Made by a program: the position numbers and the translations under genes. A stretch of 63,543 nucleotides of DNA, filler included, from Basidioascus undulatus (lineage: Eukaryota), in assembly GCA_000826855.1 (NCBI GenBank). It is 7 parts of 7 records of this genome, joined end to end, with 100 filler letters (N's around TTAATTAATTAA, not from the genome) between each part and the next. Parts side by side here need not be neighbours in the genome. Positions count along the whole stretch, not along the records: positions 1 to 6,049 come from JTLS01001818.1; positions 6,150 to 12,185 come from JTLS01001819.1; positions 12,286 to 39,046 come from JTLS01000182.1; positions 39,147 to 45,172 come from JTLS01001820.1; positions 45,273 to 51,297 come from JTLS01001821.1; positions 51,398 to 57,420 come from JTLS01001822.1; positions 57,521 to 63,543 come from JTLS01001823.1. One strand, 5' to 3'. How positions within the stretch are numbered: position 1 is the stretch's first letter; every line of letters starts with the position of its first letter. Positions 1-63,543 of this stretch are shown here, in pieces. The notes below the pieces were generated by a model. It was not told the origin of the DNA. It saw only the letters and a program-made list of their open reading frames with translations, and did not search any database.

Positions 1-33
1 CCCCGCTGATATGCAGCGGCTGCGCACCCCCAG

Positions 34-2138
34 GCCGGCGCCCAAACGGTCTACGCCTGCGAAGCGAGCAACATGGCGGACAAGCTGCAATTGGTGCGTC
101 CCCACCTCCTTCCCCTTCTGCACCCCCACCCCCTCCGTCTCCGTCTCCGCTGCCGACTCCCCCCGACCCGCGCTGAACAAGGTGTGGGACGGGAGACAGG
201 TTGTGGACGAATCGAACACGGGCGGGCGGAACCCCTTTTTGCGGGGGAAGGTGGTTGTCGTTAAGGGTGCGTCCTCCTTGAGGAAAGGGAAGACGGAAGG
301 AAGGGCAGGGCTGAGATATCTGGGAGATGACGGGGGATAAAGGGAAGATTGAGGAGCCCGAGTTGCCCGTGCCCACGCGGGTGGACACGATCATCAGGTG
401 TGCTCTCCTCCCTCTTCCCTCCTCCCTTTCTCCCTCCAATCCTCTCTTCTTCTCTTTCCTTTCCCCTGACGCACAATCCCACCGTATCAGCGAGCCAATC
501 GGTCCGTCTCCCTCGCCCAACTACCCAGACTGTGAGCCAACCCTGACGTGGTGGGTGGGCAGGCGTCCTCCTCGTCCACGAGCGCATGATCGAATCCTTT
601 ATCGTCGCGCGCGATCGGTTCCTGAAGCCTGGCGGGGCCCTGTTCCCGTCATCCGGTCCGTCTTTCCCCATTCATCCTCCCTTCCTTCCTCTCATCCCTC
701 CATCCTCCTTCTCCTTCTTCTTCCTTTCCCTTTCCGCCTCCTCTGTTTTATCCGCTGGTTGATGCTGACTGATGCGTGTGGAACACCAGGCACGGTCATT
801 CTTGCGCCCTTCACCGACGACGCGCTTTATCAGGAGACGATGCAGAAGGTGCGGTGCTCCCCCTCCCTACCCCTCTCCCCGCTCCCACAAGCTGATATGG
901 GTGGTGTTGGGGATGGGGGCAGACGACCTTCTTCTCCCAGACCAATTTCTTAGGTGTGGACTTCACGGGCTTGTACGAGAGCGCGGTGGAGGAGGTGTTT
1001 GGTGCGTCTTCCCTCTCCCCATCCCCCTCCTCTTCTTCTCCTCTTCCCCGTGCTGACATTTCTGGGAAGGCCAACCTGGTGCGCACATCCTCCCATGTCT
1101 TTCGTGCTGTGATATTGCAACTGATATGTGGGGGAAGTGGTCGGAATGTTCTCCCCCTCCCAGCTCGTCGCTGAGCCGGACTCGCCACATTTGTTCGATT
1201 TCTACCGGTGCGCCTTTCCGGGCTGACAAAGGGCTGGAGTTTGAGCTTATCTTGGCGGAATGGTGGGGAAGATGCACACTCCCTGATCTATACCGGTTCA
1301 CGATCCCCTTTATGTGGACGTTTAACCGCACTGCACTCGTGCGTACCCTGCTTTCTCCTCCCCATCCCTCTCTTCCCTCTCCTTTCTCACCTTCCCCCTC
1401 TCTGCCCACACTCCTCACACCCGACAGTGCCACGGCATCGGCGGGTGGTTCGACCTCTTCTTTGGCTCCCCCGCCCCTCCTGCAGTGCCCTCCACCTGGG
1501 CCGCCGCCCAAGCCCACGCACAGGGGCACGCGCAGGATATCCGGCTCGGCACGGGCCCCTCGGACGCGCGCACGCACTGGCAGGCGACGCGCCTGCTCTT
1601 GCGCGAGCCGCTCGCGGTCAACAAGGGCGAGGTGGTCAAGGGGTGGTTGGCGTTTAGGGTTAATGATCAGAGGAGGTGCGCTCCCTCCCTCCCCTTCCTC
1701 TGCCCCCTCTTTCTTGCGGCGGCGATTGACGGGAGGGACGACAGCTATGATCTCGTAGCGAGACTGGAAGTCGTCCGTTCCGGCGCGGGGCAGGCCGACC
1801 CCGTCCCGAGCGATCCGTGGAAGGAGTCGCGGGATCGACGTGCGGAGTCGGCCACTGTGAGATGGGGCGAGTGGAGGTTGCATGACCAGACGGTGCGTTC
1901 CTCGTCTTCCTCTTTCCATCTGCACAGTGCTGATACTGATAGCGGTGGGCGGGGGAAGTATCACTACGGGACGTACTTCCCCCCTGCGTCTGGGACAGGC
2001 GCGGACGGCGCGTCGGCGGCGGCGGACGCGGCGGCGCTCGTGCCTACGCAGGTGCAAGATACGGGCAGCTGGTGGGCTGCCACGGCGGCGGGTGGGCAGG
2101 TGATGTCCCTCGCACTTCACATACGACTGGCGCCTTGA
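34..2138 (+). CDS. CARM1: CARM1/PRMT4-like type I protein arginine methyltransferase (5'-truncated, multi-exon)
   Basis: Spliced exons give AGAQTVYACEASNMA, KIEE..DTIISEPIGVLLVHERMIESFIVARDRFLKPGGALFPS, LAPFTDDALYQE, GVDFTGLYESAVEEVFGQPVVGMF, GIGGWFDLFF and the THW loop (TGPSDARTHWQATRLLLREPL). These match CARM1-type motifs (SEPMG..ERM.ES, APF.D..LY.E, QPVV). Confidence 0.88.
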
Positions 2139-2889
2139 TGACTGAACCGGGACTCTTCCACTTGGGCAGGTATGATGCGCGGGGAACGGGTGGATTACCG
2201 ATGCGGACTCGAGGGCGGGCGGGAATGAGCAAGGATATTCGGATCTGGTGTGGCGACGGGGGAGGGGATTATGTGTACTATGGGCTTTGGGTTGGGTTTG
2301 ATGGGACTTGTACTGGACTCGCGAGTCGAACCAGAAGGGAAAGAGATGTGGACCTACGTTACGGCTCCTGCTTGCATTCTAAGGGAGTCTTAAGAGGGGC
2401 GCTGCACATTCCTGCAGCGTTGTATACTCCACGCAATAACGAAAGCGAGAGAACGACGCTCGGCTCGGTCGTTCGAGAAAACTGTTCAAATAGAAGAAGA
2501 AAACAGAAAGCGCTGGCAATTGATAGAAGTCATGCAGCGGACTAGGACCATTGCGAAAGCCTACCTAGTTTCCCCCCGGCCTTACGCTCGACAGCATCAG
2601 TAGTCCGGGGGAGCGCTCTTGATTTATAATTTCAGTAGGCGTTGATGACTTTCTGGTACAGACATCAATGCACTGAAATCACCCGAAGCGGCAAGCCCTG
2701 GTAGTTGGGCACGCAGGGGCACTGTTTTGCACGCCAGTTTCAAGCAGCCTCGCCCACTGCGTGCTTCGGCCCCCATCCGCAACCGCTTTGACGCATCCGA
2801 CACCTTACGCAGCGCCTGCTCAGCGCGCTCTCAATAAGTATAGGCGAGGCTGCAGAAGAGGCTCTCTCTCTTCCTCATCCCACCAGCTG

Positions 2890-4050
2890 CCGTGCACGCT
2901 GCGCTGCGCACTTCCCGCCGACTTCTCACCCACTCCATACCCCCGTACATTTCGACCATCAACCGTAAAAAAAGTCGCTCCTTTCACTCTCTTCGCCGTC
3001 CAAGATGCCGCTTTCTGGCACCGTTTCCACAATCCCGACCGTCGTGCGAGTGTCACGTTGAAGTGCCGCGGCGCAGGTAACCCCTCTGTGCTGTCTCCTC
3101 GACCGATCTTATACTGACCCAACTCCTACCTTCCCTTTATCTCATAGATTAGAAATAGCCAAGCCCCTCACATAAAGCATCTATCTCTGGGATAGAGAGC
3201 TCGTCAAAGCAAATGTGCGCCCCATTTCGGTCCCACTTCCTTCCACTTGGCACACAACTCATCTGCGACTCCGACCGCATCGACAGGTTTCCTATTAGTG
3301 AACCTCTCACTACTCGTTTCACGGATCTGTCCGGGTCCCGAGGAGGACAATCCAAAACTCCGCCCCGCCCTGGGCCCAGCGTAATACGTGGCATCCCGTG
3401 CAACTGCGCGTCTGTAAGGTCTTGGTCTACCTCTTTGTCTGGGAAACACAGCCAGCTTTGTGGGGGTGGAGGGCGGAGAGGTGGGATGCGGCTGCTCGGG
3501 GCGAGTAGGGTCCGGCTTGCAATGTCATCTCGGGTGTGCATGTTGCCAAAGCAGGGATTGTTCCGCTGCAAGCCATTGTCTGCGAGATACTTCGACCATA
3601 ATTAAGTTGAGACCTATGAAAGTCTCCACATTTCACATGGAGGACTTCACGAAGTGGCCTTTTCACGACGTCGCTCTCAATCGGATCCTCTACCATCCGC
3701 TTCGGCTGTACGGCGTAAAGACGAAAACTGCTTGATTGCATATGAACACTCTTCACTTTACGCACGGAAATGATCTTTTTCTGCAAGGAGGTACAGCTCA
3801 GAGCATGGATCGGCGATTCAGAGTAACGCCAGTAGTCCGTCTGATATGAGGCCCAAAATAACGAAGTCAGTAGTGTGTCTGCGACGAGCGAGCTGCCGGA
3901 AGCCATCGACTCCTAAAAGGCATCCATCAAAAGGGTTCGCTTGGATCTGTTGGAAGTGGTTAAGGGGTGCATGCTTAAAATAAATTGACAAGCGGACCGA
4001 GCTGACTGCTTGCGCCTCCTCGAGGCTCGACATTAGGGTGTGGTGCTCTG
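2890..4050 (+). pseudogene. Degenerate F-box-like/LRR-type gene
   Basis: LPAD/LLTHSI N-terminal motif across a frameshift; intron gtaacc..ctgac..catag (3077-3147); then EIAKPLT*SIYL, resembling the 'IA.PLLY..I.L' segment after fungal F-boxes. Many stops downstream. Confidence 0.4.
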
Positions 4051-4309
4051 TACCCTCAATCTAATATTCTTACTTCCTATGGTATAGGATGCGCTACGGT
4101 ATCTGCTCAAATACAGCCGGCGACGCACTGCTTCGAATCCCGCCTTGCTGACGCAGCCCAGATGCGCTGGAGCTCGCACAGTCCCACCTCAGGCTGCTGC
4201 ACATAGAAATACAGGCATGCACTGCGCCTACAATGGCGACGAAAGTAAGCACTGCCGTACCCATTACTGACAAACCATGGAGCCCCCCATCTCCCTCATC
4301 GCCTCCTTC

Positions 4310-5929
4310 TCACTGCTCCACCGGCGTCGGGATATTCCTTTCAGGATACCTACCCCCCACCCCTCCCACATCAGCGCCCAATCCCTTCCGCCGTTTTCCG
4401 TCCGACTCACCGTTCCTGCATCCGCCGCGCCAAATCAGGCTCGTACACCCTGTCCTCGCCGAGCTGGTTCCCGAGCGTCAGCCAGCCGGGGCGCGTGTTG
4501 TGCTTGCGGCCGAAGAGTTCTGCGGTGCCTCACCGAAGTTAGCCTGCATTGAAGAGGATGGCGAAGGCGACGGTGTGGAAGGAGGGGAAGAAGGGGAAGG
4601 AGAGCGAGAGCGAGAGCGAGACGCACCGATCTTCCGCCCGCCGGGACAACACCGCTCGATGATCCCGTACACCTCGTCCGGCTTCCTGCTCGTCTCTCTC
4701 ACTGTCCGCACCCCACAGCCAGAACCTCACCCGCTCAGCCTCCAGCTCTTCCTTACCAGTCATTGCAGGAAACGCACCCTCGCTGACGACGACGTCCACG
4801 TCCATTCCGCGATTGAGCCACTCAGGCCAGCGCACGGCGCCCGTCGGGCCCGTCTTGATCCCCACGAGGCAGTGCTCCTTCGTGTGGTTCAGCCAGTGCC
4901 CGGTGCGCCCTGTCCGGATCAGGCGCTGGAGCTGGTCTGTCCCGCCCCACCTCGGGGTAAGTAGCATGCTTCCCTCACTCCCCTCTTCCAGCACGACACA
5001 GAACGCAACTGATTTTGAGCCAGGCGATCTCGTCGATCTGCGGTTGGCAGGGGGAGGGGGAGTCCGTAAGCAGGTAAGGGAGAGAAGGAGGGAGAAAGAG
5101 GAAAGGAGAGTAACCCACCCGCTTGTACCCCCAAATTGCCATGCACTCCCTACCCAGTTCCAGCGCGCGCCCCGTGACCCACAGAAAAAGCAGCCCGCCC
5201 TCGTCCGAGAGCGCGGGGATCGGCATACCGCGCATCTCGTCATCGGTCATCTGCCCAGCTCCCCAAGATCAGTTTCGAACCAGAGGGAGAGAGAAGAGCG
5301 GAGGCAGGAGGGAATCGAGGAAGGGAGACGGACCGTTCCGTAGGGCAGCTTCCGGGAAGCGGGTGAGCGAGGAGAAGATGGGTTGGGAGGAGAGAGGAGA
5401 GAGGAGAGAGGAGAGAGGAGAGAGGAGGAAGGGGCGACGAACAGACATGTGGATATCCCAGGGCGGGTCGGCGACGATTACTTGGAATCTGTCAAGCTGA
5501 CGATTGAGTACAGTGCGTGCAGGGCAGGATTACACCAAGCGAAGGGAAGACGCACTTCCCAAGCACGGAATAATCGAACCTCCTCAAATCACAATTAATA
5601 AACTGTCCCCTCCCACCTCATCAGCCCCCACAAACTCTCACCAAAAACAACCCAGAACATTGCAAGGAAAGGAGAGGGAAGGAGGGGGGACACACCTGCC
5701 CTACAGCGTACTGGTTCGTCGCAAAGTGCAGTACAGCCTGCGCCATGTCCTCGTCCCTTCCGGGCCGGCCCGCAGGGATGCCCTTCTTCGCGCCGTAGTC
5801 CCCCCCGGCCGGGATCTCGGACTTCTGGTTGGGCTGCTCGATCCCAAATTTCTCACATCAGGTACCTTCCTTCCCCCAAATAGGAAAGGGGGAGACGGAC
5901 CTTGGTGTCGTCGGGGGAGGTAGTCATCT
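4310..5929 (-). CDS. IME4: MT-A70 family mRNA N6-adenosine methyltransferase, METTL3/IME4 catalytic subunit (5'-truncated by contig end)
   Basis: Exons encode [29 protein letters not shown] (catalytic DPPW), [95 protein letters not shown]. Stop TGA at 4310-4312. Confidence 0.95.
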
Positions 5930-6029
5930 CTGCCGAAGGAGGGTTAGTTGGGTGGAAGGGACGGGTGAAGGGGGGCGGGGTGAAGCGGGAAGGAGGGGAA
6001 GAGAGGGACAAGGGGGGAGAAAAGATAAG

Positions 6030-6048
6030 AGATCGGAAGAGCACACGT
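6030..6048 (+). other. Illumina TruSeq adapter remnant
   Basis: AGATCGGAAGAGCACACGT at the very end of contig 1. Confidence 0.95.
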
Positions 6049-6049
6049 T

Positions 6050-6149
6050 NNNNNNNNNNNNNNNNNNNNNNNNNNNNNNNNNNNNNNNNNNNNTTAATTA
6101 ATTAANNNNNNNNNNNNNNNNNNNNNNNNNNNNNNNNNNNNNNNNNNNN
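6050..6149. other. Artificial contig-join spacer
   Basis: N44-TTAATTAATTAA-N44 (stops in all six frames). Confidence 0.99.
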
Positions 6150-6563
6150 TCTTTCCCCGCCCTCTTTGTTCTCCCGCTCCAGCCCGAGCGTCGCCTTCCG
6201 CACGCCCCACATCAGCGTGCGCGCCGCGGCCCTCTCCTCCTGGAGCGCCTCCCCCGGGGGAGAAGACGAGCTGTGGAGGCTTGAGATCTTATCTATGTGG
6301 GCCGAGAGCGCTGCGATGTCCGCGCGGACGGTGCTTATCTGTGGAAGGTGGATCAATGGCGCTGTTGCGGGATAGGAGAGGGAGGACAGACTTCTTGAAA
6401 GAAGGTGGTTAGAGCATTGGGAGAGGCGCTGGCATTTGAGCTCTCCAGCTCGATGCGGGTTGTGTCGAGCTGCCTGGTGTAAGCATGGGGGTGTCAAGTC
6501 GCGATCGACCTTCAGACCTGCGTTGGGAAACAGTCACTCGTACTGCTGAGATGTCCTGGACAT
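6150..6563 (-). CDS. Syntaxin (Sso1-like t-SNARE), N-terminal part, 3'-truncated
   Basis: Spliced MSRTSQQYE-QLDTTRIELESSNASASPNALTTFFQE-ISTVRADIAALSAHIDKISSLHSS resembles the start of the Habc domain of fungal plasma-membrane syntaxins (FF.EI..I...I......I..I..LH). Confidence 0.7.
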
Positions 6564-7630
6564 GGTGCGGAGTCTTTCGGTTTGTGAAGGTAGGAGAAGA
6601 GGTAAATAAATAAGATGGGGAAGAACACTGGAACAGACTCACGCCGATCAGGTTCCGAGGCGTTTGGACGAGGCGGTGTTCCTGGCTTCCTGTGCAAGCT
6701 GTTCACGGCGAACGCCTGTCACGGCCACGAGATCTGCTGTGGACGGCGCGCTCGAGCACTGGATTTATTTTGAGCTTAAATTATCTGTACACTCCTGTGA
6801 ATCAGTTTTGATATGACTGGAGTAAAGGGCGTTCTTGGGGTGCGGCCGTTTTGGGCCATTTTGGGCCAGGCAGAACATGCAGTACACTTTGCGCTGGATG
6901 CCCACTGACATGCGTGCTCTTTCCCCCAAATGATTGAAGCAAACCAGTAGTATTCCACACTTATTGCTCAATGTCCTATATAGAAATGGCTTCCGTGGAG
7001 TGATGACCGATTTACTGAGGAACTGCGTCCATAGGCAAGGGAGGGTGTGAGCCTCCGAATCATTACCCGTGAGTGAGTCGCGAAGGACTTTTTGTCTTTT
7101 CCTCATAAAGGCTAAAGAGGAATTCACCTAAGAACCAGTACCTCTAGAGCTACAGAATGGTACCAATCTGAGAAGGAAGTAACTGTTGCGCAGGCTTTGC
7201 CATGCCAGACTGTGCTGGCAGAACCACAGCCCAATATCACCACTGACGATAGCTACCCTGATTAAATCACTTTGAAATGGGGAAATTAACCTAAAAATAT
7301 ATCGCCAGGGTCGTCCTGGCTGGGCAGCCAGTCCAGTTTTGGAATGTCCACAGGGAAACAACGCCGAACCAGCTTGCAATTCTAATCGCAAGGCGTCCCT
7401 CGCTCGCGTCGACCCATCGCGCAACATTTGAGGCGTCGGGAACTGTAATTTACCGTTGTTCATTTGAGGAGCACCATATTTCCCAGGTATCTGCCCCCGC
7501 GCTTTCACGCAGACTGGCACTCCATTGAGATAAGTTTCACGTGAGCTCCCGCCGAGGGCTTGGAAGGTCTTCGCAGGCGCGAACGCTTATCTCCACAACT
7601 ACACCTCGTCCTCTTCTCCCATCAACACCT

Positions 7631-8171
7631 ATGCAAGCCGAGCATAACTACCTTGAGGTCGTGGGTCCCACATGGCGGTAAGCCACAACAAAAGGTCTAA
7701 GCGGGCGAGATCCACTTGCTAATGCATCGCTTGAACTTCGGTCGGGCTGCAAAATAGCCAATATCGAGCTCCTCCACCGCCTCTCTATCCCTCCTTACAA
7801 GTTCCACAGCTACATCAATCCAGCAATCTCTCGGTTCATTCACCACCTACACTCAGTTATCATCGACCGCCGCACCTCCCGTTTCCACAGCGGGGCTCTC
7901 CTTCTCGCCCGTGGTCATCATCGTCCCCCTCGCCTTCACGTTCGCCGTGGCCGTGGTAGTTTGCCTCTGGCTGCGCTTACTAGCAGGGTCTAGGAGGAAT
8001 TTGAAACCTGGGGAGAGGCGAGTCAGAGCGGGCATGCGGGGAAGCTTGATTGTTGAGGTGGGAGACGGGAGGGCGACGAACGATATCGCGGCAGAAGGTG
8101 GAAGACCCGACGTGAGGGCGGTCAGACCGATGGGTCGGATTGTCGTTGTCGATTTGAGAGGAAATGAATGA
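7631..8171 (+). CDS. Small Ser/Thr-rich single-pass membrane protein (possibly disrupted)
   Basis: S/T-rich segment followed by hydrophobic PVVIIVPLAFTFAVAVVVCLWL and a basic RR stop-transfer. Frame continuity around 7830-7856 is unclear. Confidence 0.3.
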
Positions 8172-11150
8172 GGTTTGCAGTCATGGAACGCCTAGTCCTT
8201 TGTAACCCGTAAGGAGTTAACCCAGAGACATTGTCCGTGCGGAGGTCTGATGCCTCTGAGCTGCTGGAACGCTGCAGCGATGGAGCATTGCAAGTCGAGA
8301 CGCGGCACGCATGAACTGCTGACATTTCTGCTCAAGGTGGTTCTCCCTGTTGAGGGTGCAGTCGGTGACTGGTTTCATACCTCCATCCTCTCTGGTCATG
8401 ACGTCGGACACGCAATGACAGGCTGATGCGCAGAAGAAGTCTGGAGAAAAGCAGTGAGGTTTCATAGCCTGCGGGCTTTCGCTCAAATGAATAGTTTGTA
8501 AATTGGGACCGTTGTTCCCTTACTCTTCCGACTCCCGCTTCCTCTTGCCCGCCGCCCTTGCCTTGCTTGACTACCAGCCCTCCAGCAACACCGGAGCGGT
8601 TCCCTCCTAGGGGCCCTCCGATTCGGCTTCCGCGTCGAGGATGTCGTAGCGAGTTTGAGCTTCTTCTTTTGGACCTACATCATACAAATATGAGCTCAAG
8701 AAAGTTGCTTACGCGAGATGAAAAGGAGCGCACGCACCTCTTCCATAGAACCGCGCATGATGAAGCGATAAACATGGAACGAACGCTTCTGCTTGAACTT
8801 GAAATGAACTCATCAGCCTGCACGCTTTTACTGTAGAGTGTGAGCGTTGCATTAAGCCATGCCTGTAAGTGCGACCTATGGCCTGCTGTTCAACGGTCGG
8901 GCTGTTCGGAAAGAAAGTCTGAGCGAACACCACCCTGCACCAAGTGCTGTCGAACAGGAGAGGGGGGTTGTTGGGGTTCACCTGGAACTGCTTGTACTCC
9001 ATCCAGACCGTGTTGTAAGACACGACCTGCCACATATCCATCGCTTGGGACTGTAAGATCGGATTCGACTTCACAAGTAGCAGAAATGTTTACCATCATT
9101 CCACATTAAAGTTTCAACCGTTGATTTTCAATTGTTTTTGAAGAGCATACGCCTTACAGGAGCTTCACCTATTGAATTGCTAAGAATGTGGCCCGTTGGG
9201 TGTGGAGTTGTGAGCACGAAAGCCGTGTTCAACAGCTTTCCGGACACACAGAAAATACCCAAAGACTTCGCTGATATATGCGCAAATGATCTATGTTCAG
9301 CAGATTTCAAAAGGCACAGGGGCGAGGCGAGTTTGCCGCCAGCCAGGCCAACACGGCTTGTCCCAGTTCTGCGACACGAAGATGCAGCCTCTCAAGGCTG
9401 GCGGTCGCAATTGCCGCGGCGGCAGTGGCCAGCGGGCAGTGTCAGCTTGCCAGTGTTCTCTTCAAGAATATAAAACTTTACGATTAGAAAAACCTGTGGT
9501 GTCGGACGGTAGGACAGAGCTGAGCCTGACGGACGTGAACGCGTCCCGATCTGCCGCGCGGCGACGCTGCGACGTCCCGAAAAAGTCTGGACAGGAAGAG
9601 GATGGTAGTTGCTCACGTCACTTGTAAGTGCCATGTTGTCAAGGCCTTCCTCATTCCTGACGAGAGCTCTCTCAAAAATTACACTTATGTAAGATACATT
9701 GCTTATGGTGGAGTTGGAGTTTAATATTTTTCATGAGAACACGAGCCAGCCAGGCTAAGGCCAGCCCGCTTGGGCGACGTTGTCACATTAGGGGTGGCAT
9801 GTAAATGTAGAACTCAGATGCATACCCGCCTTTGTGGCTTGTTGCTCCTGAGAGGCTGGTTGGTCACCTTCCAGCTGACATCTATCGAAGGTGGCTACCA
9901 CCCAGAGAGTCCGCCACAGATCTGTCGTCTCCAAGGGCCACCGAGCGTCACGCTCGCTGCGAGGCAACCCCCAATGCTACCTATGCGGTGAATTGGAGAA
10001 TACGAAGGGGGGGAAAACAGCGCCGAAAGGTGAGCCAGTTGCGTGCCGCCAGCCAGGCCCTGAACTGTCACCTCTGAGGTGACACGGGATGTGTGGCACC
10101 GAAGCAAGGGCCCAAGTTGTCACAGCAGAGGTGACACTGGAGTGCAACGGTCGGTTTGCGGACTTATACTTGCGCAGGTTTAGATAGAAATGTAGGTGGG
10201 CCGTATTTCATGCGCTGAAGGCAGGGCAAATGAAGGAGTACTCAACTAATCCCAGTTTGGGCACCGAATACACATTACGCTCACTCCGCACTCTCCAAGA
10301 ACTGAATATTACGAATGAAGTAAATGAAGCGGACTACAAACGTATCCACTACAAAGTAGAGAAGGGGCGCCGCTACCGCAATGCTCAGAGTCACAGCTCA
10401 TCGCAGGTGTGTGTGCGTTCGTGTCCCCAGTCATTCTCAAACAGTACCGAGCCCTACATTTCATATCAGGATGGGTTGTCATTACTACAGAGGTTATGTC
10501 TTCATCTCCAGAAATCGATCAGCCATGCAGGAGCACTCCTCTGCTCACAAAATGCTCGAAACCCCGCCACTTTCCCCTCTATCTTCCAGGCCCTTGAGTA
10601 AGAGATTAAGCCTGAGGTATAGGAAAGACCGAACAACAAAACGCTTGGGTCCTCGATACATCTTACTCTACTCACCTACGCACTCATTCACGCGACCTGC
10701 CCCTCCGAGTTCCCATAGACTGAGAGTTCCGAACGCCTTGTCAGCCTCCTCCTTTAAGAGGCAGATCTTGCTGCATTCATCCACCTTAAAGCCAGCTCTA
10801 CTCCCAAAAGCTGCGTTACGTCTTTTCGAATCTATATATTAGGTGTAGAGCGGAAGTGGGGGAGCGGCGATCTCACTACGTGCTGCAGGAAAAGGATAAA
10901 GGACCAAAGTCTGACTATAGTATGTTGGAATAACCCTATCCTTTTCAAGGCTAAATCTTCTTAGTCTTCCAAGAAAACGAAAAAAAGGGTGAGGCTCACA
11001 AATGTTCAAGTCCGCGGACTCTCGGGGACCGCCCCACGTGTTCCCGCCCCGGCCGCCGCCGTACCTGGCCCGCGTCGCACTCGCGTCCCAGCACAAACGC
11101 AGCGTCTTCTCGCCTGCCAGTTATCGCCCTTCCATCAACTCTGTAGCTTG

Positions 11151-12185
11151 ATGCGCTTGCCATTAGCCAGACTCGTCCTCCTCTCGCTCACCGTTCTTCT
11201 TTATTCCTACCTGGTCTACCGCTCCCGCACACACCCCACTATGGTCCCCCCGCGCCCTCCCAAGGGGATAGTGACCAACTTCTCCCTTCTCCCCGGCCTC
11301 GTGCACTCCATCTTCGGTGCACATCCCCATCCCTCCCCTACCCTCATAGGATCCCCACTCACCCCCTGCCTTTCTGCAGACGACGCCGTCGCCCGCGGCC
11401 AGATCTTCCAGTACCCCGCGACGCGTGCGCACACTTTCCCGCAGCACGGCATCGCCTACCAGGTCTACGAGATGCCGAACCTCGCGGAAAAGCCACCGCC
11501 GAGCCTCGCGCTCCCGGACCTGACGCGCGTGAAGGAGGGGAAGAGGGACGTGGTTAACCCGCCATTTCCGGAGGGGGAAATGGTTGCTGAGTTGGAGGAG
11601 CACTGGTTGCTGGTGAGTCTGAAAAGGGCGGGCGGAGGGGATGTGGTGGCTGAGGAGGTGCGCGCGGATAGAACAACAAATACTGCCTCACGCACTCGCA
11701 CCTCGTCCTTACCACCAAGGGTCTGTCGTCTCCTCTCCTGACGCTTGTTCTCCCCGCCCGCTCATCCCCTGCCCACCCACAGAGTTCCAGCCTCAAACGG
11801 AATCCCTCACCCATTCAGACCTCTGGACGCTCCAATCGCTCCTCCGCGCGTTCGAGGAAGCCGGTCGACCAATGCTGGGCTTTTACAAGTGGGTCTCGAC
11901 CTTCCTTCGTTCCTTCGTTCGCTGCCTCCCTCTCCCCTCGCTAATCACCCATCCCACCCCGTCAAGCAGCTGCGGCCCCCGCAGCGCCGCAACTCAGGCG
12001 CACCGACACGTCCAGCTAATCCCCATTCCGACCGAGCACGGCGGCCTCCCCGCCGAGGAGTTCGCCTCCTCCCTCGATCTCCCCACTTGTGCGTCCCTAT
12101 CCCTTCCCATCGCATTCCACCGCTTCCCCATCCCTCCTCCCCTTCCCCTTCCCCTTTCCCTGACCTTCTCCTTCACAAAGCGCAA
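11151..12185 (+). CDS. Ap4A phosphorylase / ATP adenylyltransferase (Apa1/Apa2-like), 3'-truncated
   Basis: NKYCLTHSHLVLTT, EFQPQTESLTHSDL and GFYN-CGPRSAATQAHRHVQLIP (HxHxQ catalytic motif); GT-AG introns. Confidence 0.88.
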
Positions 12186-12285
12186 NNNNNNNNNNNNNNN
12201 NNNNNNNNNNNNNNNNNNNNNNNNNNNNNTTAATTAATTAANNNNNNNNNNNNNNNNNNNNNNNNNNNNNNNNNNNNNNNNNNNN
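12186..12285. other. Artificial contig-join spacer
   Basis: N44-TTAATTAATTAA-N44. Confidence 0.99.
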
Positions 12286-12363
12286 CGAGATGGCCGAGCG
12301 GTCTAAGGCGCCAGACTAAGGATCTGGTCCGAAAGGGCGTGGGTTCGAATCCCACTCTCGTCA
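12286..12363 (+). tRNA. tRNA-Leu(AAG); first 2 nt lost in the gap
   Basis: A box TGGCCGAGCGG; anticodon arm CCAGA-CT-AAG-GA-TCTGG (AAG at 12318-12320); long variable arm; GGTTCGAATCC; 3' acceptor strand TCTCGTC-A; T6 terminator at about 12365-12370. Confidence 0.95.
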
Positions 12364-12549
12364 CTTTTTTGTTACCCATCCCCTCCCTTCCTCTTTCCTT
12401 CCGTTACTCCCTCCCGGATCTGCCTCCTCCAACTTCTCACCCTCTCTTTTGCGCGTCTTCCTACACAGGGCAACTCTTGGTGCTCAGGTCAAATGCAATG
12501 CTAAGTAATACAGTGTTCATCTCAATCAGTCAAAGTCCCCGCCTCCCAT

Positions 12550-13051
12550 CTATTGCTTGTCAACATCCGAGGGCACGTTGCCCGTCTTCCCATCGCGCAC
12601 GGCACCATTAGCTTCCCGTCCCATTCAATCCTCTCTAAAGAGCAAGACATGAAGACTCACCGGCGCCCCACCCGCAACCTCGATGCTCCCGTCCGCCCCA
12701 GCAGCCCGGACCTTGTTGTCCGTCCCCGCGCTTAGGTTGTTCGCGCCCGTGCCGGTAGACCCTGCGGGCGCGACGCCCGAGATGCCCACGACGGGCGCGT
12801 CGGAGAAATCGCCGGCGGTGTGCGCGACACCGGTGGATTGGGGGACGCCGAGGCCCTTCTCTGGAGGGTGAATGGCTGGAATCAGATATCGAGTAGAGCG
12901 GAGGCGAGGGAAGAAGGGGCAGGGGACGGACGGGGAAGGGTAATTGGGCAAGGGGCAAGGGGAAGAAGGGGAAAGAAGACGCACTCTCAACCTCGTGCTT
13001 GGTCGCCTTGGAGGAGGCAGCGGAGGAGTCGTCGGGCTTGTGGATGGCCAT
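12550..13051 (-). CDS. Small hydrophilic Gly/Ala-rich protein (3 exons), function unknown
   Basis: caaaacaATG context; MAIHKPDDSSAASSKATKHE / PPEKGLGVPQSTGVAHTAGDFSDAP..GGAP / ANGAVRDGKTGNVPSDVDKQ*; upstream TATA. Confidence 0.6.
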
Positions 13052-13229
13052 TGTTTTGGAATAAGTTATTTAGCTAGTTCTGGTGGTGGAGAGAATGTGA
13101 GCTGCGACGAATTGGCGAGGAGCGGAAACGGGACGGACGGTAGGGAGGGTCGTGTGAACGTGAGCTGGTGTGCGTAGGTGTAAGTCGTGGATAGGTGAAG
13201 TAAAGAAGATCGTCCTGGCACGAACGCCC

Positions 13230-13236
13230 TTATATA
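13230..13236 (-). promoter_or_regulatory. TATA box of the 12550-13051 gene
   Basis: TATATAA on the minus strand about 180 nt upstream of the ATG. Confidence 0.5.
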
Positions 13237-13741
13237 TGCCGGAGAGCACTGTTGGAGCGGCGAACTTCGAGCTCATGAGGTGCGAGGGAGGAAGGCATGA
13301 CGCAAAACGAGGATGGAGAGAAGAAGCTGCCCCGGCTGCCCCGGGAAGCGAGCATCATTCCCGGGGGCTTCTCCACTTCCGTTTGTCTTGGGAGCGGTGG
13401 AATATTGAAATGGATTACGAGGTTGTGTATGGTTTAATATCTTTCTGGAACTTTTGGGTGCGATGGGATGTGTGCACTCGGCGGTGGGCGATAGGACCGC
13501 TGGAAGTGACGTAAACAAGCCAGGGCTTCCCAAACGCCTTCTGTTCGCCGTTTCAGCGCCAGACGCCTGCATGCAGGCATTGTCTTAAAAAGTATGAGTT
13601 GGAAGCAAGCAGCTCGCTGTACTCCGTCTGGGAAAGACGAGGCATGCGAAGACGAGAGGAAGCGCCTTCAGCAGTCGAAAGGCTGCAAAGTTCGGACTCT
13701 TGTCTCTTGACCCTCGACCACCACCATCTCACCCTCCCACA

Positions 13742-15050
13742 ATGGCCTTGAGCCCCTCCTCCCGCGCTCCACTTGATCCACAGCCACATCTTCACGTACG
13801 CAACGGACTCTGCCGTAGACGACGCGTTCAAGCCGGACACTGAGGAGGCGGCGCGGACGAGGCGGAGCCTGCCACTGGTGTGCCGCGAATGGAGGGCGAG
13901 TCTCCCACACAACCTTCCCACGACCAGCAACTGACGGAGCATGAACATCTTTCTATCAGGCCCTCGTCTACTGGCGCATCACCTTCGGTGACCGCGCCTC
14001 CTGGACGCAGCTTCGCCAGCCAGGCGTCTTCCCCGGGCAGCGGACCAAACCTCGACTCCCTCGCCTCCGCGGGCTCCTCCCTCCCTTCAGAGATGCGGTC
14101 CCTCGCGCTCTAGCCCACGGGGTCGTACGACCTCCTCTCTTCCGTTTCCGCAGTATGCCGGATCCTCTCCCAGAATCTCCAGGCGCTCGCGTGCGCGGCG
14201 GACCTGAGCGCCGCGCTGTGGCTGCCCGTGCTCGTGCACTCGGCCGCATCCTCATCTCCTTCCGAGATCGTCCTCAACAGCAAGTACATCTCCCCCGCCG
14301 TGATCGGCACCTCAACAAGCTCCCCAACCTCATGCACCTCCGCGCGACGGAGTACCCCACCTCTGGCGGCTCGTTCCCGGCCACGTCCGGCACCCTCGCC
14401 TCGCTCCCACCGCTCCCGCTCCTCAAGCTTAAGAGCCTCGAGGTTGTCCCCGAGGACGCACACTACGTCGGGAGTCCCAAGAAGTTCATGCACGCGGTCG
14501 CACACGCGTCCTTCCCCGCGCTCGAGCACTTCGCTCTCCAAGCCGACGATGATTGGGCGGCCGACGGCGCCGCGCAGCTCGCTGGTGTCGGGCGCGCGCT
14601 CAAATCGCGCGAGCCACACCCAAAGATGTCGCGATCGACAACCTCACCAACCTCGCGCCCCCGCTCAAGGATCTCACGTTCTTTTTCCCCCTCACGCGGG
14701 ACGGGCGGCACGACCCCACGCTCCCGCGCCGGTTGCGCCACCCGACGCGGCGCAGGCTCCACCCATCTTGTCGACAACTTGACCCGCACGGACGTCCCGC
14801 GCCTCGAGCGTGCAGTTTGAACCCCGCCCTACCTACCGTTTGGGGATCTCCTGGAAGGTGGTGGATCTCGAGCCGTGGTGCGGGGAGATCGACGAGGATG
14901 CGGATCTGTGGCGGTGGGCCATTGAGAGGGCGATCGAGCTGGATGGGATGGGCATTGCCTGCCTCGACTGGAAGGGGGAGACGTTCGGGGGGCTGGGAGG
15001 GCGAGCGCGAGCGCTTGGGTCGGGACAGACGCGGACCGCGGATCGAACAC
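13742..15050 (+). pseudogene. F-box-like/LRR gene with multiple frameshifts
   Basis: LHLIHSHIFTYA..RRSLPLVCREWR (F-box-like) is out of frame with the ATG; GC-AG intron; LRR-like LNKLPNLMHL, LKSLEV, FPALEHFAL and PRLERAV lie in different frames; C-terminal WAIERAIELDGMGIACLDWKG. Confidence 0.65.
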
Positions 15051-15089
15051 TTTCACTGCTACTTTTTTCCCTTTCATTTCCACGGATGT

Positions 15090-15596
15090 ATGCTTTTCTA
15101 TTTGCTGTTGTACGCGAGATTTCTGTGCCAGATGATCATAGAACGTGCGTTGTGGAGCCTGTCGCTCGGGTGCTCGAGGCTCATCATCAAAATCCAGCTC
15201 ATTCATCCCGGACACTCTCAACGACCATCTGCCCGTCTGCCAGCGCGGGGAATCGTCCATGTAGAGGCGCCGCAAGCCACACATAAGTGATAAAAGATCC
15301 TGTGCTTAACGATGGTTGAGGGCAAAGACGCGGTATGTCGTCCGAAACTAGTGAGTCAGAGCGAGTAGTTCCGGTTTCGTCTGAGCGGTGTTTGCGAGCC
15401 TCATGCACTGATTGCGACTTGAAAGGTTGATAGAACAACAGAGCAGCGGCCTTGTGAGAGTGTTGAAGGAGCGTGAGACGAGGCAGAGCGACGCCAGAGT
15501 GGCCGAGTCCCGGGTGTACGCGAGAGGGTGCGAGAGAGCGCCGACCTCGGCGAAGATGAGCGCGTGGATCTCAGGGAAGAGATGCGAAAGGACCGT
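15090..15596 (-). pseudogene. F-box-like family paralogue A
   Basis: VLSHLFPEIHALIFAEVGALSHPLAYTRDSATLASLCLVSRSFNTLTRPLL; start codon reads ACG where B and D have ATG; downstream frameshift and stop. Confidence 0.75.
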
Positions 15597-16487
15597 TTCG
15601 AAGTATTTCGTGAGAGATATAGGGTCGGTCGGTAGAAATTGGTGTGGGCAGCAAATGGCTTCGGTGGCGAGGGAATGCGCGGTGCGAGATGGTGGTTGTG
15701 CGGAGGCAAGAACCGGGTCACGGCACGCGCTGACTGTCAGAACTGGCCTACAGTTCATTCTCGCAAATGTCGTACGGAGACACTTCGAGTAAGAAATCCG
15801 TCTTTTCTATACTCTCGATCGACAGTGAACAATACTTAGAAATGAGCAAATGGCTCTGAGATCCTCCTCAGCCCCCTATGGCGCTTGACAGACAGCGGCA
15901 CTTCTGCATTCATTAAACCACTCCTCCTATAAACCAACACAATACTTTCATGGCACGGCAGTTTGATCTCGGACAGATCTCATGGAGAAAGCCTTCAATG
16001 AGGCCAGTGGAGTGCGTCGATACAGGTATTGATGCAGACTTTAGGTGAGTCTGTCAGTGGCACGGAAAGCGGGTGCATGCAGCCTATGAGGCAATTTCAA
16101 GCTATGAAGGACTGACAGAAAGCATCAGAACGTTGGTGGCAAGACTGAGTCGACTGCTCATCAATTGAAACCCAGCGGGGAACGGCATCAGACTACAATA
16201 TGGCCTGTAGCCATGCTCTATGCAAAAAAATCGGGCAGGGAAGAAGGGGGCAATACAAAGTGGTTCTGCCATACAGAATTCAGGCAACGACTTTCTGTGC
16301 ATTGGACTATCTGGCAAGTAGCGATGTAAGTTCATGCATCATACGGACGGTGCGTCGACGAGCGCATCATTGATGGGTCAGAGTAGTACGGCCCCGAATT
16401 CATCCAAGATAATCACGGTCCTGTGCAACAACAACGAACACAAAACAACCGAAGCCTCATGCTGACAGAAGTGCCCCCCACATCCAC

Positions 16488-17252
16488 CTACTCCGCCAGC
16501 TCCTGCAGCGTTTCATGGACGATGTGATCAACGAATGCTCTGTGCTTGGCAGTCGACATGACGAGCACTTTGGCTTGGAGAGCCTAAGGTAACCCATTTT
16601 GCGTCATGGAGAAGAAAGCGCTATCGCTGTAGCCTCGGGAAGGGCCATCGAAGCCGAGAATGAGTTTGCGCAGCGCTCGCGCTCCAGTCAGGAAGCGCGA
16701 GATGCCGATGAGATATCTTGGGAATCCGTGGCGAAACAAACAGCGACGTGAGAGAGGAAAGGTATGCCGAGAAGGAAGTCTACCTCATGGGCCAGATGGA
16801 AAGAGATGTGCCACACCACAAGGCGCTTGCCTGTCTGCAGGAGAGATGTGGGTAACACCCCAATATAATGGCAAGGGAATGAGACTTCTTCCAGAACGAG
16901 GGAAGGGCGGTCCTCACGTGGGGCTTGTCATAGAGAGTCGCTGAAAATTGCACATCCTAGGGAAGAGAACGTCCTGAAGGTAATAAATGATGTTCTTCGC
17001 ACGGAACGAGCGAGTCACAGCGAGCAGGTGCGGTTTGGTTCGAGCGGTGTTCGCAAGCTTCGCTACCTGAGCGATTCCCGAGATATTAATCGACTCATAG
17101 AGCAGAGGAGCTGCGAGCGCATTGAACGGGCGTGATACGAGGCAGAGGGACGACAGGGCGGCGTAGTCTGTGGTGTAGGGAGCGGGTGCGAACGAGCGCC
17201 GGCCTCGGCGATGACAAGCGCGTGAATCTGGGGAAGGAAACCATAGGACCAT
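16488..17252 (-). pseudogene. F-box-like family paralogue B
   Basis: MVL/FLPQIHALVIAEAGARSHP/YTTDYAALSSLCLVSRPFNALAAPLLYESINI..ANTARTKPHLLAVTRS; frameshifts and internal stops; 3' end homologous to paralogue D. Confidence 0.75.
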
Positions 17253-17805
17253 TTCGAAAGTTTTTTTATGAGGACTTGAAGGTTGACCGCGATCGGTCGA
17301 GTTGGATGGAGAAGGATACGGGTGTGGTGGCGAGGGGACGCGAGTGAGATTGTGGTGGTCAGGAGACAAGACGAGGCCATGCCGCGCGGTGCAAAATTGG
17401 CTCGCTTTGGAGGAATTGGCAGTCTACTTTCGACACGCAACTGTAACGCGTGGTGAACATATTGCCCGTTTCAAAGCAAAACAACAAGCTGATCCATTCC
17501 ACAGTCAGCTGGTTGCTCTGAAGTGTACCGCTGTCTTGCGCGCTATAGGACTGTCGTGTATCAAGTTGGGTGGTTCAGATAATCAACGAACTTGATCAAA
17601 GATCCAAAGAAAAGAAAGTCTGGCCGATCAAGTCACGAACAGAATCATGAAGGCCGTAAACGCGATGGGCAGGTCCCGGCGGGGTAGTTGCTGGTGGACT
17701 GACTTAGATACGCATGGTCTGGTTCGGTTGCCGGAAGTCGCTTGCACCCGTAACCGGCTTCTCAATGTGAGTTCAATTCGACGAGCAACGCGCGGGGGAT
17801 GACCG

Positions 17806-19274
17806 TCAACGCCTCCATGTTTGCATCGGCTCTTTGGCCTTCCCCTCTTCCTCCAGCACGATGCCCTCCACCTTGTCCTCCCCACCCGTCGCTTCCGCGC
17901 TGTCCCCTTTCGCCGTAGCATCCACCTGCATCGCTTCCGGGCGATCGTCGGCCGCTGGACTCGGTACGAACGGGACGTCCCGGAACAGCCGGTCGCGGTA
18001 GTACTTGAGCTCGTCAATGGAGGAGAGGATGTCGTCCAGCGCTCTGAGAAGAAGGAAAGGCCAGACCTCAGTGAGATGTCGGAAGACAGAGAGATGCAAG
18101 GCCAACGCACCGATGTGAGGATTCAGTCTGACCGGACTGCCGCGCTCGCGACGGCAAATCGGGGTACCACCGCCTCGCAAGTTCCTTGATCGTCGATACG
18201 TCTGAACGCGCCCGCCGTCCCATTAGCCTCATTCCCCGCTCGCGCTATCCAATGAGCCGACGCACCGACGATCCGATAATGCAGCCACTCCGCAATGTCC
18301 TTCCACCCGTCCGCATTGACGTCTCTCTCCATGAAGCGCTTGTCGACGTGCACGCTCGATCCTGCCAAAACACCCGCGCGGCGCTCGGGAATCCAGCGCT
18401 TGACGTAGCGCAGGACTTCTTGTGCGCAGTGCGCCGGGCTATGCGGGGAGGCGAGACAGGCGCGCGTGAGGCCGGAGATGCCGTGCTGGCGCGTGCACCA
18501 GGGGCCCATTCTGCAAATAAGAATGGATCGGAATTGAGCTCAGACCATGAGATGGGAGGATGGGCATTGAGAGAGACGTTCGCGTCCAAGACAGATTTGG
18601 ACGTTTGGACGATCAGGTTCAGGCCGGCGTCCACCGGTTGCAGCTTTCCGTCAGTGATCTAAACATCGCAAAACAAAATGAGCCACACGATGAGCATGGT
18701 TTTAGAGAGCGGTGAGGGAAGGGTTCGTACGATGACCGCGATCTCGATGATCCTGTCCGAGTCGATCTCGAGACCCGTGAGCTCGAGGTCGATCCAGACC
18801 TTCACTCCCAACGCGAAATGAGGATCCAGAACGATCAAGAAAAGGGAGAGAGGTAACGGACGAGGGGGCCATCCGAAGCCTTGAGCGGAGAAGAACGAGT
18901 GAGGCTGGCGGCGGTGGTAGGACTGGTTGAGGAGGTGACGCCGGCCGCTGCCGTTTGAGCCTGATGTCCCCTCGGGCGCGACTCAGCAAGCTCCCAAGTA
19001 TTAGACTTCCATTGGAAAGACTCACCGCAGCCCCATTTGAACCCTGACTCGTCCCCACCTTCCCAGCAGAGCCTCCAGCGCTCCCCATACCTGGCGTCCA
19101 CCCCGCGCGCTTCGCCACCGCCTTCCTCTTCTTCGCGGACGTCTTGGACTTCTTCGACATGAGTTGAATATACGACCACAGAGAGGAGTTTCGAGTTAGG
19201 CAGGGGGCGATAGTAGGGCTGAGGACAGGTAAAGGCGAGCGTGGGATGAGCCGGAGCCGCAGGCGAGGAGGCAT
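17806..19274 (-). CDS. REX2: Oligoribonuclease (DEDDh 3'-5' exonuclease, REX2/Orn)
   Basis: [98 protein letters not shown]. Confidence 0.95.
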
Positions 19275-20479
19275 TGATGAAGGAGGAAGGCAACCCGCGA
19301 AGACGCGCGGCGGCTGGCGTGGCGGAGACGCGTTTGCGATTTTGCGAAGGGCGCCCAGCTGCTTTCGTACGCGTCTGCGAAAGCCTCGCAAACCGCTGAC
19401 ACCGTCAATAATTCCTTGATGTATCATTCCTCAAGAAATGGAGCAACTCACAGTCACAGTCAATTGGCTGGCATGCAAGCTGTTCTTCTAGCCACAGGCC
19501 GTAGGCGACGCGCTGCCCTCCAGCATCCCCATTAGGTACCGAAGCAAGCAGAAGCGTCATGGAGAGGGTGCTATACTCCTAGGATGTTGTAGCTTTCGGA
19601 GTCAGAGACACCGTGATGGAAGCTGGGCCAGAAGTTCTACCAGAAACGGTCATGGAGACGGCATCATTCAAGATCTCCAGGTCTCAGGCAGGACATTCAT
19701 CAAAAGCCTCCAGGAGAAAACTTTCTTGCAAGGGATCATTTTACACAACCTGTATGTCGAATACTATAGAGACGCCGTGGCATTGGTGCGCTTGTCTGAC
19801 CGCTGGTCGGAAGCTGAACACCGCGCCGTCCGTGGAAAAAGGAAAGTCGTGAATCCCGAACGTTGCGCTGACTCTGTTGACCAGGTGGTCATTTACACGT
19901 GTTAACTGATTAGTCCACACGTGTGGAGGAGCCATAAAGCGTAAGAAAGGCAGGTCCAAAGCTTGGTGCCAGCGAAAGTGGACAGCAGATGGACAGCCTG
20001 ACCAAGTCCCAGTTTCTTCTCTTAGAAAATGTTGTGCTGATTTGAGCATGACGAGACCTCGGTATTTCAAACCAATCCGGCAATGTTCAGGCAATGGAAG
20101 CTTAACGGGATCATCAGTGTACCAGCGCCCAGTACTGTCGGCAGCCGACGGTGTCCATTTGATCCAGTATCTCGGTCCCATGCAATCCTTAAAAGACATG
20201 GGCTGAACACATAAGTCGACTTCAAACTTTATGTAACACTTTCAGCATCCCGTGGTTGACGATGGCTAGCCAGAATAGTAAAACTTGTCGATGCAAGTCA
20301 CGTACCTTCACCCTCTGTCTTACGAATTTTGTCATGACTATAGTAAGGACTGGGGAGATTTCTCAAGGCAAATATAGAGCCAGACTGTTTGTACTGATCG
20401 TGCTTGGGTTCTTGTCCAGTCATAGGCGTTCTTGGACGAACTTCTGTTAATAAAGATACATAAAACAACTGATAACATC

Positions 20480-20558
20480 GGCCGTTTGGCGCAGTGGAAG
20501 CGCAACTGCTTTACAACAGGATCGCAGCAGGTCGCAGGTTCGAACCCTGCAACGGTCA
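20480..20558 (+). tRNA. tRNA-Val(TAC) with a 7-nt intron
   Basis: GGCCGTT/AACGGTC acceptor; GCGC D-stem; anticodon TAC at 20512-20514; intron ACAGGAT at 20516-20522; T-arm GCAGG-TTCGAAC-CCTGC; T5 downstream. Confidence 0.85.
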
Positions 20559-20679
20559 AAACTTTTTGAAACTTATTCTGCGTACTTGCTCTTTTTTCCA
20601 AGAGCCAACGCAGACTACCCATTTTTCTAATTGCCGATTCTTCCCAGCACAGCCCAGAAGAATGCAAATCGTGTAGAAC

Positions 20680-21745
20680 AGATAAACACAGTATGTAACT
20701 TCCCAGGGTGAAACGTTGTCACACGGTGACGCAGAGCCGCGTGTAACCGCATTAAAGTGTTCATGTACACAGAAACCCGTCTGCTACAGCTGCATGATAC
20801 AATCCTTCATTATGCAAAAAAGTCCTTGTAGCCCTTCACTCACCCGCAAGCCCCCAGACCGTTCCGTCCCTAATGCGATCATAGAAATGATGATGGATGC
20901 AGAGCAGTGCGATTTTTTCCAAACTGCGAGGGGCTCAAGTGCGCATGACAATTCTGGGTGAATCGATCGAGGTAATCCTGCGTCGCTGCCCTAGCCTCCT
21001 CGTGGCTATGGTCTGAAGAGTCGACTAGAACAAGACAGTGATTCTCTTGAGAGTCTTGACTGCTTGGAGAAAGTTTCTGAGACATTGTACATAGCTACTG
21101 TAGTCGTAGCCGGGTTCCCACCAGGGACATAAGAGAGGAAAAAGGACAGCTTTGTGCATCGGATGTGTGCACCCATAGCTAGGGAAGAGTCGAATTCGAT
21201 ATATCCAACCGCTAGGTGGGTAAGAGGTAAGCCGCTGGCGCGTGATCGGATAGGAAGCGCTCGAAATAATCAAAGCCAGATCCTCCAAAAAAGCATGCTT
21301 CCACGACGTTTGAGGCATGAATACTCCAGGGGAACCTGTCGGTTGCTAAACGCTCGAGGTTTGGTGCGTAAATCTCGATGTTCTCGGAGAATTTAGGGCA
21401 CTTTGTCGCAAAGTCCGGATGACCGGAGCGAAAATACGCCATGTTGTTTGAGACGACTCCCAGTTCACGCAGGCAAACCGACTGGGTGAGCGGACGAAGG
21501 TGAGGCCACGCTTGGATGGCGGTGTAGAAGCGGAGGAAGCGACACAGTTCGCCTTCTGTAGACAAGGGCAAAAGGTAGATATGGGCGTAAAGAATGGCAG
21601 TCGCATGACGGTTGAAGTCCTTGGAGACAAGGCACAGCGAAGCCAGCGTAGCCGAGTCGGAGGTGTGAGCGCGAGGGTGAGGCGGCGCGGCCACCTCGTC
21701 AACAATGAGCTTCAGAACATCGAGGGGGAGCCTGGGAGCAAACAT
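20680..21745 (-). pseudogene. F-box-like family paralogue C (more divergent)
   Basis: MFAPRLPLDVLKLIVDEVAAPPHPRAHTSDSATLASLCLVSKDFNRHATAILYAHIYL..APNLERL; in-frame stops from 21212 interrupt the LRR-like continuation (LPT*RLDISNSTLP*). Confidence 0.7.
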
Positions 21746-22308
21746 CGTGATCGAACGCGAGCTTGCTTCGATGATTCTGGAGAATGGAGATTGAAGCGGG
21801 GATGAGCGGGCTCTGATAGGTGGTGTGTCCGATAGATGGTCGTGGTGCGGTGGCAAGAAGCGGACTCGCGGCCCCGCCAGCGACAGCGACGGGCTCGAAA
21901 GCGGGAGCCGCGTTTTGCTCTCGCTGCTGCGGGGTGGATTGCCTCTCAAGTTTGCGAGTCACATATATTTCAGGAACCCCACAGGTAGGACGGCACTAGA
22001 AGCAACTGGGTGGGCGCGACCGGGTGGGCGGAAGGCCGATTGTTGGGCGGGGGCAAGAGGGCGATAGAGCAAAAGAAACAAGTACGCACATTAAACGAGG
22101 CCCTTACTGCCGCAGTTATAAATAAAATATGAAAGGGTAGAGGGTTGTAGTCAGATGAAAGGTTCCCAGAAACTAAGTCTCTACGAGTCACTTGACCGCC
22201 GCTGTTCGATTCCATCTTTGCCTCTGAACCACGACCATTATTCCGCATCTCTCCACCATCGACATTTGCTGCTCGATCAATCTTCATCTGCTTTCGAAAG
22301 TCCTCGAG

Positions 22309-23093
22309 ATGGTCCTTCCTCGCCTCTTCCCCGAGATCCACGCGCTCATCATCGCGGAGGCCGGCGCGCCCTCGCACCCCCTCGCTCGGCCACCCTCGCG
22401 TCGCTCTGTCTTGTGTCGCGCTCTTTTAACGCGGTGGCAACCCGGCTACTCTACGAAGTCAATCACCGAGCCAACCGTGCTGATTTCGAAGCTCATCAAC
22501 ATCACGAAAACGAAACCGTACCTTCTTGCTCTCACTCGCTCGCTCCTCTTAGATGGCTCGGACTACGCTTCCCAGCCTGAGTATGGCGTTCTTCTTTCGG
22601 GCATGACGAGTCTGCGACGCCTCTACATGTACCCAGACCCGCCGCGATCACGGCCTCTCGCTCGCTCTGGAAGAGTGCTGCTTCCCCGACTATACTTTTG
22701 ACAAAATAGTCAAGTATGTGTCGGAATGTCAAACGCCTTATGGTGCTCAATATCGATTTCTCTCGTAGGCGAGAGGTGAACGTGCTCGTCGGACTGCCCT
22801 GTCTCACCACGTTGCTGTTTTTTTCAGCGACGTGTACCACCAGCCTCATCTCAACGGCCTTTCGCGGTTACTTAGTAGGGCGCCTGCGTTGTGCAGGCTC
22901 ATTATAAACTTCAATGACGATAAGGTGGTTGACAAGGGATATGGCCCGCTGGATTTTTGCGCCATGACAAGAAACGCGTTGCCCGAAGCTGGCCGAGTCA
23001 AGGTGATCGTCCGGGTGGACGACGAAAGGAACGGACTGCCATTTGATCGATGTGGGGATCGTCAATGGAATGCTGTGGGAGATCGAGGAGTAG
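22309..23093 (+). pseudogene. F-box-like family paralogue D
   Basis: MVLPRLFPEIHALIIAEAGAPSHPL/SATLASLCLVSRSFNAVATRLLYEVN/KTKPYLLALTRS..MTSLRRLYM/CRNVKRL..LPCLTTL/APALCRLII; several frameshifts. Confidence 0.78.
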
Positions 23094-23525
23094 ATGGGCT
23101 AGGGGGTCTTTCTTGCCGGGTTGAACGCTTGCGACTTTTCTTGATCGTAGTCACAGTTGATGCACAGCGAACATGAGCTTCTTTGATGAGTCGGGTCCGT
23201 ATGATGCTCTCCGACACCTGGACCGTGCTGAGGTCTAAGCAAAGCAGTTATATCTGTCTTGGAATCCCGTACACCGACCAGATGGTGAACCTGAGAGTGA
23301 GAAAGTTGAGACTGTGACGCTCGCGGCTGTTGACGTGTTCGCAGCTCGCCTCATCGTGCTGACGTCAAACCGGGCCGTTCCCCCGTCGCGCTGGTCGTCC
23401 CCCTTGCTTCCTGCCTTGATCATACCCTCCTCAGTCCATCTTCCGTTCTTCAATTTCTATCTCCAGAGCGCCTCCAGGGCCCCTGCTATCTATCCCTAGA
23501 TATCCGCCCTTCCCCTCAGCCCACC

Positions 23526-26500
23526 ATGGGCCGCCCCGCCCGGCCCCTCATCCTCCTCCTCGCCCTCCTCGCTGCGTGCGCGCTGTCTGCGCTCGCCCAC
23601 CAGCAGAGGGTATTGAAGACCAGTCCTGGTGGGAGAGCGGGCAGGGTACCGGGGGAACCTGCTGATAAGAAGAATGGTACGCTGCTTCCTTCCTGTGTGC
23701 TGGCCGGTCCGCGAGGCTGCCGGTCCGCGAGGCTGACCGCCTTTACCCACAGACGACCCATCTCAGGAGCCCCCTTCCGAACGTGAGCTTTCGACAGGTT
23801 ACTCTGCCTGAATTTGTGTTCCTCAATGCTCATAATTTCAAACCCTCCCAGCAACTCCCCTCTCCCTCGCGCTCTCCCTCCTCACCCAGCTCTCGCACGC
23901 CCCCTCCCCGCCCTCCAATCCCCAACCAGCGCTCTACGTCCCGCCTTCGCCTCTGACGCCTCTTGAAGCGGCGATCGACTATATCCGCCCGTCCTGGCTC
24001 AAGGTCCCCTCCGCCGCGGGGGGCTCCAAACGCGAGAGCTGGGCCGAGCGACGGGCCGGGCGCGTGCTCGAGCTGCTTGAGCGCGCTGTGGCCAAAGGAG
24101 GCGAGGAGGCGGAGGAGGCAAGGGGGGTTTGGGCGGATTTGATGCTGGTGCGTTTTTTACTTGAAATGAATGTTGGAGTGCGAAAGGGCTGACGAGGGAG
24201 AGGTGCGGGGATGACAGCGAGCCCCACCGCCGTTCAAGCAGAACGCGACCAGGGCGTTCGAGCTTTACTCGGACCTCGCGTCGAGGACAGGGAACGCGAC
24301 CGCCCACGCTGCGCTCGGGTTCTTCTACGACACTGGCTACGGTGGGGCGGTCGAGCCGCATCCTGGAACGGTGTGTCTTCTTTCCCTTTCCGCTCTTCCC
24401 TTCCCTCTTTGGTCTTCCTGTCCTGGTTCTGATAAAAGGAGATCGGCATACGGATTAGGCACTCCTGCATTATATCTTCGCCGCGCTGGGCGGTGACACC
24501 GGCGCCGAGATGACGCTCGCGTACAAGCACTGGGTGGGCATCGGCGCTGAGCAGGACTGCGAGGAAGCGTTGGGGTGGTACCAGCGCGTGGCGGACAAGG
24601 GTGGGTCCATTCCTCCATTTCCCCCTCCCTTCTCCTTCCGTGCCTTTCCACCCTTCTCCGACCGCTCATCTGAATTAATGGGGGATTGATAGCGATGGCG
24701 CACTACCACGCCGGCCCACCTGGCGGGCAACGCCTGCCGCTCACCAAGACGCGCCTGTCCGATCTTGCAGGCGGTGCGTACGGCCGGGGAGCGAGCGTCG
24801 CGAGTACGGGCAATAACGTCATTCGGCCGGCGATCAAGGCTGGCCGCGCGAAGGAGGCGGGCGAGAGCTGGGACGAGCTGCTGTGCGTTTGGGTCTCCCT
24901 TGCGTTTCACCTTTTGCTTCCCCGCCACGACGTAATCCGCCAGGCTTCGTCTTTCTGCGGTTGCCACAATGTGCTTCAAGCGGGTACTGACGTGAGCGAC
25001 GACCACAGCGAGTTCTTCTCCTACTCCGCCTTCCAGAACGAGCACGCCTACGCGCTCCGCCTCGGGCGGATCCACTACCTCGGCTCGATCTACCCGCTGC
25101 CCTCCAACCAAGCCGACGGTGCCGGCGAGGTCCCGCGGAACTACGCGAAGGCGCTCTTCTGGTTCCGGCGCGTCGCGCGCCTCGTCTGGGGCGAGGACGC
25201 GCGGCGGAAGGAGGTCGACCCGGGCGTGGAGCAGCTTGCGGGCATGGCCGCAGGGTATCTGGGGCGGATGTGGATGAGGGGCGAGGGCGTCAGGGAGGAT
25301 ATGGAGAGGGCGAGGATGTGGGCGGAGAGGGGGGCGGAGCTGGTGCGTCGCTTCTTTTTCGTGTTTGTTAGGGGAGGGGAGGTGCTGATGGAGCTGGGAC
25401 GCGGAACAGGGCGACCCGGAAAGCCACTTCCTCCTCGGCCTGATGCTCCGCGACGGGCTCGGCGTCCAGCCCAACTTCCAGAAGGCCGTCGCGCACTTCC
25501 AGACGGCGGCGCAGCACCACCACCCAGAAGCGTACATTGAGCTCGGGAAGATCTACGCCGGTGCGTTGCCCCTCCTACCCGTGCCTTGCCCCCACTGGCT
25601 AACGGTTGAGTTTGTGCCGCGCTCAGCAAACGGCGACACCGCCCGCGCAACGCAGCACTTCGAGTACGCCGTCGCATCCGGCAACGCGTTCGAGGCGTAC
25701 TACCACCTCGCGTCCTCCGTCTCGCGCACATCGTGCCCCGCGGCTGTCGCCTACCTCAAGCTCGTCGCCGAGCGTGGGGACTGGACGCACGCTGCGCCTG
25801 AATGGCGCGATGCGCAGATCCGCTGGGCCCGCGCGGCCGAGTGGGGCGACGAGAAGGGCCGTGGGGAGCGCGAGGGCGCGCTACTGGGGTGGTGGAGGTT
25901 GGCCGAGAGGGGTTACGAGGTGGCACAGAACAATGTGGCGTTCGTGCTGGATCAGGGTGCGTTCCGTTCTCCCCCCACTCCTTACATTTTGCTGCTTCGG
26001 ATATGTCGAGCTTCCACGGCTCACGGAGTTCGATACCACAGACAAGCAGCGCATCCGCCTCCCGCACCTCGACCCCGCACCGTCGAACAGCTCTGCCGCG
26101 CTCGCGCTCACGCACTGGGCGCGCTCGGCCGAGCAGCACCAGATCGACTCGTCCGTTAAGGAGGGCGACTACTACTTCTACGGCCTCGGCACGCCCGACG
26201 GCAAGCCCGACTACCAGCGCGCTGCCCAGATTTACTTGGGCGCTGCCGAGACACACGTCAGCGCGCTCGCGCTATGGAACGTCGGGTGGATGTACGAGAG
26301 GGGCTTGGGTGTGCCGCAGGTGCGTTGCGGGCCGGGATTCCTCTATCATCTCGTTTTCGTGCTAAACAGGGATTGGGCCGCACAGGACTTCCACCTGGCC
26401 AAGAGGTACTTCGACATGGCGCTCGACACGGATGAGGAAGCCCTCGTTCCCGTCGTCCTCTCCCTCATCGAGCTTCATCTCCGCAGCCTTTGGGCGCGCC

Positions 26501-26898
26501 TCACAGGCCAGAACGAAAAGGCGCTCTCCATCTTCGGGCCGTCGCGCGCGCACCACCAGCGCTCCTCCTCCTCCTCCCACGACGACCGTCCCGCGCCCGC
26601 CCCGAAAGCAGAGGACGACGTCGAAGAACGTCGTCCCCCGCGAAAGAACCGGCACACGGACGACTGGGCGCCGGAAGCGGACCTGTACGCGGACGCGTGG
26701 GGCGACGCGGGCGACGCGGACGCGGACCTAGACGATGAACTCGTGGAGAGCGCGCTGATTCTTGCGCTCGCGGGTGCGCTCGCCGCGCTGGTCTGGGTTA
26801 GGGGAGTGGTGGTGAGGAGAAGGAGGGAGGAGGCGGAAGCGCGGGTGAGAGGGGAGAGGAGAGAAGGGGAAGGGGAGGGGCGCGGTGCAGGGCAATGA
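23526..26898 (+). CDS. HRD3: HRD3/SEL1L ERAD substrate adaptor (Sel1-like repeats)
   Basis: Signal peptide; [120 protein letters not shown]; C-terminal TM helix. Confidence 0.93.
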
Positions 26899-27235
26899 TG
26901 AAGATGGCGTTTGAACATTGAATGTTGAGTGTTGGGTGTGTGTCTGCGCTGCAAGCGCGTTTCGGGAGCGAGATGGGGTCAGAAAAGGGGCTAGGAGCAG
27001 AAAGCTCGGATGCTAAGGATGGACGACTGGACAGCTCAGATATGGAGAGGGCGCTTTACATAACTCACCCCTAGGTTGCATCTCGTAAAGGAGCACGAAG
27101 AGGCGGTCGGCTCGGCAGACCTTCTGTCCTTTCTGGAATAGTGAGTGCATTTGGGGGAGATGCAGTGCGGATGAGACTACGGAAGGAGGCGAGAAGAAAG
27201 GTTAAAGAGGTATCAAAGCTGAGTTCTCATGCATT

Positions 27236-27308
27236 GGCCGCTTAACTCAGTTGGTAGAGTGTTTGCTTAACACGCAAAATGTCGCAGGATCGAGCCCTGC
27301 AGTGGTCA
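27236..27308 (+). tRNA. tRNA-Val(AAC)
   Basis: GGCCGCT/AGTGGTC acceptor; ACTC/GAGT D-stem; TTTGC-TT-AAC-AC-GCAAA anticodon arm; T-arm GCAGG-ATCGAGC-CCTGC; T-runs downstream. Confidence 0.92.
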
Positions 27309-28129
27309 TTTGTTTTTGGGCTTTTTTGCTGCTTTGCGTACTGCATTTCCTCGCCGAACGGCGCTCGTCTTCCCACCGTCTTTGAGAGTGCGCCACAAAT
27401 GCTCAGATCTGAATAGAAATTGTGCTGCTTTGGCAGTATGTCCCTCTATACCCTTCACATGTGCAACTTCTTTCACTGTTCAACGTGGTCCACTCGTTGG
27501 CCCATGGCCATGGGCGACTCCCAAATGATAGGCTAATCTCGGAAGAATCTTCCTAGGTTGTATTACCGCGGTGCACCAATCCTAGTCACAATCCTTTCAT
27601 TAGTTCTGCAGGTCTTTGTGAGCGTACGACCAAGTACGACGCAGGCATCCGGGGCCTCCCGAGTCCTACAGGGGTTGCCGTCGCGGGCCGCCCAGACGAG
27701 ACGCCAGATTCAGCGCGGTGGTGCGTTGCCCACTCCCATCAATCAACTCATTCTCTCAGCCAGATTCTCGGGAGGTTCAAAAGCCGTATCTACCACAGGT
27801 TGTCCGTGATTCCCTATAGTGCTTAGGGTTTGCTCGAAGGGCGGACTGGACACTGGGCATGATATTGGCCATTGAGGAGGTCTTCTCGCTAACCGCCGCC
27901 CAAGGTCGAGCGCAGGAAGAAGAGAATCTTGGGTGGTTCTCAGACAGTGGTGAGCTCCCTCCGTCGATTCCTTGTATCAACATGAGATGCTGATCCCCTT
28001 GGGGGCCGGCGTTACAGTCTGCGATCATCAGTGCGTCTGCAGCGGCTCAGGTTGCCCCTTGCCTTAACGCGACGTAGAACGCGCTGACACCCCTTTCGGT
28101 TCGCCCTTCTACTCAGTGCCGTGATCTAG

Positions 28130-29529
28130 CTCATCCTCGTCCTCAGCCTCAGCCTCGTCGTCCAGCTCGTCTAGCGACGAGTCCGTCGTGATTGTCAAGG
28201 AGGGAACTTCAAAGCGCATACGCGGAGGGCGTGCCTACCCAGGCCAAGGACGAGGGGGGGCCGGGTTCGAAGAAGCACAAAGCTTCGGCTACTGCTGCTC
28301 CGAAGAGCGCTCAGTCGGGAGCGGATCAGGCAACGCACGGGAAGGTGAGTCTAATAGCTTGATGTCGAGCCCGAACGAAGGCTTCTTTGCATGTTTCTGA
28401 TCATCCCTCTATAATTTTAGGGCCAGGCGTCCCAAAAATGCTTTACGTGAAGGTGAAACAGCGAAATCCCTTCAATTCCTATTCTGCAGCCGTCTAACGC
28501 TTGGAACTGCACAGCTCGGGAGCGATCCCAAGAAGTGGGCGGTGGACTCGAACGTCGCACTGGCTCCCGACACTTTCTTTTCCAGAATGTACCCGAAGCT
28601 TTTGATCCAGTCCACCAGCCCACCTGGGGCTCTCGCAAACGTCTGATCTCGGTCTCCGTCAAAAAGTGGCAGCGGACGAGACTTAAGAGCGTTGAAGACT
28701 TGTTCACCTCCCTCCGAAAGTGAGACAGTTCTTCGCAATATCGGGCTACTCTCGAAGCTGATACCGTTGAGCTTCCAGAGGTGCTGTTCCACGCGGCCGT
28801 CCTGCTCCGCTCAGTCTCAGAGAGACTGCGCAAGACTGGGGTTTCCTCGTCGTCGTCTAGTGAGTCGACTCCGCACTAAGCAATATGCCACTCCACCGCC
28901 TCATATGGTTACTATTACTTTGTCGCCCATGGCCCTGAGCCTCTCACGCATCGTACAGATATGAAGGAGCAACCAGCTGCACCCTCCTCCGCCGCACGAC
29001 CCCTCAGACGGAAACCGCCACGCACGCCGGCTTGCGAGCAAGCGGTATCGGCGTCGACATATCGTTCGTCGGCTTCCTCTCTAGGTCACCCAATCACAGC
29101 ACCCGAACTCGAAACCCTCCTCGCTCGCCGCGGCCTCGGCCCAAACCTCACCGATGAGCGCGACCGCCTCGGCAGCAGAGCGCCTACCGCCTGGACGTCG
29201 CCCGTTCATCGACGTTCGAGGCGTTCGGTAGCTTCACAGCGAGCGTCCCTGCCTTCACCCATGGGTGCGATCTTGGCGAGCGCAACGGTTGCGTGGCCGG
29301 GACGGTCGCGCTCTGGTCGAAGGAGGCTGTGGCGGCCAACGCGGCTGTGTTCCTCGGCGCAAAGGGCCTCGACGAGACGTACAAGTCACTGGAGCGAGGG
29401 ACTAGGTCGTCTATGTCACGAAGAGTGAAGAAAGAGTGCTTGGAGAATTTGGAGGGTGCTGTTGCAGCGGCGAGGAAGAAGGCTGAGAGAGACCTGAAGA
29501 AAGCGGCGAGGGAGCTGGCGTCCGACTAG
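28130..29529 (+). pseudogene. Degenerate gene of unknown family
   Basis: Ser-rich segment, GTGAGT introns and a protein-like helical C-terminus (WSKEAVAANAAVFLG..ARKKAERDLKKAARELASD*), interrupted by stops and frameshifts. Confidence 0.3.
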
Positions 29530-30804
29530 CTGTCGCATTTGTATTGTTTTTGCATCATATCGCTTGGGCTTCAAAGGTTTGAGATGCTTTGTTGGTTGAA
29601 ACACTCATTCCCTTGGTCTCAACTACTGTACTGTCCGACCCTCTGAAAAACAGAATCTCCAAAGCTGATCAATGCTGGCCTTATCTTGTCTGCCGCAGCC
29701 TGGCAGATCGGTGAGGGTAGCTTCGCATACCAGAAGCATTCCACCCACATCCAGCCTGCCCACCGCCTGTCTTGGAACCGCTTGATCCGCTCGCGCAAAA
29801 TTTCGTTGGTCTCCGGCGTAAAGGCTGTTTTTCGTAGTCACCCACTGGCAGCATGGTAACCCACTGGCAACCAGGGTCCACATTTTCACGTGCTTGACAA
29901 ACCTACTCAAATGCATTCACGACACCCATTGAACGCAATCGTGATCCTACGGAGGACATGCATGAAATCAGCGGGCACATTTCTTCCTGGAGACCGCAGC
30001 CGGAGGCAGCCGTCGGATGGCGCTTGCGTCATGTAGCTCCTCCCCTTACATAGAGACCATATCTGGCGGTCCATAAAGAACAAATGTTTTTCATTGTTTT
30101 GTAGGAGTGGCTGGTTCCGCAGTGGGTATAAGCACTGTAAGCGCCAGCGGAAGCGGCAGTGCGTGCAGGTCTTTGCACACGCATACCACACGATCCTTCA
30201 ACGTAATGACGTTCTCGCTGAAGAAGCTTGCATGGTACTCATGGTCAAGGGTCGACTCTAACGATAATCACCAAGCGGTGGCGCAGCTGCACTAGAGGAA
30301 CGTGGGCTGCACGTTGCGCAAGAGTCATTCACATCATAATCTTTATCTTGAGCAGTCTACTTCGGAAATTGAATGTGGGGACACCGCCCATTACAGCACA
30401 CAATGGGGAGAAGGTATCAAGCACCTCCATTAGCCCATCACCGAGTGGAAAACTGCTCACTAGAGACCGTGATGATGGTACTGCGGCCGTCGGGCCAACT
30501 CGGACAGCGGGCATGTCCACGACGGTTGAGGTGGCCCCAGCTGGACCCTTACGCCGTCCTGCCAGACCGTGCTACCTTGACTGAATCAAGGCCTGCGGAC
30601 AGCTAACTCGGGCAATGGCATGCACTGATCCAGTAGGTACTTTTCGGATCCGGGGGACTATCATGTACAAGCAGCCACTGCACGCCTAGGGGTTGAAGCC
30701 ACTCGGTCGAGCTTTGCTCGTTGTCTGACACGCGTCTTGTTGGCTCTTGACTCTTATCTTCCGCCTTCCACTGCTCAGAACATCATCCGACTACGCTGAA
30801 GAAT

Positions 30805-32130
30805 ATGCAGATTCCTTTCGAGCTTTCCGTGTATGCCTCTATGCTGGCTTATCACCTCTACAATGGAGGTCGAACATATAGACCGACGAACCATACGAGT
30901 GAGTCATCATCCCAAACTCTATTTCTCACAATACGTCGGAGAGGCCGTTTTTGCACAAATACTCACTTTCCGGTCATCAACGTAATTTACAACCATACAG
31001 TTGTGCAGATCCACACAGCAGCATCAATCCTCGAGCTACTTCGCTATCACCTACCCACCGCCAAGCAGCAGGCCGACGGGCCCGGCCTCTTTGAGCTCGC
31101 GCTCTGCTTCATCCAGAGCGGCACGAACCTTTTTCTGGTGCGCAAGCTCCGCAAGGGGAACCCTGGCATTGTCCGTAAGTAATTGCCCCCTTTGTCTCGT
31201 CACTCTCAGTCAGCTCAGTTCTGACTTTCGACCGGACAGGCCCGACGTATCAAGCTGGGGCTTTGTTCCGACCGTTCCTAATCCTCCTCGCCCTCTTCCA
31301 CCCTTCCCAACGGACACGAGCTGCAAGTTACAGCGGCTCCGTCTCCAGCCTTCACGCCTTTGTATGGACGCGTGCACTCATCTTCGTGTTATCGACCGGC
31401 CTGCCGGAGAAAGACTTCCGTGCGGCAGTCAACCGACCTGAAATCTATACTTGCTCCGGTGTGCAACTTGCCCAGTAAATACTTCCATTTGGCGGATTGC
31501 TGATTAACTTACGCATTGCAGTGCTCGGAGGGGCGCTCATCGCCACGGCCCTGGGAGGGGGCATCGTGCCGTATGTCGGCACCGTCATGCTCGTAATGCA
31601 GATTTCAAAGGCAGGGTACAGCTCATAATGGCATAATTGCATATTTCGTGCTGACATTTTACATCAGGTTGTTTCTGCGCGGACACGCTTTCCGGAGTAC
31701 GTTCGTTTCTCTCGCCGGACAAACCGCATCGCGCAACCTAACGCGTACGATTGCAACGTGCTGTTGCCCCGTCACCAGCCCTTCAGCGCACACCTACCGC
31801 ATTTCCGCGTTCCTGGCCCGCCTTGGGTTTTCGGACCTAGCTACACTCGACCACGTCCTGAGAATTGCTCCTCAAACTGTCTGCAGCCCCTACCTTTCCC
31901 GCGACGACGTTCCTCCCACGATCCCGTCTTCCATGGATTCGGGCAGCGTCAGTCTCCCTACGTCTCCTCTTACACCGCCTCTCAGCCGCAACATCTCGCC
32001 GTACCACCCTACCTTACAAACACTGCAGCAGACGCGCGTTCCAGTTATCGGTCTTCTTCCGGGCGACGCGTTTGGGGCGTGGGTTGCAGGCTGGGCAGAG
32101 CGGTTGGCGGCGGATCGGCAGCTGGCTTGA
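30805..32130 (+). CDS. Multi-pass fungal membrane protein of unknown function
   Basis: Multi-exon; IHTAASILELLRYHL, KLRKGNPGIV-RPTYQAGALFR, SLHAFVWTRALIF, VLGGALIATALGGGIVPYVGTVMLVM; several hydrophobic helices. Confidence 0.6.
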
Positions 32131-32489
32131 ACGGTTGTTTTGGGCGTTTTGGAACAGCTTATGTGTAATGATTTCCCATCCACAGTCTTCTGTGTTTGCT
32201 TATTTTTCCGAGACCTTTGTACTCTGAACAGGGACAAGGAAGGGTTTGGAACACTGTGGTGGTAGTTTTTGCAGTCATAAGAAAAGGAATGGACAGTACG
32301 GCGGACGTGGGCATTCAATTTAACGATATGGAACATCGGAAGAGTATCCTTCGAAGGTGGTTCCCCAAACCCGCCTGATTGTTTGACACTACAGCTTTCA
32401 CTCGCCCTTGCGCGAGGGACGCGCGAGCTGTCCGCGGCGTTCTTGTCTTCTTCCCATCACACGTCCTGCTCCTCCGACTGACCCGGTCA

Positions 32490-33561
32490 ATGGTTTGGAA
32501 AGTGCTCTTCGATCGCGTCGCTGCATACAACGCTTCGGAGTACGACAAGGTGCTCAAACTCCTCAATAGGGTCAAGTCTTCCCGTGCCTCGTGACAAGCT
32601 CCCTGCCAAAGCTGACCTCGGGCTGGCTCACCGTCATGCACACCGTCTCAATAGGAATGGAACATGCTGCGGTGCACCATTTGAGGTCTCAGGTCGCCCG
32701 ATAGATGCTTTGAACGTTGTCAAGCGTTCACGAAATGTCCTGTTACGCTAACGCATGCTTCAAATAGGGATATGTTCGATCAGCGAAGCTCTTCATCCTC
32801 ATTTCGAAACCTTCCTCGGCGCTCTCAGTGCTCAGCGTCGCCGAGTCTCGGGTATCGTCCCCTCTCGAAAAGGCACGCGTCGATCATTTTCAGAAACTCC
32901 CGGTTGAGGAATTCCACTTCATCGCTTCACACGTCGACGACCCTATCCTCTTCTTGCACGTCTGCGCTGCTTAGCGGAGCGCCGCCCTCAGCTCGCCCAC
33001 CCTCTGGCGGACTCTCGTCGTCGGCAAGAAGCGACCAAGGCAGAAGATCAAGTTCATCGAGCGCTCTGAGTCGCGGCTCGACACCGTCCACCTTCACATC
33101 CCCGACGACTCGCACTTCTGCGCTATCGGCATGTATCTACGCCCCTGCGTTGACATCGTCCGAACGCTCGATGTCGTCTCCTCCTCTCCTGTCGAAGGGA
33201 AACGTTTCGTTAAAAGCTGGCCTGGCGAGTTGGAAAACTTGCGCCTCACCGCTACCGAATGGGGTCCTCTTCTCGATCTAGCCGGGTTTCCCACCGTTCG
33301 ACGCTCGCTCAAACTCGATAACTCGTGTTCCCAACCTCGCCTGATGCTCTGCACTCCTTCCATTACCTCCGAGTTCTTCGACTCTCAATGTCTACACATG
33401 CGCCCACGTCGTCACCAAACGTGTCTTGGTTTCTGAGTACCTCGCTCGTGTCCTGGGTTCTGAACGGCAAGTTCAAATGGACTGGGCAAGTGCTCATTTC
33501 TTCCTGGGCGATCAAGCGGGACGCCCAGGGGGCGGCGACTCATATGGTCTTCATGAACTAG
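32490..33561 (+). pseudogene. TPR + F-box (Pof3/Dia2-like architecture) pseudogene
   Basis: N-terminal MVWKVLFDRVAAYNASEYDKVLKLLNR (TPR-like); F-box DHFQKLPVEEFHFIASH..LHVCAA*RSAALSSPTLWRTL, where the expected W codon reads TAG (about 32971-32973). Confidence 0.6.
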
Positions 33562-34486
33562 CCGAGTGGCGGAGATGGGCGGTATCGCGGAGCTGATATA
33601 GCTATAGGACAGTGCCTAGCGCCCAGGCATAACACCTGATCGCGGCGCTTGCAAACATTTGAAACGTGTTCATGTGAAAGTTTACATAGTCTGTTGCTTC
33701 CTCTCGAGTTGTTCCAGACATGCGCTCTATGTGGATCCCGTTGGAAGTCAGCCTCCCGCTGCTATTTGAGATGTGCTCGCCGGCCTTGATGCGTCCAGGA
33801 GGTCCATGCATTGGAAGTTTCTATGTGATCAGTTTCATCGTCTTGTGCCTCATCCGGTTCTGTAATGCAGTGAGCTTCCTCGCCTAGGCCTTTCCGGTCG
33901 GTGCAACGATGATGTGCTCACGTTGTAGTAGCGATTCGACACTTGCCATTCACAGCATGTACTTTCCTGAACCTATGAGCAATATTCTTATGCATAAATA
34001 TGTACCGGAACAGTCACATATCTACAGCATCACATTGACCGTGGAGCCACTTCAACCGGTGTACGGCTTCGTCAAGTGTTGAAAGAGCGAGGGGATCGTG
34101 GAATAAGCCAAACACCCTTAGGCTCTGAACCCTTAATTATAACATAGAAAACTGAGCCTTACTTTTGTAAACAGGAGAGAAGGGCTCAACCGTGATCTCC
34201 ATAAACATCGAAGACCACGTGCAATTCCTGCATAAACCAGCGGCGTTTCGCCCTGTCCCGACCGAGTCGGATCACTCACAGAATTGTAAAACACTGAAAA
34301 AAATCCATCATCTCCGTCCTTCTACTCCAGAAAGTGGCTGGAAGGGCTGTGCCCACTGTATGCACGTCCGTGCCGCGTCCTCGGACACGGCAACGAGCTT
34401 GTTGCCGGGGTGAGGTCCCCACTTTCTCCATCCGTTCCATCATCCCAAAGGCCCACTCCGAGACACAATCATCTTCTCTCCCTGAA

Positions 34487-35577
34487 ATGCCGCCCAGGTT
34501 GATGTTGATACACCCTCCCGGCGACACCGGGAACCCTTACGATCCAGCCTCGATGTTGTTCAGCGGCATCCCTGAAATCGACGCGATGCTCATCGCGGAG
34601 CGATCAGCGGGACGCCGGCGCACGTCCATGCGCACATGGAGTCGCTCACCAACCCCGCCAAGCGCGAGGAGTTATATCCGCCAGATGGAGGCGGACAAGA
34701 AGGAGCGCGAGCGCACAGGCGGGACGGAGTGGGAGATGATGCTGCGGGAGAAGGACGAGTGGGCGAGGGTGAGTTGACAGGGAAGCAATCTTTCCAAACG
34801 TTGGAGACCTCAGTGGTGTGAGACGATAGTCCTGCAAGCCTACAAGGCGATCGACCGCAAGGTGTGTGGCAGTGGGGGCGCCGCTGCGGCTGCGTTCAAG
34901 CGTTTTTGCATCGTATGTACGCCGACACGTGAGGAACTTTGCAGGGCAACGCCTCCTGAGTGCGCCTACATCATCTACTCGGCCTGCATCAAGCTCGCCC
35001 CGCGGAGTCCATCTACTGGCTCAACCGCTCCCAAGTCAGCTTTCAGCTGAAGATGTGCGTCCGTCGCGCGTTTTCCCTTGCGGTTGGCACCAGTCGAGCT
35101 GACAGGCGGGGTCTCCCATCAGGTACCGTAACTCCGAGGACAACGCGAACAAGGCGGAGGAGGACGACACGGGAAACGTGAAGGCGCTCTTCCGCCGCGG
35201 AAAGGCGAGGAGGATGCAGGGCAAGCTGGAACAAGGTCGAAAGGGTGCACTCGAGGCTCAAATTATCTCCCTTCTTCTCATCGTACAAGCTAAATTTGAA
35301 TCTTTACAGACCTCGAAATGGCGCTCGCCTACACAACGCGCAGATCCTGTCCGAGCTTGCCGAGGTGGGCGTGCTCGACGTCAAGAGCGCCGACGAGCTT
35401 GCGGGCTGGGTCGTAAAGCAGGGCGAGATTGTGGAGGAGTGGGAGCATGCATCGTTTGTGCGGGACACGGACGGGAGGAAGAAGGCTATCGCGAAGGTGC
35501 TGGTGGACGTTGAGGAGCCCGGGGCGGCGCGCGAGCTGCTGAAGGGTTGGGATATCCGGTACGTGACCATTAACTGA
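34487..35577 (+). CDS. TPR-repeat protein, apparently frameshifted (possible pseudogene)
   Basis: AYIIYSACIKLAP/ESIYWLNRSQVSFQLKM-YRNSEDNANKAEEDDTGNVKALFRRGKARRMQGKLE is a TPR consensus; the frame changes inside exons. Confidence 0.6.
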
Positions 35578-36289
35578 AGAAGGTAAAGTGGGGCAACGGA
35601 AGGAAAAGAGGTTGAAATTGACCATGCACTTTACCACAATAAAGCTTCTTGAAATTCTGGTGCAGCGACGGCCGCAAGAACAGATCTTGACAGCCGCACT
35701 TTCTCGAGACAGCCGCGACGCAAGTCTGGGTGCTTCCGGGACTCTGTGGTGTAATACTAATCTGTTTCCTCAAGCAATTACTCAGTCTGGGCGGTGAGCT
35801 CGATCAGCTGGCGCATGAGAAAGGAACGCGAACTTCCTTCAGCGTGATGGATTGCTACCGTCAACGGTTCTCCTTGGAAAACCGTCGTTAAAAATGGCAC
35901 TGGTATTTTCAAAACAAACTGAAGACTCCCTCCCTTACTGAGAGCGTCCTTGAAGTAAGTATTGCCACCCGCTGACTATCAGCACTCATCGCATTGACAT
36001 TCACCCTGGAGGGATTGACGGGAAAGGAGGGTTTGGGGTGGTTCTCCTCAACTATGTCAGAGTTTCAAATAAAAGCTGGTACGAAGGGAAAAAGCCCAGC
36101 AAAACCGGACACGAGGATAAACACTTGCGGGGTTTCTTCACAACAAGGCTCGCGCCGCTGCCTGGTTGGTGCCCCCTTGAGCAGACGCCGCCATCATATC
36201 TCCCAACACCCCCATCGCTCTTCGCAAGCCCATACCGGTTTTTATCTCTCACGCTTTCGCCAATACCCCCCAAACTCGATCATAGCTGT

Positions 36290-37223
36290 CTTCGTGCTCA
36301 CGGAACTCGTCCGGGAGATTTCCGCTTGTCTGACCCAGCCCTCGCGACGTGCTCGATGCACTCCTTGCGCTCACCCAAAGACCTTCGGGATATCACACTG
36401 CGGCATCTTTATGGCACCCTGGCCATCCAATCTCCCTCGGCGCTCAAACATCTTCCGCCCCCTGCTCGACTGCGCTATCTGACCTCTCTGTCATTGTGTG
36501 ATGCCGGAGTGCACGACATCGAATTCAAGGATCGGAAAGGGCCCCGCACTAATTACGCTCTGACCGAGTGTATGCTCAGCCTCTTGAAGCCTCCGACTCC
36601 CTGCTTCCGCCGGCTTACCATGGACTCGTGGAGCTTGAACGCGGTAACGAAGATCGACTCGTATTACCCTACTTATAGTAAAGTCCCCCCTCCAGGAGAG
36701 GTATTTGAAAGTACTCGCCTGCTTTCAGCTTGAGGAACTCGCGGTATTTCACTTTGGATACTCGCCCCGGTTACAGGGAAAAGGCCCTGAAGATGCTTCT
36801 CACGGCTGTATCGTCTCGACCCACGACTCTCAGCGGCTATGCGTGTTCCACGGGGCGCTAATACTCATGGACGATCATTCGAAGATCTTCAAGAAAATTA
36901 CCTCTCTCACTCACCTTGTGCTGGAAATCGGAACCAAGCCCACGGACGTTGATTTCTGCTTGACATACAAGCACATTCGATCTCTTCAGCGCGTCGTACT
37001 CGTCACTTTCAACTTGAAAGAACAGTTCACCCAACGACGCCTGCAGCTCTTCCAAGCGGCCATGCAGGGAAGCACCGCTCAGGTCGTGGTCCACACTTTT
37101 GATCCGCACCAGGAGGTGTCTCCCGAGCGTAACATCGAGATGATGCAGGCCAGGTTGATGGAGGGTACGATTTGGGTTTTGGATGACATCAGCTTGGACG
37201 AGGCTTTGCGTGTCGGTTGCTAG
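36290..37223 (+). pseudogene. F-box-like/LRR gene with frameshifts
   Basis: LTELVREISACLTQP/LATCS..LRDITLRHLYGTLAI..LRYLTSLSL/QLEELAV..ITSLTHLVL..SLQRVVLV..EGTIWVL spread over three frames. Confidence 0.6.
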
Positions 37224-37455
37224 TTGCTGCTGCAATGAACTACGGCGGAACGGGGAAGAAACTCTGCATGTTTACTTGCGACTTCGTTGGCAGGGATGAA
37301 TCTGCATATGACATCTTGGACGACCGGATAGGGCGGCAGCTTCGACTGGCAATTCAGCAGGCTCGTATCGAGGACAAGAACGTGTTTCTAGCTGTACCAC
37401 ACAGCGCAAGGCTTATCGAGATGCTTGCCTCCTGTACTTGTCATGACAGCCAACT

Positions 37456-38597
37456 CTACAAGAGCAGCAGCTCCCGCAGCAGCTCCCGCAGCAGCTCCCT
37501 CTCTTCTTCAAGCAGAACCTCCGCTCTCACAACGCTCTCCCCTATCCCCTCCGGTCCCGCAGCCCTCAGGCACCTCGCCCCCGCGTCGAGCAGCGCAACC
37601 TTGTGCGCCTCTTCCAGATACTCTGCCTGAAACTCCAAGGCGTTTATGAGCTCTCGATCGTGGGCCAGGAGCGCCAAACGGGAGAAGCCGGCTGTGCGGG
37701 GATATGCGGCGCGGTGGGACGAGAGGAGCTGCGTGATGAAGATGGAGAGGGAGGTGGCTTGGTCGGGGGCGACGTCGGGTGACAGGAGGGGGATGTGGAG
37801 GTGTGCAGCTTCAGAGGGGCATTTTGTTTCAGCTTCAAAGTTCATCAGTGCAGAAAAGCAGCCGTAAACTCACTCAACATCCCCATCTCGCTCCCCGCCG
37901 CCGACTCGCCTTCATACTCCCAATCCACGAGCCCCACCACGTCCTCCCCCACCAGCACCATCCCAAAGCACCTCTCCCCGTCCGCGTCCGGCACGCCTAA
38001 TGCGCTCAATAGCCGCCTCGGAAGGGGCGCGACGATCTCGCGCACGACGCGTGCGGAGTCGGAGTTCTCGAAGGGGCGGAAGGCCTCGTCTGGGAGATTG
38101 GTCGTCGACAGGTGCAGGTCCGCGAGGAACGACCCGAGCGCGGCGGCGGCTGCAGTGGGGGCGAAGATAGACAGGGACGGCAGAAGCGTCGGGAGCCGAC
38201 CAAGGTCCGAGATGATGAGGATGCTGTGCTCGGCGTCATGATGCAATAGCTGAGGGACGCATATCATGGGGTGCCTCTCAAGGAGCTTCGAAAGATCCGC
38301 CAGTGCGTGTCCGCTCTTGCCAGAAAACCGCTCCAGCGCCCGGGCCTCGACAGTCTGCCGCTGCGCGGACATTGCGTGCGCCGGACCGAGCGAGGCGACG
38401 TATGGCGGGGCGTGCTTGACTATGACGCTGCTGCGCGGGCTGGAGGGGAAGGAAGGGAATGCGACGGCGGGCGAGAAGACGGCGCGGAAGGTGTGGTTCG
38501 TGAGTCCGCCGTTGAGGGACTCGATCGAGATGGATTCGACGGGGATGCTGAGCAGGTTTGAAAGGTATGTGGGGAAGGAGAAGGGTTCGGGCGACAT
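37456..38597 (-). CDS. APH/PsiK (4-hydroxytryptamine kinase)-like phosphotransferase lacking its catalytic loop
   Basis: LNGGLTNHTFR (Gly loop), SVIVKHAPPYVA, RQTVEARAL, VPQLLHHD..LIISDLG, LGSFLADLH, LVDWE; one intron. CFGM is joined directly to VLV, with no GDLW motif. Confidence 0.75.
37464..37499 (+). repeat. 12-bp tandem repeat (GCAGCAGCTCCC) x3
   Basis: Encodes RELL-RELL-RELL at the kinase C-terminus on the minus strand. Confidence 0.85.
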
Positions 38598-39046
38598 TGT
38601 GGTTAGCGATATCGTTTTGGCAAGGGAAGGGAGGCAGAGGAAGTGAGCGAAGAAGACCACAGCGCATGCTCAGCCGGCCTCCGATTTTTCCAGGTCGCTG
38701 CGCTCACTTCCGATGACTTAGGTCTGACCGGCTCCTTGGTCTTGGCATGCAATATGATATTACTCTACACCGTGCGTACCATGTTTCATAGGAACACAGC
38801 ACGACACAAGGTAACGTTGGGCAACACCTCATCCAGACAGTCGAACAGCATGTGCACTTGGAGCACGCAGTTGCAGTCCTTCCCCGCGGGTATCCGTAGC
38901 AATGCGTCGTACTGTACATGAATCAAACAATCAAAAGTCCTCTCCCTCTGGGATCCTTCTCTCCTCTCCGTCCCTTCTCAACCCACTCCCACTCAAACCT
39001 CCACTGCCCCCGCCACCACCCCCAAAAGCAGACAGTCCGCCCTACC

Positions 39047-39146
39047 NNNNNNNNNNNNNNNNNNNNNNNNNNNNNNNNNNNNNNNNNNNNTTAATTAATT
39101 AANNNNNNNNNNNNNNNNNNNNNNNNNNNNNNNNNNNNNNNNNNNN
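39047..39146. other. Artificial contig-join spacer
   Basis: N44-TTAATTAATTAA-N44. Confidence 0.99.
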
Positions 39147-39731
39147 TGGCGGGCGTTCATAGACCGCTCTTACGCGGCCGCGTGCGCAGACAGTCTGACG
39201 CCCGATGATTCCTCCGACGCGACGGAGCGTGCGGCAGAGTACATCAGTCTTCCGTTGCACCCCGCCGCTGCCTCCTCTTCCTCCCCCTCCGACGCCGTCT
39301 CCCCGTCTTCCCCCGCGACCCGTCCGCCCTCGCCGCCCGGTGGCCGACCACTCTCCCGGAAACCCAGTTTCTCGAGCGTCAAGTCCTCGTCGAGCCGTCT
39401 CCGCCGCCGTACCTCGAGCCTAAAGGACGGTGGTGCGCCGCCGCCTATCCCGACTCGCGGGTCCAGCCTTCGCGCCCCTCCGCCCATGCCCAGGCGCGGG
39501 ACGGTCTCCGGCGCGGTACCCACGCTTACGCTCGCACCCGCTCCACCGCCCAAGTCCAAGCGCCCCTCCACCGCCAACGCCTCTGCACCCTCGCCTGCGG
39601 CACCTTCGGCGCCCTCATCCCCGCGCAAGGAGCTGCGCCGAACGGCGAGCACGAACGACGCGGCCCGTTTCCCCCCCTCTTCTTCGCCGAAGAAGCTGCC
39701 CTCTCGGATGGCTCTTCCTCTGTTTGGTTAA
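39147..39731 (+). CDS. C-terminal Ser/Pro-rich part of an unidentified gene (5'-truncated)
   Basis: Open frame from the contig edge: WRAFIDRSYAAAC..PPPIPTRGSSLR..RMALPLFG*; GC-rich coding-like composition. Confidence 0.6.
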   Translation, partial: WRAFIDRSYAAACADSLTPDDSSDATERAAEYISLPLHPAAASSSSPSDAVSPSSPATRPPSPPGGRPLSRKPSFSSVKSSSSRLRRRTSSLKDGGAPPPIPTRGSSLRAPPPMPRRGTVSGAVPTLTLAPAPPPKSKRPSTANASAPSPAAPSAPSSPRKELRRTASTNDAARFPPSSSPKKLPSRMALPLFG

Positions 39732-40204
39732 CTTTTTCGATTTCAACTATTCACACTCGTTTATCTCTTCGAGGGTTGCGTGTTTGGAGGATTTTGGTCG
39801 TCGCTCATTTGACTTTGTATTCCCCTGTACTACCACGATACCCATTTTGCCACAAAAACATGCACCGAACGCGGTCTTTGCTGAAGCTGGATGCGCCTTC
39901 TTCCATATGGCCGGCCGTCTTGATCGTAGATGAAAAGACGCAGGTGGTAGAGCGAAGCGGACCCCAGCAGCATCGCAGTCACTCCGACTGTACCTAGACA
40001 GGCGGGGGGCACGGCCGTTGTAATGAAGGACACCGTGTCTTCTTTGAATTTATTGCATTATATTGCCTATTCAAGACTACAGCCAGGCGAGCGAGCGGGT
40101 TCTAGGGTAGTCACCGGTACGTAAACGATAAGGTCCGGTCAGAGATTACGTCCCGATCCCAAGACACGCTCTTAGCTGCCGGAGTGCCCGCACCCATCTC
40201 GCCC

Positions 40205-40210
40205 TATAAA
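40205..40210 (+). promoter_or_regulatory. TATA box
   Basis: TATAAA 60 nt upstream of the DUF3445 ATG. Confidence 0.45.
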
Positions 40211-40264
40211 TCATGGCCGCCTCCATTCTTCTGCAATGATCACCGAATAACGGTCACCGTCACG

Positions 40265-42096
40265 ATGCCTACTAAGGACATCTTCATCTTGTGTGGACTT
40301 GCAGCACTCTGCGTCGGCCTCGCTTTCCGCTCCCAGCTGCTTCAGTTCCTGGGCAGGTCGCAGACGACGCCCGGTACACCTGGGCTGGAGAAGGGCCAGC
40401 TTGCGGAAGAGGATATAAAGCCGAAAGGTGCGTACATGCACAACCTGGATGGACCAAGTCGTGCACGAGAAGGCTTACAATGCGTGGCGGGTCGAGTACG
40501 CAGCTGAGAAACCCGAGCTGCCCTTACCCGACCCAACACCCTACCCGAACTTCGATCTCAAGACCGCCAAGACTCGTAACTACATCCACGAGAACAAGTG
40601 TCTCCGATGCCCGTACTTCCAGGTATGCTCAGCAGTCTCCTCCGTTCCTCCCGCATGACATTTGACCTAGCCTTCCCTGCTAGACCATGTCCCACCAGCC
40701 GATGGACATCAACCACTGGATCGAGATCGATAAAGATTACGAGTGGCACCTCTCCGAGAAGAAACGCGTCGTCGAAGAGCATGGAAAAGTTGTACTCGAC
40801 GCGCTGCCTGAGGCGGAGGAGGGCTGCTTGGAGCTCCTCGAGACTGTCGTCGACTGGCTTCAGAAGCGATACCCGTGAGTGCGGAAAGTCTTGAAGTGAC
40901 ATCCCACACACTCTGATCCTTACAATCACCCAGTACACTGTTCGAACGCACTCCCGAAGGCTTTCACAGCCGTGTGACGGGCGAGTCTCTCAACACTGTC
41001 CAGCGTCCGGTCGGCGCGCAGGCGCTGCAGATCATCTCCAGGTAAGACCGAATCTCTAGTATCCGAAGCGAACATAGGTAGACTAACTCAGAAGAACTCC
41101 AGGCTGGTTGCGTAAAGCATTTCTAGGCTGTGTCTTCGCCGTGATGCGTATTGACAAGTGGGCCTTCACAGGTCCGACTTCCTCCTTGGCCGCGAGCGGG
41201 AAGACGGGCATGTCTACTTTGTTGGCGGGATCGTGGCTTTCCCTGGTCTGTCTTTCACTTGCATCTTGATTCAGTTCCGTCTGACCGGTGGCCGCTGCGC
41301 AGGCTTCTACCTCCTCTCCGAGAAAATCAACAAGTCCTTGTGGGACGTGCACGAGCCGGTTCCGCAGTTCAACGAGAAGCTGCACTTCTCTGTAGAGCGG
41401 TAGGCATTCCCACCCGAGCATTGAACTACCCGTGATATGGCTGACCTGAACCTTTATGCACAGGTTTCTGAAGCGTCTGCGTTCGGATGGGCCGATGGAG
41501 CGGGCGTCCTGGGAGATCGTAGACGATAATAACCTGTTCTGGCACAACATGGCGAATCTGTAAGAGAAACTCTGGTTCTTCTCTTGATGCATCTTCGGGA
41601 CTAATCCTGTATCATAGGCATGGCACTGGCAAGCAGGTTGACGTCCACCCTGGCGACCTGTACTTCCGCATTGACCGCCGTACGCTTTCCGTTAACGCTG
41701 CACAACATCGATGGTCCTTGCTAAATTAGATTCTCATCATATTTAGAGACTTTCCGCAAGCTCCCAAAATCGCGTCTCATAATTTTCGGTGTGCCGCTCT
41801 CCCATTTCTCGACTCGCCAGTCGCAGGCTCATTCCTTCCCCCCAACCCCCGCAGGCGTGCACCCACTCCTGCGCAAGATCAAGACGATGGCAGACGACCC
41901 ATTGGTCCCCGCGCTGCTGGCCAAGGTACACGAAGAGTCTGCCAAAGACCTGATGCACTACAAGGTCGCCCCCGCGTACCAGGAGAGACTGCTGCCCTAC
42001 TTGGCAGAGCTCACGCAGAGCCAGATCGATAGGGGGCTGATGACTGACGTGCATATACTCTTTATTATTTATGATGTTTATGGAATCGCATGCTGA
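40265..42096 (+). CDS. DUF3445 / heme-dependent oxidative N-demethylase alpha-subunit-like protein with N-terminal membrane anchor
   Basis: PYFQ-TMSHQPMDINHWIEIDKDY, ELLETVVDWLQKRYP-TLF, DFLL..YFVGGIVAFP-GFYLLSEKINKSLWDVHEPVP, LYFRID..TFRKLPKSRLIIFG-VHP; about 10 introns. Confidence 0.85.
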
Positions 42097-42740
42097 TTTG
42101 AAAGTGGGTGCAGGGCGAGGACGTGAGACTATTCAGAGAAGCCCGCTGGAGGAAGCCGGTTGAGAAAACGGAGGCTTGACCGAGGAGAACCATGGGCGGA
42201 AGATGGGGACGGCAATTTGATTTCTTTTGATAGTTTGGAACGGTATTCATGTGAACTCAAGCTATCTGTGTACAGTCATGGGCACGACTTTGATCTCAAC
42301 GTGCTAAGCGCAATCTGAGGAAAGCACAATCTGAGAGAAGCAGCGTAAGTACTTCAGACTGGCACTGGACCAGCTCAGTCAATGGATTTGATGTCCAAAA
42401 GAGCACGTGTTGCACCCAGGTAGAAAACCCGAGGAAAGAGAGAAGCGGCACGAGGTACGGCCTCGTCGAGTGCACTGACGTGCACTTTGGCTCTTCGTTG
42501 AGTCAGCTTGTTTATGAAGGTGGTTCTTTGTGCTGTACATGCTTCACTGCAGAGGGACTCAAGGATGCGAAGAACGGGCGCAACCGGTACGCGAAGTACG
42601 CCTGAAAAACATACCAGATGCGGTACGTCCGTGGACCTCCCTGCTGCTGCTCCCTCAAACGCTCCACAACGCTCCTTGTATTCTCTCCTCCATCCCCTCA
42701 CCGTCTTTCCGCTCAGCACATAACTAACACTCTCGCCAGC

Positions 42741-43900
42741 ATGCTCTTCATCTTCCGCCCGAGATGCTCACCCACATCTTCGAATTCGCAACGGCTGAAC
42801 GCGAGGACTGGTATGATGAGATCACAACGAAGTCAACGCACCGCACGCATGCTTGTCTGCAAAGAGTGGACCGTGAGTCCTTTCATTTTTTTCCTGATTC
42901 TCCTCAGCGGACTTTTGGAGACCGTGATTCAAATCTCTGCAGTGCCTCGCGCGGCCTTGCCTTTAACGCTACATTGTCATCGATGACTCACAGCATCTGC
43001 GTTGAATCGCATCTATCCTCTCGACTTCGCATTTTCGAGGCTTCCGACCAGGACTTCTCAAGCACTATCTTCACATTTTAATCGAAGGCCGCACCGGCAG
43101 CGCTGAGCTGATTGGGCGTTCTGCGTCTTCTGTCCGCGGCTCACGGTCCTCAGCCTCGACACTCCCCCCAGAACAAGACTTCCGCCTTTTGCGCTGGTCA
43201 CTATCAAGACTGCACTGTGCACCACCGTCCGTGCTCTGCGTGGAGTCAATCTGAGCAACCTCGACTTGCGCAAATAGTCTCCTTTCTCAACTCTTTCGAA
43301 CTTCTCGAAGAACTGGAGGTCATCCTTGGCACATCACAGGACTCGGACGAGGTTCCTGAACCTTTCAATCTGCCGCGCCTCACAACCCTCACGCCCAGGT
43401 TCAGCTCGTCCGCGACACCTTTCTTCGTATCCTTGCGGCTTCAAGTCTGTTCCGCTTTCGTCTCCGCTATAGCCATGATGAACGTTCCAACCCTGCTTCT
43501 CAGGCTGTAATTCATTGTTTTGGCAGTCAGTTGCAGCGCCTCTGCTTCCTGTGCAACGCCTTTGACCTCATTCCCGTTCTCGCCCAAACCTGCGCTCACC
43601 TGTCATCATTCAGGACAAACGCCTGCGAGCTCACGCGCGACTCGAGATTAATCACTCAAATTGTAAGTGCTGGAGATCGAAGAGATTGAAGGACTACATT
43701 TCGAAGCGGTTTCAGCGGTCTTCGACGCCTTCGATCGGCGCCGTCTCCCCAAGCTCACCACTGTCATACTGAGCGAGTACGATTTGACAACCCGGATGAC
43801 ACCGGACCGGTGCGCATGCTTACTGGCTTGCCCGCATGAGCATATTACTGGGTCGGAAGAGCATCGAGATTTGTGACGGCGAGGGACATGTAATGGGGAT
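42741..43900 (+). pseudogene. F-box-like/LRR pseudogene
   Basis: LPPEMLTHIFEFA/MLVCKEWT; intron; RPCL*RYIVI; FELLEELEV; LPRLTTL; LPKLTTVIL; stops and frameshifts. Confidence 0.7.
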
Positions 43901-45020
43901 AACGCGTGCTTGATACACAGGTTGGCAACGATTGCAGCCTATGAGTGTGCAAGACGAGGCAATATAATCGTGGATTTACCATGCATCTGGACGTGTAGTA
44001 CCGTAATTCAGGTTGGTTCACTCCCGCCCGTCTTGAATCCCCATTTTATGTTTTAAAATGGTGCGTACGCCAAGGGTGCCTGCCTGACTTGCAGCGTCGT
44101 TCGCCATGATCGACTGCGACATGCATCGTTGAAGGTCAGCACAGGCATTTCGTAGCTGTGATTATGGATATTTCCGGATTGTTTCTGAAACTTCTACAAC
44201 ACTTGAGGGGTATAAGAGGCCGGGCGTGCTGAATGAGTCTTGACCCACATGCACTCACAGTCCATAGGATAGTGTACGCCACCCTAACGGGCCACCTGCA
44301 CTCACCGTTGCGTTTGCGAGTGCTTCCTCCACCGCGCCTCGGTGGAACCCCCAACAGCGCTTGCTGGCATTTGTTCAGATACCGAAGCACGGTGTTTCTG
44401 CATTGAAGTAAAACTGCGTTGCTGTCAAGTGAACTGCACGCTTTCAGCCAGCGCGATCCCGACGCACTACCGCCTTATTCCCTACCCCACCCCATCTTCC
44501 GTTGCCAATCATTCACAACACGCTGCGCAGTCAACCACCACACCATCCCCCAGCCTGAGAAGTCACCCGACCGACAGTCCATCATTCGCATCAATCGAAG
44601 CAGTAGTACATGCATCCTATCTCACAGGCAATGCAACAAGCGCCTCCCCACCGTCCCCTCCTTCCTCTCCCCCTCGACCGCCCAAAGACGCGTCACAAAG
44701 AGAAACCAACGTTGAAGGTACTCGAACAAGTCCGGGAACATGCGGGTGATAGACGCGCGTTCGAGAAACAGGAAGTAAGAGCGCGAAGCCCGGAGCGCAT
44801 GGAAGACGGAGAGGGGGAAAGCGAAGACGAAGACGAAGAGACGAAAGGACGTCTATAGATAGCGAGCGAGAGAGCGAGAAGTGTCCATGAGCAAGGGCAA
44901 GGAAATCCGACGGAGAAACAATGAAAGAAAGACGAAAAGCCCCAGAGAAATAAAGGTAAAGATAGAAGATACACAACACTTGAACGAAGCGAAAAAGGCA
45001 ACACCCTTCTTCTCTTCCCC

Positions 45021-45172
45021 TCAACCCGCCGATGACGGATCCCTAAACGGGTCCTCCCCACTCGCATCACTCACCTTCATCCTCTCATCCGGGTTGGCCA
45101 CCCGCAACCCGCCCATCCTCGGCACCACCGCAAAGCCATACGCCCCCGTCCCCTTCCCCAGCCCGCCCGCCA
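45021..45172 (-). CDS. 3' end of an unidentified gene (truncated by contig end)
   Basis: GGLGKGTGAYGFAVVPRMGGLRVANPDERMKVSDASGEDPFRDPSSAG*. Confidence 0.4.
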
Positions 45173-45272
45173 NNNNNNNNNNNNNNNNNNNNNNNNNNNN
45201 NNNNNNNNNNNNNNNNTTAATTAATTAANNNNNNNNNNNNNNNNNNNNNNNNNNNNNNNNNNNNNNNNNNNN
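45173..45272. other. Artificial contig-join spacer
   Basis: N44-TTAATTAATTAA-N44. Confidence 0.99.
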
Positions 45273-45760
45273 GCTCAGCGCCTGAAGCAGCTGCATGAAC
45301 CGGGGGAAGCCAGCTTCCCCCTCCGGCGCTCTAGGAGCGTCTGGGAGAGCGCTACGACATCAGGCGGAAGGAGCTCCGGCCGGAGGAGGGACGTGAAGAT
45401 CCGGAATGGGGTGAGTTTATCGGTCGACGTGGGCCGGAAGGCCGTAGCATGCACCGGGAGCCCAGCGACAGAGAGGTCGTAGTACGCCACATGGTCCATT
45501 CCGAGCACTTCGAACAAGCGCGTGAGAAGCCGCAGCTCTTCAGGCGTCCCCACCCGGATGGCACCATGTCGCTCGAGGGACAGGCGCGCCTGTTCGGACG
45601 CGGAGAGGAGCGCGTAGGAGGGGGTGGAGAGGTTGATCTGGTGCACGAGGGAGAGGAGGGAGCCGTATAGCAGCACTTCGGTGCGGTACATTGAGGAGAG
45701 GGAGGAGACGAAGGTCGCTCGGAGGGAAGACGCGGGGAGCAGGGGCGCGGAAGATGACAT
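45273..45760 (-). CDS. 2-oxoadipate dioxygenase/decarboxylase HglS/YdcJ (DUF1338)-like, N-terminal part
   Basis: LRATFVSSLSSMYRTEV.LYG, RLSLERHGAIRVGTPEEL, LGM..VAYYDLSVAGLPVHATAFRP, PFRIFTSLLRPELL; no intron in the visible part. Confidence 0.9.
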
Positions 45761-46653
45761 GGTGATCAGTGTGTTGAAGGGTTAGTGGACGAGTACGGGG
45801 CTATACGTTCCACTGCGTCGACGGGAAGGTGGACTGAGAGTGGGGAAGAAATTTGAAAGAGGGCGACGAGGCTCGATGAGCGAGTTATCAATGTGAGTGC
45901 ATACGGCCCTGGGCAGCGTGCCTCCGACAAGGAGTCGGATAAGCGTTGCAAGCGCTTGACTCGGTTGGCAGTGACACCCATCTGGGACTGTACATATGCC
46001 GAGAACCCCAGTGCTCAAATGTTGAGCTGCTATGCGTCGGTTAACGAAGAAAGAGGGCTGCACGAAGCACGCGCTCGGAGAGACGGTGAACGTTGAAGAG
46101 AATAGAAGCTGGGTCTGCCTTCTTTTCCGTTCCTTGAGCTCGGGCCTGATTGGGAATAGCTAGATTTAGGTCCTGCTCTTCATGTCTCTTTGTTGCATTG
46201 AAGGAGTCCAAGGAACCAGAATGTCAAATGCGAAGACCTTCCACGGGACATCTTGTGAGGGCAGTCCTTTCTTGCGTTCGGTTTCCGTACGTAACAGGCC
46301 GTCCTCGCGCCTGCAACCTGCGTCGACCACGCTGTACCAAGCGACAAGCACATGCTGGAACAATACGAAAGAGAATAGCATAGATACCATAGTACAACGA
46401 CGTGGTATGAGCGGAAAGAGACGGCAGAACAGCGAAGCTACAAGAGTGTGTGCGTGGAGAAGGCGTGACGGGGCGTGTACAGTTCCTGGTATGCGATGCG
46501 GGTACAGAGGGTCCAGCGGGAGTGAACGGGGCATGTGAGGTAGAGAATGAGACTCTGTGCGATGCGATGAGGGCGGAAAGGTCCTGCACGAGCTCCCGCA
46601 AGTGAGCCTCTGCGATCAAACGTCCGAAAGCAGGACGGCTGGCTCACCTTGCC

Positions 46654-47013
46654 TCAACCCCGCCCCAAAATGCCGCCCTTCCCCCGGATGCTCGTACTCC
46701 GCCCGACACGCTCCTCAACCTGGCTGCCGCTCCGCTCCCTTGCGGAAGCCTCCATCTCGCGACGGGCGGACTCCCACAGCTGTTCGGTGTATCGGCGGAG
46801 GTTGTTGGAGTCTGTTGTGTCCGCCACCCGCCGTCCGTTCAGCAAGAGTGTCTAAGGTAAGGAGAGAAGAAGTCAAGAAAGAGGGTACACACATGTTCTC
46901 CGGGCCGCCATGGGGTCGTCCGCGCCGAAGGGTGGCGTGTACGGCGGCGTCGGGGTTGTGGGCGTGGGGGAGAGTGCCGATCCGGACGCGGCGAGGTGGG
47001 ACGCGGTCGCCAT
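46654..47013 (-). CDS. Small Pro/Thr-rich hypothetical protein (possibly disrupted)
   Basis: MATASHLAASGSALSPTPTTPTPPYTPPFG.., GT-AG intron, then RRYTEQLWESARREME; splice phase uncertain. Confidence 0.3.
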
Positions 47014-47925
47014 GGTAGTTCTATGTGATATTAATGCGTTGTTTTATTGAATGGGATGCGTGCAAGACGCGGTATGTGTCGAAGAAACAGAAGGACAGAG
47101 GTGAGGAGGTCAAGGTGAGCGAGCGAGAGAAGACGGGGCATCGGCCCACTTATCGCAGTCCTGTCATCTCACGATCGCGCACGCACGTCGCGCGCATTTC
47201 CCAAGCCTCAATAATTCGCCCACTACGCTCATTAGCGTTTCTCCTAAACCAGGAAAACAAAGATAAGCCCGCGTGCTACACACTAGCATCGATCGTATCG
47301 GCATGGGCGTAGCCAGTGACGTACAAAGTTGCGTCACCATCCTCGGTGAGCGAACTGAGCACAGCGAAGGGCGCCGTTGAGGGGGAAGACTCCGACGAAG
47401 ACTTGGGTGCGACTTGCATAGCTGTGCGCGGGCGCGTTTGACAGTATTGCGTCGCAGGCTGATGCCAGCGACAAAAAAAAATTGATGTAGACCCTCCCGC
47501 CGAACAAGCAATAGTCGTCGAAGAAGCACCTCACCCACACCGCGAACAATGTGTCGAAACTCGATGCATGCATGCAGCTAGTATGGTTCAATGCAAGGCT
47601 CGCAACTCAAGCGATCAGAAATCAAAGAAGGAAAGTCAAAGTCGAATCTCGAACGAATCAGGAAAAGAAGAAAGTGGGGTATCCGGCCGGTCAGGGCGGA
47701 GCGAAGGTGCGAAAGTGCAGAAGTGGAGGTGCAAAGTGCGAAGCATAAAAAACTACATGAAGAAGTAGTGTCAAAGTGCGCCCCTCAGGAGGGCTGAAGC
47801 GAGATGGGGCGATGATGCGGACGTATAAAAAGGGCTCGAAAATAGCGGGTCGGGTCGGGTGCGTGTTCGGTTCGGAAAGGTACGTCGGGGTCGAGAAAGA
47901 TGGAACGAGGAAGGTGGTCGCCGTC

Positions 47926-50900
47926 TCAGAACCCCCTCGCGCCCGACCCAAGCGTAGGCGTGACCGGATCCTCCACGCTCCGTCGCCTCCCATCCAGCTC
48001 GCCGTCCCCAAACTCCATCTCCGCGTACTCTCTCTCCCAAGGCGGTTTCCCCGCCTGCCCCTGCCCCTGCCCAGCCTTGAGCGTGCTCTTCCTCCCGAGC
48101 GCCCGTCGCCCGATGCATCCGGTGCCCGAGCTGTTCACGGCCTTCTCCAGCCTTCGCTGCAGCCCACGGCCGTCGTACCCCTTCGCGCCGTCCAGACTCG
48201 CGAGGACGTCGTCGGGGACCTCCGGCTCGGGACGCGGCGCGGAGAGTGAGAGGAACGAGCGGTCGGTCGTCCATGATGCGCGGGAGGAGGGGCGCGATGA
48301 GGGAGGGGAGGAGGGCGCGCCTGAGGGCGTGGAGGAGGGCGCGCGCGAGGAGCGCGGGGGACGGAAGAGTGCGTCGCCCATACCCGAGCGGGCGACGAGG
48401 AGGTCCGCGTCGGTCGGGAGCGAGAAGGGGAGCATGAACCTGCGCCACGCTCCCATACACAGTCAGCTCTCCTCTCGAACGAGGACCGCCAGAACGCACC
48501 GACTGTCCAGCAGCTCACCAGCGGGCTCAGGTCCCCTAGGCGGCACCCAATCCGCCGGACTCCGCTCCGTGTCAAACAGCGGGTCGATCCCGTTCTCCGC
48601 CTCCTCCTCTGCGCGCTCGCCCTCCGCGCCTTCTCTCGCCCCGCCTCGCCCGTTGAGCTCCCCGCTCCGGAGCTCCCACATCTGCGCGACCTGCACGAGG
48701 TACTCGACGCACTCGGTCGCCATCTTCGGCTCCGCAACGGGCGCAGCCTCGTACCGGTAGTCGCGCTGCGCGCGGCGCAGCTGGAGCGGGTTGAGCGCTC
48801 GGAGCGTTTGGGTCGTGGCGATTAGATTGGAGAAGTCGGATAGGGTGGAGAGGCACTGTGGCTCAAGATATTAGCGGCCTAATGTGAGGAAGACGATAAA
48901 GCCGAAGACGCACGGTGAGCCATTGCAGGAGCTGCGACAGCGGGGCGAAGTGCGCGGACACAACAGCGGTCGGTAATCGGTGCATCTTGGCCTGCCACCC
49001 ATCCGCGTCCAGCATCAGTACCCCGCCAACAACTTTCGCCTTGCGAACGACGTACCCAGTCCTCCAGCGTCGACACATTCAGCCGGATCTGCATCGCCCG
49101 GCTCCGGCAGAGGTACTTCTTTCGCATCAGCACGCGGTTGAAGAGCTCGCAGCCGACCCAGTAGAAGATCTGCGCGAGTGCCCAGGTCCCCCAGTCTTCA
49201 GTATCGCTATCCCCATCTCGCGCTAGGCCAGGACGAAAGGAAGAGGAGACGAAGGGGAGGCAGAGGATGGCGCCCGCACCTGCGAGAAAGTTTGGACCAC
49301 GATCCCCGGGTTGATATCATACAGCTGCAGCACGAGCAACGTAGCGCTCAGGACGTCCGTAATGCCCTTCGGATCCGGGGCCGTCTCGATGACCGCTCCT
49401 CCTCCTTCCTCCTCCCCCTGGGGCAGATCCACCATGCTCTGCGGTCTCCTCTGCTCCGCCCCCGCTGCCGCGGCGGCCTGCTGCCCGGGGGGTACGAACA
49501 GATCGGAGAGAATTGCGGAGGCCGGGCGCGCGGGGACGGGGTTGGAGTACTTCCGCGAGGAGACGGAGCGCTGAGAGGAGCGCGTGGACTTCGTGAGCGC
49601 GCGCATCAGGCGCCACTCGCCGTCGAAGCGGATGTCGTCGAACTCGGGGAGGGGGGAGTGGTCGAGGAGGGCGGGGTCGAGGGCTCTGGTTGCGGAGAGG
49701 GAGAAGGTGGTCAACAAAGGCTGGAAAAAGGGTGGGGGCCAAGGGGGTGGAAGACGGACTTGTCAATCTTCTTTTCTGCTACGCGGATGATGAACACTGA
49801 TGCGCTCATCTAAGCATCAGCGCGCCGAGAAAAGACGGAAAGAGGGCGAAAGGCGCACCGTAGATCTCGTTAATCAAATCCTCGAGCATGTCCTGCATCT
49901 CGCCCGCTGTCGCCTCGCGTAGGCCGACGTCCGCGCGGAGGAAGAAGAGCCACAGCGTGATGTTGTGCAGCCAGTACGCGAGTAGTGGGAGGTTATCAGG
50001 ATTTGCCTGTGCGCCCTCCGCTCGTCCTCAGCCGTCTGCACTCCAACGCAACGCAACGCAAACGCACGCACCATGACGGCCTCCTCGATCCTTTCCACCG
50101 CCCCGTCAAACACCTCCCCCGCCATCTCGCCCTCCGCGTCGCCGAAGTAGTGCGCGTACCGTATCCAGAGGAAGAGCGCGCTCGCGGGCGTCGAGCGACG
50201 CGTGCGGGGCGCGCGCACGGGCGGGAGGGCGATGAGGTGCGTGAGCAGCTGGGGCAGCTCGGAGGGCGAGAAGGCGAGCATCTGGTGTGGGAGGCAGAGG
50301 GTGTAGAGGAAGGGCTGGGGAGGCTGCGAGGGGTGGAAATTGAGATGGGGGAGGAGGGGGTGAAAGGGGTATGAGAGAAGGACGAACCTCGTCGGAGTCG
50401 TCCGCGTCGTCGGACGGGGAGAGGGACGAGGAGGGATCCGCATCGCCCTCGGGGTCGTCCGTGTCTCGCAAGAGCTTCCAGTCAAACTCCATCAGCCTCG
50501 CAGAGTCCCACATCGCCCTCTCCCGCTTCTCCGTCCTTTCTCGCCTCTTCCTCTCCTGCCTGACTCCCCGGCCTCCACTGGGCTTTACCGTGCCTCCCTC
50601 CGTGACGACGAGCCCCTCACTCCACTTCATCGTCCCCTGCGAGCCGAAGCCCGACCCCGCGCCGGCCCCGAAGCCCTTGAGCGGGCTGCTCCCGACTGAC
50701 GCGCACGCCTCCTCCTCGGCGGATTCGAGCAACTCGCCGACGCCCGCCCGCGCGGCGGGGATCGCAGACGGGGACGCGACGAGGTCCTTGGGTGTGCGAC
50801 CGAGGCGGGAGCGGGTGAGGGGGGAGGCGCCGATGGAGAGGAGGTGGGTGACGATCTTGGGGGAGGAGGGGTGCGTGGAGAGAGAGGACCAGTGGAGGGG

Positions 50901-51297
50901 CGTCCAGCCCTCTGATTTCACCCATCAGAAAAAAAAATCAGCTCAACTGGGTAGGGGGTGGAGGGGACAGGAGGGCAGACTGACGGGCATCCTGCGACTC
51001 GACATCCGCACCAGCATCGACCAGTCTCCTCACGCCTTCTTCCCACCCGAGCGCAGAAGCAAGCACCAACGGGGTGCTGCCCTCCTCGTCCCTGCATTCA
51101 AGGTCGACCCACTCACGCCCGGGCGGGCCGAGCACGACATCGAGCAGCTCGTTGCTCAGGCTCGACACGGCCTGGAGGAGTGTGCGGTCGGCGAGGGTCT
51201 GCTTTGCGCCCGGGGGGAGGTCGGAGGAGGGGTCGAGGAGCGGGAGGACGTCGGAGGGTGAGGGGAGGGGCGGGAGGAGTGGCAAGACGGGGCAGCC
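47926..51297 (-). CDS. Ankyrin-repeat + dilute (DIL) domain protein (5'-truncated)
   Basis: Ankyrins RDEEGSTPLVLASALGWEEGVRRLVDAGADV and GWTPLHWS..LLSIGASP; DIL region LAYWLHN, VQTFSQ-IFYWVGCELFNRVLMRKKYLCRSRAMQIRLNVSTLEDW, LSQLLQWL, LNPLQLRRAQRDYRYE. Confidence 0.9.
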
Positions 51298-51397
51298 NNN
51301 NNNNNNNNNNNNNNNNNNNNNNNNNNNNNNNNNNNNNNNNNTTAATTAATTAANNNNNNNNNNNNNNNNNNNNNNNNNNNNNNNNNNNNNNNNNNNN
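51298..51397. other. Artificial contig-join spacer
   Basis: N44-TTAATTAATTAA-N44. Confidence 0.99.
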
Positions 51398-51789
51398 CCC
51401 GCCCCGACGCCGGATCGACCACTACGTGATGAACCTCCCCGGCTCGGCGCTCGAGTTCCTCGACGCGTTCCGGGACGCATACGCCCCTGGCTCCGAGGCG
51501 GAGGACGGCGAGCCCCGGCCGATGGTGCACGTGCACTGCTTCTCGCGCGAGCTGGAGCCGGAGAAGATGGAGAAGGACGTGTGCGAGGTACGCTGCGCTG
51601 GGATGTTGGGTGTCGTTGAGATGGTTGCTGATGGTTGTGGTGGTGCCATGCCCGCAGCGTGCGACGACATACCTCGGCGCACCCGTCACGCCCGATATGG
51701 ACGGCTTCAACCTCCATCTCGTACGCTCTGTCGCGCCGAACAAGAATATGGCGTGCCTCTCCTTTAGACTGCCGGAGTTCTCGGCGTAG
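51398..51789 (+). CDS. TRM5: tRNA (guanine-N1)-methyltransferase, C-terminal exons
   Basis: IDHYVMNLPGSALEFLDAF, PMVHVHCFSR, LHLVRSVAPNKNMACLSFRLP. Confidence 0.93.
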
Positions 51790-52962
51790 TTGCGAGGATG
51801 CATGCCTTGCTTGCTGCTTTCAACCGAGCCTGCGTGCAATGATGAGTGCACATGCGATCAAAACAGTCTGTCCCTGCAGCGTCTCCCTATCCTTCCAGTC
51901 CTCACACTCAAGCTCAAGTTCCCCCGTCCTACCCCCGCCGCTGGCGCGCTCGTCTTCCTCTCCACTCCAGACCCGTCCTGTCACCCCGCGCGCGCTCGCG
52001 GGGAGGAAGAAATAGGTGGGGATTGTTGAAGCGGCTGTGAGCGCCGAATCCGGCTCGGCCGCGAATGCAACAGAGTTCTAGGCGCACCAACCCCGTATCT
52101 CGTCTAGTGCCATCTCGTGAGGTTGCACCACTCGTCTTCGATGTGGCCGAGTTCTGGCGTTCTTTAGCTGAACAGTCGGACGTCCGGCCTGAGCAGAGAT
52201 GCTATGTACGAGCTTCTTGAAAAGCCCGATACTAAACGCTCTATGTAAAGTTGAATCATATTGCACGATGATCCGCTCTTTAATGGAATACCTGTTTGGC
52301 GAGACAGCCGTTTCGCTGAAGCCTGGAGCGCGCCGCGTAGACAAGTTTCAAGCAGACCAGGCTGCCGTGTCGGACGCCGCGGAGTATAAGCTGCCCGTTA
52401 AGTGTGTAAGCGACGTAACATTAATAGATACAAAAGGGGAGGCGTAAAGATAGGAAGGGGGGGCTTATGGGAAGATGGGAAGAGAGGCGCACTGCGGGGC
52501 GCACAGAACAGGTGGATGGGAGGATTCGAAAGAACGGTTTCGCGCAGGCACCGTCGCTACAGTGCAAATCACGAATGAGACGATTGGACAAAACATTCGA
52601 AGTTCTTGGTACTCTATGCCTTGGTGAACGGACAAGTAGCGAGGCAATGTGAAAGTGAGATTGGGAATTCCTCAAGGCGCACGCAGGCACGTCTGGCTCG
52701 GCATGCGTCTTGAGCAATTCCCAGCATGGTGATTTGCGAGGATTGCGAAAACTTGTATGATTACAAAGGCGAAAATAAACTAGAATGGCTTGGTCGTTGG
52801 GCTGCATTGCGCCTCATGGTCCCGGTTGACACGCCGCAGCTTCATCAGTGCTTTTGAGACATTTGTCACCCAAAGGTTTGCAGGCTTTTCTCTCCATACC
52901 TCCTAGGTATAGAATGGAATGCATGGTCCAGCATAAAAGAAAGGCAAAGGCGGCCCTCAGTA

Positions 52963-53002
52963 CAGCTTGAGTACTGTGCAGCTTGAGTACTGTGCAGCTT
53001 GA
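52963..53002 (+). repeat. 16-bp tandem repeat CAGCTTGAGTACTGTG x2.5
   Basis: Read directly from the sequence. Confidence 0.85.
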
Positions 53003-53559
53003 TTACCAGATGCCCCTTGTTTGTTTGTTTGTACTCCAGTTTATGGAGCGGTTCGATGCCCGAAGGGCATATGCTACTCAAATACAAAGGGACCTTCGGG
53101 GGGGATAAGGGGCATTGGGGGGTGTGGAGACTTCGGAGACATAGGCGCATAGGCATAGGGGACATAGGTGACATAGTGGCAGTGGTGGAGGCAAAAACAT
53201 AAAAACATAAGAGACCTAGGGGCGCAGACTGGGTGCGGCATTCATATTGATCATACGGGGGACCGGAGGCAGCTGTTTGCACTGTCTGAGTCACTCTGTC
53301 GCTCGTGCCTTGCTCCTTTTGGTTGTCGGTATTGGCCATCCCAAGAAAGAAAAGCTACTCATACCTCGGCAGACAGGAAGAGAGCCTTACAAAACCAAGC
53401 CACCTGTTGAGCAGTGGGTCAACATTCATGTGTGCATCAAACTCACAGCCTTTCAGATGAAAACTGTGAGTTTCAGCTGAGCTTGGGTCAGGGTCAGGTG
53501 AATGCATAGTAATTTCAACTGAAAATGTGAGGTTCAGCTGAGCGGGATGAGGGTTCAAC

Positions 53560-53870
53560 TGAAGGATGGCGATGGGTGAAGGAATGTCTTGAGGAAATGG
53601 CAGTCCTAGAGGGAAAGACGTCCTTGAGAAAGTCATACTGAAGGATGGCCATGAGGCAATGGCAGTCCTTGAGCGAAGGACAGCCATGGATGAAGGACTG
53701 CCTTGAGGCGATGGCAGTGCTGCAGGGAAGGATGTCCTGATGAAATTACAGTCTTGGAGAGAAGGAATGTGTTGAGGAAATGGCATCCTGGAGAGAAGGA
53801 CAGCCATGAGTGAAGGACTGCCTTGAGGAAATTGCAGTCCTGGAGAGAAAGACAGCTTTGAGGAAAAATG
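53560..53870 (+). repeat. Degenerate ~120-bp tandem repeat
   Basis: GAAGGACAGCCATG..TGAAGGACTGCCTTGAGG at about 53675 and 53795, with a related copy at about 53577. Confidence 0.75.
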
Positions 53871-54754
53871 ATGTTTAAAAATAAAGGTCATGCCCAATGG
53901 CCTATGCATAGCCTAGTGGTTCCTGGCTTGCCAAGCCCAAGCCTTGGGGCTGAGAGATGGGCCTATATGCCGTCCTGCATGCGGATGGGGCAAGAAAGTC
54001 GACCCACTGTGCATTGGGCTAATGGTTGATTCAAAGCGTTCTCCCCCATAGCCGCATGGAAAGCCTTTCAATGATAAAGTTCAACTTGGCAATGTCGGGA
54101 GGTGGGTGACTGCAGGTCTTTCTACCTCAAGTGACAGTGGCAGCCGGCGATGCACAGACAGCATGTCACAGTGGCTCCTTCCATGTTGCATCCCAGCGCT
54201 GTTGCTTGCTGTCTAGCTGCACATTCATCTCTACACCCCGCATTGAGACTTATGCTGTTCACTGCAATGCAGACAAACATAACTGCCTGCAAGCTGAGGC
54301 ATGTAGCAAGCTTGCATTGCACCCAGTCAGGACAAGCACAGCATCAAAATCTCGTCTTTTACAAATCTCTCTGTACCCTTTCTTCACATCCCTCCACAAG
54401 CTGTCTGCTCCTATCACACAACATCCACATTGTCCCTCTCCCTCACCTCCCACACTTGGCTTCTTGGCCTTCCCTGCCCCACACATTTCTCTCTTTACAA
54501 ATTTGAATGGGTCACTGAACAAACAAAGGCGTACATAAGAAACTCCAGACTTGCAGTTCCATTGTGAGTCTCAACGGCATCTGCCATTGCTTCGCAGGTC
54601 CAGCTTCATGCCCACCCACAGAAAAGCACTAACCCCTCAGCAAGTCCATCTGAATACTGGGAAAGCATACCCGTAGCTACACTTCACACGTTGTCTTCTC
54701 AAATCAGCTGTGTAAAGAAAGTGACATGGACCTGAAAAAAAAACAGACGAATGT

Positions 54755-54848
54755 GCCCCGGTAGCTTAGCTGTACCTTTGTGACATCCCTCACGAAAGAG
54801 CAAGCCTTGCCTTTAATTGAAGGTTGGGTCAAGCTTTCTTTTGTTTTT
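54755..54848 (+). ncRNA. Candidate structured Pol III small RNA (unclassified)
   Basis: tRNA-like 5' end with A box TAGCTTAGCTG; closing stem plus two hairpins; T-run; B box GTTCGAATCC at 54956-54965. Confidence 0.35.
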
Positions 54849-55280
54849 GCATCGCTGTGCTTTTTCCAACCGTCATCTGTTTACATATCCGGTTCTCCGG
54901 GAAAGAGGGGGTCGATGTAGGCACGCGCGCGAGTGGCAAATCTGCGGCAACCAGTGTTCGAATCCTGTTGAAGCCCTTTTATCATTATTATTATTATTAT
55001 TTTCTCTTTTGAGCCAGTTGCCCAGTCCCAATGGGCACCAGATCTATGTCTTCAACCGTCAACTCTCCTGATCACTGTAGTTTTCTCGTTTCGTTGCTAC
55101 ATCATATAGCGAGAGCCCGAAAGGCTTGCGGTCGCCCATTCGGGTCTTTCGGGTCGCGGCACGCTGAGCCGGTCACCACCTCCATCATCGCACGCAATCA
55201 TGGCTCTCCGCGGTCGCCTCTGAACCACGACATACATCTCTACCACTAATCTCTAACCATTGACCGTGCAACTTCTAACA

Positions 55281-56004
55281 ATGTCTGCCGCCGCTGCAAA
55301 GGCTGGTCTCATCGTCCTGTCCCTGCCATACTAACTTCATCTAGGCCTGCGTCGAGCTGACATTTCCGAGTCGATCGCCAGTTCTTCACGGCCGACGCGT
55401 TCGCTGTGGCGGGCGCGTCGACGGACCGCGCTAAGTTCGGGAACAAGGTGCTGAGATGGCTAGTCGTCGTCCATTCCCTCCTCAGGGCGTGAGGAGAGGG
55501 AACACTTACTCCAAGAGTGTGGGGGAGCAGGTACCAGGCGAGGAGTCTGCCGGTCACGCCGATCAACCCGGTAGGGCGTCTTCTGCCATCCCATAGAAGG
55601 GCTGTTCTGACAAGTCAAAGCGGTACGTCTTCAGAATGAGAAACTCGTCGAAGGCCTCTCCACAATCTCCTCCATCGCCGACCTGCCCGCCTCCGCCCTC
55701 CCGTCCACCTCCCTAAGCATCATCACCCCTCCCCGAGTACATCACCCTCCCTCATTCCCTCTCTCCCTTCCCGCCAACCCCACGCTCATTCTCCCGCAAC
55801 CGACAGGTATCCCTTTCGATCCTCCAGGAGGCCTTCAGCTCGCCCTCGGCAAGCGTCCGCGCGGCGTGGCTGCAGCCAGGCGCGGAGGACGAGAGCGTCA
55901 AGGCGTGGGTGCGCGAGCAAGGCTTGGGCGACCGCGTTGTTCTTGGCGGGCCGTGTGTGCTCGTCAGCGGGGACGAGGCGAGGGCGCAGGCAGCGAAGCT
56001 GTGA
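55281..56004 (+). CDS. CoA-binding domain protein (YccU-like)
   Basis: FAVAGASTDRAKFGNKVLRW-YQARSLPVTPINP, SLSIITPP, WLQPGAEDE, GGPCVLVSGD. Confidence 0.9.
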
Positions 56005-56327
56005 GGTGTGAGGAGGACAAAAGGCGCTCGAGGAGTTGAATGAGTTTCCACGGTCGAGCTGCGATGAAGTTTGCTCGCAGCGATAGCCTTGCCTTTCAGC
56101 CAAAGAATGCCTGTATGACTTGAAATAAAAATGGGCTCTGAATGTAAAACATTCTCGATATTTGACGTGAAACAGAAGCGAGCTAATAAAGATGTGCGGA
56201 AAGACTAGGGCGGCTCTGCCCTGATCGTTCCCCGCGGCCCTGCGCTCTCTCACTCGCTCGTTCGTCCTTGTCCTCCTGCCCTCCCACTCCATTGCGCGCC
56301 CTCCCAGCGCCGCGGTGTCCCCTCAAG

Positions 56328-57420
56328 ATGGACCCGCACAACCCGCACCCATCCCACGGCCCACCAACGCCGTACCATCATCCTCCTCCGCACCAGCACC
56401 ACCCTCCAGCTCCTCAAAACCCATTCAGCCCGTCGTACTGGCACGCCCCGGCGGCGGCAGCGGCGTACTCCCCGACGACGTCAACCTCGGACGCGGCGGC
56501 GATGATGACCCCGCCGCCGCTGCCCTCCCCCGCGCCGAGCACGCGCTCGGCCGGACCGGACACGTATGCGTGCCACTTGTGCGAGAAGGTGAGTCTGCGG
56601 ATGGGCGAAGGGGCGTGGATCGTCGATGGACCTGGGGCGGGCGCTTGGTTTGCCTGAGTTCTACGCTCGCTTTGGGGTCGTCCTGGCTGGGCTATTCGCT
56701 GGATTTTCCGAAACTTTTTGCTGGGAATGCGTGGTATATGTGGGACTATAATTGCTCCAGCATGTAGAGCTCTGAAAGGCGGTCCCGAGGCGTACGAGAC
56801 TGACGATTCCCTTTCCCTCGCTCGTTCCGTCGTCCGCCCAACCCCGCAGGCCTACACCGGCACCCACGCACGCTCCATCCTTCGGCGACACCTCGACCAA
56901 AAGCACGGCATCCCGCTCTCCCAGCAGCCCCGCAAGGTGCGTAGCTGCTCCCCTGCCGCCCGTGTACCTGCTCCCCACACGCTGATCTCGGGTGGGACCG
57001 GCTGCTGAGCAGACTCGCTGGGATGACGGTGTGTTGCTTCCGACGGTTTCCAGATGGAGAGGGATAATGGTTTATTGGCTTTTTTGGTATGGTAGACCCG
57101 GACAGGCCGAAGACGGAGGAGGAAAAGCGGGAGCGGTTCGTCTCCCTCCTCCTTCCGCGATCTACCTTCCTCCCTTAAGATCCTTATCCACCTCAACCCC
57201 CCCAGGACGCTCGAGTCCAAACGCCGCTGGGCCAAGAAGAAGCGGCAACGGGATAAAGAAGCGCTGGCAGCCTCGACAGGCCTCTCGCCCTCGACGTCTT
57301 CCGCCTCCGCCTCCGCCTCCCACACCCCGCAGCACCCCCACCCCTTACCGAGCATGCCGTCTCTCCGCGGCCGTCGAGGAGCACGATAGATACCCTCCAC
57401 CTCCACCCATCAAAGATGAC
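56328..57420 (+). CDS. C2H2 zinc-finger protein (putative transcription factor); 3' end at the contig edge
   Basis: Pro/His-rich N-terminus; YACHLCEK-AYTGTHARSILRRHLDQKH; TRWDD-DPDRPKTEEEKRER-TLESKRRWAKKKR basic helix. Confidence 0.8.
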
Positions 57421-57520
57421 NNNNNNNNNNNNNNNNNNNNNNNNNNNNNNNNNNNNNNNNNNNNTTAATTAATTAANNNNNNNNNNNNNNNNNNNNNNNN
57501 NNNNNNNNNNNNNNNNNNNN
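57421..57520. other. Artificial contig-join spacer
   Basis: N44-TTAATTAATTAA-N44. Confidence 0.99.
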
Positions 57521-58581
57521 CATTCGACACCAGGGTTCTGTGCGTTGCTCAGCGAACGCAAGAGCTTCTTTCGGGCGGGCGTGCTAGAGGCTGATGCTTT
57601 CTTATGGTCATTCACAGTGTCGAAGGCCTTCTGGGTAACGGTGCATGGTTGGCAATTTCCGAGAATGCCCATATGTCCAGGCGAGACGCTGACATACATT
57701 TCTCGCAGCCGTCGGCCATCAACTTGTGACCTGTTCGCCGGTTGAATACACAACCATCCAACCGCCTTCCGGCCAGACGTGCGCAGCCTTCATGGAGCTG
57801 TACATTGCGATGGCGGGGCGGGTACGTCAGGGCAACCCGCACGCCACGGAGGCGTGCAAGTTCTGCAGCTCTCGAACGACGGACCAGTTCATGTGAGATT
57901 AGGCTTCCCCATCCCCCTCACCCACTTCCCAATTCACTCCTTTTAACTAAACACTACGAGGCGCCGGCAGGACACAATTCTCGGTCGAGTAGGCGCATCG
58001 GTGTCGGAACATCGGGATCCTTGTTGCCTATTAGGTGAGGGTGTCGTTTTCCGCCGAGTTCTGTCCAGAGGCGAACAAGGGGTAGGCTCACAATGTGCGC
58101 CCTCATCTTCAGGCGTTCAATGTGTTGATCCTACTCGGCAGCACCTGGCTCTTCCGCGTCCGCGGTATCAGTGGGTTGATCCCGACAAGGCTCGGAAAGA
58201 AGGCCTAAGCAGAGCGTCCGAGTCGACGGGGAACGTATGAGGCGCGGAGGCTGCTGCGGCACTCGTCCTTCAGACACCGTCGTTCGAAGGTTCGTGGCGA
58301 TTATAGTCCGTCTTTGATAACTGTATCCTGCATTGGTTGTTTGTTTGGGTTGTGGTGGTTGGAACATAGATGAACACACCGTCGTTAGGTATTCAACTCT
58401 CTCTCTCTTACTCTCTCTCTCTTTTATTTATTTACCTTTCTTCGGGCGCCCGTACTTACTGACCCGATGATTACGTAAATCATTGACATTTAGTGCTGTG
58501 ACTTTTAATTGAGGCGTGGCTATCGCTTGCAAATCGACTCGAAGGCGAAGTCTTTCTATGGCCTAGCCATGACAGCCTGCG

Positions 58582-60308
58582 TTGGCGGAGCGGGAGGCTA
58601 TCAAGCCGACGGAGCAAGCGCTGATCACCGAAAACGTCCAACGGCAAGTGCTTGATGCTCTCGGCGTGGATAATACGGCAGTCGAGACTGTTCTTCCTTT
58701 TCTACCTGTACGTACTGCTTTCCCGGTGCTCCAACGGGTGAAATCTCATGGTCGTTATTTGCAGGGCCAACGCCATCATCTCGCCGCTTGGCTCAGAGTG
58801 CGGCCGCACATTCTATGAGCCGCCGTTTGTCTGTGCACACTGCAGTCCATGACCTCCTGTGTCCCTCGCCTCATGCCATATCCTTTTCTCCGTTCCCAGA
58901 CTGATCGTCCGCACCGTTCGATCCTGAACGTTTCGCCTCCGCCTGGCGCTTGCTTCGACAACGCCACAGCATCCTCCGCACGGCATTCGCAGCGGTCTCG
59001 CCGTCTGATGTCATGCAAGTTGTTTTCAAGGAATCCCAGACGATGATCCGACCTGGGAGTTCATCGAGTTGGATGGCTCGTTCGAGGACAAGGTCATCCA
59101 GCAAGTCCGCCTCGAGGCAAGCCGTCCGTCCGACATGTTCTCGCCACCCATCCGTGTCGGCTGACAAGACGCTTTCATCCTTGTTATCCACCACGTTCTT
59201 TATGGTGTGTTTGAACTATCTTCTTGCTAAAGATACCGCTAACTCATTCCCCTCATTCTGCCTCAGACGCGTTGTCCATCCCCCTGCTCATCTCGGATCT
59301 TTGCGCACTTCATGAGCAACAGGCATGCGATAGCTTTCCCGCCTTCTCCGACCTTGTCCAGCACATCTTCTTTGTCCGCAATACCGACGCCGACCGGAAG
59401 TACTGGCTGAAAGCGCTCTCGGGCGCGCAGCCCACCCTCCTTTCCCCTGCTCCTTCGGCCTCACGTCCAACCTCGCCTGCTCCTCCAACACCTTCCTCTT
59501 CCGCAGCGCCATCTCACAAGCCTCTTCGCTTTCCATCGCGACCGTTCAATTCAACCTTGCACTCCCCTCCGTCATTCTCGCAGCGCTCGGCCGGCTCTTC
59601 GCTACCTTCGCCGGCGCGGCCGATCCCGTCTTCGGTCTCTTCCAGACCGGGCCCTCTTCGTCGTTTGACGGTATTGAGGCTGTGGCGGGACCCACGCTCA
59701 ACGTCTTGCCGCTCCGTGTGAGAGCTCCCGGTGCCGGTGAGATGAGAGAGGTGGCGGCGGAGGTGCAGGCCGACTTGAGACCGAGCTGCGCACGAGCAGG
59801 TTAGCTTGCGCGAGGTTGGCGAGTGGATTGTTGCCGAAGACCAGTCGCTCTTCAATACGCATGTCAACTTGCTGTGGCATCTGATCGGATCCGCGAGGTG
59901 GAGTGGCAGCTGCTGGAGCGTAGGTCGATGTACACGTCCGTCTTTCTTCATTGCGCTCATGCCACCTGCCTGCAGCTTGGCGTTCCCACTGACTTCTCAC
60001 CGAAGGAACCCGTAGGCGGGGTTACCGCGGTTGACGCCCTTGATCGCGCTTATCTGCCAAAGGTTGGTCTTGCGTTTCCGTTGGATTACGTCTCGATTGA
60101 CTCGTCTTCAGTCTGCTCACGTTTATTTATTCGCAATGCTCAATGCTTTTAGACATCCATGAACATTGACGTCGCGCTCAACGTTGAGATAAACGCCATC
60201 GACATTGCCATACGCTGCGAAGGGCCGCTTTTGGACCAGGAGGACGTGCGCAAGTTTATCCAGGACTTTGCGGAGGTGGTGCAGAGCGCAGTGAACGAGT
60301 TGGCATGA
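58582..60308 (+). pseudogene. Terminal condensation domain of a siderophore-type NRPS, frameshifted fragment
   Basis: VETVLPFLP-GQRHHLAAWL; AWRL/LRQRHSILRTAF; ILVIHHVLY-DALSIPLLISDL (HHxxxD); YWLKALSG; PVFGLFQTG..GPTLNVLPLRV; LFNTHVNLLWH; many frameshifts and stops. Confidence 0.85.
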
Positions 60309-60899
60309 ACGCTGTGTCCGAATTTCTCCTTCTCTTTTCCCTTCCCTCGTTCTCAGGGATGTGAAATAGATCACGACTACTAGATACATCCAAACCTTTT
60401 TTTCGAACATGTTTGCGCTGCGGAACGTGAGAAAGAAAAATGGTGGTCATGTCCGGACGTGCAGATACCGACGGACCGCGGGACTTTCAACTGCTGCAGG
60501 CAAATGCGAGGCAGGCATGACCAAGTCTGGAAGTTGTGCTGCTCGCACAAGCCAATGAAAGGTCAAATAACAAAGTATACATGACGAAGAAGGCTGGTAA
60601 AGCGGGATGTTGAGTAGCCGTGCGTGAGATTGGGCTGGGAGTACAAAAGCCAGCACAGGTCGGTCAACCTGTTTCATAACAATCAAGACGCAAAATCAGA
60701 CCACCCGAGACTTAACACCGCCGCAGCTCAACCCAAAGCAGCTGTCAGTTTTCCCTTTTGCCTTTCTAGCCCAGGCCGCTTCTACCCTCGCCACTGCCGC
60801 TTTCTCTGCCATGGCCGTCGCAAGCCCTTCCGAGAAACAGCTCATTTGTGCTCGTTTCCTCTAGCGCACCGGATTGCAAGCAATACTGTCCGGGCAGTT

Positions 60900-62424
60900 A
60901 CCGGGCGTCAAGTAGTCCGAAGTACGCTTGAGGCGGCTGAGGGGTTGGACTTCGAGAAATTAGGCAGTTATCAAGGCGAGACAAACTGTGGCGTGCGAGC
61001 GGCCTGTGTGGCAGAAGACGGCAGCAGACAACCATCTTATTGGACGTGAAGCGTCATTCTCAGACCAGGTATAGTTAGAAATGTAAAATGCAATATTCGA
61101 TCGACAATAATATTCGATCGACAATAACATAGAACAAGAACCTTCGATGTCCGGAGAGCCCACACGCCGAAGCCATCTATCCAAAGTGCACAACAACATG
61201 CCCAAAACTACATCACGAAAACACCCTGAACACTATTCTAGCGTCAGCCTCTCTCGCGGACAAGGCCCATGAAAGAGACACTGAATGAGAGTAAAACTGA
61301 CTGTATTTGGGAGGAATATCTGACAGTAAATATTTCAGTAACTCGAGTCGGGCCGAAGTACATTAGACATTATTATCAGGGAAGGACGACGCACCGGAGC
61401 TGAGATGCAACGAGACAAGCGGAGGATGTGCTTCGCGCTCTCCTGAGGCGTGTACGGCAAGCGGGGGAACAGGACGACTGAACGATAGGTTCGAGTAAAA
61501 TGCCGAGTTAGATAATTATGGCGCTGTATAAAGTAAAGGTGTATATCTTCCCAAAAAGTTCAGCATGGTCGGAAGCAAGTGTGCGCAGGAAGTGCCATCC
61601 GGGAATTGACCTGATTGTATTGTCTGAAGCAAAGCAAGCAAGGGTGTGTACACGAGGACACTATCACAGTTAGTTATACTCAATCATCTGAACGTTGTGC
61701 TTAGAAGGTAAAGACATACTGTGAAGCGAACACAGCGTGATCCGATTCACGGAACACAGTTGCAACGGAAACGACCTGTCCGATGATTCCATGGTACACG
61801 TTTTGGAAGAAAAATGAAAAAAACGCTTCATCCTTAAAGATGACGTCTGGATGTCCAGCATCTTGTAGCCAGAAGGACACGCGTGCAGTCAGGTCGTTGA
61901 TTCTACCAACGGACTCAGCCTCCATAAACTTGTGGTAGGTATCGATTGTTGAACCGCGTACTAGGGGCCTCGAAAACCCCGTACTGCAGATGTGACTGAG
62001 TGCGTCCCGTTGCAACCGCCGTTGCTGACGAGGCACCGAACAAATGAGGCGTTAGCGATACCAAACTATGCCTGAGTCAACGGAAGAGTGAACGTGAAAG
62101 CTTAACAAAGACGTACGCACATCAGTCGTGGCGAGTATAATAGCGACCCGTTGAGTTGAAGGCGACAGCGAGGTGGTTCCCGATCTGCGGAGAAGGTCCG
62201 CGGCAGCTTGCAACGACGCAATCAAATCGTTCAGAGTGGGACCAGGAGGGCGATGCTCTGTATACAGGAGTCAACTAGCGTCTAATCCAAATTGATGTCA
62301 GCAGACTCGAGACTCTCACCTGGCTGAACATCAACACCATCGGTAGAAACACAATGCAAAACTGAAAGACAGAAATACGAGGTATAGGCTCTTTACCAGT
62401 TGGATTGGACGAGAAAGTCCTCAT
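60900..62424 (-). pseudogene. Possible degenerate adenylation (AMP-binding)/NRPS-like gene
   Basis: Intron-containing relic with TLNDLIASLQAAADLL..RVAIILATTD, RLQRDALSHI, FQNVYHGIIG, LLPTMLNFL; loose resemblance to basidiomycete NRPS-like A domains; many stops. Confidence 0.3.
61094..61127 (+). repeat. 17-bp tandem duplication TATTCGATCGACAATAA
   Basis: Read directly from the sequence. Confidence 0.85.
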
Positions 62425-62862
62425 TTTATGGGGGGAAGACAGATAGGACAAGACGTCGCGGGAGTCGCTCTGAAGTCCACTGCACACAGGCTCTTCGGGT
62501 TGATAAATTGCGGGCCTATGACATGAGTAACAATGAATTTCATACAAGCCAGAAGGCAATTCTATGCCTGGTTGTCACGGCCAGAAGCCCAGGTGCGTGC
62601 AGAGCGCCTTGTCATACACCTCTTACCAAAAACAACAACACCGTTTGATACCCTGCAAACCCTCTAATTATCCACACCGGAAACCAGGGCAACTGAGCCT
62701 GGTAAATTATCCACAGATCTTTCTGGAAACGGGGTAAGGGTGTATCGCAGATATTAAAAGTGGGAGCGTGCAACGGGGACGCGTGCTTGTCGCGCGTTCG
62801 CGTCTTCCCTCTCTTGACCACCGACCGCAACGTATTCCTTACTGCCAAAAATCTGGATCATC

Positions 62863-63543
62863 ATGCCCACCGCAACCTCCGATATTTTTCCCCTCCACTC
62901 AGCCTTTTCTCAAGCGCAGGCCCAGTACGCCGAGCGTAGTCCAAAGTCGCTTGCAGCTTTTCAGGCAGCCAGCGAGAGCCTCCCGGGCGGCAGTACGCGT
63001 TCTTCGATCTTTGTCCATCCTTTCCCACTCTTTGTCCAAGCGAGAAGCGGGAGCACTTTGACGGACCTTGACGGGCACCATTATACCGATTTGTGAGCCT
63101 CAAGTGCACTACTCGTGCCGCTGAGGATTGGCTGACGGGGCTTTGTTTTGTGCAGCGTCGGGAGTCCGTCATAGACAGTTCGTCACACCCGGTAGTGGGT
63201 ACCATACTGTACTACTACCCGGCGGGGACTTCACTTCCGGCGTAGGCCACTCCTTCGCCTCATTAACAATGACAAATGCTTACCAAACTTAAATATCACC
63301 TCTATCAGATTTATGGTAACGAACCCGATAATCCGCAAAGCGATAATTGAGGCTCTCCACGCTGGCATTCAAGTACTTACACGCACCTTTGGATTCATCG
63401 TATTTTCCGCTAACGGCAACGTAATGCTCACAGCTCGGAGCTCACACCTCCGACGAAGCTCGCTTGCCGTCGCTGCTTCGACAACGTTTCCCCTCCATCG
63501 AATCATCCGTTTCGCCAATTTCGGAACCGAAGCCAAGGTGCTC
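62863..63543 (+). pseudogene. Class-III PLP aminotransferase (GSA 2,1-aminomutase-like), frameshifted and 3'-truncated
   Basis: LPGGSTRSSIFVHPFPLFV..GSTLTDLDGHHYTDF; GDFTSG; YG/NPIIRKAI; LGAHT..RFPSIE/IRFANFGTEAK (consensus RF.NSGTEAN); 1-nt frameshifts at about 63319 and 63505. Confidence 0.8.

Follow-up and report, generated by a model that had tools for sequence, protein, structure and literature searches.

The genome of Basidioascus undulatus carries about a hundred copies of an intronless F-box/leucine-rich repeat (F-box/LRR) gene family, and nearly all of them are broken. The reading we favour, to which we assign a probability of roughly 60%, is that in a free-living fungus related to Wallemia an F-box/LRR expansion of some hundred copies stopped duplicating, selection on it lapsed and the family decayed almost completely. 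What has collapsed on this reading is a single dispensable repertoire; the genome is not that of a parasite in the course of shrinking. The assembly consists of 32.1 Mb in 2,992 contigs with a G+C content of 57%; the window, by which we mean the whole 63,543-nucleotide stretch of DNA analysed here, is made of seven of these contigs joined. A preliminary description of the window had reported broken accessory genes beside intact core genes, and had taken them as signs of ongoing genome reduction in a host-dependent basidiomycete.

The assignment to the basidiomycetes was borne out. The DBP7 helicase matched Agaricomycotina at 56–63% identity, and a quick tree of this one gene (43 rows picked from 120 matches, with no outgroup and a long branch for Wallemia) placed Wallemia mellicola as sister with 98% SH-aLRT support and a top identity of 67%. 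Judged by this gene, the organism is a basidiomycete that may be related to Wallemia, with Geminibasidiomycetes as the probable class. Wallemia genomes are small and AT-richer, so that an organism with this assembly size and G+C content is unlikely to belong to Wallemia itself. Members of the candidate class Geminibasidiomycetes are described in the main text of PMC4500085 as xerotolerant soil fungi, some of them heat-resistant, that can be cultured, with malt broth supporting growth, and that are presumably saprobic; the terms pseudogene, frameshift and F-box are all absent from that main text.

Five dead copies of the F-box/LRR family lie in the window. On the minus strand, the copy at 15108..15593 has two stops, present also in an RNA-type contig, and has lost its C-terminal part, while those at 16491..17227 (three frameshifts and one stop) and 20839..21745 (four frameshifts; a search for an outside homologue of this copy found none) were established by alignment and by DNA-run contigs, which are gap-free over both. 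Alignment and DNA-run contigs likewise support the plus-strand copy at 22309..23090, with six frameshift calls, one of which is a 13-base deletion between short repeats. A distant copy at 36296..37196 (plus strand) received one frameshift call with the outside profile only, at a site where the family's own profile reads an intron. A further F-box gene at 32768..33414 (plus strand) has a stop at 32972, a frameshift at 33323 and a lost end when aligned to its paralog on contig C2133, which is an open frame. The preliminary description had counted about nine broken F-box/LRR genes, and these five copies and the gene at 32768..33414 stand by alignment. Two others are supported by inspection or ab initio modelling only, namely an F-box/LRR-like gene of another group at 13742..15000 (plus strand; TAG at 14111 and two frameshift calls) and an F-box-like gene at 42740..43900 (plus strand; E 0.068), the frames of which change along its length. 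An F-box/LRR gene at 2890..3912 was not confirmed: the open-frame pieces at 3152..3912 (minus strand) belong to no recognised family and gave zero matches to the family profiles, Pfam and the Atlas.

Several genes outside the family are also broken. The APH-type kinase at 37456..38597 (minus strand), earlier described as PsiK-like, has two in-frame deletions, of about 14 residues and about 7, one of which spans the catalytic-loop position, and its only paralog (contig C1112) contains two frameshifts and a stop, so that the earlier reading of a broken kinase was correct. The same is true of the NRPS, of which a condensation-domain remnant at 58560..60130 (plus strand) is split over frames. The single HglS gene has its first half at 45273..45762 (minus strand) and its second half on contig C2528; three frameshift calls fell in the latter, but the frameshift proposed inside the window, some 40 bases away from the end of a contig, received no call. 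For the TPR gene at 34487..35577 (plus strand; weak TPR_17 match, E 0.16), inspection points to two or more changes of frame that lack splice signals, and a search for an outside homologue found none. A supposed broken aminotransferase at 57521..57900 (minus strand) was not confirmed: searches of PDB, of Pfam with stops read as X and of plasmids returned zero matches. Dead genes are more frequent in the window than in 20 contigs drawn at random.

The core neighbours, in contrast, were intact as originally described, with no valid lesion in any of them. REX2 (oligoribonuclease; 17806..19160, minus strand) has six RNA-supported introns and reads through, and no valid lesion was found in HRD3/Sel1 (23526..26898, plus strand) or in IME4/MT-A70 (4313..5529, minus strand), which is cut by the contig end. 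The one suspect junction in IME4, where the ab initio model had called a frameshift, is a missed intron. The modelled parts of an ankyrin and dilute-domain gene (47929..51297, minus strand) had zero lesion calls, as did 51398..51789 (plus strand), which we take from its motifs, without a Pfam match, to be the end of a TRM5-like gene.

Lesions were called with a profile-to-DNA aligner that permits introns, frameshifts and stops, and were counted only with 12 bits of alignment on either side. In a control of 74 back-translated intact homologues (18,572 codons) the caller produced one false lesion; simulation showed that it under-calls, with a plateau at 3–4 lesions. Contigs from two DNA runs of unlike depth, X1 (approximately 54) and X2 (approximately 17), matched the window over 14500–34400 with zero gaps and 0–2 differing letters. 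Contigs from a third run, X3, skip the introns of REX2 and HRD3, and this run therefore represents spliced RNA; one of its contigs (15194–15698) is identical to the window and includes both stops of the broken copy, and the dead copy at 15108..15593 is thus still transcribed. It could be argued that the lesions are sequencing or assembly errors, or introns read as frameshifts, given a fragmented short-read assembly with an adapter remnant, and given that the assembly may itself derive from X1 or X2 and that contigs rather than reads were compared, with rare variants dropped. This explanation is extremely improbable: the two DNA runs and the spliced run agree, helicases scored with the same caller are nearly free of lesions (see below), only 10 of 175 frameshifts adjoin runs of at least five equal bases (background 2%), and with introns allowed the aligner used only six over 90 family copies. 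Error is ruled out as a general cause, and the earlier view that the lesions are not sequencing error held when checked against the contigs of these runs.

The extent of decay in the family was determined across the genome. With the copy at 15.6 kb as query we obtained 107 matches at approximately 103 loci, and the census covered 90 loci plus two more in the window, with 11 loci left out. Lesions were present in 81 of the 90 copies; over 21,546 codons they amounted to 242, of which 175 were frameshifts and 67 were stops. Among the other nine, four align over a short part and five are full-length without a call (L014, L097, L109, L151 and L153), so that at most 5 of the 90 copies are whole; only L151 and L153 of these five have third-position G+C as in working genes. 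A profile built from outside homologues alone found 56 of 61 copies broken and the same five whole. The G+C content of the surroundings was 0.55 for family loci versus 0.62 for helicases. An all-against-all comparison of 696,610 bases of loci revealed no further large family. Repeat-induced point mutation was considered and rejected: dinucleotide ratios are the same in dead and live copies, the lesions are mostly indels, and the copies are far from identical.

All six subclades of the family average 2.3–3.8 lesions, and several members of other F-box groups (L232, L240, L237 and L253) are broken as well, whereas core F-box genes, presumably Met30-like and Cdc4-like, are GC-rich open frames. 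This pattern would fit the loss of a shared hub, such as a common regulator or a dedicated paralog of Skp1 or of a cullin, upon which the whole family would have died together. We think this quite unlikely, as one SCF part would not account for the death of HglS, both kinases, the NRPS and some P450s, and transcription persists in at least one of the dead copies.

Family genes are about 270–300 residues long, with a conserved H-P-x-A-Y inside the F-box and a terminal G-T-L-W. Matches to Pfam F-box-like are weak, with E values no higher than 0.1 in 31 of the 67 members aligned, the best being 7.5e-07, and the genome's own whole copies at E 0.36 or without a match; the family profile matches many LRR chains. 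A fold model from four sequences was unusable (pLDDT 37), but one from 67 sequences reached pLDDT 83 and displayed repeated strand-helix units, with MAX2, FBXL3, SKP2 and TIR1 as the nearest PDB folds (E about 0.0005–0.003). The predicted architecture is an F-box-like start followed by leucine-rich repeats, nearest to SCF substrate receptors, and on the strength of this model the family members are putative SCF adaptors. Tulasnella, Pluteus, Infundibulicybe and metagenomes contain whole relatives 270–350 residues long (297 matches).

The disruption rate of core and accessory genes was compared using the same caller. Helicases gave 1 lesion call in 11,292 codons at 26 loci, a doubtful one that sits at an edge and can be read as an intron. 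This rate is more than 100-fold below that of the F-box/LRR family (242 in 21,546) and agrees with the expected sparing of core genes. Aldehyde dehydrogenases gave one doubtful call in 4,202 codons (9 of 10 loci without a call) and sugar transporters 0 calls in 2,686 codons (7 of 7 loci without a call); these two sets and the helicases comprise the best-scoring candidates only (13 of 84 aldehyde dehydrogenases and 9 of 192 sugar transporters were scored). There were four calls in 5,336 codons of aldo-keto reductases (19 of 23 loci without a call), two in 3,445 codons of AA9 (15 of 17 without a call) and seven in 5,999 codons of P450s, where 20 of 26 loci had no call, two more align in part, and some of the calls in the other six may be missed introns. 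In 20 random contigs (150,097 bases, approximately 41 models), dead conventional coding sequence came to approximately 4–10% by an ab initio model for which 82 intact genes, and simulated decay of those, served as calibration; the figure is rough and misses genes with low codon bias such as the F-box/LRR family. The claim that accessory genes are broken thus applies to the F-box/LRR expansions and to scattered single genes, but not to accessory metabolism generally, which is mostly intact.

Ongoing reduction in a host-dependent fungus, as originally proposed, would draw on the loss of single-copy metabolic genes (HglS and the NRPS remnant) and on the many dead genes in the window. We regard it as very unlikely in view of the retained feeding and metabolic genes listed above, the approximately 4–10% of dead coding sequence in random contigs, a genome of 32 Mb, and the growth of the candidate class Geminibasidiomycetes in plain culture as described in the main text of PMC4500085. 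Host dependence was not borne out by the AA9 genes or by the soil-dwelling, culturable habit given for the class in that text, and general erosion is not supported; the word "ongoing" is itself doubtful, as freshly broken copies are scarce.

Among 79 copies compared, the two most similar are 23% divergent (dS 0.43) and the median divergence between nearest neighbours is 41%, although near-identical copies might be collapsed in a short-read assembly. Close pairs have dN/dS of about 0.4–0.7 and share almost no lesions. From this divergence, the dN/dS values and the private lesions, it follows that the copies are old, were functional for most of their history and broke singly later. In 70 full-length copies the lesions have a mean of 3.0 and a variance of 2.6, and one age fits better than a spread of ages. 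A single synchronous death based on this Poisson fit was weakened as a candidate by the simulation, in which the caller misses lesions and plateaus. When the fit was repeated with the behaviour of the caller included and two probably live copies removed, 10 of 68 copies had 0–1 lesion, whereas steady loss to the present predicts 25–45% (p 0.03 to <0.001); with the detection filter removed, steady loss is rejected at p 0.03 only. One episode, a broad old window of time and a closed pool decaying to 3–10% survivors fit equally well. It is safest to read this as an end to births, after which the pool ran down; one sudden event is possible. We estimate that the decay took place mostly 0.04–0.08 substitutions per site ago, with a poorly bounded upper age.

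These data also bear on ordinary, steady birth-and-death (genomic drift), under which nothing special happened at any time. In the text of PMC3030570, plant F-box pseudogene numbers follow family size, and in that of PMC8665587 the unstable F-box genes of nematodes turn over fast; moreover, our lesion caller flattens the spread of ages. Steady turnover nevertheless needs live and young copies, and here at most five copies are whole, the closest pair is far apart and copies with 0–1 lesion are scarce. We hold this alternative to be unlikely.

The expansion that stopped and decayed, which is the reading we prefer, would run as follows. A basidiomycete would have built up about a hundred intronless F-box/LRR proteins, which as putative SCF adaptors may have directed a variety of proteins, perhaps foreign ones, to the proteasome; the benefit of any one adaptor would have been small. 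Duplication then halted, as the absence of close pairs shows, and purifying selection would have lapsed on nearly all copies, each of which decayed by its own indels and stops. The same lapse may have trimmed marginal genes (the other F-box groups, HglS, both kinase copies, the NRPS and a minority of P450s), while core genes and most feeding enzymes would have remained under selection. The cause may have been either a shift of niche, in which the ecological pressure answered by the adaptors was lost, or a fall in effective population size, by which weakly useful genes would have become neutral. More tentatively, a free-living soil fungus may have lost a surveillance-like repertoire of around a hundred adaptors, and other marginal genes with it, when selection relaxed in a single episode that could be dated, possibly as an early stage of a route to the compact genome of its sister lineage Wallemia. 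Such a single-episode loss, if true, would be a fossil record of a shift in lifestyle or population size.

We know of no job for the F-box expansions of basidiomycetes. A nearly dead family beside relatives with whole copies amounts to a natural knockout with a set of dated neutral sequences. With these one can test what the adaptors did, measure the spectrum of indels and substitutions directly in an early-branching basidiomycete, and weigh a change of niche against drift. The case also cautions against reading parasitism into a pseudogene-rich window, and loci of this kind would escape ordinary annotation. Our literature search, which had subscription papers and supplements outside its scope, yielded no account of pseudogenes with Basidioascus, of fungal mass pseudogenization or of a collapse of this kind. 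The near-total collapse of a fungal F-box/LRR family is a variant of F-box birth-and-death that we did not find in print.

The family resembles SKP2, FBXL3, MAX2/D3 and TIR1 in its predicted F-box-like helices followed by leucine-rich repeats, and differs from FBXL-type receptors in being shorter and intronless and in its two motifs, its members being predicted adaptors. In the erosion of obligate symbionts and biotrophs, dispensable genes turn into pseudogenes and the core is spared; this fungus, unlike those organisms, keeps its plant-wall oxidases, its transporters and most of its metabolic families, and the decay is centred on one regulatory family. The unstable F-box genes of Caenorhabditis are likewise species-specific expansions, proposed in the text of PMC8665587 to recognise foreign proteins, and by analogy the fungal family perhaps had an immune-type role; the nematode families are still turning over, whereas the fungal one has nearly run out. 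A parallel in kind of change is the plant FBX superfamily, for which birth-and-death and genomic drift have been described (Hua et al. 2011, PMC3030570). As presented in the text of that paper, lineage-specific F-box genes under relaxed selection became frameshift and stop pseudogenes while conserved F-box genes were spared, and Arabidopsis lyrata has at least 370 F-box pseudogenes, with the total given as 1350. Plant pseudogenes are, however, a minority beside live and recent duplicates, whereas in B. undulatus about nine in ten copies are dead and no young duplicate was found among those compared.

The intact REX2 oligoribonuclease gene was found to contain an intron with GA-AG ends (window 18511-18581, minus strand), and its non-canonical GA donor was backed both by the joint in a contig from the spliced run X3, an RNA-type contig, and by the open reading frame. 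We also noted that an RNA-type contig (window 15194-15698) still covers a dead copy of the intronless F-box/LRR family, with the stops of this copy present unaltered. The first half of the HglS gene (window 45273-45762, minus strand) shared approximately 52% identity with bacterial proteins.

A further gene-like stretch on the plus strand (window 28960-29529) exhibited an apparent frame change midway, and a family search with this stretch found no family. Four repeat-rich or decayed coding-like stretches (window 53358-53912, 61000-62500, 8200-9100 and 19500-20250) are possibly transposon remnants; a Pfam search of the last three, with stops read through, gave no match. Contig ends were considered unreliable because one of them (window 6030-6049) carries an adapter-like sequence, presumably an Illumina remnant.

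ARAGORN predicted a tRNA-Cys with the unusual anticodon ACA (window 20480-20558); either a pseudogene or the misreading of an intron could account for this call. Elsewhere in the assembly, weak 5.8S rRNA-like matches of 41.7 and 34.9 bits, separate from the rDNA contig, were identified at L002 (contig C952) and L003 (contig C1704), respectively, and possibly represent decayed copies.

The genome assembly (G000) also encodes approximately 17 AA9 lytic polysaccharide monooxygenase loci (L255-L279), 15 of which were free of any frameshift or stop reported by the profile-to-DNA aligner. This is a large set of plant-wall oxidases considering the probable kinship of the fungus with Wallemia.
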